Shown one piece after another: positions 1 to 64,000 of a DNA stretch of 64,000 bases (positions are counted from its first letter, which is position 1; every line of letters begins with the position of its first letter). The DNA is taken from positions 107,198,001 to 107,262,000 of the forward strand of contig JAGIQG010000009.1 of the NCBI GenBank assembly GCA_024679065.1, written 5' to 3'. The position numbers and the translations under genes were made by a program. The DNA comes from Sphyrna mokarran (taxonomy: Eukaryota). Under the pieces are notes generated by a model, which ran no database searches, was not told the origin of the DNA, and saw nothing but the letters and a program-made list of their open reading frames with translations.

Positions 1-2981
1 AACATTAGCTGATATCTAAATTAATAATCCAGCAATAATACCACTAGGCCATCACCTCATCTCTAGTTTCATTTACTCCGCGTTTGGCCCATATCTCTCT
101 AAACACTTCCCACCCATGTACCTGTCCAAATTGTCTGTTAAATGTTGTAATTGTACCGGCTTCTACCATTCCTCTGGCAGCTCATTCCATACATGCATAA
201 CTATATGTGTGGTAAAAGTTGCCTTTTGGGTTCCTTTTAAATCTTTCCCATCTCCCCTTAAACCTATGCCCTCTAGCTTTGGACTCCACTATCCCTGGGT
301 AACGGCCAGGGCTATTCACCTTATCTGTGCTCCTAATGACTTTATAAACTTCGATGAGGTCACTCCCTCATGCTCCAAGCTCCAGAGAAAAACGTCCCAA
401 TCTATCTAGCCTCTCCTCGTAATTACAGTTCCACTAATATCCTTGTAAATTTCTTTGCACTCTTTCCATTTAAGAATATTCTTCCCATAAGAGGGTGATA
501 AATTCCATCTTTCATTACCTTAATTTCCTCCTTCAGGCACTCTAGAAAGATGTACCATAGAAAGCATTCTTTCTAGTTGTATTACAATTTGGTATGACTC
601 CTGCTCTGCCCAAAACTACAAGTAACTACAAATGGTCGTGAATGAAGCCCAATCCATCATGCAAACCAGCCTCCTATGAAGCTCTGCTGCGTAGTAGCGC
701 CAGGGACCTGGCTTCAATTCCTGGCTTGGGTCACTGTGCAGAGTCTGTATGTTCTGTCTGTGTCTGCATGGGTTTTCTCTGGGTACTCCAGTTTCCTCCC
801 ACAGTCTGAAAGATGTGCTGGTTAGGAGTATTAACCCAAACAGACACTTGGAATGTGGTGACTAGGGAAATTTCACTGTAGCTTCATTGCAATGTTAATG
901 TAAGCCTTATTTGTGACTAATAAGTAAACTTTAACTTTAACATCCATTGACTCTGTCTACATTGCCTTGGAAAAGCACCCAGCATAATTAAGGGCGCCAT
1001 AGATTCTGGACATGCACTTTTTCACCTTCTCCCATTGGGAAAAGATACAAAAATCTGAAGTCATATACCAATTGACTCAAAGCAGCTTCTTCCCTGCTGC
1101 CATCAGACTTTTGAATGGATGTATCACGCACTGAGTTGATCTTTCTCTACACCCTAGCTATGATTGTAACACTACGCTCTGCACTCTGTCACTCCATTCT
1201 GTGTGAATGGCATGCTGCGTAGTGTGCAAGGAAACAATAATTTTCACTGTATACTAATACATGTGAGAATAATAAATCAAACCAAAATCAAACCCATAAA
1301 CTCCCGTGACCTGGGCTTTTGGTGATCAGTATGTGCTCACTTCAAATCCGACTGGAGAGACTTGAAAGCAAAATCTAGACCGGCATCAGGACAGAATCAC
1401 ATAACGATTAAAGAGTTGAAGGAGAGTATACCACGCCCACACCCAAACCTCTCCCCCGTACACCCCCTCCACCCCACCTCATTGCCCCAGAGCAATTCAC
1501 CTAGTTCCAATTCCCTATGGCCCTGCTATTTTTTTCTCTCTTCAGATAATTATCCAATTCTCTTCTGATTGCCTGGAATATTGTTTGAAAGTCTGTGTAC
1601 GCCACATCAGCTACATTTTACTTATCCACTCTCTCTGTTAGCTCATAAAAAGAAACTCAGGCAAGTGGGTAAAGCACTAAAGCAAATACAGACTGGCTTT
1701 CTTTAAATAAATAACCTGCATTTGAAAATTGCTGAAAAAAATAGACATACTGCTGAAGCTCTTTGCTACAGATTTGCAAAATCTCAAAAGGAACAACAAT
1801 TTATACTGCATCGGAAAAGAATCTCAGCGTGCTGTTCCCTTCCTCTTCATCTTACTAGGAGCAGGAGTAGGCCATCTGTGCCCTTGAGCCTGCTCTGCCA
1901 TTCAATAAGATAGTGGCTGATCTTTGTGTGGACCCAGCTCCACTTACCTGCCCGCTCACCATAACCCCTAATTCCTTATTGTTCCAAAAAATTTATCTAT
2001 CCTTGCCTTAAAAACATCCAATGAGGTAGCCTCAACTGCTTCACTGGGCAGGGAATTCCACAGATTCACAACCCTTTGTGTGAAGAGGTTCCTCCTCAAC
2101 TCAGTCCTAAATCTTCTCCCCCTTATTTTCAGGTTACGCTTCCTAGTTCAAGTTTCACCGCCAGTGGAAATAACTTCCCTGATTCTATTATTTATTCCCT
2201 TCATAATCTTATATGTTTCTGAAAGATTATCCCTCATGCTTCTGAATTCCAATGGGTATAGTCCCTGTCTACTCAGTCTCTCCTCAAAAGCCAACACTCT
2301 CAACTCCAGAATTGACCTAGTGAATTTCCTCTGCACCCCTTCCAGTGCCAGTATATCATTTCTCAAGAAAGGAGACCAAAATTGTGCACAGTACTTTTGT
2401 CCTCACTAGCACCTCATACAGCTGCAACATCGCTTCCCTTTTTTTAAACTCCATCCCTCTAGCAATAAAGGACAAAATTCCATTTGCCTTCTTAATTACC
2501 TGGTGCATTTGCAAACCAACTTTTTGCTATTCATACACAATGACACTCAGGTCCCTCTGCATTGCAGCACGCTGCAATATTTTACCATTTAAATGTAGTC
2601 CATTTTGCTGTTACGGCAACCAAAATAGATGACTTCACATTTACCAACATCGTACTCCTACCTCTCTCTTCTGCCTTTACCTGTTGGGAAAAAGATACGA
2701 AAGTCTGAGGTCATGTACCACTGACTTGAGAACAGCTTCTTCCCTGCTGCTGTCAGTCTTTTGAATGGACTTACCTTTAACTAAGTTGATCTTTCTCTAC
2801 ATCCTAGCTATGACTGTAACACTACATTCTGCGCTCTCTCCTTTCCTTCTCGATGATCGGTATACCTTCTCGGTATAGCGCACAAGAAATAATACTTTTC
2901 ATTGTATGTTAATACATGTGGCAAAAATAAATCAAATCAAATCAAAATCAGATATAGGATTTTATGGTTCAATATAGTTCG

Positions 2982-3139
2982 GTAAAAAGTCTCACAACAC
3001 CAGGTTAAAGTCCAACAGATATATTTGGTAATAAGTACCACTAGCGTTTAGTGATGTTTACCACCAAGTTGGACTTTAACTTGGTGTTGTGAGGCTTTTT
3101 ACTGTGTTCACCCCAGCCCAACGCCAGCATCTCCACATC
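2982..3139 (+). mobile_element. Penelope pLTR-derived foldback mini-element
   Basis: 35-bp inverted arms at 2982-3016 and 3068-3102, plus pLTR tail ...CCAACGCCAGCATCTCCACATC. Confidence 0.8.
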
Positions 3140-4429
3140 TATATAGTACAGCAGGTCACTCCGTTGAAAGGCAATTAGAGATAGGCAATGAGAAACTGTC
3201 TTCCCCGCCCCCTGACCCCTGTAAAAGGATTAAAGTGGTTTGCAAAGTAAAGTCAACGTGAGGTGAGAGAAAGCTCCACGCAAAAGAGTGATTAGGGATC
3301 TGGGCTGCTTTGCCTGAGTGCGTGGCAGGTTCATTAAAAGAAAATTAAATCATTATTTGAAAAGGGAAAAAAAATTATGGAGGGTTATAAGGAGAATGTA
3401 GGAGAATGACATTGCTGTTCTGGGAGCCAGTGCAAACACAAAAGGGCTGAATGGCCTTCCTTGTGCACTGCAACAAGTCTGTTACTCTTACGCTCAGTTA
3501 CCTATCCTCTTTCTCACTCTCTTCGCCATCTGCTGGTATCTCTGTCTCGCTGCACCCTTTTCAGACCACAATTGGAACAAGGGAGCAAAGTTAGATCATT
3601 CACTCGGAACCTGATCCAGTGTTCAGTCAGATTGTGGTGGATTTCGTTGTGAGTCTCAACTTCGCCCTGCTGTTTGCCCTCCCTAATCCTTGATGCTCCT
3701 GTCTATCAAAAGTCCAGCTAACTCTGCCTTGAATAAATACAGCGGCTCAGCGTTCATAGCTTCCTGGGAATGGGGTGGTGGCACGGGGGTTAGCACTGCT
3801 GCCTCACAGCGCTAGGGACCCGGTTCAATTCCTGACTTGGCTCAATGTCTGTGTGGAGTTTGCACATTCTATTCATGTCTGCGTGGGTTTCCTCCAGGTG
3901 CTCTAGTTTCCCCTACAGTCTGAAAGATGTGCTGGTTAGGTGCATTGACTGTGCTAAATTCTCCCTCAGTGTACCTGAACAGGCACAAGTGGGGGATTTT
4001 CACAGTAACTTCATTGCAGCGTTAATGTGAACATACTCGTGACAAATAAACTCTAAGCTTATTATAGGAACCTATTTCTCCCACACCACACTCTTTAATC
4101 TTATTTACCCCATGCCCATTCCCTTGTAGCTAATGGAATAATCATAGGATAATTTGATGTTCTTTTTAATTTGCCTCATAGTTTCTATGCAGAATCTGAT
4201 TCCTGTGTCTTTGACATCTACAGGAACCATCGCACTCTGAACCCTCCTCTCTCCGTAGGCCACCCCTCTCTGGCCCAGAGGAGTTGAACTCTGTTACTGG
4301 TCAGCTAACATAACCATCTGGACTGCTGCTCTCAACTGCGGAGAGCCATGTAAATTCCCCAGGCTATATAGTCCCCAAATGCTACTAAATTCCTATTATC
4401 TCTCTCTGCTTGAATAGCTCCCGGCATCA

Positions 4430-5850
4430 TCACCATTGGGAACTGTCGAGGGGGCATTGGCTGTCTTAATTTTTCTGCCCTCTCAGACCCATTCCAACCT
4501 CCCTCCCTCCAAATTTATCCAGTCTTCACCCCTTCAGGTCCAACCCCGACTTTTGTCATCAAACCTGCCTACAAAGAGGCTGTTGGTTCCATCTGGCCTA
4601 CTGAACTCTACTTCGCAGAGGCTGAGTACCAACTCTCAGGCACTTCTTTCCTGAGCCTACGTGCATTTCCTCCAGATGCTGCGGTTTCCTCCCACAGTCT
4701 GAAAGGTGTGCTGGTTAGGTGCTTTGGCTGTGCTAAATTCTTCCTCAGTGTACCCAAACAGGCACCACTGGGACTATGGTGAATCGGGAGATTGATATCA
4801 GCTTCAGCAAGCAAAAAGGAGAACATGCCTCTGTCAACATCAATGGGGACGAAGTAGAAAGGGTCAACAGCTTCAAGTTTTTAAGTGTCCAGGTCACCAA
4901 CAACCTGACCTGATACCCCCATGCCGACACTACAGTTAAGAAAGCCCACCAACGCCTCTACTTTCTCAGAATACTAAGGGAATTTGGCATGTTAGCTACG
5001 ACTCTCACCAACTTTTACAGATGCCCCATAGAAAGCATTCTTTCTGGTTGTATCACAGCTTGGTATAGCTCCTGCTGTGCCCAAGACCACAAGGAAGTAG
5101 AAAATGTTGTGAATGTAGCCCAATCCATCACGCAAACCAGCCTCCCATCCATTGACTCTGTCTACACTTCCCGCTGCTTTGGCAAAGCAGCCAGCATAAT
5201 TAAAGACCTCACACACCCCAGAAATTCTCCCTTCCACCCTTTTTCCTAGATACAAAAGTCTGAGGTCATATCCTAACCAACTCAAGAACAGCTTCTTCTC
5301 AGCTGGTGTCAGACTTTTAATTGATCTACCTCGCATTAAATTATCTTTCTCTGCACCCTAGCTCTGACTGTGACACTACATTCTGCACTTTCTTGTTCCC
5401 TTCTCTATGAACAGTATGCTTTATCTGTATAGCGCGCAAGAGGCAATACTTTTCACTGTATGTTAATACATCTGACAACAATAAATCAAATCAAATCAAA
5501 ACCAAACCTTCTCCTGAACTACAACCACACCACTGAACATCAAGCCATTATCTCCAACACTGTCACCGACCTACTTTCCTCCCCGCAGCTTCCAAGTTCA
5601 CAGTGTCCCAAACCCAGACAGCCCGCTTCCACCTCTCCCCGCCACCCTCCCCCCCATCTCTCTCTCCACACACACACACACACCTTGCCACCAGTTTGTT
5701 CATCCACTCTGTATTCACCACTTCCTTCCATCTAGAACCTCAAACCTGTCGAACAATCACAAAGCCCGAGCTCCTTCATTCCTACCTGCTTGGTTCCCAT
5801 GTCCGATTCACTTGCACTCACGCCTTCCCAACTCTGACCATGAATGAAAT
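4430..5850 (+). mobile_element. Older Penelope RT fragment (about 4430-4650 and 5503-5850) interrupted by a SINE piece and a Rex1/Babar copy
   Basis: TTEHQAIISNTVTDL...PRTARF-like remnants resume after the nested insertion. Confidence 0.55.
4780..5500 (+). mobile_element. Rex1/Babar LINE 3' fragment (representative). Other copies about 548-1290, 2660-2950, 14420-14760(-), 15150-15610, 25680-25900(-), 39660-40225, 52840-53580
   Basis: ORF remnant LTNFYRCPIESILSGCITAWY...KAASIIKD.THP and a (AATCA)n tail. Confidence 0.8.
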
Positions 5851-6985
5851 CAGACTACCCTATCCTATGGGATGTGACTGCCTCTGGAACAAAGCCTCCA
5901 GGACAACTACCTCCCCGACTCTGATGCATCATCGTACCTGTAGCTTGGACTCCAACTCACTGATACTGAATGGAGCTGCATTGTGGATCACAGTGGCACC
6001 CCCAAGATGGTAGATTGAACCAGAGCAGAACTTACTCAGTTAATGGTAGGGCATTGGGGAGAGTTACAGAAAAACAAGATCTAGACTTACAGCTTCATAG
6101 CTCCTTGAAAGTGGAGTCGCACATGGACAGAGTGATGACGAAGACATTCGGCATTCTTGGTTTTATTAGTCAGAACATTGGATATAGGAGTTGGGGCATC
6201 TTGTTGAAGTTGCACAAGACATTGATAAGGCTACACTTGGAATACTGTGTGCAATTCAAGTCACTCGATTATAGAAAGGATATTATTAAATTAGGAAGAG
6301 TTCAGAAAAGATTTACCAAATGCTACTGGGACTTGGTAGTTTGAGTTATAAGAAGAGGCTGGATGGAGAGGCTTTTTTTCTCTGGAGCATAGAAGGCTGA
6401 GGAGTGGTCTTATAGATCTTAATGAGGGGATAGACAAGGTAGATAGTCAATATCTTTTTTCAAAGGTAGGGCAATCAAAACGAGAGGGCATAGGTTTAAG
6501 GTGAGAGGGAACAGATATGAAAGTGTCCAGAGGGGCAATTTTTTCACACAGGGGGTGGTGAGTGTCTGGAACAAACTGCCAGAGGTGGATGTAAAGGTGG
6601 ATACAATTTTGTCTTTTAAAAAGCATTTAGACAGTTAAATGGCTAAGATGGGTATAGAGTGTTATGGGCCAAACACAGGCAATTGCGACTAGCTTAGGGG
6701 TTAAAAAAAGGAGCAGCATGGACGAGTTGGGCTGAAAGGCTGTTTCTATGCTGTAAACCTCAATGACATACTACAGCTGCAACACTGCAAATATGCTGTG
6801 TTCCTGTCTCTCTATCGCCATCTGGTGATATTCCTATCTTCTACATCCAGTTATTGCTCCCTATCACGATCTGGTGGTATCCCAGTTATTCCTCCCTATC
6901 TCCATCTGGTGGTATCCCTGATAAGCTCTCAGCTTATCCACTTCTTTGTCTCCATTGTTCCCTCATCCTGGGATCATTCCCTCAC

Positions 6986-9298
6986 CCAAGAGGCCAATAG
7001 CGAACACAATGAGACAACCAATGAAATGGAACAGCCGACAGAGAGATCCGTGGTGCAGCAATGGGAGAGGGAAGAGTTGAACTGGACTCCTCCGGAAGGC
7101 TGCCGCCCTCGACTCGGCATGCATGCCCAAGCCATCAGGAGGTGCATCAATGTCAGGCTCATCAGCCGCACTCACAAGTACATCACCCAAGCACAACGCG
7201 ATGCCATCTGCCTCTCAAGACCAACCGCAACATTGTCATCAAACCAGCTGACAAAGGAGGCGCCATCGTCATACTGAACAGAAACGAATTACTGTAAAGA
7301 AGTGTACCGACAACTAAACAATGAGGAACACTGTAGACCTGCAGATCTGACCAAAGAACACACCTGCCAACTCAACAGACAGATCAAGATCTTTGAACTG
7401 GACCTTCAGGGCACCCTCTGTGCTCTCATCCCATGTAATCCCCATTTTGGAGATGTCTACTGCCTCCCGAAGATATACAAGGCAAACACACCCGGCTGTC
7501 CCATCATATCGGGCAATGGGATTTCTCTGGCTATGCCAAGGGCATCCTGAAACCCATTGTACAAAGAACCCCCAGATTTTGTTGCGACACTACGGACTCC
7601 TACAGAAACTCAGCACCCATGGAGCAGTTGAACCAGGAGCACTCCTTATCACAATGGATTTCTCGGCACTCTACCCCAGCATCCCTCACAATGATGGCGT
7701 TGCTGCAATTGCCTCAGTACTCAATGCTGACAACTGCCAATCTCCAGGTGCAATTTTACAACTCATCCGCTTCACCCTGGATCACGACATCTTCACCTTC
7801 AACACACTGAAAAGATATGAGGACAAAATTTGCACTCAATATACCAAAATTTTCACGCACAGATTCAAACAAGACTTCTTCACCGCTCAGGACCTTCAAC
7901 TGACACTATGCACTAGATACATCGATGACATTTTCTTCCTTTGGACTCATGGTGAACAATCACTGAAACAACTGTATGATGACATCAACAAGTTCCACCC
8001 CACCATTAAACTCACCATGGACTATTCTCCGGAATTTTGGACGCATGCATCTCCATCAAGGACAATCACCTCAGCATTTCATTGTACCGCAAGCCCAAGG
8101 ATAATTCATGATGCTCCACTCCTCCAGCTTCCACCATAAACACGTTAAAGAAGCCATCGCATACGGACAAGCCCTCTGTATACACAGGATCTGCTCAGAT
8201 GAGGAGGATCGCAACAGACACCTCCAGACGCTGAAAGATGCCCTCATAAGAACAGGATATGGTTGTCAACTCATTGATCGACAGTTCCGACGCGCCACTG
8301 CGATAAACCGCACCGACCTCCTCAGAAGACAAACATGGGACACAGTGGACAGAGTACCCTTCATCATCCAGTACTTCCCTGGAGCTTCTCCTGAGCTTTA
8401 ACATGTCATTGATGAAGATGAACATCTTGCCAAGGTTATCCCCACACCTCCCGCTTCTTGCCTTCAAACAACCGAACAACCTCAAACTATCCAGCTTCAG
8501 GAGAACGGTGACCACAACACCACACAACCTTGCCACAGCACCTCCGCAAGATGTGCCAGATCATCAACATGGATGTCATCATCTCATGTGAGAATACCAT
8601 CCACCAGATACATGGTACATACTCCTGCAACTCTATCAATGTTGTCTACCTGATACGATGCAGGAAAGGATGTCCCGAAGAATGATACATTGGGGAGACT
8701 ATGCGGACTTTACAACAACGGATGAATGAATACCACTTGACAATCACCAGGCAGAATTGTTCTCTTCCTGTTGAGGATCATTTCAGCGGTCACAGGCATT
8801 CAGCCTCTGATCTTCAGGAAAGTGTTCTCCAAGGCAGCTTTGAAGACACACGATAGTGCAGATTCACTGAGCAGAGACCAATAGCCAAGTTTCGCACATG
8901 TGAGGACGGCCTCAACTGGAATCTTGGGTTCATGTCACACCATCTGCAATCCACAGAATGTGCCTGGGCTTGCGAAATCTCACGAACTGTCCTGGCTGGA
9001 GACAATGCACAATACACACAGAGAGCTTAACCTGTGTTTAACCTCTCTCCACTCACATTATCTGTACCCTTATGGCTTGATTACCTGTAAAGACTCGCAT
9101 TCCAATCATTATCTTGTAAATTGAGTTTGTGTCTTTATATGCCCTGTTTGTGAACGCAACTCCCACTCACCTAATGAAGGAGCAACGCTCTGAAAGCTTG
9201 TGGCTTGTGCTACCAAATAAACCTGTTGGACTTTAACTTGGCGTTGTGAGACTTCTTACTGTGCTTACCCCAGTCCAACGCCAGCATCTCCACATCAT
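6986..9298 (+). mobile_element. Penelope-like retroelement, 5'-truncated and frameshifted (RT, GIY-YIG, 3' pLTR)
   Basis: Motifs IVIKPADKGGAIVI, ITMDFSALYPSIPH, RYIDDIFFLW; GIY-YIG-like NVVYLIRC...YIGET near 8640-8700; hammerhead-like motif at 9168-9202. Confidence 0.9.
9168..9202 (+). ncRNA. Degraded minimal hammerhead ribozyme in the Penelope pLTR
   Basis: cac-CTAATGA-aggagcaacgctct-GAAA-gct-t-gtg; the CUGAUGA core is mutated to CUAAUGA. Confidence 0.6.
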
Positions 9299-9401
9299 CA
9301 TTGGCTTCATCCCAGGATCATTGCTTCATCCCGGGATCAATCCTTCATCCAGAAATTGTTCCCTCATCTCCGAGATCATTCCTTGATCCCCGGGATCATT
9401 C
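9297..9401 (+). repeat. About 19-20 bp minisatellite (TTCATCCCGGGATCATTCC), with a further unit at about 6958-6985
   Basis: Degenerate units on both sides of the Penelope element. Confidence 0.7.
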
Positions 9402-10734
9402 TGTTGGTTTTCTCCTAAACTGTGAGGTAGCTTTTTACGATAAGCTTCCTGGGACAGCACGGTTGCACAGTGGTTGGTACTGCTGCCTTATAGCACTTGG
9501 GATCCGGGTTCGATTCCCGGCTTGGGTCACTGTCTGTGTGGAGTCTGCATGTTGTCCTCGTGTCTGCGTGGGTTTTCCTCCAGGTGCTCCGGTTTCCTCT
9601 CACAGTGTGAAAGATGTGCTGGCTGGGTGTGTTGGCTGTGTTAAATCCTCCCTCAGTGTACCTGAATAGGTGCTGGAGAGTGGAAACTAGGGGATTTTCA
9701 GAGTGACTTCATTGCAGTGGCACAGCGGTTAGCAGCGCTGCCTCACAGTGCCAGGGACCCGGGTTCAATTCTGGCCTTGCGTCACTGTCTGTGTGGAGCT
9801 TGCACGTTCTCCCCATGTCTGTGTGGGTTCCCTCCAGGTAGTCTGGTTTCCTCCTACAGTCCAAAGATGTGTGGGTTAGGTGGATTGGCCACGCTAAATT
9901 GTCCCTTAGCGGCAGGGGGACTAGCTAGGGTAAATAGATGGGGTTTTGGGGATCGTGCCTGGGTGGGATTGTGGTTGGTGTCGATGCGATTGGCCGAATG
10001 GCCTCCTTCTGCAATAAATAAACAAATTTTAACTGTGCTTTACTTTTATCTCAACATTTTGATCCATCCAGCCATTTCCCGTTGTAGATATAACGCCCCC
10101 CCCCTCTTCCCATTGTGAGACTGTGTCCTTCTTGGGTTACTGGAAGGATTCATACAAAAAAAAACAAGCAAACGAAAGGAGGAATAAAAGTTTAGTTCGG
10201 AAACCACCAGCATCCTCTCTGCTAATGACTGAGCTGCTGAAGAGGAAGCTCAGGAAGATGGCGAAAATGAAAACGTCTGCAAAATAACTGGGAGCTGCAC
10301 AGATTACCGCTCATCTGAGATGTCTACACGGCTGAGAGGAATTGCTTCACTTCCTCGGCTGTGCTGGGTCTGATTCAGGCTTTTGCAATGTTTTTTTGTC
10401 ATTCATTTGTGGAAAATGGGCTTCACTGATTGCCCATCCGTAGTTTGAGGGTAGTTGAGAATCAACCGCATTGCTGCGGCTTTGGAGTCACATAGGCCAG
10501 GCCAAGTAAAGATGATGGATTGCCCTTCTTAAAGGACATTAATGAACAAGTTTTCCCGCAATGGTTTCATGGTCATAGATTCTAAATTCCAGTTTTATTT
10601 TATTATTGAATTCAAATTCCGCTATCTGCCGTGATGGGATTCGAACACAGGTCCCCGGAGCATTAGCTGAATTTCCATATTAGTCCAGTGATAATACCAC
10701 TAGGCCATCACTGCCCCTGAGGACGAGGCATAAC

Positions 10735-10915
10735 AGTTCCCTTCCTGTGGGCGAACACTTCAGCGGTCATGGGCATTTGGCCTCCGACCTTTGGGTAAAC
10801 GTTCTTCAAGGGGGCCTTCAAGACACACGACAGCGCAGAGCCGCGGAGCAGAGACCGATAGCCAAGTTCCGCACACATGAGGACGGTCTTAACAGGGATC
10901 TTGGAGTTCTTGGAC
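10735..10915 (+). mobile_element. Penelope GIY-YIG/C-terminal fragment
   Basis: GEHFSGHGHLASDLWVNVLQGG...IAKFRTHEDGLNRDLG; homologous to 8760-8930. Confidence 0.8.
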
Positions 10916-13517
10916 GAGGGGCACAGCAATGTTACTCCACGTTGAAGGGCTGGGGGGCAGATTGAAAGACAGGAAACGTTCCCAGGGCAATGGGGAAGGA
11001 GCAAGGGGAGTGAATCTCCAATAAGCTGGCATGGAGCGGATGGGTTGAATGGTCTCCTTCACGCTGTATAATTCTATCCTTTCCTTTGCTTAATGCTCTA
11101 TTGTAGAAAAATAGAAAATAATAGCGGAAGGAGGTCATTCGGCCCTTCGAGCCTGCTCCGTCAATCATGCAACTCAATATTGATTCCCCCTCACCCGCCC
11201 CCCCTCCGTTCACCCCCCCCCAACAATCCTCCCCCCCCCCCATCCCATATCTCTTGATCCCTTTAACCTGAAGAGCTATATCTAATTTCTCCTTGAAATC
11301 ATACAACGTTTTGGCCTCAACTACTTTCTGTGGTGGGGAATTCCACAACATTCCCCAACCTCTGGGTGAAGAAATGTCTCCTCATCTCACTTTTAAAACT
11401 TTAAAACTTTTACTCCTTATCCTCAAACTATGACCCCTAATTCTGGACTCCCCCACCATCGGGAACATTTTCTTTGAATCTGTGAACTGCAGATTGGGAT
11501 GTAGTGGCAATGTCGCTGGGCTACTAATCTAAAGGCTTAGACCAATGATCTGGGAACAAAAAATTTAAATCCCAGTTGATGGGATTGGAATTCAACAAAT
11601 ATAAAAGCTGGAATATGTGAAGGTAGTCTCAGGAAAGTGGACCCGGGCAATAACTATTGTTAAAAAAAATCCCATCTACGTTCACTATGACGTCCCTTTA
11701 GGGAAGGAAATTCCTACAGGAGGCCATTAAGCCCATTGAGTCTGCACCGATAACAACCCCATCCAGGCCCTATCCCTACAAGTATTTACTCTGCTAATCT
11801 CACTGACACTAAGGGTCAATTTTGGCATGGCCAATCCACCAAACCTGCACATCTCCAGAGTGTGGGAGGAAACCGGAGCACCAGGAGGAAGCCCACGGGG
11901 GAAAACGCACAGATTCCGCACAGCAGTGACCCGAGGCTGGAATCAAACCCGGGTTCATGGTGCTGTGAGGCAGTATTGCTAACACACTGTGCCAACGTGA
12001 CGCCATGATGGCACTAATAAATAGACTTTTGTGGGGTCTCGCTGTAGCACATTTATGCAAAGAAACATCAGACAGCGGCCCCAGCCTGGAATCGAACCCA
12101 ACACTATGGTTCCTGGAATCAAAGCCGGCACCTACACCTCCTTGCACTAGGAGGCCGCAGTGCTAACCACTGTGTCACCGTGCTGCCCAAAGAAACCTGC
12201 CCTCCTTACCAGGTCAGGCCTACGCGCGACTCCAGGCCCCACATGTGGTTGGCATTTGACCAGCGCTCAGCTGAGATGGCAACTAGGGATGGGTAACAAA
12301 TGCTAACCTTGCCGGCGATGCCCACACACTTCCTGGGGCCGAAAAAATAGGAGGTTTTATCAGGGCCGCATCTGGGCCCACTTGTGGCTCGTTGTCATGG
12401 AAACCTCCGCACCACACTGGCTTTGTACGGAGGCTGGGGCCTTTTTTTTCTGTCGTTGCTGCTTTTAGATGCTGGAGAATGTGGGTGACTAATGTTTCCT
12501 GGTCGACTTTGCTGTCCCTTTAACCCTTGTGTGACCGCGCGGCGGAGTCCAAGTTGTAAAACTGGGGTGGGGAGAGGGTGGAATCAAATACGAAGCTGGA
12601 GGTGGGGGAGGTGGGGGGGTGGGCGGTTGCCAGGAATAGGGCACAGAAACTCAGCCCGTTTCACCCCACCCCCGGCGCAAAGACTGAAAAAGGAACTGCG
12701 AGTTTGTCCGCAAATAGACTCTGATTCTGGGAAGTGGTGATGGAGATTGCAAGAATAAAACTCCTGTGGTTCCCCCTGTTAAGAGCGTCCCTTGCTCCCC
12801 CCCCACCCCCCCCAACTACTAACTAATTCAATCGTGAGCTAGCAGAGTCCGTTCAGCCCGTCGAGCCTGTTCTGCGGCTCAACCATCTCATGTGGATACG
12901 GTTGGGACTACAGGCGGAAGTTCACACCAGTGGGGTTTTCCAGTCCCATCATGGCTAACGGTTCTTTGACTGACTCACCGCATTTTCGTGGCCCACTATG
13001 TGTCGGTGAGATGGTGTGGTTGTGGAAATTGTGGGGCCTTATGGAGATAGGGCAGAAGCGGGGGCGGGATGTGGTGATGGTCGGGGTAAGATGGTCTTTC
13101 GGAGAGTTGGTGTGCATACACCGAGTGGCCTCCTGTAGGGATTCTATGGATTTCATTGAATGGCGAAGCCAGGGACCTGGGTTCGATTCCTGTTTCAGGT
13201 CACTGTCTGTGGAGTTTGCATGTTCTCACTGTGTCTGCGTGGGCTTTCTCCGGGTGCCCCAGGGGGAGTAACGGCCCCTGGAGATCATGCTCGATTGCAG
13301 TGGGCTCGAGTCCACAAATGTCTAACTCCAGTCTGGCCCTGTCCAATCTAGCCAACCCCCCCTCACCGTCCCCCTTTGAAATCTCCTACCCCCAAACGCA
13401 CCTGACACCCCTCTCTCCCCGAAACATTGAGATAGTGACTGCTACCAGACTAGGAGTCTGTGCCTTAAAGCAGGCACCCTCCCTGACCCCTCCCCCCACC
13501 CCATTCCAGCTCCGTAC

Positions 13518-13696
13518 AGTTTCATTTTTGCACTAACGTCATTGCGAAACTCTGTAAGGAACACTGTTGCCTTTTTAAGTGGAGAGGGGACAGAAAAGAC
13601 ACAACTGAATTGCAAGCATCTTCTCATGACATCACCAAAGGGAAGTTAAAACTGCCCTTTCAGACTCATTGTTTCCTGATGTTCTGATATATAAAA
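13518..13696 (+). promoter_or_regulatory. AIF1 proximal promoter
   Basis: TATATAAAA 13688-13696; ETS/PU.1-like AAAGGGAAGT 13637-13646; CRE/AP-1-like TGACATCA 13627-13634; C/EBP-like ATTGCGAAAC 13541-13550; IRF-like AGTTTCATTTT 13518-13528. Confidence 0.6.
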
Positions 13697-13762
13697 ATAA
13701 CACCGAGGTCGCTGTCCAAAAGCGAGCCAGCGAGAGACGTGGAGGCTAAAGTCATCCCAATC

Positions 13763-13775
13763 ATGAACCCGCAAG
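13763..13775 (+). CDS. AIF1: AIF1 coding exon 1 (MNPQ, phase 1)
   Basis: ATCATG start, donor AAG|GTAGGA, about 70 bp downstream of a TATA box; joins exon 2 in frame to give QGGKA. Confidence 0.75.
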
Positions 13776-16700
13776 GTAGGAGAGGAACGGTTCGATGTTC
13801 TCCCTCTGTCTGTCCTTTGCTGGTGAGACTTACAGAATACTGAAAGGGGCGGAGTGGACGTGGGGGAGATGTTACAATCGGTCGGTAGACTAGGACCTCA
13901 GCACACAGCCTCAGTGTAAAGGGACAATCCTTTGGAATCCAGATAAGGAGGAATTTCTTCAGAGGGTGGTGAATCTGTGGAATTCGCTGCCACAGAAAGC
14001 TGATTAGTTCATTTTATTAGTGTCACAAGTAGGCTTACATTGACACTGCAATTAAGTTATTGTGAATATCCCTTAGTTGCCACACTCCAGGTCACTGAGT
14101 GTATTTTAAGACAGAGAGAGAGAGAGAGATATGTTCTTGATTGGGAGTGGTGCAGTGGCACAGTGGTTAGCGCCCAAGGGTTCGATTCCGGGCTTGGGTC
14201 ACTGTCTGCGTTACGTTTGTGCATTCTCCCCATATCTGTGAGGGTTCACTCCCATTTATTCCTACATTCCAAAGATATGTGGATTGACTGTGCCATATCG
14301 TCCCTTAATGTCAGGGGGACTAGCAGGCTAAATGTGCGGGGTTAAGGGGGTGGGATTGTGGTCGGTGCAGATTCAATGGGCTGAATGGCCTCCTTTTGAA
14401 CTGTAGGAATCGTACGGTAAGGAAGATCCATTCAAAAGTTTGACGGAAGCTGGGAAAAAGCTGCTCTTGAGTCGGTTGAAGCGTGACCTCAGATAATTGT
14501 ATCTTTTTCCCAACGGAAGAAAGTGCAAAAGAGAATGTCCGAGGTGCTTGATTATACTGGCTGAGGGAAATGTAGACAGAATCAATGAATGGTAGGTTGG
14601 TTTGAGTAAAGGGCTGGGCTTCATTCATGACCCTTTGTAGTTTATTGCAATCTTGGGCAGAGCAGGAGCCATACCAAGCTGCGATACAACCAGAAAGAAC
14701 ACTTCTTATGCTACATCTTAAAAGTTGGTCAGAGTCACAGTGGACGTGCCACATTTCCTACTTCTAGTTTCTCACAAAGGAAGTTTTAAAAAAAGAAGTG
14801 CTGATGGATGGGAATTCGTCGTGATACAATCTCGAGTCCCCGTTTGACACCAGTGTCTGTGAGCTGCTTGCAAGCCTTCTGCCACATTGTGTTTGTTTTT
14901 GAAGGACAGAATGCCTGTTGGAGCATTGCTGTTCTAAGTGGCAAACATTATTGCCAAATGTGCAGGAGGAAACAAGTTTGAAGCGAATTTCACAATGTGT
15001 GTTTCATTGTCTAAAACGCTTCGCAGGTTTGCAATTCTCTGTCCTGGAGCTATTATCCTTCAGAATCCAAAGTCCAGAACATCTGCGGATAAGGCAAACA
15101 TTACGGGAAAATCCGTATGTCCGGTACGACTCCCACCAACTTTTTCACCATTAGAAGCATTCTTCCTGGTTGTAACACAGTTTGGTATGGCTCCTGCTGT
15201 ATCACAAGGAACTACGAAAGGTTGTGAATGTAGCCCAATCCATCACACAAACCAGCCTCTCCCATCCATTGACTCTGTCTTCACTTCCTGCTGCCTTGGG
15301 AAAGCAGCCAGCGTAAGCAAGGACCCCACACACCCCGGACATTCTCTCTTCCATCTTCTTCTGTCGGGTAAAAGATACAAAAGTCTGAGGTCACCGACAA
15401 ACTGATTCAAGAGCAGCTTCTTCCCTGCTGCCATCAGATTTTTGAATGGACCTACCTCACACTAGGTTGATCTTTCCCTACACCCTAGCTATGACTGTAA
15501 CACTACACACTGCACTCTCTTGTTTCCTTCTCTATGAATGGTATGCTTAGTGTCCAAGAAATAATAGTTTTCACCATATACTAATATATGTGACAATAAT
15601 AAATCAAATCCAATTAAAAGGATTGATTCCAGGGATGAAAGGATTGACATATGAGGAGAGATTAAACAGTTTGGGTTTAAGCTTGCTTTGTTTGGAAGGA
15701 TAAGACGGGATCTGATAGAGGAATATAAAATTTTAAAAAGGATCGATATAGTCAACTTAGACCATGTGTTTCTCTTCTGGGGCAATCTTGAACAAGAGGT
15801 CACAGGTAAAAGTTGCAAGGCGGTAGATTTGCAACAGATGAGGAGGAGCTACCTCTCACAGAGGGTGGTGAATTTGTAGAATTTGCTGCTCCATAGCGCG
15901 GTGGAGTCTGAATCGCTGAATGGTTTCAAGAAGGAGATGGATATATTTCTAATACAAAATGGGTTAAAGGGATGTGGCGAACAGGAAGGAAGGTGGATTT
16001 GTGACCATAGTAAATTTCCCCTTAGTGTCCAATGATGCGCAAGTTAGGGGGATTAAGTATGTCAAATGTGTTTTAGAAGTGTTAGAAACTCTACAGTGCA
16101 TAGAATCATAGGACCCTACAGTGCAGAAGGAGGACATTTGGCTCATCAAGTCTGCAACGACCATAATCCCATCCAGGCCCTACGTTCATATCCCTACATA
16201 TTTTACCCACTAACCCCCTAACCTACTCATCTCAGGACTCTAAGGGAAATTTATACTATGACCAATCAACCTAACCTGCACATTTTTGAACTGTGGGAGG
16301 AAACCGGACACCCAAAGAAAACCCATGCAGACACGAGGAGAATGTGCAGACTCCACACAGTCGGTGATCCCCAAGCCGGGAATCGAACCTAGTTCCCTGG
16401 AGTTGTGAAGCAGCTGTGCTAACCACTGTGCCACTGTGCTGAAGAAGACCATTCAGCCCATCGACACTGCACCAATGACAATCCCACCTAGGCCCGAATT
16501 CTGTAACAACACATATTTACTGCGCTAATCCCTCTGATCTACCCATCCCAGGACACTAAGGGGCAATTTAGCATGGCCAATGCACTTAACCAGTGCATCT
16601 TTCAGACTGTGGGAGAAAACAGGAGTACCTGGAGGAAACCCATGCAGGCATGGGGAGAATGTGCAGTCTCTGCACAGATGGTGACCCAAGCCGGGAATTG

Positions 16701-19700
16701 AACCCGGGTCCCTGGTGTTGTGAGACAGCAGTGCTAACCACTGTGCTGCCTGGGACAAAGAAAAGGGCCATTCGGCCCGTACAGTTCATGCCTGCTTTTA
16801 AGCTTCACTCAAAGAACAAAGAGCAAAACAGCACAGGAACAGAAGCATCAGCCCACCAAGTCTGCACCAATACATGGTTTCTTTATCTTCCACCTCATTA
16901 TTGCTGTTCCCTTTCTCCTCCCCTTTTCCCCCAATTCCTCCCTGCCAATTGCTTTGAATCTTTTACATTTCCTATGGACTGGGCATGCTAAACTGATCCC
17001 AGTGTCGGGGGACTAGCAGGATAAATATGTGAGGTTGGGGGGATAGAGCCTGTGGTCGGTGCAGACTCGATGGGCCAAATGGCCTCCTTTTGCACTGTAG
17101 GGATTCGACGATTCCATGAGACCCCCTCTCACTGTTCCAAACTCTAGTGAATATCATCCTAACCAACTTAAACTCTCCTCATATGGCAAACCTGCCTTAC
17201 CCAGGAATCAGCCTGGATGCTTCATCCCAATGTAGGGACAAATATATTGGTTAAAAAACATGAAAGGGGAAGAGTAGAGGTCCAGGGTATAGGAAATGAG
17301 CAGGAGGTTGAGTAGACAGCACCGCCAAATGGCCTTCCTATCTATGAATGCTGGAGGATACTGTGAGTTGTGCGTTGTGAAACCATCATTAAACAGCCCG
17401 GCTCCTGGTCTTAAGATTGAGGGCAGGTCATTGAAGCAGCAATCGACAAAGAAAGGGACGTGTGAATGTAATTCTCCCTGTCTTCTTGCAACTTCCTTTT
17501 TCTTGGTCAATAACTGAAACCATTGGAGTGTTTTCACCGCTCCCCCAATGACCTCTTGTGGGGAAGAACACAACCAGATGCCTTCAATCGAAGATGGTCA
17601 CCAAAGCAATCTGATAGGGAATTCGGAGGAAAGTTCCTAACCGAAGTGTGGTGAGGATGTGGAACTCATGGCCGCAAGGGGTGGTTGCCATGAATACATT
17701 GTGTGGTATAAGGGGAAGCTAGGCAAGCGAGTGAAGGAGAGAGGTTAAGATGGTAGATGTAGTTGAGTAAAGGTGGGAGGAGGCTCAAATTAAGCTGCAA
17801 ATTATACAGTAAATGGCAGAACCCTTGGGAGGATGCAGAGGGATCTGGGTGTACAAGTCCATAGACCACTTAAAGTGGCAACACAGGTGGATAAGGTGGT
17901 CAAGAAGACATACAGCATAGAATGACAGAATCCCTGCAGTACAGAAGTAGACCATTCAGCCCATTGAGCTTGTACTGAACACAATCCCACACAGGACCTA
18001 TTCCTGTAAGCCTGAACATTTACCTTGCTAATTCCCCTGACAATAGGGTCAATTTGGCATTGATAATCAACCTAGCCTGCACATCTTCAAACTGTGGGAA
18101 GAAACTGGAGCATCTGGAGGAAATTCATGCAAACACAGGGAGAAGGTGCAAACTCCACATAGACACTGACCTGAGGCTGGAATTGAACCTGGGTCCCTGG
18201 TACTATAAGGTAGCAGTGTTAACCACTGTGCCGCCATGACGCTTTCATTGGTTGCATAAAGGTTAGCAAGTTATCTTACAGCTGTATAAAACTTCAGTGA
18301 GGTCGCATTTGGAATATTATGTGTGGTTCTGATCACATTTGGAATATTACGTGCAGTTGGTCATTGTCACACTACCAGGAAGACGTGGATACTTTGGAGA
18401 AGATGCAAAGAAGGTTTACCAGGATGTTTCCTGGTCTGGAGGGTTTTAGGGATGAAGAGAGGTTGCATAAACTTGGACTGTTTGCACTGGAAATAGTGAG
18501 ACTGAGGAACATAGATAGGCTGGATAATCAGATTCTTTATCCCAAGGTGAAGGATTGACACAAGAGTGCACAGTTCAAGATGAGATGGGAAATTTAGTGG
18601 AGACGTGCGGAGAAAGTTTTTATTCAGAGAGTGGTGGGTGCCTGGAATGCATTGCCAGTGGAGATGGGGGAAGAAAGCACATTAGCAACATTCAAAGTGT
18701 GTCTTAACAGACACATGGATGGGAGGTGAAGAAAGGGATAGAAACTGCGTATTGGTGCAACCTTGCTGTTTTGCTCCTTGTTCTTTGTTTTTTAAGTGAA
18801 GCCTAAAAGCAGGCTTGGACTCTATGGGCCGAATGGCTTGTTTCTTTGTCATAGATCCCAGGTAAGAGGTCACAGGCTTATCAATACCCAATGCCCCAGT
18901 AACAACCCTAAGTCATATTGCTACCCAAATGCCTCAATATCTTGACGATCTGCATCTTTGTTTCAAGACCCACATTTGACCACTTCTTAACTGAATGAAA
19001 GTTGGCCACAATTTACTTGGACAATCTAATCGCCAGTATCTACACTGCAGGCTAGAGATAAAATAAATAATTCCCTGCACAGTTCCAACAAATACTCCCA
19101 GGACAGGGTTAGATACAGAGTAAAGATTCCTATTTACTGTCACAGCAAACACCCCCAGGATAGGTATAGCATGGAGTTAGATACAGAGTAAAGCTCCCTC
19201 TACACTGTCCTCATCAAACACTCCCAGGACAGGTAAGCATGGGATTAGATACAGAGTAAAGCTCCCTCTACACTGTCCCCATCAAACATTCCCAGGACAG
19301 GTACAGCACGGGGTTAGATACAGAGTAAAGCTCCCTCTACACTGTCCTCATCAAACACTCCCAGGACAGGTACAGCACGGGGTTAGATACAGGGTAAAGC
19401 TCCCTCTACACTGTCCCCATCAAACACTCCCAGGACAGGTACAGCACGGGGTTAAATACTGAGTAAAGCTCCCTCTGCGCTGTCCCCATCAAACATTCCC
19501 AGACAGTACAGCATGGGGTTAGATACAGAGTAAAGATTCTATTCCACTGTCTTGTTGAGATTACTTCTTTCACTATTAGGTTCTATTGTTGAATATTTCA
19601 GGTGGTAAAGCCTACGGAATCCTTAAAGCAAAACAGGATGACCTCCTGGAAGCAATCAATAAGGTATGGAGAAAAATAGAGATAAAACATTAATTTTCTT

Positions 19701-22700
19701 AAGTGTGCGCTCATTGAGGTAAGGATTGCAAGCGTGGTAAACGAAAATGTCTCTATTCCAGGCACCAAGTATTAGCTTGAAGCATCACCAAGACTATTTC
19801 AAACACTTATTGAACATATACAGCATGGGTTAGGTACCAAGTAAAGTACCTCTACACTCTCCCCATCAAACAGTCCCAGGACAGGTACAGTACATGGTGA
19901 GATACAGCGTAAAGCTCCCTCTACACTGTCCCCCATCAAACAGTCCCAGGACAGGTACAGCACGGGGTTAGATACAGAGTAAAGCTACCCCTGCACTGTC
20001 CCCATCAAACATTCCCAGGATAAGACGCAGCATGGGATTAGATACATACTAAAGCTACCTCAGCACTGTCCCTATCAAACACTCCCAAGACAGGTACAGC
20101 ACGGGGTCAGATACAGAGTAAAGGTCCCTCTACATTGTCCCCATCAACCACTCCCAGGATGGGTACAGCACGGGGTTGGATAGAGAGTAAAGATCCCTCT
20201 ATATTCTCCCCATCAATCAATCCCAGGATGGGTACAACATGGGGTTATGTACAAAGGAAAGCTCCCTCTACACTGTCCCATCAAATACTCCAGGACGTAC
20301 AGTATGGGGTTAGATACAGAGTAAAGTTCCCTCTACACTGCCCCCCATGAAAGATTCCCAGGACAGGTACAGCCCGGGGTTAGATACAGAGTAAAGCTCA
20401 CTCTATACTGTCCCCATCAAACACTCCCAGGACAGGTACAGAACAGGGTTAGATACAGAGTAAAGCTCCCTCTGTACTGTCCCCATCAAACACTCCCAGG
20501 ACAGGTACAGAACAGGGTTAGATGCAGAGTAAAGCTCCTGTTACATCTGTGAAAGTTGTTGGGTGAAGTCCCACTCCTGATAGATGGGGGCTGAATTGTA
20601 CCCTGGGATGAAAGTCACTTATTTACTCAGTGGGCTGTGGAAGATCAGCCATGGAGTCTGTTTAAAGCTGAGAATGATGTAAAGATGCCGGTGTTGGATT
20701 GGAGTGGTAAGAACTCAGTAAGAATTTAGCAACACCAATTATTAATCCAACCGATTTATTTGATAGTAAAATTTTACTATCAAATAAATCGGTTGGATTA
20801 ATAATTGGTGTTGCTAAATTCTTACTGAGTTCTTAAAGCTGAGAATGACAGATTTCTAAATACCAATGAGAGAGGAGGATAGTGATGGGAAATTATAGTA
20901 TTAAATGGAAAAAAACAGGCTCAGAGGCCTGAATAACCTCCTTGTGTTCTGACATTCCTACGTTCCACTTGGTTGCCTTGCCCTGAGGCCATTTGATAGC
21001 TGTTGGTTTGTTGGAATGATCATCACTGTCATGCCAACACTTATTGCTCATCCGTAGCTGTCTTCGAACTGAGTAGTTTGCATCGGCCATTTCAGAGGGC
21101 AGTTGTGGAGTCAACCACATTGCTGTGGCTCTGGAGTCACACGTAGGCCAGACCAGGTAAGGAGGGCAGATTTCCTTCCCTAAAAGGGATATTAGTGAAC
21201 CAAATGGGTTTTTGCGACAATGGTTTCATGGTCATCAGTAGTTTCTTAATTCCAGATACTTTTGAAGTCAAATTGTACCATCTGCCGTGGCGGGATTCGA
21301 ACCCGGATCCCCAGAACATTAACTAAATTTCTGGATTAATAGTCTAAGGATAACACCACCAGGTTATCAACTCCTGCTTAAGCTGAGGGAGCTGCTCATT
21401 GGCCCCTTGAATCACCAGTGTCTATCCGATGAGATTAACACCACACCCCCCATCATCCAGCTTATCCTGACTCCAGATGCTGGAATCATCCTCTGCCGAA
21501 GGGTCATCTCGAATTGGCTCCATTCTCTCTCCACGAGTGTTGTCAGACCCACTGACATTTTCTAGCATTTTTCTGTTTTTGTTTCGGTAAGGAAGCCCCT
21601 GGGACAGCCTGTTCTTATCTTAAATCCCCATCTCTGCACGGTGGAATAGTGATCAGCTGTGCTTCATCACAGCTCCAGGGACATGAGTTCGATTCCCAGC
21701 TTGGGTCACTGTGTGAAGTCTGCATGTTCTCCCCATGTCTGCGTGGGTTTCCTTTGTGTGCTCTTGTTCCTGCCTACAGTCCGAAAGACGTGCTGGTTAG
21801 GTTGCATTGGCCGTGCTAAATTCTCCCTCAGAGTATCCAAACAGTGTGGCAATTAATGGGGATTTAATGTAGGTAAATCTAACATTAACATGGCAATGAA
21901 GTTACTGTGAAATTTACCTAGTTGCCACATTCTGGCACCTGTTCGGGTCAATGCACCCTAACCAGCACATCTTTCGGACTGTGGGAGGAAACCAGAGCAC
22001 CCGGAGGAAACCCATGCAGACACTGGGAGAACACGCAGAAGATCGTGAGGTGATTCATTCAAGCATACAAAATTCTTACAAAGTTCAGCAGGATGTTCCC
22101 CCTTGATGTTTCCTCTGGGGATGTGCAGAGGTGGTGTGTGGGAAGCTGTGTGGGGGAGGGGTGGCTGGGAACCAGGCTGGAATTTTACCACTACGGGCGG
22201 GGGTGGCTCACCGAACGGAATTCTCTGTTGGCATCCGGTGGGATTTTACGAGCCTCGCCCATGTCAAATCATAAAATATTGGCTGCAGTCTCAGAATAAG
22301 AGGTAAGACCGAGATGGGGAGGAGCTTTTTCACACAGAGGGATGGTGAATCTTTGCAATTCCTTGACCAGTGTTCAGTCAGTGAATGTGTTCAACGCAGA
22401 GCTTGGTAGATTTCTAAATATCAAGGGGTATAGAACAAAGATCAAAGAACAATACAGGAATAGGCCTTCGGCCTACCAATATATGGTTTCTATCCCTCTT
22501 TTTACCTCCACTCATATCTCCATCAAGATAAATCCTGAATGTTGCTTTCTTCCACCATCTCCTCTGGCAACGCATTCCTGGCACTCACCACTCTCTGTGT
22601 GAAAAACTTCTGTATTTCTCTCCTGAACTTTCCCCTTTTAACCTTCAACCTGTACCCTCTTGTAACTAAAACTTCCACTCTTGGAAAAAGCCTCGGACCA

Positions 22701-34170: not shown

Positions 34171-37100
34171 AGATCAGCACTCATAAAAGCCGATGATCTG
34201 ATCATGAACTGTTTATGGGAACTTGCTGGCATTGCATAGTGGCACAGTGGTCAGCACTGCTGCCTCACAGTGCCAGGAATCCAGGTTTGATCCCCGGCTT
34301 GGGGGACTATATGTGTGGAGTCTGCACACTCTGCTCGTGTCTGCATGGGTTTCCTCCGGATGCTCCTGTTTTCTTCCACATTTCAAAGATGTGTGGGTCA
34401 GGTGGATTGCAGTACTAAATTGCCCCGTAGTGTCAAGGGGACTAGCTAGGGTAAATGCAATGGACATAGGGTTTTGGGTGGAATTGTGATTGGTGCAGAC
34501 TCGATGGCCTGAATGGCCTCCTCCTGCATTATAGGATTCTATGATCTATGATTCTATAAATTGACTACCATATTTTGCATTACAGCAGACATTTCATTCG
34601 TTTTGAAGCTCTTTGGAACATCCTGAGGTCTCAATCGGTGCTGATATTTCTTTCTGATGTGTTGAAACGCAAATTATATTCATATGGGAGAGATTTCCAT
34701 GGCTGGAATTCTCCTATCCCACCCACCACTGGAATTCTTGCGGGAAGGAGGCAGAGGATGTAAAGGTCCATGGAAGTCAGGCGGGAATCTCTGGTTTTCA
34801 GGTGAGCGTGGCCGGAGGATCCCACTATCCCACTATCTGATCACCTCTGCAAATCCCTATCCAATAATTTCCTGCCTAAGCCCGACAGTTATTAGATATT
34901 GGACAGCTGTAGAATAAAAGAATGTTGGAAGCATTGTTGTTCATTTTCTTCCCATCCTCGTTCAAACTCTCGTCAACTCACCCAAAGGACTCAATGTAAG
35001 TGTTCCTTTAAAGAGTTGGGCAATTCTGATAGTTTATACTCCCTTTAAGAAGTTGGGACAGTTCTATTGGTATGTGGCCCCTTTAAGAACTTGGTACTAT
35101 TCTTCTGCATGGTCATAGAAATGTAGAAACTAGAAGCAGGAGTAGGCCATTCGGCCCTTCGAGCTTGTTCCATCATTCATTTTGATCATGGCTGATCATT
35201 AAATTCAATATCCTGATTCCTCCTTCCTCTCATATCTCTTGATTCCTTTAGCCCCAAGAGCTATATCTAATTTCTTCTCGAAATCACACGTTTTGGCCTC
35301 AGCTACTTTCTGTAGTAGTGAATTCCACACATTCACCACCATCTGGGTGAAGAAACTGCTCTCGATCTGTAATGTTTACCCCTTATCCTCAAATGATGAC
35401 TCCACAATATTGGTCCCTTTAAGAGGAGCAGGCTAAACTCTCCCCTAACTTTGGGAGGGGAGGGGCGTGTGAGGTTACTGGCTATTTAAAGCTGCAGCTA
35501 TCCTGAGGCTGGAGATGACCGTAACCCCCAGCCCCCGACCCCCAGCTAGTAGGGAACAGCCAGTCACAACATAGGAAGTGGTCGGGATTGCAATGTTGTA
35601 AAAGGGGGAGTTCAGTAAAAAATATCTGGGGCTAAGAATCTACTAATGACCATGAAAGCATTGTCGATTGAAGGAAAAACCCATCTTGTTCACTAATGTC
35701 CATTTAGGGAAGGAAATCTACCTCCCTTTTCCTGGTCTGGCCTATATATAACTCTAGAGCCACAGCAATGCGGTTGACTCTCAACTGCCCTCTGAAATGG
35801 CATAGCAAGCCACTCAATTCAAGGGCAATTAAGGATGGGCATCAAATGCTGATCCAGTCAGTGATGCCCAGGTCCCATAAATGAATAAAGAAAAAGGATG
35901 CCAGAGGGATGGAGGGTGGCAAGTGTGACACCATTATTCAAAAAATGGTGTAAGCCCAGTCTTGAAAACTACAGATCAGTCAGTTTAACATCAGCAAGGG
36001 GTAAAGATTTGGGAACAACGTTCAGTAGAAAGAAATCAATAAACGCTTAGAGAGGTTTGAGTTAATGAAGGAGAGTGCCAGCATGAATTTGTAAAAGATA
36101 GACCAAGACTGACTAATCTAATTGAAGTTTCAGATGAAGTATCAGAGAAGGTTGATGAAGGGAATGGGGTGGATATTGTTCATATGATTTTAAGAAAGCT
36201 TTCAACAAAGTACCCCATGAAAGGCTGGTTCATCAAATCCTTACAGTGCAGAAGGAGGCCATTTGGCCCATTGAGTCTGCACAGACTCTGCGACAGAGAA
36301 ACTTTACTCAGTCTCTATCTGCATCACACCATATTTTCTACGCTAATCATAGAACGAAATGATCATAAATCCCAACAGCACAGAAGGAGGCTGTTTGATG
36401 CATCGAACCTGTAACGACCACAATCACACTCAGACCCTGTTCCCTTATCCCCACAAATTTATCCTGCTAATCCCGACAATGCAGTTAATTTAACATGGCT
36501 AATCAACCTAACCTGCATATCTTGTACTGTGGAAGGAAACGGCAGCACCAGGAGGAAACCCACACAGACACAAGGACAGAGTGCAAACACCACACAGCGA
36601 CAGTGGAATTGAACCTAAGTCCCTGGTAATGTGAGGCAGCAGCATTAACCACTGTGCCGTCCAATCCTCTTAAACTACAAATCTTGGGTCACTAAGGGGC
36701 AATTTACAATGCCAAACCACCTAACCTGCATATTTTTGGAGTGTGGGAGGAAACTGGAGCATCTGGAGGAAACCCACGCAGGCTTGAGGGGGGACATGCA
36801 ACTCCACACAGACAGTGACCCGAGGCTAGAATCAAACCTGGGTCCCTAGTACTGTGAGGCAGTAGTGCTAATCACTGTACCATCTGTGGATCTTCCTGAG
36901 GCTGAAGAGCAGATTTACAGGAATGATTCTAAGGATGGGAGATCCATTCACGAGGTTAGGTTGTTTTCCTTGGAACATTGGAGATTGTGCGAAGGTTTGG
37001 CAGAGGTGTACAAGATTATGGCGGTTTTGGATGTGGTAGTCAAGGAAAAACTATTCCCACTAGCCAATAGTACAAGGACAATGGAAGAGAACAGTGGGGG

Positions 37101-39339
37101 TGATGGTTGAGAATTAAGGAACTGGGAAAGAGATACAGGGGAAATATTGAGGAGGCACTTTTTTTACACAGTTAGTGATAATAACCCGGAACTCACTACC
37201 CACGAGGGTGAGAAACAATTTCGCGAGAAAGCTCATGGAAACTCGAAAGTAACAAACCAGTGGGATGATGGGAAGCAAGCAGGAGAATGGTTCTGCCTGG
37301 ATTTCTCTGTGGAGAGCTAGTACAGAGTCAATGGACTGAATGGATTCTACTGGAGCCCCAAATTACTCTTTGCATTTATCAGCCAGCCACGGTTATAAGA
37401 CCACAAGATATAGGAGCAGAATTAGGCCATTTGGCCCACTGAGCCTGCTCTGCCATTCGATCATAGCTGATAAGTTTCTCAACACCATTTTCCTGCTTTT
37501 TCCCTGTAACCTTTGATCCCCTTACTAATGAAGAACCTTTCTATCGCTACCTTAAATACACTCAATGGCCTGGCTTCCACAGCCCTCTGTGGCAATGAAT
37601 TCCAGAGATTCGCCACCCTCTGGTTGAAGAAACTCCTTCCCATCTCGGTTCTAAATGGTGGTCCCTTTACTCTGAGGCAGTGCCCTCGGATCCCAGTCTC
37701 CCCATTCTGTACAGGCCTTTCAGTATTCTGTAAGTTTCAGAGGTTCCCCTTTCTCATCCTTCTAAACTCCATTGAGTACAGACCCAGAGTCCTCATATGC
37801 TCCTCATATGTTAAGCTTTTCATTCCCAGGATTGTATAATTCAAGTCTCCAAAATCTAACAGAATTATTAAAAAAAAAATGATGGATTTGAGAAGCGACT
37901 TTGGCTCCTGGTTTGAACCTGGAAAATTGAGAGCTCTACCTGTGGAATTGTTAAAAATAAAAGGTTGCTTAGTGTGTGTTGAGGCAGTGTGCATGTGCAC
38001 TGAGTTTTCACAGAGTGAATTGTAGGCTATGTTAAAGAAAAACTAATTTCTCCACCAAGTAGGAGTTTGGGAGCCACAATTGCTTTGACAAACGGAACTC
38101 TTTTCCTCTTTGCACCTGCCCCTCTCCCTCTCTCTCCCAGTTTCATAGAATGAAAGGATCCCTATAGTGCAGTAGAAGGCCATTCGGCCCACCAAGCTTT
38201 CACTGACATCAATCCCACCCAGTCTGACCCTGTAACCCCTTACCCCGCCATATTTATCCTGCAAATTCCCCAAAATTAAAGGACAATTTAGCATGGCCAA
38301 TCAAGTGTTTGAACTGTGTGAGGAAACCCGAAGGAGAGAACGTGCAAACTTCACACACACCGTGCCCAAAAGCTGATTTGACTCCAGGTCGCTATGGCAG
38401 CAGTACTAATCACTGTGCCACCCTCAAGTCTGAGGTTTGGAAAGCGTACTCTTTGCAACAATTACACCCACTGCGAACACAAATACATGGATACATTGTA
38501 GCCCTCAGCCCTCATGTCTTGCAAATTTGATTGAGTTTTTTGAAGGGTTAACCAAGAAGGTAGATGAGGGCAGTGCAGTTGGTGTAATCTACATGGACTT
38601 TAGCAAGGCCTATGACAAGATACCACAGTATAACTTGTTGCATCAAGGCCTATGACTCTATGGGTTTTGCACTCCAATGAGTCGCTGGTGATTTTCCCCC
38701 CATTGGTGTAGTACTTCCAATGCCCAGCAGGGGGTGGAGCTGCATCATTTGAAAGCTTAGATAAATTATTGAGTTAATTTCTATTTCAGGAAGTGAGTGC
38801 TCCAGATTACAATGGATGATCTCCAGGACAACACCGGCCAAGAATGGAAGTGTCAGAGTGAGTGATAGCGGATTCTGAGTGGAGCAACAGAGTCATTTTT
38901 TAAGAATGAATTAACAATGTCCCGGGTGGATGTGGCTTCACTTCTGTCCATAGGACTGGACAGCCCATGGTTTGCTGGACACCACGACGGACACCTGATG
39001 GGAAAAGACAGTGGGGGAATTTTCCAGCCCCGATTCCTGGCCGGGAAGGGGGAGTGGTGGAGGGGCGTGGATCAGTCGCTTGACCTCCGGCGGGATTTTA
39101 CGGTTTTGGGGCCAGCGTGGACGGAAATCCTGTCTTCTAATAGGTGCATCCAAGAATTGGTGGGAGGATTTAGCAGCTGAACCTAAATTGGTTCACTCCA
39201 GAAAGCCTGGAGGACTTCAAGAAGGATTACAAAGGTCGCATAATTGTGAAACTTCTCTCTGAGTCTACGTCGCAGCAGTGGAAAGAGATCATTTACTCCC
39301 TCGTGTCATGTAGTCCTGCTTCTGCTTACGCTGCACCTC

Positions 39340-39600
39340 TTGCCCCCCCCGCACTGTCTTTCTCCCCAGCTGCTGCCCCTCTCCCCCACTGTTGCCCCTC
39401 TCCTCCCCCACTGCCCTCTCGCCCCCCCTGCTGCCCCTCTCTCCCCCCACTGCCTTCTCGCCCCACTGTTGCCCCTCTCTCCCCCACGCCCTTCTCGCCC
39501 CCACTGTTGCCCCCTCTCCTCCCCACTGCCCTTCTCGCCCCGCTGCTGCCCTCTCTCCCCATTGCTGCTCATTTACCATCACCCCGCCCCCCCGACCCTC
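39340..39600. repeat. C-rich degenerate tandem repeat (CTGCCCCTCTC/CCCCCACTG units)
   Basis: Direct inspection; source of spurious Pro/Gly ORFs. Confidence 0.85.
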
Positions 39601-40639
39601 CGTTGCTGCTTCAAATTTTTAGGACTCCAGACCACCATCCTGGTCCCCCCTGTTCGGCACTATAGTTGGGAAAGACCACCAACGTCTCTACTTTCTCAGA
39701 AGACTAAGGAAATTTGGCATGTCCCCAACTTTTACAGCTACCATTGAAAGTGGTAACTGTCCACCGTAGAAAGTATTCTTTCTGGTTGGAATGGGCTCCT
39801 GCTCTGACCAAGGCCACAAGGAACTATAAAAGATCGTGAATGTAGCCCAACCCATCACACAACCAAGCTCTCATCCATCAACCCTGTCTACACTTCCTGC
39901 TGGAAAAGCAGTCAGCATAATTAAGGAATCCACGAACCCGGACATTCTCTCTTCCGCCTTCTTCCATCAGGAAAAAAGATACAAAAATCTGAGGTCAGGC
40001 ACCAACCAACTCAAAACAGCTTCTTCCCTGCTGCCATCAGACTTTTGAACGGACTTACCTCGCACTAAATTGATCTTTCTCTACACCCTAGCTATGACTG
40101 TAACACTACATTCTGCACTCTCTCGTTTCCTTCTCTATGAATGGTATGCCTTGGCTGCAAATTGCACGAGAAACAATATTTTTCACTGTATACTAATATG
40201 AGACAATAATGAATCGAATCAAATGAAAGTAAATTCTCCCCCCCCCGCTTTTGCCGATCTCCCCCCTCCACTGCTGCCTCTCCTCTGCTACTGCTCTCTC
40301 TCTCTCTCTCTCCCACTGCTGTTCCTCCCTCTCCCCGCTGCTTCTTATGAAGGCATCATCCACCTAGAGTCCACCCACCCAAATGGATTTAGGGATCTGA
40401 AACTTCTGGACTCTGACGGGCAGCTCCAAGACTTGAATAACACACTGCCATCATAGCTGGGAACTGTGGTGCCACAGCAGTGACATTGCCATCCTGAGCG
40501 AAATCCAACTGGTCGAAGAAAGCCAGATTAAAGAACAAGGTCTTCACATTGAGGGTAACCTTCATTGTCTTGTGTGGCAATGGAATGGAATGGAATTCAA
40601 ACAGATCTATCAACACAAAACTGTACATCCATGAGGTGC

Positions 40640-41185
40640 TTGTGGGCCACCAGCATCAGCAGACCTACCTCCTGATTCCTCAAAGCTATTCACCATCTAC
40701 AAGGCGCAAATCAGGAGTGTGATGAAATACTCCCCACTTGCCTGGATGGGTGCAGCTCCATCAACACTCAAGAAGCTCGGCACCATCCAGCCCACTTGAT
40801 TGGCACCACATTCACAAACACCCACTCCTTCCACCACCAATGCCAAGTAGCATCAGTGTGTGCCAACTACAAGATGCAGCAATTCAACAAAGGTTCTTAG
40901 ACAGCACCTTCCAAACTCGCAACACTTCCAACTAGAAGGGCAAGGCCAGCAGAAACATGGGAACACCACCAACTACAAGCAACCTCCCAAGCCAGTCACC
41001 ATCCTGACTTGGAAATATATCGGCCATTCCTTCGCTGGAATTCCCTCTCTAATGGCTTTCCAACATCACGAGGGCTGCAGTGATTCAAAAAGGCAGCTCA
41101 TGACCACCTTCTCAAGGGCAACAATGGATGGCCAATAAATGCTGGCCACCTGCGGGACGCCCTGTCCCACGAATGAATAAAAAAT
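40640..41185 (+). mobile_element. CR1/L2-superfamily LINE 3' end with ATGAATGAA tail; other pieces about 23935-25290(-), 25910-26220(-), 43300-43740, 47825-48095
   Basis: TIYKAQIRSVMKYSPLAWMGAAPSTLKKL-like remnant; tail shared with the second SINE family. Confidence 0.65.
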
Positions 41186-43744
41186 AGTCGGGGAGATTGG
41201 GCTGGAAAAATCGAGCTTGCAGATCTCAGAGCCTGCTGGGGACAACCCCTGCACTAAGGGGCTACAAATAGTGAAGACAGGCAGTTTTAGAACAAAAGAT
41301 ATTAAAAAAGGGGAAAAAAGTTAAAGTTAAAATATGATAATGATGCTGAAAGGACAGCGCCGATCTCAATGAGTGAAGTTGTCAAATTTCACTCCAGCCA
41401 GCCGAAAGGAATGAGAAAATCTGCAGAAATCGTGAAGAATTCTTTCACCAGCTAAAAGGAGAAATCCACTAGTTTAAAAAGGATCCAACAGAAGGAGCTC
41501 AGCCAAAACTCCAAAAGCGCGGGAAAAGCACAGACACAAACAGAAAGAAGAGCAGTTGTGGCAGTAAAAAGACAGACTTAAAGCGGTCATGCATTTAAAG
41601 GTGTACAACTTATAATGAAACAAGCACAGGGAGGAACGAAGGAAAAATCGAAAAGATCTCAGTTAGGGATCAACGTTAAAATGGCAATCTATAAGCAATG
41701 CAAGATCTCCAGGGAGGAAATTCAGACCTCAAGAAAGAACCAGTGCTGAAGATCAGAGGAGATAATAAGCTTTCAAGTGGGAAGCAATGCCAGGGTCAGA
41801 GGAGGCAGTGAAAGACTTTCCGGAAAGAGGGCATCAATGGGCCCCAGAAAGAGGGCATTGATAAACTCCTCAAGGAGGGCACTGATGCATCATCCCAGGA
41901 AGAGGGCACAGAAAGACCTAAATCACTGAATAAAGAGCCGAAGCAAGACTCAGTTGTGTCCCATTCTTTTATACTGTAATGGGGAATTCCTTGAAAGTTT
42001 TAGCAATTAACTACAAGCAAATGATAAAGCTGTAATCAGTCAGAAAGTAAAAATGAGCTGTTTGGACTTCACCAAAGACTACCGTAAGTAGAAAATGAGG
42101 TAAAGGTTTGTGACTCTAATCTAAATGAAAAGGGGCCCTTTTCATTTAGCTAAAAATAAAGCACCAGGAGACAGATGGAGTAGCTAGGAAATCTGTTAAG
42201 GCTAGTAAGAAACATTTACCAACAAGGGGCGAAGAAATTGCAGTTAGATTGTTTAAGAAAGTTAAAGGGAGAAGTATGTGGCACCTGTCCTTTAAGACAG
42301 TACAGCAGAAGTGTCTCTTGACTTGAGGGACAAATGGAAACTGAGAGTGAGTGATCACCCCAAACTGTGGAGTCCTCTCTCAGGAGAGAATCTTCTTGCA
42401 GTCATGGAGCTAACATTATAATAATTGAAATTCTGCTTCATTGCAGCCTAGAACTGCAAACCTACTCTGCCAATTTCACTTCTCAATAAATACTTCTTGT
42501 TCTTAACCTAGCCTGCATTCTCTTGTTGACACTAGGTTGCCACAACATAAGAATATATCATCCTCTTGTTAGGATTTCTTTGATGCAGGAAAATGGGTGG
42601 AATTTCGATGATGACAGGGCATAAGTGGCACTTCTGGGATGTACAGACGATGTTCTATGGCACACATTCACATATCTTTCGTTGTACATATAACAGTGAT
42701 AAGTATTCTTGGCTTATAAGCTCTTATTTTGTTGTGTTATTGATCAGAGTTTAGCTCAATTGAAAAGATTAGGACGACAGTAACTGCGTTTATGTGGGTC
42801 GGGGGGGGGGGGGGGGGGAAGGGGAGGGAGGACATTCAGTGGGGATTATGTCATCTTTTTCTGACATGTTCCCTTTTTGTGGCTTCTGACTACTGTCCTT
42901 CTTGAGGTTTGGTTCCCCTGGGCATCTAATATCCTGTTGGCTGAAGGGCTTGAGTGTGAGTCTGAGTATTTTGATTCAATGTTGTTAGGGTCTTTCTTCT
43001 GTTGACGATTAGGGGATGGAAGAGTAAGTCAGCTTCATCCAAGTGGTCTTATATAGGGACTTCCACACAGTGCTTCTTCTTGAGGTTTGGGCTCCCCTGA
43101 AGGAGAAGAGCCCTGGTGCTCAGGATGTTCTGTTCCTTGCATCCTTTTTGCAAAACTGTACACTGTTCGACCAGGTCTGGCTGGTTAATTCTGGTATTCC
43201 TCTCTCACTCTGGGATATCTTTTCATGTCGATAAAGGCTCTAGTTTGTTAGTGTGGCTGGAAGAGCAGGTCATAGGTTGCGAATTCTTCAGTGAGGAACT
43301 CACCTTTTGACTTTGCGAAGCCTGTCCACCATCCTCAAGGCACAAGTCGGGGGTGTGATGGAATACTTTCCACTTACCTAGATGAGCAATTCTCCAACAA
43401 CACTCAAGGAACTCAACACCATCCACGAGAAAGTAGCCTGCTAAATTACCTTTATCACCCACTCCCATTGTCACTAATGCACAGTGCACATCATCTACAA
43501 GATGCCCTGCAGTAACTCATCAAGGCTCCATTGACAGTATCTTCCAAACCCATGACCTCTCCAGCCTCCAAAGACACGGTTAGCAGATGCATGGAGGCAC
43601 CATCATTTTCAAGTTCCCCATCCAAGCCCCCAAAACTTTCTGGCTTGGAACTATATACTTCACTGTTACTATAACAAAATCCTGAAACTCCCATTCTGCT
43701 GTTCAAGAAGGTGGCCCATCACCACTTTCACAAAGGACACTTAA

Positions 43745-44572
43745 TGTGATGCTACTGTCGCTTTAAGAAATGTAGTTTAATCATGTCTTTCTGCAGTTAT
43801 TTTAATTTTTTTTGTGCTTGTTGCTAACTTGTCTTTGATGTACTTTTATTGTTTTTAGAGTCAATAAGGCTTTATAATTATTTTTAATTTGCGTCTAATA
43901 AACTGCCCAGGTTTTATGACCCTTTTGAATTGTTGCGGGGGGGGGGGGGAAGAATGATTGAAAGGTCAAGTGGAATAGTTTTTTTTCTCTCTCACAAGAG
44001 TTCATACTTACAATTTTGGTTGCTGGCTAGTTGAAAGGTGTTTGGGTTCCAGGTTGGATGTAGTGTGCTTGTCTCTGTTCCTGATATTAGAAATAATGCT
44101 GGCAAGTTGGAAGCAGCCTTCCTTAGTTTTCTGGAGTGAAGATTTTACTGTTGGTGGTTTGCTAGCTAGAGGCAAGCGGTGGATCTATCTCTACCTTTGA
44201 GGTCTGCTGGAAGTTCCAGGACTGGAAGTTTCAATTATCCATCCAAAGGACTAATCAGGTTTCATAGAGCTGGAATATTCAGTATCACATGAGCATTCTT
44301 ATTTTCTGTGCCATATGTTTGTAAGAAGATTTGTTTGGTTGGAACAGTACATTGAGCTGATAAAGTTTATAGAATATCTTGGCTGTTTTTTTTCTCGCTA
44401 ATCTTCTTTCTACGTCTTAACTGTATTACCAAACAAATCTTGTTTGATAAAAGCTCCCTAGTAGATCATTAGAATCATACGTGGTGTGAAATATCTTAGG
44501 CTTACCCATGCCAAAACTTCAAAATGTAAAACTTATGATCTAGGCTGACTTCATAAAACATCTTGGAGTTTC
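43745..44572 (+). mobile_element. Solo LTR (3' end eroded) inserted into a LINE tail
   Basis: Starts TGTGAT; its 3' part CTAGGCTGACTTCATAAAACATCTT is homologous to the adjacent inverted LTR; the interrupted LINE tail resumes at about 44573. Confidence 0.55.
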
Positions 44573-44703
44573 TAGGCAGCGATATCCACATTTGGAGGAT
44601 GAATTGAAAAAAAAGTTCCAACCGTGACGTTGTTATCAAATCAGCCAACAAGGGTTGTGCTGTTGTTTGGAGTTCTAACTTCTAAGGTGCAGATGTTGAG
44701 CAC

Positions 44704-45434
44704 TGTTAGTGCCCTGGATCAGAAGTGAAAGGTGTCTTGTGAAGTCAGTCTAGACCTCAACAATTCTTCTATTTTAGAATGAATGTGAGGAAAGGATGCT
44801 TTGCTCAAGCTGTAATTCCATTGACAAATTAGGAATTTTTTTATCAAAACAAGCTTTATTCATAACACAGTTTTACAAAATAAAGCAGCTCAACTCGTGA
44901 CAGATAACAATCCTTAAACATGAAAAGAAACAACTGAAATTTTGAACTTGTCATTATTTCAGTTCCAAAAAAGCAGCATTTTCTTACAGACTTAAAACAC
45001 ACTTTAAATTAAGTTAGCAATCACAAATACACTTGCTACAGTGAGTGTGGACAGCCTTGGAGTTTTCAGGGAGATACAGAGCTTTTAGAACCCTGCAAAA
45101 CTTTCCTAACATCAACAAGAATGGCCAAACTCCAAATCTTTTTAGCAACAGCCCCTTTCCTTTTTTTGCTGCAGATCCAGGACTGCACATAAGCCACCAC
45201 ATGACCCTGTCAATCGCTCTAATGTAAAATCCTAGGAGAGTGTATGTAAACAAAAGGCCATTAACTCAAATTAACATAATCACTTGCAATGTTGAAATGA
45301 GTAATTATTCTGCTCTTCCATCATGTGAGCTACATTCACTCCAGATATATTGACTAGCAGTAGAAAAAGCTGAATTTTAAAAACTAACCTGAAACATAAA
45401 AACAGAGATATATATCATTTGCACATTTTCATCA
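44704..45434 (-). mobile_element. Solo LTR nested in a Penelope RT fragment
   Basis: TG...CA termini; flanks GAGCAC and GAGTGC; Penelope remnant VVIKSANKGCAVVW on the left continues on the right. Confidence 0.65.
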
Positions 45435-46516
45435 GAGTGCCAATACCCAGACATTTCTTCATACCTCCCACCAACAAACACTAAGCCATCATTCCCAAGA
45501 TTGCCATTGTCCTCACCTTCCATCCATAGTCTCCTACTGCATAGAACCGACTTCCATCTCCTTTCTAAATCCCACTAACAGAATTGTCCTGGATGACTCA
45601 GAACATGTCTAAGCCCTACTGAACTGATTTCTTCCTATCTTGTTTTCTCATCTATATTGATGATCCTTTGGAACCCTACAAAATTTCAAAATTTCCAGTT
45701 CCTTGACCTTAACAGCCTTGTCTTCATTATGGCTATTACAATGGGATCGTGATCCTTATTATTTTGAAAACATGATTTTTCAGCTTTCAACCCACTGAAA
45801 ATGTACTGATTTGAAATGAGACAGGACAAACAATTTACAAATGCAAGACCAGCTTCCGAGGTGAAGATGAAAAGCAAAACAAAATACCTTCAAGGGATTT
45901 GAAGTGAGAGGTATTTACTATAATTCAGAGACCTATCAAAGCTCACTACTGTCTAAGGTAGAGACATTAAAATCCAAGGTACTGGATATTGAAACAACGG
46001 TTCCAATAGAGAGATCCACTTCAAACTCCTTGGAAATACACAATGGGTGAAGTATTTCAGGGCAAGACTTTGAGCCACTGCATGGAGAGATTGCAAGAAT
46101 GTTGTCAACAGAGGAAACAGGCTGGAACCTGGTCTGTCTCCCTCTCTCCCTTTTGAAACAAGTTTCGAAGCCAACTTCACTAGAAATCTAACAAGAAAAC
46201 TGAGATCTCAATAATAATTTCAATATCTTCTACATCAATGAAGGTAGCTAATCCAAATTAGTTACAATGATAGAAAATTTGTCCCTCAAAGACAATCAAA
46301 TTACACTTAACCCTATATTATTTTAATATTTTCACAGGGGACGTTTATTCCTTAATAAATTTTCTCTTCCTCTAACTTCTTATTGCTCTCTGCTTGTAAC
46401 TGGATTCAGAAAATAATATGCCTTCTTGAAAATAACAGCTTAAAACTTTGCTGTGACCAATAGAGGATAATAGAAGACAGCCAGTTCCCCATTTCTTCAT
46501 CTGACTGTAACTTAGG

Positions 46517-46875
46517 GAGGCGATGACCTAGGCGATGGCCTAGTGGTATTATGGCTAGACTTTTCCAAAACTCAGCTAATGTTCTGGGGACCCAGGTTCA
46601 AATCTCACCACGGCAGATAGTGAAATTTGAATTCAATTTGAAAAAAATCTGGAATTAAGAATCTACTGATGACAATGAAACCATTGTTGGTTTTTAGGAA
46701 AAAAACCCCATCTGAATTACTAATGCCCCTTTGGGAAGGAAATCTGCCATCCTTACCTAATCTGACCTACATGTGACTCCAGAGCCACATCAACTTAGTT
46801 GATTCTGAACTGCCCTCAGATAAATAGAGATAGGCAATAAATGCTGGCCCATGTCCCACATAAATGAATGAAAAA
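46517..46875 (+). mobile_element. Second tRNA-derived SINE family (representative); also about 10395-10715(-), 21035-21375(-), 25290-25620(-), 27668-28020(-), 47470-47800, 50800-51160(-), 61580-61740(-), 63635-63953(-)
   Basis: Head GGCGATGGCCTAGTGGTA...GGTTCAAATC, body GGAAGGAAATCTGCCATCCTTACC, tail GGCAATAAATGCTGGCC...ATGAATGAAAA. Confidence 0.8.
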
Positions 46876-48378
46876 AGTCTCGCTACACCTCTACCCCCGA
46901 CAATGATGTAATAGTGCCTCTCTGCCTCTTTCCTGAAGTGGCCTGAAATCAAAGCCGGCTCCAGACTCTGGCTAAAAAGCTCCTTTGACGTTGAAAAGAC
47001 TAAAAGGGATAACTTTAGCTTTGTTAAGATAATGTAATAGAAGGAAGATAGCAAAGTGCAACAGTGCTTCAGTTCCAGCAAGAAATATACAAAAATAGGT
47101 CAGTAGAGAGTGCAAATAGAAAGTCTTGTAAATGGCAACAGAAACTGCAGATCATCAAGAATCAGAAATTAAATCTCGTGAGGAACAAAGTATGAGGAAC
47201 TGAGACAAGCAACTGTTTGGATAACAGCCAAGACATATAACAGTGCAGGGACAAAAGAGGCTCAGAATAGAAGATACCCTGAGTTATATTAAGACATGGG
47301 TGGAAAACAATGAGCCAATATCTGAGTCTGTGTAAAACTGAGAAATGAATGCTGAAGAAACAAAAGAGAGCTGGCCGCCATGCAATAAGAATGGCAATGA
47401 GAAATGAAGGGTCTATGTGTCAAGATGTATATCTAAAGAGCTGAAATATTATAATTAGCAGAGTAGGGGAAAGTGGTGGCTTAGTGGTATTTATGCTAGA
47501 CTATCAATCCAAGAAATCCAACTAATGCTCTGGGACGTGGATTCGAATCCCATTACAACAGCTGATGGAATTTGAATTCACCTAAAAAAAATCGGGAATT
47601 AAGAATCTACTAATGACCATTGTCGATTGTTGGAAAAAAACCCACCTGGTTCACTAATGTAATTTAGAGAAGGAAATCTGCCATCCTTACTTGGGCTAGT
47701 CTACATGTGACTTCAGAGCCACAGCAACTGCCCTCGGGCAACTAGAGATGGGCAATAAATGCTGGCCAGCCAGCGATACCCATGTACTACGAATGAATGA
47801 AGTAAAGAACCTTAGCTTCTCTAAGTCTCCACTTGCCTGGATGAGTGCAGCTCCAACAATGTTCATGAAGCTCGACATCACCCAGGACAAAGCAACCCAC
47901 TTGATCACTATGTTTTCACTGTTGCTGGGTCAAAATCCTGAGGCTTCTTTCCCAACAGCAGTGTGGCCACACCACATGGACTGCAATGGTTGAAGAAGGC
48001 AGCTCACCAGCACCTTCTCGAGGGCAACTCGGGATGGGCAATATATGCTGACCTTGCTAGATTTACCCACATTCTGCAAATGAATTAAAAAGGAAGCCAG
48101 AAAAAAAACAACAAATTGTTCCAATTATGTATGGCTTGTCAGAAGTGAGCATAACGAAGTTACAGAAAGTCAGATGATTCGAGTGACCATTTCAAAGTCT
48201 CTATATGCATTTGGGAACCAAAACTGCTTTTTTTAAACATCAGCTGTAGAGGTAACCACCAAGCTGGCTGAGTGAGCTACCATCTCTCAACTCCACAAAC
48301 CCAGCTGGATTTGAAAAAGGCTCTGACCAAAGCCAGTCGAGTGTCTGATCACACAGAAAGTTCAGTGTGCTGCAGTGT

Positions 48379-49444
48379 TGCTTCAAGCGTTAACAAGTTT
48401 CTCTTGATGGTATATTTATATTCTTGTCTATGTTTTTTTTTTAAGAGAATAGCATTTGATATTTTGGCCCCTACGTGAGACGTCTGGAAAGATGTGGAAA
48501 AATGAACAATAATTCTGAGATCGTTTGATAAGATCACAAAGAAATTCACGAAGCTACGGCTTGACATTAAGAACAACGTGTGAATTGGTTAATAATCACA
48601 TCAGTTTAAAACTTACAAAGGCTGCTATGAAAAAGTCTTCACAGATAAGCACCAAGGCCATTCACCCAAACAGATTCATTAAATTAGATATCCGGAACAG
48701 GAAAAGGCCCTTGTAGCCAAACGGACCATCTAAAATGTAAAGCCCTCTGGGACAATTGGGCAAGATACTAAACCGGCAGGCTGCAGTTTAAAGACAAATA
48801 GATTGCAACCCTGACGAGTGAATAAACAGGATATGGGTCATTTCCAGGATGAAAGAGACTTTCTGATCACACTAAGTTGAGTACCAGACATAAGGGCGCT
48901 GTGAACCCTTACTTAGGAGAGAGGTATGTGACCTATGTGCCTCCAGCATGGCCGCTGGGGACACACCCAGAGATCAGTGTGGTAGCACCTGATTGGACTC
49001 TTATCGATCAAGGGGATCAAGTCCTGATCGATTGATTGGCAATGGTCAAAAGGAGGCGTGAAACCAAATAGGGTATAAAGGGTGCTGCACAAGCAGGAAT
49101 CTCTCTCTCTCTGACTCCACGAACGAGCTATAACAATGGTGAACATCACCAGCAAGAGCAGGAAGGAGAACCGAAGCAGAATGCCAGGCAAGACGGAAGG
49201 ACCAGACTATGCAGACGACTACCGAGACCAGCACAGAGATAAAGGCATTTGCCTGTCACGCAAAGCTAAGTCAAGGTCTTGTACTATACTTGAATTCTAG
49301 TATTTTCCTGTAAGATAACTTATTGTTCATCGGATGGGTGATTATTGATTGTGTGGATCTAAATAAATATTTGTACTAACGTGACGTCTACTCGTAGTTA
49401 TTTGTCCACCATATAATGGTTAAAACAGACTGTGGCAGGCAACA
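48379..49444 (+). mobile_element. Probable solo LTR (5' boundary uncertain)
   Basis: ATTGG boxes at 48992 and 49035, TATAAA 49074-49079, AATAAA 49362-49367, ends GGCAACA; GTGT flanks both proposed ends. Confidence 0.55.
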
Positions 49445-52400
49445 GTGTTGATATACATAGATTCAGGCACTGTTTGGGAGTGTGATAACTTGTAACTTCA
49501 CTAAATCTTCACGCTAATTGGATATTATAATTAAGCAAGTGTGAGGCAATTGTAATTGCTTTAATATCTGGATGTAACCTGAATCAGTAACTGAGTGGAT
49601 TGAGAACTCCTATGCCACAATTGGTACAGGCTAATTACTTCTAATAGAATGAGAAGCTATAATTGCTTGTGCATTTGAGTTCTGTATCCTGGCTAGTTAC
49701 ACCCTGTGATCAGTGACTTTGTAGGGTCTGAGATATCTTGGTTTAAACAGCTGTTTAAGAGAACTCCCTGACTTGGTCTGGTTACTTGAAGGGTAAATAT
49801 GTGTTCAATTTAAAGGCTGACATCAAAGCTGGCAACACTGTAAATGTGCAGATTACTTCATAAAGAAAATGTACAGGAAAATCAATTCAAATTGGACCCT
49901 TTCAAGGTACTTGCAATAATTGCATTGAAGAGCAGGTCTCAAGCATGTACATTACTTGACAAACAACATACCATTGAATGGTTAATGGCACCAAAAGTGA
50001 ATCAAAAATGATCAAAACACTTGTCATAGGGAAATCTATTTTAAAACAATTGGGATTGTCTTAAACACACTAACTGTTAAAATGAGCAATCTTAAAGTGA
50101 ATGGATAAGTAATTTGGAGGAGAACAATTAAAGGCCTGGTGAGGAGTAACCCCCAAGATTGCTACAGATGAATGGAGAACTGGATTTTGTATTATGAAAG
50201 TTTTTATAATACTGTTATAAATTATATATAATTTAAGTTTATAAATATTTTGAAATTGAGTGAGGCTCTAAGTGTCAGAGGAAGGAACATTGATCTAATT
50301 TGCATCATCTGTAGATCACATGCAAGTTATCATCGAATGTAGAAAATTCAATTCATTGTATTCTTTGGGTGCAGGTCCTCACAAGGGTTACAGAAAACTA
50401 ACAAAGTGATCAATAATAAGGCATGGGGAGGGGGAATCCTACCTTACAGCAACAGGAGCCTTTTTATACATGACTGATATTTGAATGACATGTAATCTAC
50501 ATAGGAATCAATGAATGAGTTTAATAATATAGTAAATGGTCAAATTTCATATTTAAAAATATGATGCATAAATGGTTTGAGTTGCAAGGAAACTGGCAAT
50601 GTATTTACACTTGTAGGAGAACACAAATGCAATAAATATGACAAAGGGATAGGGCTACCATATGTGACATTAAATGCCCAAGCAATCTCTGCCTCGAGGT
50701 AGGAAGCTGATGTTCAATAGTTAGTTTTATTTTAATTAAAGCACAACCTCTGTCAATATGATAGTTTTATACTGAATTCTGGGGGACATCACATGACTGG
50801 CTTTTTTAATTCATTTGTGGGACATAGGCATTGCTGACTGGCCAGCATCTATTGCCCATCCCTAGTTGCACTTATTCTGAGGACAGTTGGGAGTCAACCG
50901 CATTGCTGTGATCCTGGAGTCACATGTTGGCCAGACCAGGTAAGGACAGCAGATGTTCTTCCCTAAAAGATGTTAGTGAGCCAGATGAGTTTTTCTGACC
51001 ATGGTTTCATGGTCATTGATAGGTTTTTCATTCCAGATTTCTTTTATTGAATTTGGGTTCCATCATCTGCCATGGTGGGATTCGAACCTGGGTCCCCAGA
51101 ATATTAGCTGAGTTTCTGGATTAATTGTCTAGCAATAATATCACTAGGCCATCATCTCCTGGCACCATACTCAAGGTTGAAAAGGGTGAAAGAACATTGC
51201 CTTAAGGTAGTGAATGAAGGCCTCAATATTGAACAATGACTCGTATAAAACATCCACCTCCCTCACAATTGAAATGATCAGCTCTGCTGTCTAAGCTCAA
51301 AGTCTATTGTGCAAAGAAAGCAAAGCAGTAAGACATTTAACCTTGCATATCAAATTAGTGCAATTCAACTTTAGTAGGAATCACTTTATTTCACACTATT
51401 CTGGAAATTTAGAATTAACTTTTGGTTCTTTACATTTTAATGTTAGTTACATGTGCTGTTATATTTAGCAAACTAATTACTTTCAAACAATTTCACTAAG
51501 GTAACCCATTCCAAGGAGTGTTGTAGCAGTAATCCTAAAATGGTTGACCAAAAGAGTCACTGATTAGGGTCAGATTTAATAAGTGAACTGAAGTTTTGAA
51601 ACAGTACGGAAGATGTCAAGCATGTGAACATGACAGTATCTTTCTGGAATGCTTGCTCTACCTGATAATTCTAAAACGATCATAAAACTCCAGGACACCA
51701 CACTAAGCCTGATTAAAAATAAACAAGGCATTCATTGTTCCTTCAGTTAAAGGGCACTGGCTACTGGTAAAATGGTACCAATTCAATCTTGCAAAGAAAC
51801 ATTTTGTAAAACTGGCAAAGAAACATCTTTAAGATACATTTCTTAAAGGCATAGCATTATCACACAAACATGGGACGACTGCCAAATAGCACTTGACCTT
51901 GTGCTACTTGGGCAGAGATCTGAATAGATGACCCACCATTTAGGTTTGTTGGAGTACCCTACTGGGAGAGTGAGGAGTGGAAAAGAGCCATTTTAGTGAG
52001 AATTAGAGTTTGGGGCTCAGTTAATCCTAGATCCTATCCCCATATCCCTACATATTAACCCACTAATCCCTCTAACCTATGCATCTTCGGACACTAAAGG
52101 GCAATTTTAAGCATAGCCAATCAACCTAACCTGCACATCTTTGGACTGTGGGAGGAAAATGCAGTACCCAAAGGAAACCCACGCAGGCACAAGGAGAATG
52201 TGCAAACTCCACACAGACAGTGATCCAAGCTGGGAATCGAACCTAGGTCTGTGAAATAGCAATGCTAAGCACTGCTACGGTGCTGCCCACGGACCTGGGT
52301 TCGAATCTCGGCTTGAGTCATAGTCTGTATGTAGTTTGCACATTCTCATTGTTTCTGCGTGGGTTTCCCCCCACAGTCCAAGGATTTGCGAGTTGGGTTG

Positions 52401-55400
52401 ATTGGTCATGTTAACATTGCCCCTTAGTGTCCTGAGATATGTAGGTTAGAGGGATTAGTGTGTAAAGATAGGGGGATAGGGTACGGAGGGGTGTGTGGAT
52501 TGTGATTGGTGCAGACACGATAGGCCCAATGGCTTCCTTCTATACTGTAAAGTATCTATGATCTCTCTAATGTGCTTTGAACATATAGATGAGGTCATGG
52601 TCGCTATGGTAGATCAATTGAAAACAAACCTGAGCGAGAGCATATTTTTGGGGGGGCTGTGGGCAGACTGTGGACAGAGATGTGGTAGAACGGAATTGGA
52701 AGGTGTTGGGATGGTGAATATACCACTTGGAGGGGTGGGGCACTGGAGGGAGCTGAAAACAATGGTGAGGGTCTTAAAATTGAGACATCACCAACCAAGG
52801 AGTCCCCTACATCCATAAAAATCTGGTGAACTGGTGCGATGACAATCATCTCTGTGTCAACAAAACAAAAGAGAGAGTCATTATCTTAGGAAGCATACTG
52901 GAGAATATGTCCCTGTTTACTTCAACGGGGATGAAGTGGAAATGGTCAAGAGCTTCAAGTTTCTAGGTGTCCAGATCACCAACAACCTGTCCTGATCTCC
53001 ACATACCAATGTTATCGTTAAGAAAGCATCTACTTTTCTGGAAACTAAAGCGATTTGGAATGTTCACTACGACTCTCACTATGTTTTACAGATGCACCAT
53101 AGAAAGCATTCTTTCTCCTTGTATCACAGCTTGGTATGGCTCCTGCTCTGTGCAAGATTGCAAGAAGCTATAAAGGGTCATGAACGAAGCCCCAGTCCAT
53201 CACACACTTGCCTCTCAGCTATTGACTCTGTCTCTCCCTGCCTCTAAAAAGCAGCCAGCATAACCAAGGAGTCCGCATAACCAAGGAGTCCACACACCCC
53301 GGCCCTGCTCTCTTCCACCTTTTTCCATTGGGAAAAAGATACACAAGTGTGAGGTCACGTACCAGCGACAGCTTCTTCTCTGCTGCCATCAGACTTTTGA
53401 ATGGACCTATCTCATATTGGTTGGATTTCTCTACAGCTATGACTGTAACATTCCATTCTGCACCCTCTCCTCTCTTTTTCTACATATGGCATGTACCCTG
53501 TCCTCTCCTTTTCTCTGTATAGCGTGCAAGAAACAATACTTTGCACTGTATGCTAACACATGTGACAATAATAAATCAAAAAGTTTCAGCACGGAAAGAG
53601 GCCATTCGGCCCACTTTATCCATTCAGCCGGGTGTCATTTCCAATCGCACCTTTCCTATCCATGGCGGGGGGAGGATGGTGGCAGGGGTGAGGAGGGGGT
53701 GGTGGGGGAGGCGTGGGGAGGTCAGTCTCAGCAACCAAAATGCAACATCAACTCCTAACCAGTGATAATTGTCTTCTAAAAATTACAGACGGCATTAGCT
53801 CAGAAGTTAAGTGCAAAGTCAAACTCGCCTTCCTCTTCAGCCTCTCTCCTGAGAAACGAAGGCGGCTACACGTTACAACATACCGCTGCGATGAAGAAAT
53901 GGATTAAAAAACCCCAACAAGTCCATTACAGGAGAAATAGAAACTGGTTCATAAAAAATAAAGAACCCCCTTTACAAAGCGGCAATGAAATGAGGGCGAG
54001 GATTAAAGTCATGGTATTTTAGAAAATAACAGAAGCAGGATGTGGTCTTGCAGGTTATACTGAGGAGTTGCTGAGGAGATAATATCAACATGGAGTAACT
54101 TCATTTTCTAAGGCAGCGCATCACCATCATGCTAACGATTGGATTACACTCAACCCGTAAACAAGTCTTTCAACCAGGAACATGCAGATTCTCAATCTGG
54201 TAAGTCCTTGTTAATACGTTCTGTTATGCAGGTAATGACTCCAAAGATTTGCGGGTTGGACAGATTGGCCATGTTAAATTGCCCCTTGGTGTCAGGGGGA
54301 TTAACAGGCTAAATACATGGGTGTTACAGATAGGCTTACACTGCAATGAAGTTGCTGTGAAATCCCCAAGCTACTGTGAAAAATCCCCTAGTTTCCGCGT
54401 TCCAGCGCCTGTTTTGATACGCTTACGGGGAATTCAGCATGGCCAATACACCTAACAAGCACATTTCTGTAGGAGATACGGAGAGAACGCAGACTCCCCA
54501 CACACAGCTGACTCAAGCTGGGAATGGAACCCCAGCCCCTCGTTCTGTGAGGCAGCAGTGCTAACCACGGTGCCACTATGTAGCCGCTGGCGGCTCAATG
54601 CCGCAGTCAGCGCTGAATGCGCTATTTTGCCCTTCCAGAATGGGGAGCAGTGGGCTTGGGGTGTTGCAATACTCGGACCAGCTGAAAGAGAAAAGAGCTA
54701 TTTTCTTCTGAACTGCAATCTGCAACAAAAAAAAACACAGCAACAACGGAGGTGGCGGGAAATATCACCTTCGCCTGCCTTGTTCGCATTGTAAGGTCAT
54801 AGGAGTTGTAAATGTTTCGCAAATAAAATTTCGCAACAGAAAGTGCCACTAATGTATTGTTCAATTGCAAGCTAGATGGACATCCCCTCATGTAGAAAGC
54901 AGCTTCGCCTCTGTAACACAGACCTCACAACAGAAAAGTAATCTGAATGAGAATCCTTCAATTAGTCTCTCCCCCCCCCGCTCCCCAGCCTGTACTCTCT
55001 CCAAATTACCATGTATTAAATCGTTGTTATCGGGATTGAGGTTTCTTTATAAGGTAGGACTGGGAGCTTGAAGTATCAAAGGTGGGTCTACAGAGATTAT
55101 TCTTCTGTCTTCTCTCCATGAGACTGTGCCAATCAGTTTGAGGGCATTTTCATTCCAGGTTCTCGTTCTTCAGAGAATGCAGAAGGAATCTCCCTGGCCA
55201 CAACTCCAGTGCTGTTCCACAAAGAAGTGGAAACAATTCTTGCATCGTTTGCCTGTAGTTTATTAACTGAGGTGGGGGGAGGTATATTTCGCGACAGGCA
55301 CGCTAATCAAGGTAAATTTGATTTTCTCTCTCTCTCTCCATAGTGCAGTCTCTCCTTCCATAGAACCATAAAAAATTACAGCTCAGAAACAGGTCTGTTG

Positions 55401-56023
55401 GCCCTTCTTGTCTGTGCTGAACCATTTTTTTTTGCCTAGTCTCATTAACCTCCACTTGGCCCATATCCGTCCACACCCCTCTCATCCATGAACCCGTCCA
55501 AGTTTTTCTTAAATGTTAAAGGTGACCCCGCATTTACCACTTTATCCGGTAGTTCATTCCACACTCCCACCACTCTCTGTGTGAAGAAGTCCCCCTCTAA
55601 TATTCACTTGAAACTTTTCTCCTTTTATTCTTAACCCACGCCCTCTGGTTTTTTTCTCCCCTGGCCTCAGTGGAAAAAGCCTGTTTGCATTAACTCTATC
55701 GATACCCATCAAAATCTTATACATCTCTAACAAAACTCCCCTCATTCTTCTACGCTCCAAGGAATAAAGTCCTAACCTATTCAATCTTTCTCTGTAACTC
55801 AGCTTCTTAAGTCCCAGCAACATCCTCGTGAACCCTCTCTGCACTCTTTCAACCTTATTTACATCCTTCTGACCAAAACTGACCACAATACTCTAAATTC
55901 GGCCTCATCAATGCCTTATATAACCTGACCTTAATACTCCAACTTTTATACTCGAACATTCCAACTTTTATACTCGAATGATCCCAACGAGCCAATGATC
56001 ATTCCAAAAATCTCTTCCCTTCC

Positions 56024-56935
56024 CCGCTCCTTCCATCTCTTCCCCACCCTCTGCCCTCCCCTAATTCCTTTCCTCTTCTGCCCCTCCACATTCCCTTTCT
56101 CTCCGTTCTCCACCTTTCCTCTCTCTCCCTCTCGCCACCCCCTCTCTAACTTTCCTCCTTATCGTCGGCCCCTCCATCCCCTTCCCGTCCCTTCTTCATC
56201 TCCCCTCCCTCTCTCCTATCCCTTTCCCTCCCTCTCTTCTCCCCTCCCTCTCACCGTGTCCTCTCCCTCCCAACCCTCCCTCCTGTCTCCCCTCCAACCC
56301 TCTCCCCTCTATTCCCGCCCTCTCCTCTTCCCTCCCTTTCTCCACCTCCTCCTCGCTCTCTCTTCTCCCTCTGCCTTCCCGCCCTCCCTCCCTCTCTCTT
56401 CCAACTCTTCCCTTCTTCCCCTTTATTCCCCTCTTTCTCTCCTCGCTTCTCTCCTCTCCCCTCCATGCCATACCAGTCCCCTCCCTTCATTTCTCTCCTT
56501 CCCCCTCCCTCCTCTCTCTTCCTCCGTCCTTCCTCCCTCCTCTTCCCCTCCCTCGCCACATCTATCCCTCCATCCGTGCCACCCCTCCACATCCTCTCTC
56601 CCCCTTCCACCCTTCTCATCCTTATCCCCTCTCCGTCACCCCTTCCTTTCCCCCTACTGTCTCTCCCCTTTTAATCCTCTCTCTTCATCCTCCACTCCCT
56701 CCCTCCCCTTCTCCTCTATTCCCGCCCTCCCACCTTTGGCCCCACACTCTCCCTCTCCTTCCAACTTCTCTCCCGTCTCCCCCTCAATACCCTCCATCCC
56801 ATTCCTCTCGTCTCATTCCTCTCTCCCCTCATTAAACTCCTCCTCACCTCGTCCCTCCTCTTCTCCTACACCACCCATCCCCTCTCTCTTCTCTCTCTGC
56901 CCCACTCTCCCCCCCCCCCCCCCGCTCTCTCCTTC
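56024..56935. repeat. About 0.9 kb polypyrimidine (CT-rich) low-complexity tract
   Basis: Almost entirely C/T on the + strand. Confidence 0.95.
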
Positions 56936-57527
56936 CGAAATGTGTGACTCATACCTTTTTGGAAGACACTTCTGCATTAACCTACCCCACACCTCCTCCC
57001 ACATCGGTTAAAGAGATATGCAAACCACAGTAAAACATCACTTAAAACAATAAGTGTTTCTTTCATACCGTTGACTCTGTTTCCCTCTTTCCACAGAAGC
57101 TTCCAGACCTGCTGAGTTTATCCAACATTTTCTGACTTTGAATCAAGCTACAAAAGCTTGCTGAGCGAACTTGCTGCTCTGACTGCTTAACATCTCAGTC
57201 TTCAAACTGAAATGGGGACTAGATTAGTTTGCAAAAGACAAACAGGTTTGAGAATCAATGCATCCTTAAAGGTCGGTGTGTATGTGTTTTGCTCTTTGCG
57301 AGATGCTGGCAGTGATCATAGGCTGACTGTAAAACAGGATATGCACCCCCACGAAACCAGACAGCGGGTGATACAGCTCTGCTGTAACCGCGACGGGACG
57401 GCATGTGAAATGCTAACAATGAGAAAGAACGTGCACTTTATTTGAGCCTGAGCGATGTGTACTCCCCCCAAACCCCAGCACCCCTTACCCTACACCACAT
57501 ACGCACCCTCAGCCCCTTCCAAAATCC

Positions 57528-57782
57528 ATCGGAATTCTCAGATGTTGCAAAGGCAGGAATCGCCGCTTCGTTCAATTTCAGCAAGATTTTCCGTCCTCGT
57601 CGGCGGCTGGAATTCGCCGGTCCCGCTGCCGCCGAGGGAGATTTGGCTGAGCGCCAAATTCTTCATTCCGTGGTGGAGGGGTGGGGCGGGGGGCATGCAA
57701 GAACGGAGAATCCCCAGAGTCTATTCACTTCTAGCGGAGACCGGAGAATCTCAGCCACCAGCGAGGACGGAAAATCCAGGCC
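57528..57782. mobile_element. GC-rich hairpin/MITE-like dispersed element; similar pieces about 34690-34830, 39012-39135, 60520-60670
   Basis: GGAATTCTC/GGATTTT ... GAGAATC/GGAAAATCC inverted ends recurring at several loci. Confidence 0.45.
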
Positions 57783-59475
57783 ATTTATGTCTCAATTCTG
57801 GGGCATGCTGACAAACCTGGCATTCCTATTGAGAATGATTAGTTCGTATATTTCTTGGATTATAGGTTAGAAATTCTAGGAGGGTGACATGGGTCATTTT
57901 CCCCGTCAGACGGAGCAATCGGGTTAAAGTCTGAGGGGAGCTCCCCTGACAGTGCGGCACGCCCTCAGTACTGCATTCAAATGTCTGTGTGGGGCTTAAA
58001 CCCAGCGGCTCCAGTTCCAAGCATGTTACAATTCACATGTGACCTATAGAAGATGGCAGATCTATATTCTACCAGTCTGAGAGCGTCCCATTTGGAAAGG
58101 AGCAGATGTGACACCCACTATTCAGGAAAGGAGGGGGTAGAGAGAAAAAATAGGGACATGTTATAGTCAACATGACATCCTTCACTGAAATCCGAGATCA
58201 GGACAAGGATCTTACCTCAGAGGATGCCAGGTAAGAGCAGAAGTAGGCCAATCGGCCCCTCAACCGCCTCTGCCAGTCAATCAGATGATTTGTTTGTGTT
58301 TTTAATTCATTATCCCCCATCTACTCTTTGAATCCCAAGATAAAGGCAAAATATTGCGAATGTTGAAACCTGAATTAAAACCCTAATGAATCATAGAACC
58401 TCACAGTGCAGAAGGAGGCTATTCAGCCCGTTGAGTCTGCATCGGTAACCATCCAACCCAGGCGCTTTCTGCGTCACCCGACACACTTACCCCGTCAATC
58501 TCTCTAAGTACACATTCCAGGACACTAAAGGACAATTTAGCAATCGATAACATGCACATCTTTGGACTCATCCTGATTCAAAACTTTATTCTCTCCCCAC
58601 AGATGCTGTCAGACCTGTTGAATTTTTCCAGCATTTTCTGTTTGTGCATTCTTTGATTCCTTTGACCAATCTATCTACGCCCCCTCCACCTTAGAAATAT
58701 TCAGTGACCCTGCCTCCAACACATTCTGAGGCAGAATGTTCCAAAGACACATGCTCCTCAGAGAAACAAATGCATTAGCATTCTTTCGTAATTGGCAGTG
58801 TAGACTTACATTGACACTGCAATTAAGTTATTGTGAAAATCCCTGATTTGCCACACTCCAGTTTGGGTACACTGAGAGAGAATTTCGTACGGCCAATGCA
58901 CCAAACCAGCATGCCTTTTAGGCTGTGACAGGAAACCAGAGCACCCATGGGAAGAAACCCATGGGGAGAATGTGCAGACTAGCACCGACAGTGACCCGAG
59001 CCTGGAACCGAAACCAGGTCCTCGGAGCTGTGAAGCACTGTTAACAACGGTGTCACCGTGCCATCCTCTGCGTGTTTTGATTTTGTGAAGATATTCGATA
59101 AAGATCCATGTTACTGTACCAGGTATGGGTACATGGAATCAAGAGTAATTTTTTTTATGAAGGCTGTGTAAAAAAAGAGGTCACAAGGGACATTTCCAAG
59201 GACCGGTGTAACAATTGCAGCCTCCTACAATCTGCACGAAGGGGCTGTGGATGAGCAGAGTTTAGCAGAGAGACACGCAGCTCAGCGGGAAAGCAGGTTG
59301 TGAGCAGGAGGTGAACAGTTTTGCGACAGGCGGCTCAGCAAGTGGACAAGCAAGCGGCAGAGACAGGATGTGTTGAAACATAGGACTGGAGTACAGGGCA
59401 TGGCGGAAGCAGCAGATTACATTGCTTGCTTCTGTTTCTGAGACTAAGGGTTGCAGAGGATTATAATGGGCAAAA

Positions 59476-59768
59476 CGGCGGCACAGTGATTAACACTGCT
59501 ACACCACAACACCAGTGGGTTCGATTCCTGGCCCGGGTCACTGTCTGTGCGGAGTCTGCATTTTCCCCCTCGTGTCTGCGTGGATTTTCTCGGGGTACTC
59601 CTGTTTCCTTCACAGTCTGAAAAATGTGCTGGTTAGATACATTGTCCGTGCTGAATTGCCCCTCAGTGTAACCGAACAAGCGCCGGAGTGTGGTGACTAG
59701 GCAATTTTCACAGCAACTTCATCGCAGCGTCAATCTAAGCCAACTTGTGACACTAACAAATAAAACTT
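59476..59768 (+). mobile_element. V-SINE variant with alternative tail (TTTTCACAGTAACTTCATTGCAG...TGTGACACTAATAAATAAACTTT); also about 695-935, 3775-4055, 9452-9716, 28190-28862, 58795-59062(-)
   Basis: Same head and V-domain as the CR1-tailed copies but a different 3' third. Confidence 0.8.
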
Positions 59769-60029
59769 TGCACGGTACGGTATGATATAGATATATACAT
59801 TACAGCAACTTCAACCTGGAGATACTCAGAATTGAACTGAACTGAATTTCAACTTAGTTACAAACTGCACCAGCTTGAAAGAAGACAGATCTGAAGTGAA
59901 GTTTCTGTAAGTGAGGGGGAGTATTGGGGTAGGTGCTGTGTATGTTGCTGGGGGGGAGGGGGGCGGGGGAGGTGGAAGGGAGTTGTTTTGAAGCTTTGCC
60001 CTGTTGGCGAAATGATGTGCCACCCCCAC

Positions 60030-60209
60030 TTCACTCACATCCTGTCATCAATCTTGTCCTGATTTGCAGGCAGCGGCGTCTTCCTGTCAGCTTTAGCTGT
60101 CAGTGCGCCCTAGTCCCAGCGTCCTACACTCGGGCTGGTGAATGTAGCCGGATCTCGGCGGTCCTGCGATCGCTCCAGTGAGAGCGCTTTTCCCTCCGCT
60201 GAACGGAAA
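60030..60209 (+). promoter_or_regulatory. Probable TATA-less promoter/5'UTR of the NCR3-like gene
   Basis: Unique, locally CpG-rich sequence with ETS sites CACATCCTGT (60036-60045) and CTTCCTGT (60080-60087) just upstream of the ATG. Confidence 0.4.
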
Positions 60210-60270
60210 ATGCCAATGAATCTGTGTCCTCTGCCTGCCTTTATTCTGACCTCCTGTCTCTTCGCCGCAG
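60210..60270 (+). CDS. Leader exon of the NCR3-like gene
   Basis: AAAATG start, 20-codon hydrophobic signal peptide, donor CAG|gtaaga. Confidence 0.85.
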
Positions 60271-60393
60271 GTAAGACAACACTCCTGATCTGAGGACATC
60301 TGCTGAACTGTGTAGAATTAACCGTGTGGGGTTGCTGGGCGTGTTCTAAGGTGAATCTCTTAAATGTTTGTAAACTAGAAAGAAAAGTGCGGG

Positions 60394-60424
<31 letters not shown>

Positions 60425-63400
60425 GTGTGTGTGTGTGTGTGTGTTTGGGGAAAGGTGGGGAAGGGGTGCTACTTTATCTTCTTTAGTGGTGTTCTAAACT
60501 ACCCACCCCATCCCCATACTGCCGGATTCTCCAACCTCGCCCGCAGCAGGAATTCTCCAGTTCCGCTGCAGTGAACGGTTGATGCACTAAATTTTCCTTC
60601 TTGCGGACGGGGCTTGAATCCCTCCGGCTGTGTTGGAGGGCTCGCAATGAGCCCGGGAAATTTTATTTTGGCTGAGGGGGGTGTGTCGGAGCTGATTGAT
60701 TAGCTGCCCTTGTGTGATGGTGGGAGACTCGCACTACTGCATGGGGTTAATATTGAGAGGGGCGACGGCTGATGTGACACTGTCCACCCCCTTTTTCGCT
60801 TCTCCTCTGCCTGCCCAATAATATTTGGAAGGTATACAAGGCATGTCCAGTTCTGTTCAGGAACCTTCTCCACCCCCACTTCCCCTATAGCCCAGTAACG
60901 TTTTGAAAACTAGCGGTCCACACAATAGGGAACGAACACGCGTGCAAATAGTAGAAAGTAAGACCTTCACTTTAGTTCAATTCCTTTCGGAGGAGAAGTT
61001 CAAGTAAAAGGAATCGAAAGGGGGAAAATAACTCAAATTGTGATCAAGTTAACTCATGTATCAAGGCGGCAAGGAAGAACAACGAGTGATGACTAACTGA
61101 AGACTTTATTCCCGACAGGAGTTCACTCAGATAAGCCAAAAATACAGCAGACACCTCGGTCAGTGAATCTGACTGAAGGCCGTTCCGTTACTATGAATTG
61201 CACCATCAATATCGCGGGGGGTAAAGCTTACAAATGGCTGAAAAATGATATTGAAGTACAGCGGGTTATTTCGACGTACGCGAAAAGAGTAACCGAAAAC
61301 CAGCGAACTTTCAATGATCCTAACATATTATGGACAAGCCTAGAGATTAGAAATGTCGCAGAATGCGATTCGGCAACGTACTATTGCCAAGTGGACAACG
61401 TAGGCCAAATAACAAAGGGTGAAGGCACCACCCTAACCGTAACCCGTAAGCACATTGTGTTAATTGTGTGTGTGTGTGTGTGTGTAGCTTTATGTACTTA
61501 CGAAAACTTCCCTCTATAAATGTGCGCATGTGAGCGTCTGTGCGAGGGTGAGTGTGGGTATATCTGTAGTTTTTTTTACTATTCATTCGTGGGACTTGGG
61601 CGTCGCTGGTTCGCAAGCATTTATTGCCCATCCCTAGTTGCCCTTGGAGGGCAGTTAAGAATCAATCACATTGTTGTGGCTCTGGAATGTTGGCCAGACC
61701 AAGTAAGGATGGCAGATTTCCTTCCCTGGAGGATATTGGTATGTATGTGGGTCTGTCTCAGTGAGAAGGCACACGTGCTTATGAAGCTAAAGCCTTGTGT
61801 GATTTCAGGAAGAAGTTTGACATAGCTCTTTGGGGCTAAAGGGATCAAGGGATATTGGGGGAATCAGGATATTGAATTTGATGATCAGCCGTGAACAAAA
61901 GGAGTGGCGGGGCAGGCTCAAAGGGCCGAATGGCCTACTCCTGTTTCTAGTTTCTATGTTTCTATGTATTTGGTCTTAATTTGTGAGCGTTCAAATGTGA
62001 TTGCCTTGTGGTTATACATGTCTGTGTAAGAATATACGTGTGTGACACACACACATACATTCTCAAACAGACAATCCCACATAAATATATGTGTCTGAAC
62101 CTGTGAGAGTTTATCTGTAACTCTGTATCACAGTGTGAGTATGTGTGCGTGACTGTATCTCTGTAAGAGTGTGTATCTGTGTGCGTTTGCATTGGAGTGT
62201 CTATATAGAAACAGAAAATGGAAGCAGCAGTAAGCCATTCGGCCCGTCGAGCCTCCTCCACCATTCATTTTGATTATGGCTGATCATCAAATTCAATGTC
62301 ACGATTGCTCCCTTCCCCATATCCCGTTAGCCCCTAGAACTATATCTAATTTCTTCTTGAAATCAGGCAATGTTTTAGCCTCTGCTTTTTTCTGTGGTAG
62401 TAAACTACACACATTCACTACTCTCTGGGTGAAGAAATATGTCCTCACCTCAGTCCCAAGACGTTTACCCTCTTATCCTCAAATTATGACCCTTACTATT
62501 TTTATTGTTCATTCATGGGACACAGACGTCACTGGCCGTCCGGCATTTCTTTATTCCCCATCCCGACTTGTCCTTGAAACTATTTGCTCGGCCATTTCAG
62601 AGGGCAGTTGGGGGTCAACAACATTGCTGTGGCTCTGGAGTCACATGTAGGCCAGACCAAGAAAGGACGGCAGATATCCTTTCCTAAATGACATTAATGA
62701 ACCAGATGTGTTTTTCCAACAATTGAGAATGGTTTCAAGTCATTCTGGGCTCCCCCACCACCAGGAACATTCTGAATTTACACTGTCTTATCCTGTTAGA
62801 ATTTTATATGTTTCTATGAGATCCCCTCTCAATCTTTTGAACTCCAATGAGTATAATCCTAACCAAATTAGTCTCTTCTCATATGACAGACCTGCCTTCC
62901 CAGGAATCAACCTTTGCTGCACTTCTTTGAGGACCTCTTTTCCAGATAAGGAGATCAAAACTGCACATAATACTTCAGGTCTGGCCTCACAAGCAACCTA
63001 TACAAAGCTTATGAGAGCAAGTGCGTATGTCTGCATGAGAATGTGTGTGTATGTGTGCCTGTATGGGACTGTTTGTACGTATGTCTGTGTCAATCGGATA
63101 TGTATATATATCTCTGGGACTATGCGTATGCCTCTTGGTGATAATATGTTTGCCTCACTACCTCAGAGTGTGACAGCCAAAATATGTCAGTAGATACGTG
63201 TCTATGAGTGTGCACGCCTGCCTGTCACTGTTTGTGTGTGTCTGTGAATGTTGCAGGCAATGTGCATGCATGCACCAAGGGGGACTGTTGCTGAGACCGC
63301 CATCACTTAATGTGAAACAACCCTATTTAATATTAACGGAAAAAAATCACTATTCTTTTGTTGAGGTGCCAATGCTTGTCTAACTTATCTTCCCACTATC

Positions 63401-63530
63401 ATTTTAGGTGTTACATCAAAAACAAAATGCTCGATTAATGATGTGCTTCTTGGAGTATTGGCTACAGTGATAGGATTGCTTTGTATTTTACTAACTATAG
63501 TGTCACTGCTTCTCCACCAGAGAAAAAAAG
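60210..63530 (+). CDS. NKp30/NCR3-like single VJ-type IgSF type I membrane receptor, 3' incomplete: join(60210..60270,61119..61445,63408..63530)
   Basis: Three phase-1 exons with GT-AG boundaries. Leader MPMNLCPLPAFILTSCLFAA/GVHS; V domain with Cys (MNC), Trp (YKW), DSATYYC and G-strand GEGTTLTV; stalk plus TM VLLGVLATVIGLLCILLTIVSLLL followed by HQRKK. YYCQVDNVGQITKGEGTTLTV resembles NKp30 YVCRVEVLGLGVGTGNGTRLVV. Confidence 0.85.
61119..61445 (+). CDS. V-J Ig domain exon of the NCR3-like gene
   Basis: Acceptor cccgacag, donor C|gtaagc, 327 nt open; canonical V-set residues; N-glycosylation sequons NLT and NCT. Confidence 0.92.
63408..63530 (+). CDS. Stalk/transmembrane exon of the NCR3-like gene
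   Basis: Acceptor attttag, donor AAG|gtattt; encodes RVTSKTKCSINDVLLGVLATVIGLLCILLTIVSLLLHQRKK. Confidence 0.85.
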
Positions 63531-64000
63531 GTATTTTTATGCATTTAATCGATTACTATTATTGCTATTAGTGTGATGGTGACCCTATTGTCCCACTTAC
63601 ACTCCTTTCTTGTTCCTTATTGTTATTCTTTATTCACTTTACGAGATGGGAGCGTCGGTGGCCGTCTAGCGTTTATTACCCACATCCCTAACATTGGAGA
63701 GTCAATCATGTTACTATGGAGTGCCATGTCGGCCAAGTCAAGGACAATAGATTTCCTTCCCTAAAAGACATTTCTGAACCAAATGACTTTTTACAAGAAT
63801 CTACAATAGTTTCATGGTCATTCATCGATTTTTAATTCCAGATTTTTATTAAACTTAAATTTTACCATCTGCTGTGGCGAGATTTGAACCTGGATCCCTA
63901 GATCTTGCCCTGGGTTTCGAGTCCAGTGACAATACTACTATGCCACTGCCTCACGTTTTTTTCTATAGGTTTCTACTTAAATTTTGTAGAATTCCAAATC

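What the first reader, a model, noticed from the sequence alone, without database searches (positions are those of the whole stretch)
13763..63530. AIF1 next to an NKp30-like gene: a shark MHC class III-type segment
Seen: a full AIF1 gene followed 28 kb later by a single-V-domain receptor gene, with no other gene recognisable between them. Established: in humans AIF1 and NCR3 are neighbours in MHC class III (LTB-LST1-NCR3-AIF1-PRRC2A) but head-to-head. Here the V gene is downstream and co-oriented. Inference: the AIF1-NKp30 family linkage predates the shark/bony vertebrate split, with a local inversion or a paralog expansion in one lineage.
Basis: partly seen in the sequence, partly recalled or inferred. 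Interest (0 to 1): 0.85.

Follow-up and report, generated by a model that had tools for sequence, protein, structure and literature searches.

The report
Shark AIF1 beside NCR3-family receptor gene
A complete AIF1 gene lies 28 kb upstream of a one-V-domain receptor gene that matches a nurse-shark gene deposited as NKp30 (NCR3); sharks and rays keep the two genes on one chromosome, but the tie between this family and the shark MHC is already published, so the finding is sound and not new.

Summary
AIF1 is complete on the + strand: six GT-AG exons from 13763 to 32037, 143 codons. The N gap lies in intron 2 and hides no coding exon. The start codon of a receptor gene follows 28,172 bases later: leader 60210-60270, VJ-type V exon 61119-61445, transmembrane exon 63408-63530, tail beyond the window. 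One spliced contig of a public run matches all three exons without a mismatch. No other gene was recognised between the two genes.

The EF-hand gene is AIF1, not AIF1L. It groups with reptile and amphibian AIF1, and the AU test rejects a union with AIF1L (p 0.022).

The V gene belongs to a one-row-per-species elasmobranch orthogroup. That group includes the nurse-shark protein QTT61902.1, deposited as natural cytotoxicity triggering receptor 3. V gene and AIF1 share a contig length in 10 species and look adjacent in two.

Kinship with tetrapod NKp30 could not be tested here. The basic transmembrane residue of NKp30 is absent.

The scan's own unchecked notes list further NKp30-like clusters elsewhere in this genome. 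Interest is low to moderate.

The parts
13688..13699 (+). TATA-like element upstream of AIF1 exon 1
   Evidence: TATATAAAAATA, ending 64 bases before the ATG. Calling it a promoter element is inference; no transcript start was mapped.
13763..13775 (+). AIF1 coding exon 1 (MNPQ plus 1 base)
   Evidence: ATG at 13763, GT donor at 13776. It matches residues 1-4 of P0296.
19602..19663 (+). AIF1 exon 2
   Evidence: AG/GT borders. Pfam AIF-1 E 0.0014. 17 of 20 identical to P0296 residues 6-25.
23403..23564 (.). Assembly gap (162 N) inside AIF1 intron 2
   Evidence: It lies between exons 2 and 3. All 143 ortholog residues are accounted for by exons outside the gap. An (AC)n run follows at 23565-23872. 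The gap was not filled or looked up.
28878..28944 (+). AIF1 exon 3
   Evidence: AG/GT borders. Pfam AIF-1 E 0.0013. 21 of 22 identical to P0296.
30224..30265 (+). AIF1 exon 4 (first half of EF-hand 1)
   Evidence: AG/GT borders. 13 of 13 identical to P0296.
31082..31244 (+). AIF1 exon 5 (EF-hand pair core)
   Evidence: AG/GT borders. Pfam AIF-1 87.7 bits. In the PDB, AIF1 scores 70.9 bits and AIF1L 70.0 bits. 52 of 53 identical to P0296.
31953..32037 (+). AIF1 exon 6 with stop codon
   Evidence: AG acceptor, TAA at 32035-32037. The only PDB matches are the AIF1 chains 2g2b and 1wy9. 26 of 27 identical to P0296.
32038..60088 (.). Intergenic stretch, repeat-rich, no gene recognised
   Evidence: Pfam scans of open frames, tblastn, Rfam.
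60089..60270 (+). V-gene exon 1: 5' UTR from at least 60089, ATG at 60210, leader peptide
   Evidence: Contig record 9 of run X2 starts at 60089. GT donor at 60271. 17 of 20 identical to the leader of P0001.
61119..61445 (+). V-gene exon 2: end of the leader (GVHS) plus a VJ-type V-set domain ending KGEGTTLTVT
   Evidence: Pfam V-set E 5.3e-12. Spliced contig. 78 of 108 identical to M. asterias P0001 and 52 of 106 to nurse-shark NCR3 P0277.
63408..63530 (+). V-gene exon 3: short stalk with one Cys, uncharged transmembrane helix, start of the basic tail
   Evidence: AG/GT borders. Spliced contig. 28 of 40 identical to P0001 residues 131-170. No Arg, Lys, Asp or Glu lies inside the helix.

Best explanation
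The window comes from a carcharhiniform shark close to, but distinct from, Mustelus asterias. It holds the shark AIF1 gene and, 28 kb downstream on the same strand, the first three exons of a type I membrane receptor.

The receptor has a single germline-joined VJ-type V domain. It is a member of a one-row-per-species elasmobranch orthogroup, and the nurse-shark member of that group was deposited as NCR3 (NKp30 family). AIF1 and this gene form a neighbour pair kept across sharks and rays, on the chromosome that papers describe as carrying the elasmobranch MHC. This is therefore the shark version of the human class III NCR3-AIF1 neighbourhood.

Shown:
- both gene models;
- splicing of the V gene;
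- AIF1 rather than AIF1L;
- orthology to QTT61902.1;
- shared contig length of the two genes in 10 species.

Inferred: the receptor does not work like mammalian NKp30, which couples to adaptors through a basic transmembrane residue. It more likely signals or traffics through its own tail, which is strongly conserved in relatives: ...KACIALQRQFVAYITEKS..., a polybasic run and, in sharks, a C-terminal DYVHxG. It may form a disulfide-linked dimer through the stalk cysteine or the invariant extra cysteine of the V domain. Its fast-changing V domain points to a variable ligand.
For: - Gene models and splice phases.
- Spliced transcript contig with 0 mismatches over the three V-gene exons.
- AIF-1 Pfam matches.
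- AIF1 tree and AU tests.
- The last exon matches only AIF1 in the PDB.
- AIF1 pieces are 133 of 139 identical to M. asterias AIF1 and tile it completely.
- The profile search gave 19 hits at E 0.001 or less among 6853 candidates. Eighteen are elasmobranch proteins of 121-258 aa, among them P0277, 'natural cytotoxicity triggering receptor 3 [Ginglymostoma cirratum]' (QTT61902.1).
- The V-gene tree follows the species tree, with the window sister to M. asterias at 99/96.
- Neighbourhood: S. torazame locus tags scyTo_0001113 (V gene) and scyTo_0001114 (AIF1) lie on one 1,053,902-base contig. The M. asterias accessions XP_078075386 (V gene) and XP_078075387/8 (AIF1) are consecutive.
- No charged residue in the transmembrane stretch, and a conserved tail, in the 15 relatives aligned.
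- Papers. [quoted passage not shown] PMC10751288 (section 4 part 1 and passages read) states that most human MHC genes lie on one chromosome in elasmobranchs. A table in PMC1309616 lists the human order LST1, NCR3, AIF1, BAT2.
Against: - No NKp30 chain is among the 60 best PDB matches of the V exon or of the orthogroup profile. Those matches are TCR alpha, antibody light chains and scFv, VNAR and SIRP alpha, with a few non-V-type Ig proteins (titin, Dpr-interacting proteins).
- The other nurse-shark NCR3 subtypes did not appear at E 0.001 or less. This orthogroup is therefore far from them in sequence.
- NCBI's automatic names for orthologs differ: SIRP-alpha-like in M. asterias, CD8-beta-like for a white-shark isoform.
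- The hallmark basic transmembrane residue of mammalian NKp30 is absent.
- The window holds no further class III marker.
- Linkage to class I, class II, C4 and DDAH2 in this genome rests only on unchecked scan notes.
Confidence: 0.85

Rival explanations
1. The V gene is a separate VJ-type IgSF receptor lineage (SIRP-, CD8-beta- or CD28-like, or elasmobranch-specific) with no special common origin with tetrapod NCR3. Its position beside AIF1 would then be unrelated to the human NCR3-AIF1 pair.
For: - NKp30 is absent from the top 60 PDB matches.
- There is no basic transmembrane residue.
- The stalk carries a cysteine, as in CD28 and CD8 (recalled).
- Automatic names point to SIRP alpha and CD8 beta.
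- The only hit outside elasmobranchs is a gar two-V-domain receptor at E 7.5e-6.
Against: - The nurse-shark ortholog was deposited as NCR3, and a later paper uses the shark NCR3 set as MHC-linked VJ genes.
- The position next to AIF1 matches the human neighbourhood.
- PDB rankings are swamped by thousands of antibody and TCR chains, so they cannot rank a distant NKp30.
Confidence: 0.25
2. The EF-hand gene is AIF1L, or a pre-duplication AIF1/AIF1L gene, and the segment belongs to an MHC paralogon rather than to the MHC.
For: - Exon 5 scores the same against human AIF1 and AIF1L (70.9 and 70.0 bits).
- The EF-hand loop DLNNQGEI resembles the AIF1L proteins fetched.
- NCBI names the shark proteins 'AIF1-like'.
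- Mammalian AIF1 is unresolved in the trees.
Against: - The union with AIF1L is rejected (p-AU 0.022).
- The gene is sister to reptile and amphibian AIF1 at 92-95 / 88-89.
- The C-terminal exon matches AIF1 only.
- A second catshark paralog (P0009) takes the AIF1L side, though weakly (52/55).
Confidence: 0.04
3. The AIF1 model is an assembly chimera: exons 1-2 and exons 3-6 come from different loci joined across the N gap.
For: Continuity across 23403-23564 is unknown, and the gap abuts a long (AC)n run.
Against: - The two halves complement each other exactly, with no residue missing or doubled against P0296.
- Both halves show the same level of identity to M. asterias.
- tblastn found no second copy of any exon in the window.
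Confidence: 0.03

Closest known systems
Nurse shark NCR3 family gene, protein QTT61902.1 (deposit name seen; I take it to belong to Kinlein et al. 2021, Immunogenetics 73:333, of which I saw only the title in reference lists)
   Same: Ortholog. The profile search gave 54% identity to M. asterias P0001 over 99% of its length, and 52 of 106 V-domain positions are identical to the window. It shares the leader/V/TM layout, the extra ECDS cysteine, the uncharged transmembrane helix and the conserved tail. The gene tree follows the species tree.
   Different: It comes from a different species. The V domain has diverged fast: 72% identity even to Mustelus, against 96% for AIF1.
Human NCR3 (NKp30)-AIF1 pair in MHC class III
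   Same: A one-V-domain VJ-type receptor gene sits next to AIF1. The human order LST1-NCR3-AIF1-BAT2 was seen in a table of PMC1309616.
   Different: In humans the two genes are head-to-head with NCR3 upstream of AIF1 (recalled). Here the V gene is downstream and co-oriented. Human NKp30 has a transmembrane Arg and uses CD3 zeta or FcR gamma (recalled); this gene has neither the Arg nor a similar tail. Sequence kinship was not testable here.
AIF1L (IBA2), the paralog of AIF1
   Same: Same Pfam family (PF21008) and an equal score on exon 5.
   Different: The tree and AU test separate them, and the last exon matches AIF1 only. Catsharks carry a separate AIF1L-like gene (P0009).
Other joined-VJ IgSF receptors (SIRP alpha, CD8 beta, CD28/CTLA4 family, antigen-receptor V domains)
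   Same: A V-set domain with the G-x-G-T-x-L-x-V G strand. The best PDB scores go to TCR alpha, light-chain, VNAR and SIRP alpha V domains. PMC11599192 (passages read) lists NKp30 with CD79, NITR, SIRP, CD8 and PRARP as joined-VJ genes.
   Different: No C domain follows, the tail is unrelated, and there is no rearrangement signal because V and J are fused in one exon.

Membership tests
AIF1 (as opposed to AIF1L) | AIF-1 EF-hand domain (Pfam PF21008) over the whole protein | tested here: met
   Four exon pieces match PF21008. The ortholog P0296 matches it at 228.8 bits over positions 1-140 of 140.
AIF1 (as opposed to AIF1L) | Groups with tetrapod AIF1 and not with AIF1L in a tree | tested here: met
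   Sister to reptile and amphibian AIF1 at 95/89 and 92/88. The AU test rejects the union with AIF1L (p 0.022) and not the union with all tetrapod AIF1 (p 0.419). Only exon 5 of the window itself was in the tree; M. asterias P0296 stood in for the full length. Mammalian AIF1 stayed unresolved.
AIF1 (as opposed to AIF1L) | AIF1-type C-terminus | tested here: met
   The exon 6 piece matches only two PDB sequences, both AIF1 (2g2b at 2e-5, 1wy9 at 7.9e-4), and no AIF1L chain at E up to 10.
NKp30 / NCR3 family | A single V-set domain of joined VJ type encoded by one exon, after a split leader | tested here: met
   Exon 61119-61445 encodes GVHS plus the V domain and ends in KGEGTTLTVT. Pfam V-set E 5.3e-12. 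The spliced contig confirms the exon borders.
NKp30 / NCR3 family | Orthology to a gene that its describers named NCR3 | tested here: met
   P0277 (QTT61902.1), nurse-shark NCR3, lies in the same orthogroup.
NKp30 / NCR3 family | The V domain groups with tetrapod NKp30 rather than with other VJ-type families | not testable with these tools
No NKp30 chain appears in the top 60 PDB matches, which is uninformative given 4117 and 6510 matching chains.
NKp30 / NCR3 family | A basic residue in the transmembrane helix for adaptor pairing (a feature of mammalian NKp30, recalled) | tested here: not met
   No Arg or Lys lies within the helix in the window or in any of the 15 aligned relatives.
NKp30 / NCR3 family | Binding of B7H6 | not testable with these tools
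   This needs an experiment.
MHC class III-type segment | Two or more class III marker genes side by side | tested here: met
   AIF1 and an NCR3-family gene lie 28 kb apart with nothing recognised between them.
MHC class III-type segment | Further class III markers (PRRC2A, TNF/LTB, NFKBIL1, C4) nearby | tested here: not met
   None is in the 64-kb window. Unchecked scan notes place DDAH2 0.44 Mb downstream and C4 10.3 Mb upstream on the same piece.
MHC class III-type segment | [quoted passage not shown] | not tested
   Only unchecked notes (class II about 17 Mb and class I about 21 Mb before the window) and papers on other sharks.

The most novel reading that the evidence does not exclude
This AIF1-adjacent, tail-conserved orthogroup, with one gene per species, is the positional ortholog of tetrapod NCR3. 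The other shark NKp30-like genes are later expansions.

If so, the ancestral NKp30 was a self-signalling, possibly disulfide-linked receptor with an uncharged transmembrane helix. The adaptor-coupled activating form with a basic transmembrane residue would be a later gain. The AIF1-NCR3 pair would have flipped its relative orientation once between cartilaginous fish and tetrapods.
Probability: 0.25. Interest if true: 0.5.

Novelty: already known. Interest (0 to 1): 0.25.

Why it matters
The NCR3-AIF1 neighbourhood is one of the few immune-receptor linkages that can be followed from sharks to humans. It feeds the argument that joined-VJ receptor genes sat in the proto-MHC before antigen receptors began to rearrange.

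This window adds a clean, transcript-supported gene model in one more shark. It also shows that one NCR3-family gene shares a contig with AIF1 in 10 elasmobranch species and looks adjacent to it in two. That gene has a fast-changing V domain and a frozen cytoplasmic tail without the adaptor-binding residue.

The central claim, that NCR3-family genes are MHC-linked in sharks, is already published, so the gain is one of detail. I could not see whether the direct adjacency to AIF1 is drawn in Fig. 2 or in supplementary files S1-S3 of PMC10751288, or in Kinlein et al. 2021.

Tried and rejected
- An EF-hand loop pattern scan found nothing, because the loop is split by an intron. Looser motif scans then found the exons.
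- Searching the V frame alone gave only 2 hits among 6 candidates. The profile of three sequences reached the whole orthogroup.
- The ESM Atlas gave only generic V-set and 'antigen receptor' clusters, with no NKp30 lead.
- The PDB sequence and profile searches cannot rank NKp30 among thousands of antibody and TCR chains.
- Eight repeat-like open frames gave no Pfam match.
- Rfam gave nothing.
- I considered and rejected AIF1L, a hidden exon in the N gap and a second V exon in the window.
- Expression of AIF1 was not tested, because the single read-laying run went to the V gene.
- The full-length spliced proteins of the window were never assembled or searched. Exon pieces were searched one at a time, and database proteins of relatives (P0296, P0001) stood in for the full length.

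Searches behind 'not seen in print':
- AIF1 + shark + 'MHC class III': 2 papers, neither about sharks.
- AIF1 + NCR3 + cartilaginous: 1 paper, on zebrafish.
- 'aif1' occurs 0 times in the main text of PMC10751288.
- NS344823 / MT914154 / QTT61902: 1 paper.
Full report
**What is there.** The window has one assembly gap (23403-23564). Stop-to-stop frames on the + strand showed AIF1-like pieces at about 19.6, 28.9, 30.2, 31.1 and 31.95 kb. Reading the DNA gave a six-exon model: 13763-13775, 19602-19663, 28878-28944, 30224-30265, 31082-31244 and 31953-32037. Every intron is GT..AG, and the total is 432 bases, or 143 codons plus TAA. A TATA-like element lies 64-75 bases upstream of the ATG. Four of the five exon pieces given to Pfam matched AIF-1.

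Each piece was compared on its own with M. asterias AIF1 (P0296, 143 aa). The pieces land on residues 1-4, 6-25, 26-47, 49-61, 63-115 and 117-143, with 133 of 139 identical. This leaves exactly the four residues encoded by split codons. The gap therefore sits in intron 2 and hides no coding exon. Physical continuity across it was not tested. An (AC)n run of about 154 copies starts right after it, which may be why the assembly broke there (my inference).

**The downstream gene.** The V-gene ATG at 60210 lies 28,172 bases after the AIF1 stop codon. It opens a 61-base leader exon. A 327-base exon (61119-61445) encodes the end of the leader and a V-set domain that ends in KGEGTTLTVT. A 123-base exon (63408-63530) encodes a short stalk with one cysteine, an uncharged transmembrane helix and the first basic residues of the tail. 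All three exons end in phase 1. The rest of the tail lies beyond the window.

A 1065-base contig of run X2 comes from the same coded organism as the best DNA holder. It lies on 60089-60267, 61116-61445 and 63408-63530 with no mismatch and no gap, and then runs on for 433 bases outside the window. The first junction is placed three bases to the left of mine because the letters CAG fit both sides. With the GT-AG rule the junction is 60270/61119. This is a spliced transcript, so the gene is expressed and the model is right.

**Nothing recognisable between the genes.** Of 328 open frames of 62 aa or more, 299 were scanned against Pfam.
- All frames upstream of AIF1 and all between or after the two genes were included, except the V-exon frame itself.
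- Twenty-four frames in AIF1 intron 2 and five frames over known exons were left out.
- One frame matched ALKBH8_N (4914-5246). I read it from recall as a retrotransposon remnant. Two other matches were weak and look like chance.
- tblastn with two V-gene relatives found no other V-like exon.
- Rfam found nothing.
- Genes made only of short exons could be missed.

**AIF1 or AIF1L.** Exon 5 scores alike against human AIF1 (70.9 bits) and AIF1L (70.0 bits). Exon 6 matches only AIF1 chains. A library-wide phmmer search with exon 5, followed by a search with the best hit, gave 143-145-aa proteins in 14 cartilaginous fishes. NCBI names them 'AIF1-like'.

In maximum-likelihood trees the window's exon 5 falls in the chondrichthyan clade (99/90 and 98/91). 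That clade is sister to reptile and amphibian AIF1 (95/89 and 92/88), while AIF1L forms its own group. Holding the chondrichthyan clade together with AIF1L costs 13.5 log-likelihood units (p-AU 0.022). Holding it together with all tetrapod AIF1 is not rejected (p 0.419). A second catshark gene (P0009) sits with AIF1L, but weakly (52/55). Mammalian AIF1 is unresolved in these short alignments. I read the gene as AIF1.

**What the V gene is.** The V exon's best PDB matches are TCR alpha V-J domains (6e-10). The orthogroup profile's best matches are antibody light chains and scFv, VNAR, TCR alpha and SIRP alpha. No NKp30 chain is in either top 60. With 4117 and 6510 matching chains, that says little.

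The first protein search found two relatives. A profile of those two plus the window's exon found 19 proteins at E 0.001 or less among 6853 candidates. Eighteen of them are elasmobranch proteins. The only other hit is a gar two-V-domain receptor at 7.5e-6. One of the eighteen is QTT61902.1, 'natural cytotoxicity triggering receptor 3 [Ginglymostoma cirratum]'.

A tree of one protein per species, 15 proteins plus the window's exon, follows the species tree. Rays split from sharks, carpet sharks group together, and the white shark joins the ground sharks. The window is sister to M. asterias at 99/96. This is a one-row-per-species orthogroup, and the window's gene is its member in a ground shark near Mustelus.

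The V domain changes fast: 78 of 108 positions are identical to M. asterias, and only 86 of 108 between two Scyliorhinus species. AIF1 is 96% identical between the window and M. asterias. In the relatives, the transmembrane helix has no charged residue, and the tail (KACIALQRQFVAYITEKS, a polybasic run, and DYVHxG in sharks) is nearly frozen.

**Linkage.**
- S. torazame: the V gene and AIF1 carry neighbouring locus tags (scyTo_0001113 and scyTo_0001114) on one 1,053,902-base contig.
- M. asterias: the protein accessions of the two genes are consecutive.
- For six further species in the V-gene hit list, the AIF1 row was not among the 120 listed, so nothing can be said about them.

**Context in this genome, from unchecked scan notes only.** NKp30-like genes run from 25 kb to about 0.44 Mb beyond the window's end, where one lies tail-to-tail with DDAH2. 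Another cluster sits next to C4 about 10.3 Mb before the window. MHC class II lies about 17 Mb and class I about 21 Mb before it, on the same piece. I tested none of these notes.

**Papers.**
- PMC10751288 (section 4 part 1 and passages read): most human MHC genes lie on one chromosome in elasmobranchs, chromosome 19 in the white shark. It names NKp30 as a non-rearranging VJ gene of the MHC lineage. 'aif1' does not occur in its main text, and its Fig. 2 and supplements were not visible to me.
- Kinlein et al. 2021: I saw only the title in reference lists, and the paper is not held. From memory, its abstract reports MHC linkage of the shark NCR3 loci and eight divergent subtypes.
- PMC1309616 (passages read): a table gives the human order LST1, NCR3, AIF1, BAT2.
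- That human NCR3 and AIF1 are head-to-head is recalled.

**Verdict.** Observation confirmed and interpretation supported, but the core inference is already in print. What may be new is small. One NCR3-family gene lies next to, and co-oriented with, AIF1 here. It looks adjacent to AIF1 in two other species and shares a contig with it in 10. It lacks the adaptor-binding residue and has a conserved tail of its own. Whether it is the true positional ortholog of tetrapod NCR3 remains open.

Noticed in passing
window 19099-19535, 19819-20538, 31527-31787: AIF1 exon 2 (19602-19663) sits between two arrays of the same 69-base minisatellite (6.4 and 10.5 copies). A third array, with a unit that looks like the reverse complement of the first two, lies in intron 5.
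   Followed up: no
window 23565-23872: About 154 copies of an AC dinucleotide start directly after the assembly gap. This may explain why the assembly broke there.
   Followed up: no
window 61364-61366 (Cys in AECDS) and 63427-63429 (stalk Cys): The V domain has an extra cysteine, seven residues before the canonical F-strand cysteine. It is invariant in all 16 aligned sequences and has no invariant partner. The stalk cysteine is present in sharks and absent in the five rays aligned.
   Followed up: partly
relatives P0001, P0002, P0274-P0286 (tail beyond the window's end): The cytoplasmic tail (KACIALQRQFVAYITEKS, a polybasic KKKKRK run, and a C-terminal DYVHxG in sharks only) is almost unchanged across sharks and rays, while the V domain diverges fast. 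The tyrosine motifs fit neither the ITIM nor the ITSM consensus as I recall them.
   Followed up: partly
P0003 (S. torazame scyTo_0001114): The older catshark AIF1 model reads exon 2 in the wrong frame: its N-terminus resembles an alternative frame of the window's exon 2. The newer model P0153 is correct.
   Followed up: partly
P0009 (S. torazame scyTo_0019675): Catsharks carry a second AIF1-family gene that sits, weakly, on the AIF1L side of the tree. Cartilaginous fish therefore seem to have both paralogs.
   Followed up: partly
window 61.5-63.0 kb and 63.6-63.9 kb: V-gene intron 2 and the stretch after the TM exon hold very high-copy repeats. Summed contig depth reaches about 1e6 in four runs from at least three coded organisms.
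   Followed up: no
window 55935-57008: A C/T-rich low-complexity stretch (GC skew -0.47) gives a spurious 338-aa Pro/Ser/Leu-rich open frame. No Pfam match was traced to it.
   Followed up: no
window 4914-5246 (+): An open frame matches Pfam ALKBH8_N (E 2.4e-9). I read it from recall as a retrotransposon ORF remnant.
   Followed up: partly
P0290 (Lepisosteus oculatus, 335 aa): This is the only hit outside elasmobranchs for the V-gene profile (E 7.5e-6). It is a two-V-domain membrane protein with tyrosine motifs in its tail.
   Followed up: no

Follow-up and report, generated by a model that had tools for sequence, protein, structure and literature searches.

In Sphyrna mokarran, an AIF1-family gene carries a perfect intronic palindrome that is real but ordinary and is likely a very short, recent insertion of Penelope type. 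We are highly confident that it is an insertion from a high-copy subfamily of Penelope-like elements (PLEs), heavily truncated at the 5' end, which probably arose recently, as a palindrome, in a single retrotransposition event. Presumably, the two arms do not differ because the same young subfamily served as the source of each and neither has mutated since. Taken alone, the locus matters little, as a young retroelement has left thousands of such arms in the genome. The family to which it belongs provides a large natural data set on the formation of inverted PLE ends, a step that is left open in the accessible parts of PMC3846280, PMC8557442, PMC11167929, and PMC4209133.

Direct comparison confirmed the palindrome claimed in the earlier note, since positions 20708-20771 and 20772-20835 are exact reverse complements of 64 bp each with a loop of 0 nt. 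In the window, i.e., the whole 64-kb stretch of DNA that was analysed, the next-best perfect palindrome has a 14-bp arm, and 20708-20835 is by far the longest. Both copies of the reported 16-bp direct repeat, TTAAAGCTGAGAATGA, were also found in place on the plus strand (20662-20677 and 20833-20848), and the window contains no third copy. The left copy of this target-site duplication (TSD) is separated from the left arm by 30 unpaired nucleotides (20678-20707, minus strand), which were missing from the earlier description and represent a one-sided Penelope tail; the sense strand of the element is the minus strand here. The left arm (20708-20771, minus strand) consists of 64 bp of the pLTR end of the putatively young PLE subfamily; the right arm (20772-20835, plus strand) repeats these 64 bp in inverted orientation and without a tail, the head-to-head junction being AAAA/TTTT. 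Three nucleotides (TTA) are common to the end of the right arm and the right TSD copy. In sister copies, the last flanking letters before the tail are A, GA, TGA, or ATGA, and the final 1-4 nt (ATGA) of the left TSD copy also fit the start of the tail in these copies; thus, 1-4 nt of the 16 nt as written at 20662-20677 are microhomology.

The genome of the shark was searched with the tail plus the left arm (20678-20771, 94 bp), which yielded 527 candidates, 40 of which were scored. Eighteen of these 40 matches, the query locus included, were 100% identical over 94 bp and the remainder 99-100%, so that 17 other loci among those scored have 0 differences from the tail plus arm. Exact matches in the genome number 4,601 (2,314 + 2,287) for a 34-mer covering the diagnostic positions and 4,229 for a 51-mer of the arm, compared with 0 for the reversed control in each case. 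It had been suggested that many near-identical genomic copies would indicate a simple young insertion, and a search with the arm did reveal a matching subfamily with thousands of exact copies. The 17 loci at 100% and the 4,601 exact 34-mers likewise support the second of the two origins considered in the earlier note, namely that the inverted insertion is recent and comes from a distinct subfamily. The description of the feature as diverged from its family was correct only with respect to the window itself: tail and arm share 74% identity with the window copy at 9210-9298, but the same 94 bp recur unchanged at 17 other scored loci. This verdict arose because the comparison was made with an older subfamily and not with the young source subfamily, whose youth we infer from sequence identity. 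The older subfamily is represented in the window by a decayed and frameshifted long Penelope-like copy on the plus strand (approximately 6700-9300), the pLTR and tail of which end at approximately 9298.

Six longer sister regions were scanned for open reading frames (ORFs). The three longest element ORFs comprise 755, 477, and 486 aa between stops, and in the Pfam domain search all three showed an RVT_1 match followed by a GIY-YIG match. RVT_1 exceeded the Pfam cut-off in two of the three and stayed below it in one, while the GIY-YIG matches (E 2-4e-4, 21.2-22.0 bits) lie just below the cut-off of 22.6. As judged from sequence identity, copy number, and this domain order, the source is a young, abundant, canonical endonuclease-bearing PLE. 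The sister locus L031, which is identical to the tail plus arm at 94/94 positions, carries this sequence downstream of its ORF; relative to L031, the left arm in the window is antisense to the element ORF and belongs to its 3' side. The palindromic stump itself has no ORF.

The palindromic architecture is repeated throughout the family. The 94-bp search provided 29 other loci, which correspond to 28 independent sisters because L010 and L011 share their flanks and count as one duplicated insertion. Eighteen of the 28 have an inverted, tail-less arm in head-to-head orientation, and 10 have no inverted arm within the DNA examined. Most of the inverted sisters are bordered by TSDs of 11-16 bp, compared with 16 bp at the palindrome locus. 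Among 100 listed matches of the 34-mer, 26 adjacent pairs within 5 kb are arranged head to head, 18 of them spaced at most 300 bp apart, and the opposite arrangement occurs 0 times. A looser pattern, which also includes related subfamilies, identified 487 loci that fold back within 24 nt at the same motif. Perfect palindromes even longer than the one studied here are found in sisters, both with a loop of 0 nt (103 and 77 bp per arm) and with a loop of 1-2 nt (115, 113, 113, 93, 92, and 91 bp per arm). Where a sister has the full tail, its inverted arm starts at reference position 30-59. The exact 36-bp centre of the palindrome is present at three loci in the genome, the window locus included. 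The two others share the zero-loop centre but have their own flanks, their own TSDs, and a different subfamily variant on both arms; the same junction thus, most simply, seems to have arisen more than once. Two side observations concern individual sisters. L010 and L011 are one insertion with an identical upstream flank that is present twice 20 kb apart, and this reflects either a local segmental duplication or an assembly duplicate. Two pairs of independent insertions, L020 and L029 (approximately 235/388 on the reference) and L018 and L076 (131/136), are inverted at almost the same junction, but within each pair the tail sits on a different arm, a recurrence that would be due either to microhomology hot spots or to a pre-inverted master copied both ways.

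The layout of PLE insertions, with an inverted pLTR, a one-sided 30-40-nt tail, and a target duplication, is described in the accessible parts of PMC3846280 and PMC8557442, and the palindrome locus conforms to it in having an inverted 5'-truncated pLTR, a one-sided tail of this length class, and a TSD. The available sections of PMC3846280 report for Pen2a/Pen2 of Adineta vaga a head-to-head inverted pLTR, a one-sided tail of approximately 30 nt, a TSD, and a palindrome at the junction. In contrast to these elements, the shark stump is devoid of an ORF or internal sequence, its arms measure only 64 bp, and its TSD has 16 bp as written instead of 8-10 bp. The strong 5' truncation, the adjacent inverted 5'-truncated copy, and the 30-40-bp tail at one end match the general PLE architecture in PMC8557442; the stump is located at the extreme short end of the size range, and the accessible part of that paper does not treat stumps as a class. 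Short head-to-head remnants resembling most of the sisters are also known from truncated PLEs in which two minimal hammerheads lie on opposite strands at a distance of 100-700 bp (PMC4209133, in the portion available), but the shark stump halts before the hammerhead core and has none.

The candidate hammerhead motif of the pLTR, with a CUGAUGA-stem-GAAA core, was recognised by eye at L031:7495-7570. The parent pLTR had no match in Rfam, and the fold of the L031 monomer does not surpass that of shuffled sequences (z 0.16), in keeping with the dimer dependence of minimal motifs described in the accessible text of PMC4209133. The centre of the palindrome, where the left arm stops, lies 4 nt before the minimal-hammerhead cut site predicted by eye. 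Ribozyme cleavage was therefore considered as a possible determinant of the truncation point. Exact-match counts decrease from 9,971 to 9,718 across this predicted site (2.5%; 0.85% per nt) and from 4,601 to 4,229 over 17 upstream nucleotides (0.49% per nt), with the two anchors covering different subfamily mixes; the drop at the site is at most a small excess and not a sharp wall. Reference positions 120-150, immediately 5' of the hammerhead core and thus beyond the ribozyme, are where most of the short inverted sisters (L005-L085) stop, and this interval may mark the 5' end of the RNA of the element.

For head-to-head PLE insertions in general, we give roughly even credence to an origin by two-strand priming, in which each nicked strand primes its own cDNA, one per internal start site and sometimes from different RNAs. 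The endonuclease of the element would make a staggered cut in the target, and both free 3' ends would prime reverse transcription. Initiation at the distal start site would result in a cDNA with a tail and initiation at the proximal site in a tail-less cDNA. The two cDNAs would end early and join head to head via a short self-complementary end, here likely AT, and gap filling would then produce the target duplication. The 2-nt AT overlap would fit the centre if the parent variant continues with a T after the four A, which is an assumption of this scheme. In vitro work on the Poseidon element PAc of Anolis offers a biochemical parallel: in the available sections of PMC11167929, the protein cleaves and extends both target strands, the tail corresponds to the stretch between two internal initiation sites of reverse transcription, the target is AT-rich, and the pLTR has a hammerhead, all of which is shared with our reading of the shark element, whose own hammerhead is a candidate. 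Inverted insertions are not addressed in these sections, where the sole use of "inverted" refers to an oligonucleotide block. A literature search, which covered mostly freely available papers, found no paper devoted to two-strand priming of inverted PLE ends. If two-strand priming is true, the thousands of young copies in this genome would preserve traces of a step in the PLE cycle that is not yet understood and could serve to decide how it proceeds, and the palindrome locus would be one minimal example of it that is not special in itself.

The same type of insertion might also be formed by fold-back, i.e., by self-priming of the first cDNA (or of an antisense template) on a short palindromic end and copying towards the tail before the jump into the target, which we regard as the less probable route, although it deserves serious consideration. 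Self-priming is proposed for head-to-head palindromes in the accessible part of PMC3846280, and the junctions of the sisters are centred on self-complementary words, e.g., AGCT, GTGCAC, and AAATTT. The two routes were compared on 40 resolved inverted insertions, after L074, L075, and L081 had been dropped as unresolved; this set is non-random, as its members were selected by arm match and 20 regions were chosen because they contained inverted pairs. In 25 of the 40, the junction is symmetric to within 14 nt, and in a slightly different set of 39 insertions the arms are concordant at 113 of 139 shared variant sites (81%), compared with 47% for random pairs. Symmetry and concordance show that both arms usually stem from one template or one master; they fit the copying of one arm from the other, and fold-back may have generated many of these insertions, that at the palindrome locus included. 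However, a copy cannot exceed its tailed-cDNA template, but six of the 40 insertions have a tail-less arm that outreaches the tailed one by 15 nt or more (17, 27, 45, 56, 66, and 154 nt); nine show the reverse. Deletion at the tip of a hairpin after insertion is a possible alternative source of such length asymmetry. Moreover, the two arms differ at shared variants in 8 of the 39 insertions, some of these sites being a matter of gap placement. Two-strand priming is therefore, on balance, our preferred mechanism, since longer tail-less arms and discordant haplotypes are not explained by simple copying of the tailed cDNA. The palindrome locus is perfectly symmetric and thus compatible with both routes.

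The remaining explanations all carry a very low probability. One of them builds on homogenisation, the first origin considered in the earlier note: the insertion would be old, and hairpin- or cruciform-templated repair would preserve the identity of its arms, perhaps with selection for double-stranded RNA (dsRNA) in the AIF1 pre-mRNA. Wherever they deviate from the two old window copies, the arms indeed agree with each other, and the predicted RNA folds into a 62-bp stem, but the positions in question simply show the sequence of a subfamily whose thousands of exact copies are in many cases unpaired. All differences from the old window copies within 20678-20771 recur in such unpaired copies, including L031 with 94/94 identical positions, so there are no private shared mutations, and arm-to-arm homogenisation is not needed and was rejected. 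It also does not explain why the partnerless 30-nt tail is as pristine as the arms, with 100% identity to the family, and the 16-bp TSD is still perfect. Hence, given the family match and the repeated palindromic architecture, the identity of the arms more plausibly reflects youth than homogenisation, and neither repair-driven homogenisation nor a dedicated dsRNA in an immune gene receives any support. A preformed, MITE-like palindromic mini-element that is copied as a unit is scarcely more credible. Three loci have the same 36-bp centre and some junctions recur with swapped arms (L020/L029 and L018/L076, see above), but three centres stand against 4,229 exact arms, the other two loci differ in subfamily variant and outer ends, and the centres vary widely among 50 listed of the 487 tight fold-backs; a palindromic master was therefore rejected for this centre. 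We consider an assembly artefact in the form of a fold-back chimera as improbable as homogenisation. In none of four runs does a contig span the palindrome. A contig of run X1, which may be the assembly's own sample, matches 20809-21000 with 0 differences and reaches 27 letters into the arm side, below the 31-letter threshold for bridging; the left flank was without cover in X1 at 97%, and the coverage hole is uninformative. Unlike a chimeric read, the locus has a perfect TSD, a one-sided tail, and family-typical boundaries, and the genome has many further examples of this layout that are imperfect and carry mutations. An A>G difference at 20703 was also considered as RNA editing and rejected, as the reads of the DNA runs come from other family copies with a variant at reference position 26.

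The insertion is located in a 9.2-kb intron of the AIF1-family gene, approximately 1 kb from the upstream coding exon (19602-19663, plus strand) and after the second recognisable position in the protein. The downstream coding exon (28878-28944, plus strand; PF21008, E 0.00083) is followed by further AIF1-family exons on the plus strand at approximately 30224-30265 and from 31081. The assignment to intron 2 of AIF1 thus holds with respect to the position between these two exons, and the intron number fits if an ATG micro-exon is exon 1; a search for this micro-exon within the window did not locate it. The gene name is less certain, with nearly tied scores for AIF1 and AIF1L (70.4 versus 70.1 bits). 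An immunoglobulin V-set exon was observed at 61097-61519 of the window (PF07686, E 1.3e-11). In the MHC class III region, AIF1 lies next to NCR3/NKp30, and this exon would thus favour AIF1 over AIF1L.

The pre-mRNA fold prediction yielded a stem of 62 bp closed by a loop of 4 nt (-104.9 kcal/mol, z -18), so that the postulated 64-bp dsRNA is plausible in nearly this form if the intron is transcribed. Among the sequencing runs listed as containing the locus there was no RNA run, which has no bearing on its expression. A special role has no support: with 487 loci that have a tight fold-back at the same motif, the RNA stem is generic, and the hairpin is not set apart from hundreds of others in the genome. 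These hundreds of long perfect hairpins would, where they are intronic, provide a putative dsRNA background for editing and small-RNA pathways.

The boundary between tail and arm creates a sequence resembling the splice-donor consensus, G/GTAAGA, at 20706/20707 on the sense strand of the gene. Together with a plausible acceptor at 20630, this donor might delimit a predicted frame-shifting cryptic exon of 76 nt (window region 20631-20712). A tandem repeat array with a period of approximately 69-70 bp and 11 copies of a 46-nt core occupies 19500-20550; it ends approximately 110 bp before the insertion and is interrupted by the AIF1-family exon at 19602-19663. At 21758-22000 lies an inverted repeat, apparently a pair of SINE type, whose 55-nt arms match imperfectly (85%) across a spacer of 133 nt.

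Follow-up and report, generated by a model that had tools for sequence, protein, structure and literature searches.

A shark NCR3/NKp30-family receptor gene with an uncharged transmembrane core and a conserved juxtamembrane tail segment

Introduction

How does a receptor of the NKp30 type pass on a signal when its transmembrane (TM) core has no basic residue? CD28 and CTLA-4 have a cysteine in the stalk. According to PMC6514059 and PMC12272517, the TM Arg of NKp30 couples the receptor to CD3zeta and FcRgamma. A gene of the shark Sphyrna mokarran raises the question in a sharp form: an earlier note on its DNA described an NKp30-like V domain, a TM core without Arg or Lys, and two extra cysteines, and proposed a novel, inhibitory or CD28-like receptor that signals through its own cytoplasmic motifs. 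We examine the structure of this gene, its relatives among sharks and rays, its neighbours on the contig, and the features of its tail.

Gene structure and splicing

The window is the whole stretch of DNA that was analysed, 64,000 nucleotides of contig JAGIQG010000009.1 (C1548:107198001-107262000). The segment L008 (C1548:107262001-107272000) follows directly after it. The features of the gene are given below, with positions in the window unless they are marked L008.

60089..60209, plus strand: 5' UTR part of exon 1; the limit is the start of the X1 contig, and the true start is not shown
60210..60270, plus strand: exon 1, leader peptide, with 14/14 residues as in the catshark leader (X1 contig)
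61119..61445, plus strand: exon 2, single-exon V-J Ig domain with G-x-G and a non-canonical EF-loop Cys (Pfam, X1 contig)
61364-61366, plus strand: codon of the EF-loop Cys in exon 2 (motif AECDSATYYC)
63408..63530, plus strand: exon 3, stalk with Cys (TKC), uncharged TM with a TM Cys, and basic stop-transfer (X1 contig)
63531..64000, plus strand: start of intron 3; the gene runs past the window end
L008:2108-2126, plus strand: putative exon 4, 19 nt, which exactly fills the gap at 633-651 of the X1 contig and contributes with exon 5 to the conserved juxtamembrane helix
L008:3561-3595, plus strand: exon 5, conserved juxtamembrane helix (X1 contig cover)
L008:5665-5699, plus strand: exon 6 (X1 contig, GT..AG joint from exon 5)
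L008:8974-9102, plus strand: putative exon 7, from orthologues: Ser-rich stretch, poly-Lys run, distal DYVHD tyrosine, and stop

The gene at 60210..63530 and beyond is a real, spliced shark immune-receptor gene. It has seven exons, four of them beyond the window, and its 729 nt encode 242 aa; in the full seven-exon model, all introns have GT-AG borders. A contig of 1065 nt from run X1, which is probably RNA (the kind is guessed) and is the only run on record for the gene, covers 60089-60267, 61116-61445, and 63408-63530. Its positions 1-179, 180-509, and 510-632 map consecutively on exons 1-3 with 0 other letters. Positions 644-684 of the same contig cover L008:3553-3593, followed by a GT..AG joint from 3593 to 5663 and 37 letters beyond the joint. 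Splicing of exons 1-3 and of exons 5-6 is shown by this one probably-RNA contig, and support for expression comes from one run of one study. Because the contig joins exons 1-3 without intervening letters, exon 3 is the TM exon that is spliced in; a check of this contig for a different TM exon with a basic residue finds the uncharged exon 3 in use. Exon 7 lies outside the stretch compared with the X1 reads and rests on orthology: it is 87% identical to the Mustelus orthologue (E 7e-18) and 56% identical to the catshark orthologue (E 8e-8).

The V domain of exon 2 is a Pfam V-set match (E 5e-12) and is 72% identical to its Mustelus orthologue. All three motifs that drew attention to the gene, namely the Arg/Lys-free TM core, the stalk Cys (TKC), and the V-domain Cys (AECDSATYYC), are found on the plus strand where the earlier note had placed them. 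An Asp at the outer TM edge, also remarked on there, is not conserved: position 141 of A3 holds I, Y, S, M, or V. At 57409-57870 of the window, 2.3 kb upstream of the gene, there are non-repetitive-looking open frames with no Pfam match.

Family membership and orthologues

Orthologues in 17 sharks and rays were collected by HMMER, cluster look-ups, and alignment searches, and most of them are annotated as 'uncharacterized'. The nurse shark orthologue, QTT61902.1 (UniRef A0A8A9WR54), is already deposited as 'natural cytotoxicity triggering receptor 3' (NCR3), and the word novel does not apply to the receptor. In a tree of 40 rows with a midpoint root and no human sequences, the window V exon and 16 V-domain orthologues, QTT61902.1 included, form one clade of 17 rows with support 100/99. 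Judged by its VJ exon, its MHC linkage, and this clade, the gene is a member of the shark NCR3/NKp30 family, in agreement with its first description as an NKp30-like VJ receptor. Across sharks and rays, the predicted proteins indicate a gene that is conserved as a single-V-domain receptor without a TM Arg.

PMC12227049 cites eight nurse shark NCR3 genes (MT914154-914161), and we infer that QTT61902.1 is one of these. The nurse shark protein is like the product of this gene in its EF-loop Cys, stalk Cys, uncharged TM core, juxtamembrane segment, poly-Lys run, and distal YVH; it is unlike it in two places, since its outer TM edge is His where this gene has Leu, and its distal motif reads YVHC instead of YVHD. 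The family and the orthologue are thus already on record, and the modest new detail is the conserved juxtamembrane/heptad tail. No description of the tail of this receptor was found in the literature searched, which is not proof that it is unpublished; the uncharged subtype and the tail may already be in print in Kinlein et al. 2021.

A word-limited search with the tail gave 12 proteins of 53 candidates, all elasmobranch; a word search that compared the V exon with longer proteins gave 27 candidates, none scored. For Cetorhinus, 3 of the 4 RefSeq isoforms seen (models P0034, P0158, and P0167) are out of frame in the tail, and isoform X2 (P0174) agrees with the other sharks.

The two extra cysteines

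Conservation shows that the extra cysteines are not a matter of chance. All 16 orthologues having a V domain carry the EF-loop Cys. The stalk Cys is found in 13 of 17 species and is absent in Pristis, both Mobula, and Hemitrygon. Both occur together in 12 of the 16 V-domain orthologues, in the gene itself, and in its sister paralogue. This pairing would fit an intrachain disulfide from the V domain to the stalk, and with it a monomeric decoy or adhesion-type receptor. We consider such a receptor very unlikely. The four rays keep the EF-loop Cys without a stalk Cys, so the EF-loop Cys does not need the stalk Cys as its partner. A stalk Cys is also present in paralogous TM exons at C1548 107.356, 107.706, and 107.320 Mb; at the first two of these sites, the neighbouring V exon is without the EF Cys. 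An intrachain bond would also leave the conserved tail unexplained.

The cluster on the MHC contig

The linkage to the MHC that had been proposed for the gene is borne out: it shares its contig with 53/53 MHC class I matches (73 candidates scored), which lie at 85.8-95.8 Mb. The gene, at 107.26 Mb, is on the same chromosome-scale contig and outside the class I region, whose nearest match lies about 11.4 Mb away. A search for MHC class II gave no match, which says nothing about linkage either way. NKp30 is named as an MHC VJ gene in PMC10751288. Human NKp30 (NCR3) is similar in its single V-J domain and its MHC linkage; it differs in its TM Arg, in place of which the shark gene has an uncharged core followed by a four-exon tail, and in the distance to class I. 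The TM Arg of a mammalian-type activating NKp30 has no counterpart in the TM core of the gene or of any of the 21 orthologous proteins.

The neighbours are NCR3-like genes. A scan of 664 kb shows 17 intact and 4 broken NKp30-like V exons over about 445 kb, with ours at the head of the row, and the TM exons of the cluster, matched to V exons by strand and distance only, comprise seven that are uncharged and six with Arg or Lys. On tandem paralogues with a TM Arg the earlier note was right: the cluster holds both kinds. A second group of NCR3-like V exons, three at C1548 96.29-96.87 Mb, adjoins the class I cluster 10.4 Mb from the gene.

Between 190 and 330 kb downstream of the gene, at about 107.447-107.584 Mb of C1548 on the minus strand, lies a paired array. 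It contains four genes with an uncharged TM, behind each of which comes a putative tail exon bearing 2-3 canonical ITIMs (VIYADL is one of these), and interleaved with them three Arg-TM genes, one of which has a stop in its V exon. Two of the ITIM genes possess a pair of V exons separated by 2-3 kb. By its predicted TM and ITIM exons, this array is the paired family that the earlier note expected, but it belongs to another clade, and our gene is not its inhibitory half. An uncharged TM in the shark NCR3 family does not mean 'inhibitory'.

No close Arg-TM twin of the gene was found in the scanned region or among the 150 of 163 candidates scored genome-wide; the best-scoring paralogue is 33-34% identical and is also uncharged. 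The sister paralogue lies 158 kb away (C1548:107417199-107417976, plus strand), on a sister branch with moderate support (90/75). Of the V exons that this genome contributes to the tree, 19 in all, it has the only other EF-loop Cys, and it shares the stalk Cys, the uncharged TM, and the same I144, L158, V161, L165, R168, and K170.

Tyrosine motifs in the tail

The tail is 75 residues long and is encoded by four exons. With the downstream exons recovered, a scan of exons 4-7 finds no ITIM, ITSM, YxxM, or YxN; the two tyrosines of the tail lie in VAYITE and PDYVHD. Neither the ITIM pattern (S/I/V/L)xYxx(I/L/V) nor YxN occurs in any of the 21 orthologous proteins, and the proposal of signalling through the gene's own ITIM or YxN falls with these counts.

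An inhibitory or switch receptor acting through its own tyrosines would have to rely on other sites. In sharks this would be the non-canonical distal Y(V/I)H, and in rays a site that resembles an ITSM. Such a receptor is in line with a TM core that is without Arg or Lys in 21/21 orthologous proteins (the TM scan trimmed the outer edge), and with the distal Y(V/I)H of 12/12 shark species, which usually stands behind an acidic residue. An ITSM-like TEYxx(I/V) is present in 4/21 proteins, from three ray species (Pristis, Mobula hypostoma, and Hemitrygon), and YxxM in 1/21, from Mobula birostris only. The missing ITIM speaks against tyrosine-based inhibition, as does the +3 residue of the distal Tyr, which is Asp in the gene and in Mustelus and breaks YxxPhi; moreover, the true ITIM genes of the cluster carry their two or three canonical motifs in the other clade. 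We regard this alternative as unlikely, though it deserves some weight. The TEYxx(I/V/M) of rays, just past the conserved helix, may represent a lineage switch of the tyrosine motif.

In the ray orthologues P0157, P0168, P0170, and P0171, the stalk and TM Cys are lost and the distal Tyr is mostly absent. An IQ-type calmodulin motif in the tail was rejected by eye, both Arg positions of the consensus being missing.

Comparison with the CD28 family

With the CD28 family (CD28, CTLA4, ICOS, CD28H, CD28HL1-3, CD28X, and PD-1) the gene shares the V-TM-tail layout, the G-x-G of strand G, the uncharged TM, and the stalk Cys. The hallmarks given in PMC11599192 are PPP or EIP in CDR3, YxxxxT in the TM, and a cytoplasmic YxxM, YxN, or ITIM. 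The gene has no PPP or EIP (the CDR3 region of P0002 is without Pro), no YxxxxT in its TM, and none of the three cytoplasmic motifs, YxxM being confined to the one Mobula birostris protein. Unlike the CD28 family, it sits in an NCR3 cluster on the MHC contig, and sharks own separate CD28-family genes. The idea of an NKp30/CD28 intermediate finds no support here; by the motifs of its predicted protein, the gene is not CD28-like and not inhibitory.

Intron 6 contains, at L008:5966-6199, a single-copy open frame of 77 codons with YANV, LYNA, and YDN, which is either chance or a relic tail exon. Were part of it (L008:5993-6199, with YANV and YDN) used as an alternative last exon, the product could be a CD28-like costimulator signalling by YxN; the two YxN sites, an AG in the right phase 293 nt past exon 6, and the single-copy nature of the frame would suit this. 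The annotated orthologous proteins lack YxN in all 21 cases and use exon 7 instead, the frame is without X1 contig cover (weak evidence when taken alone), and there is neither PPP/EIP nor YxxxxT. Such a frame is expected by chance at 0.04 in intron 6 and at 0.12 over the tail introns; it has no paralogue in the genome, where its sole match is itself, and no Pfam match above the cut-off. A YxN isoform is accordingly highly improbable.

The outer edge of the TM segment

A further alternative is an activating receptor that engages an ITAM adaptor (CD3zeta, FcRgamma, or DAP12) through a conserved TM face without the canonical Arg. The motif-free tail would fit, as in activating NCRs according to PMC6514059. 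So would the basic residues at or near the outer TM edge in 9/17 species: His in 8 of the 17, and in Heptranchias an Arg that lies one place further out. In this gene the edge residue is Leu, and the 75-residue tail with a near-invariant segment, together with the uncharged TM core, is unlike the Arg/Lys-TM paralogues; we find Arg-free adaptor coupling distinctly unlikely.

The predicted juxtamembrane helix and its heptad face

The 18 residues after the TM (KACIALQRQFVAYITEKS in P0162) have a mean pairwise identity of 91.5% in 14 orthologues. For the same 14, the values are 50.3% in the V domain, 61.8% in the TM, 80.4% in the poly-Lys run, and 32% in the distal tail; Leucoraja, whose tail is mis-modelled, was dropped from the comparison. 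A tail segment that is near-fixed, and far above the ligand-binding domain in conservation, points to a fixed intracellular or intramembrane partner, and its shortness makes it a testable bait.

All 5 invariant TM residues occupy a/d positions of one heptad register, and the register continues past the TM through R168, C172, L175, F179, Y182, and K186. Conservation is 0.95 at a/d versus 0.76 elsewhere, with permutation p values of 0.008 for 142-187 (best of 7 registers) and 0.016 for the TM alone, which are modest and come from columns of related species. AlphaFold2 models the Mustelus orthologue with one helix at 141-190 (mean pLDDT 71, about 59 at 181-190). In Heptranchias, the Tyr of the juxtamembrane helix is replaced by Phe, as for a packing residue. 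The conserved face of this predicted helix marks a putative partner surface, without telling which partner. An amphipathic helix lying on the membrane was rejected, its moment being 0.20 against 0.25 in shuffles and so not above chance.

Proposed mechanism

The reading that we prefer, tentatively and as one that stops a little short of probable, is that the receptor forms half of a dimer, whose chains would be joined by a predicted helix that leaves the membrane and extends into the cytoplasm. The heptad face would pack on a second helix, belonging either to another copy of the receptor or to a different chain, with the sister paralogue as one candidate. The EF loop sits at the membrane-proximal pole of the Ig fold. 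From this position, close to the membrane, the invariant Cys in the EF loop of the V domain would lock the two chains together, and in sharks the stalk Cys may help. Within the cell, the invariant cytoplasmic Cys may be palmitoylated and the poly-Lys run may bind the inner leaflet; output would pass via the partner chain, or else via a protein that docks on the juxtamembrane helix, and the one non-canonical distal Tyr would tune it. By family analogy only, the ligand is likely a B7-family protein.

Several observations weigh against a dimer of this kind. In sharks, the two extra cysteines could pair inside one chain. The TEYxx(I/V/M) of four rays and the distal tyrosine shared by all 12 shark species suggest that tyrosine signalling may matter more, and the basic residue (His, or Arg in Heptranchias) that some species have at or near this edge of the TM leaves some room for adaptor pairing in the orthogroup. 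In addition, the juxtamembrane segment is no more amphipathic than shuffled sequences, and pLDDT is low at the end of the helix.

CD79b (Ig-beta) and other disulfide-linked VJ accessory chains form dimers with TM packing. In a Foldseek search with the orthologue model, B-cell receptor/Ig-beta chains stand, by title, at ranks 1, 2, and 7 (E 6e-9 to 2e-8), and the NKp30 structure 3NOI at rank 42 (E 1.1e-7); generic V domains have E-values within about 20-fold of these, which indicates a similar fold, not kinship. Unlike CD79b, the gene has no ITAM. PDB sequence searches were non-discriminating, returning TCR, antibody, and I-set domains, with NKp30 and CD28/CTLA-4 absent among the 60 rows listed, and the atlas look-alikes are generic V-TM clusters only.

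A bolder extension of the dimer would join the gene and its sister paralogue in a disulfide-linked heterodimer like CD79a/b or CD8alpha/beta. In the shark MHC, the two would then make up a VJ co-receptor of ancient origin that does not rearrange, is zipped by a coiled coil from TM to cytoplasm, and signals without an ITAM adaptor, ITIM, or YxN. This idea draws on the fact that the EF-loop Cys and this TM face are common to these two V exons and to no others in the cluster, and we attach little probability to it. The pre-RAG ancestor of antigen receptors is modelled on shark NCR3 genes.

Duplication and decay are evident in much of the cluster, and this member has been kept across sharks and rays. 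At C1548 107319774 (plus strand) there is an Arg-bearing TM exon without a nearby upstream V exon on its strand, and at C1548 107335154 (plus strand) a V fragment; both are likely decay products of the cluster.
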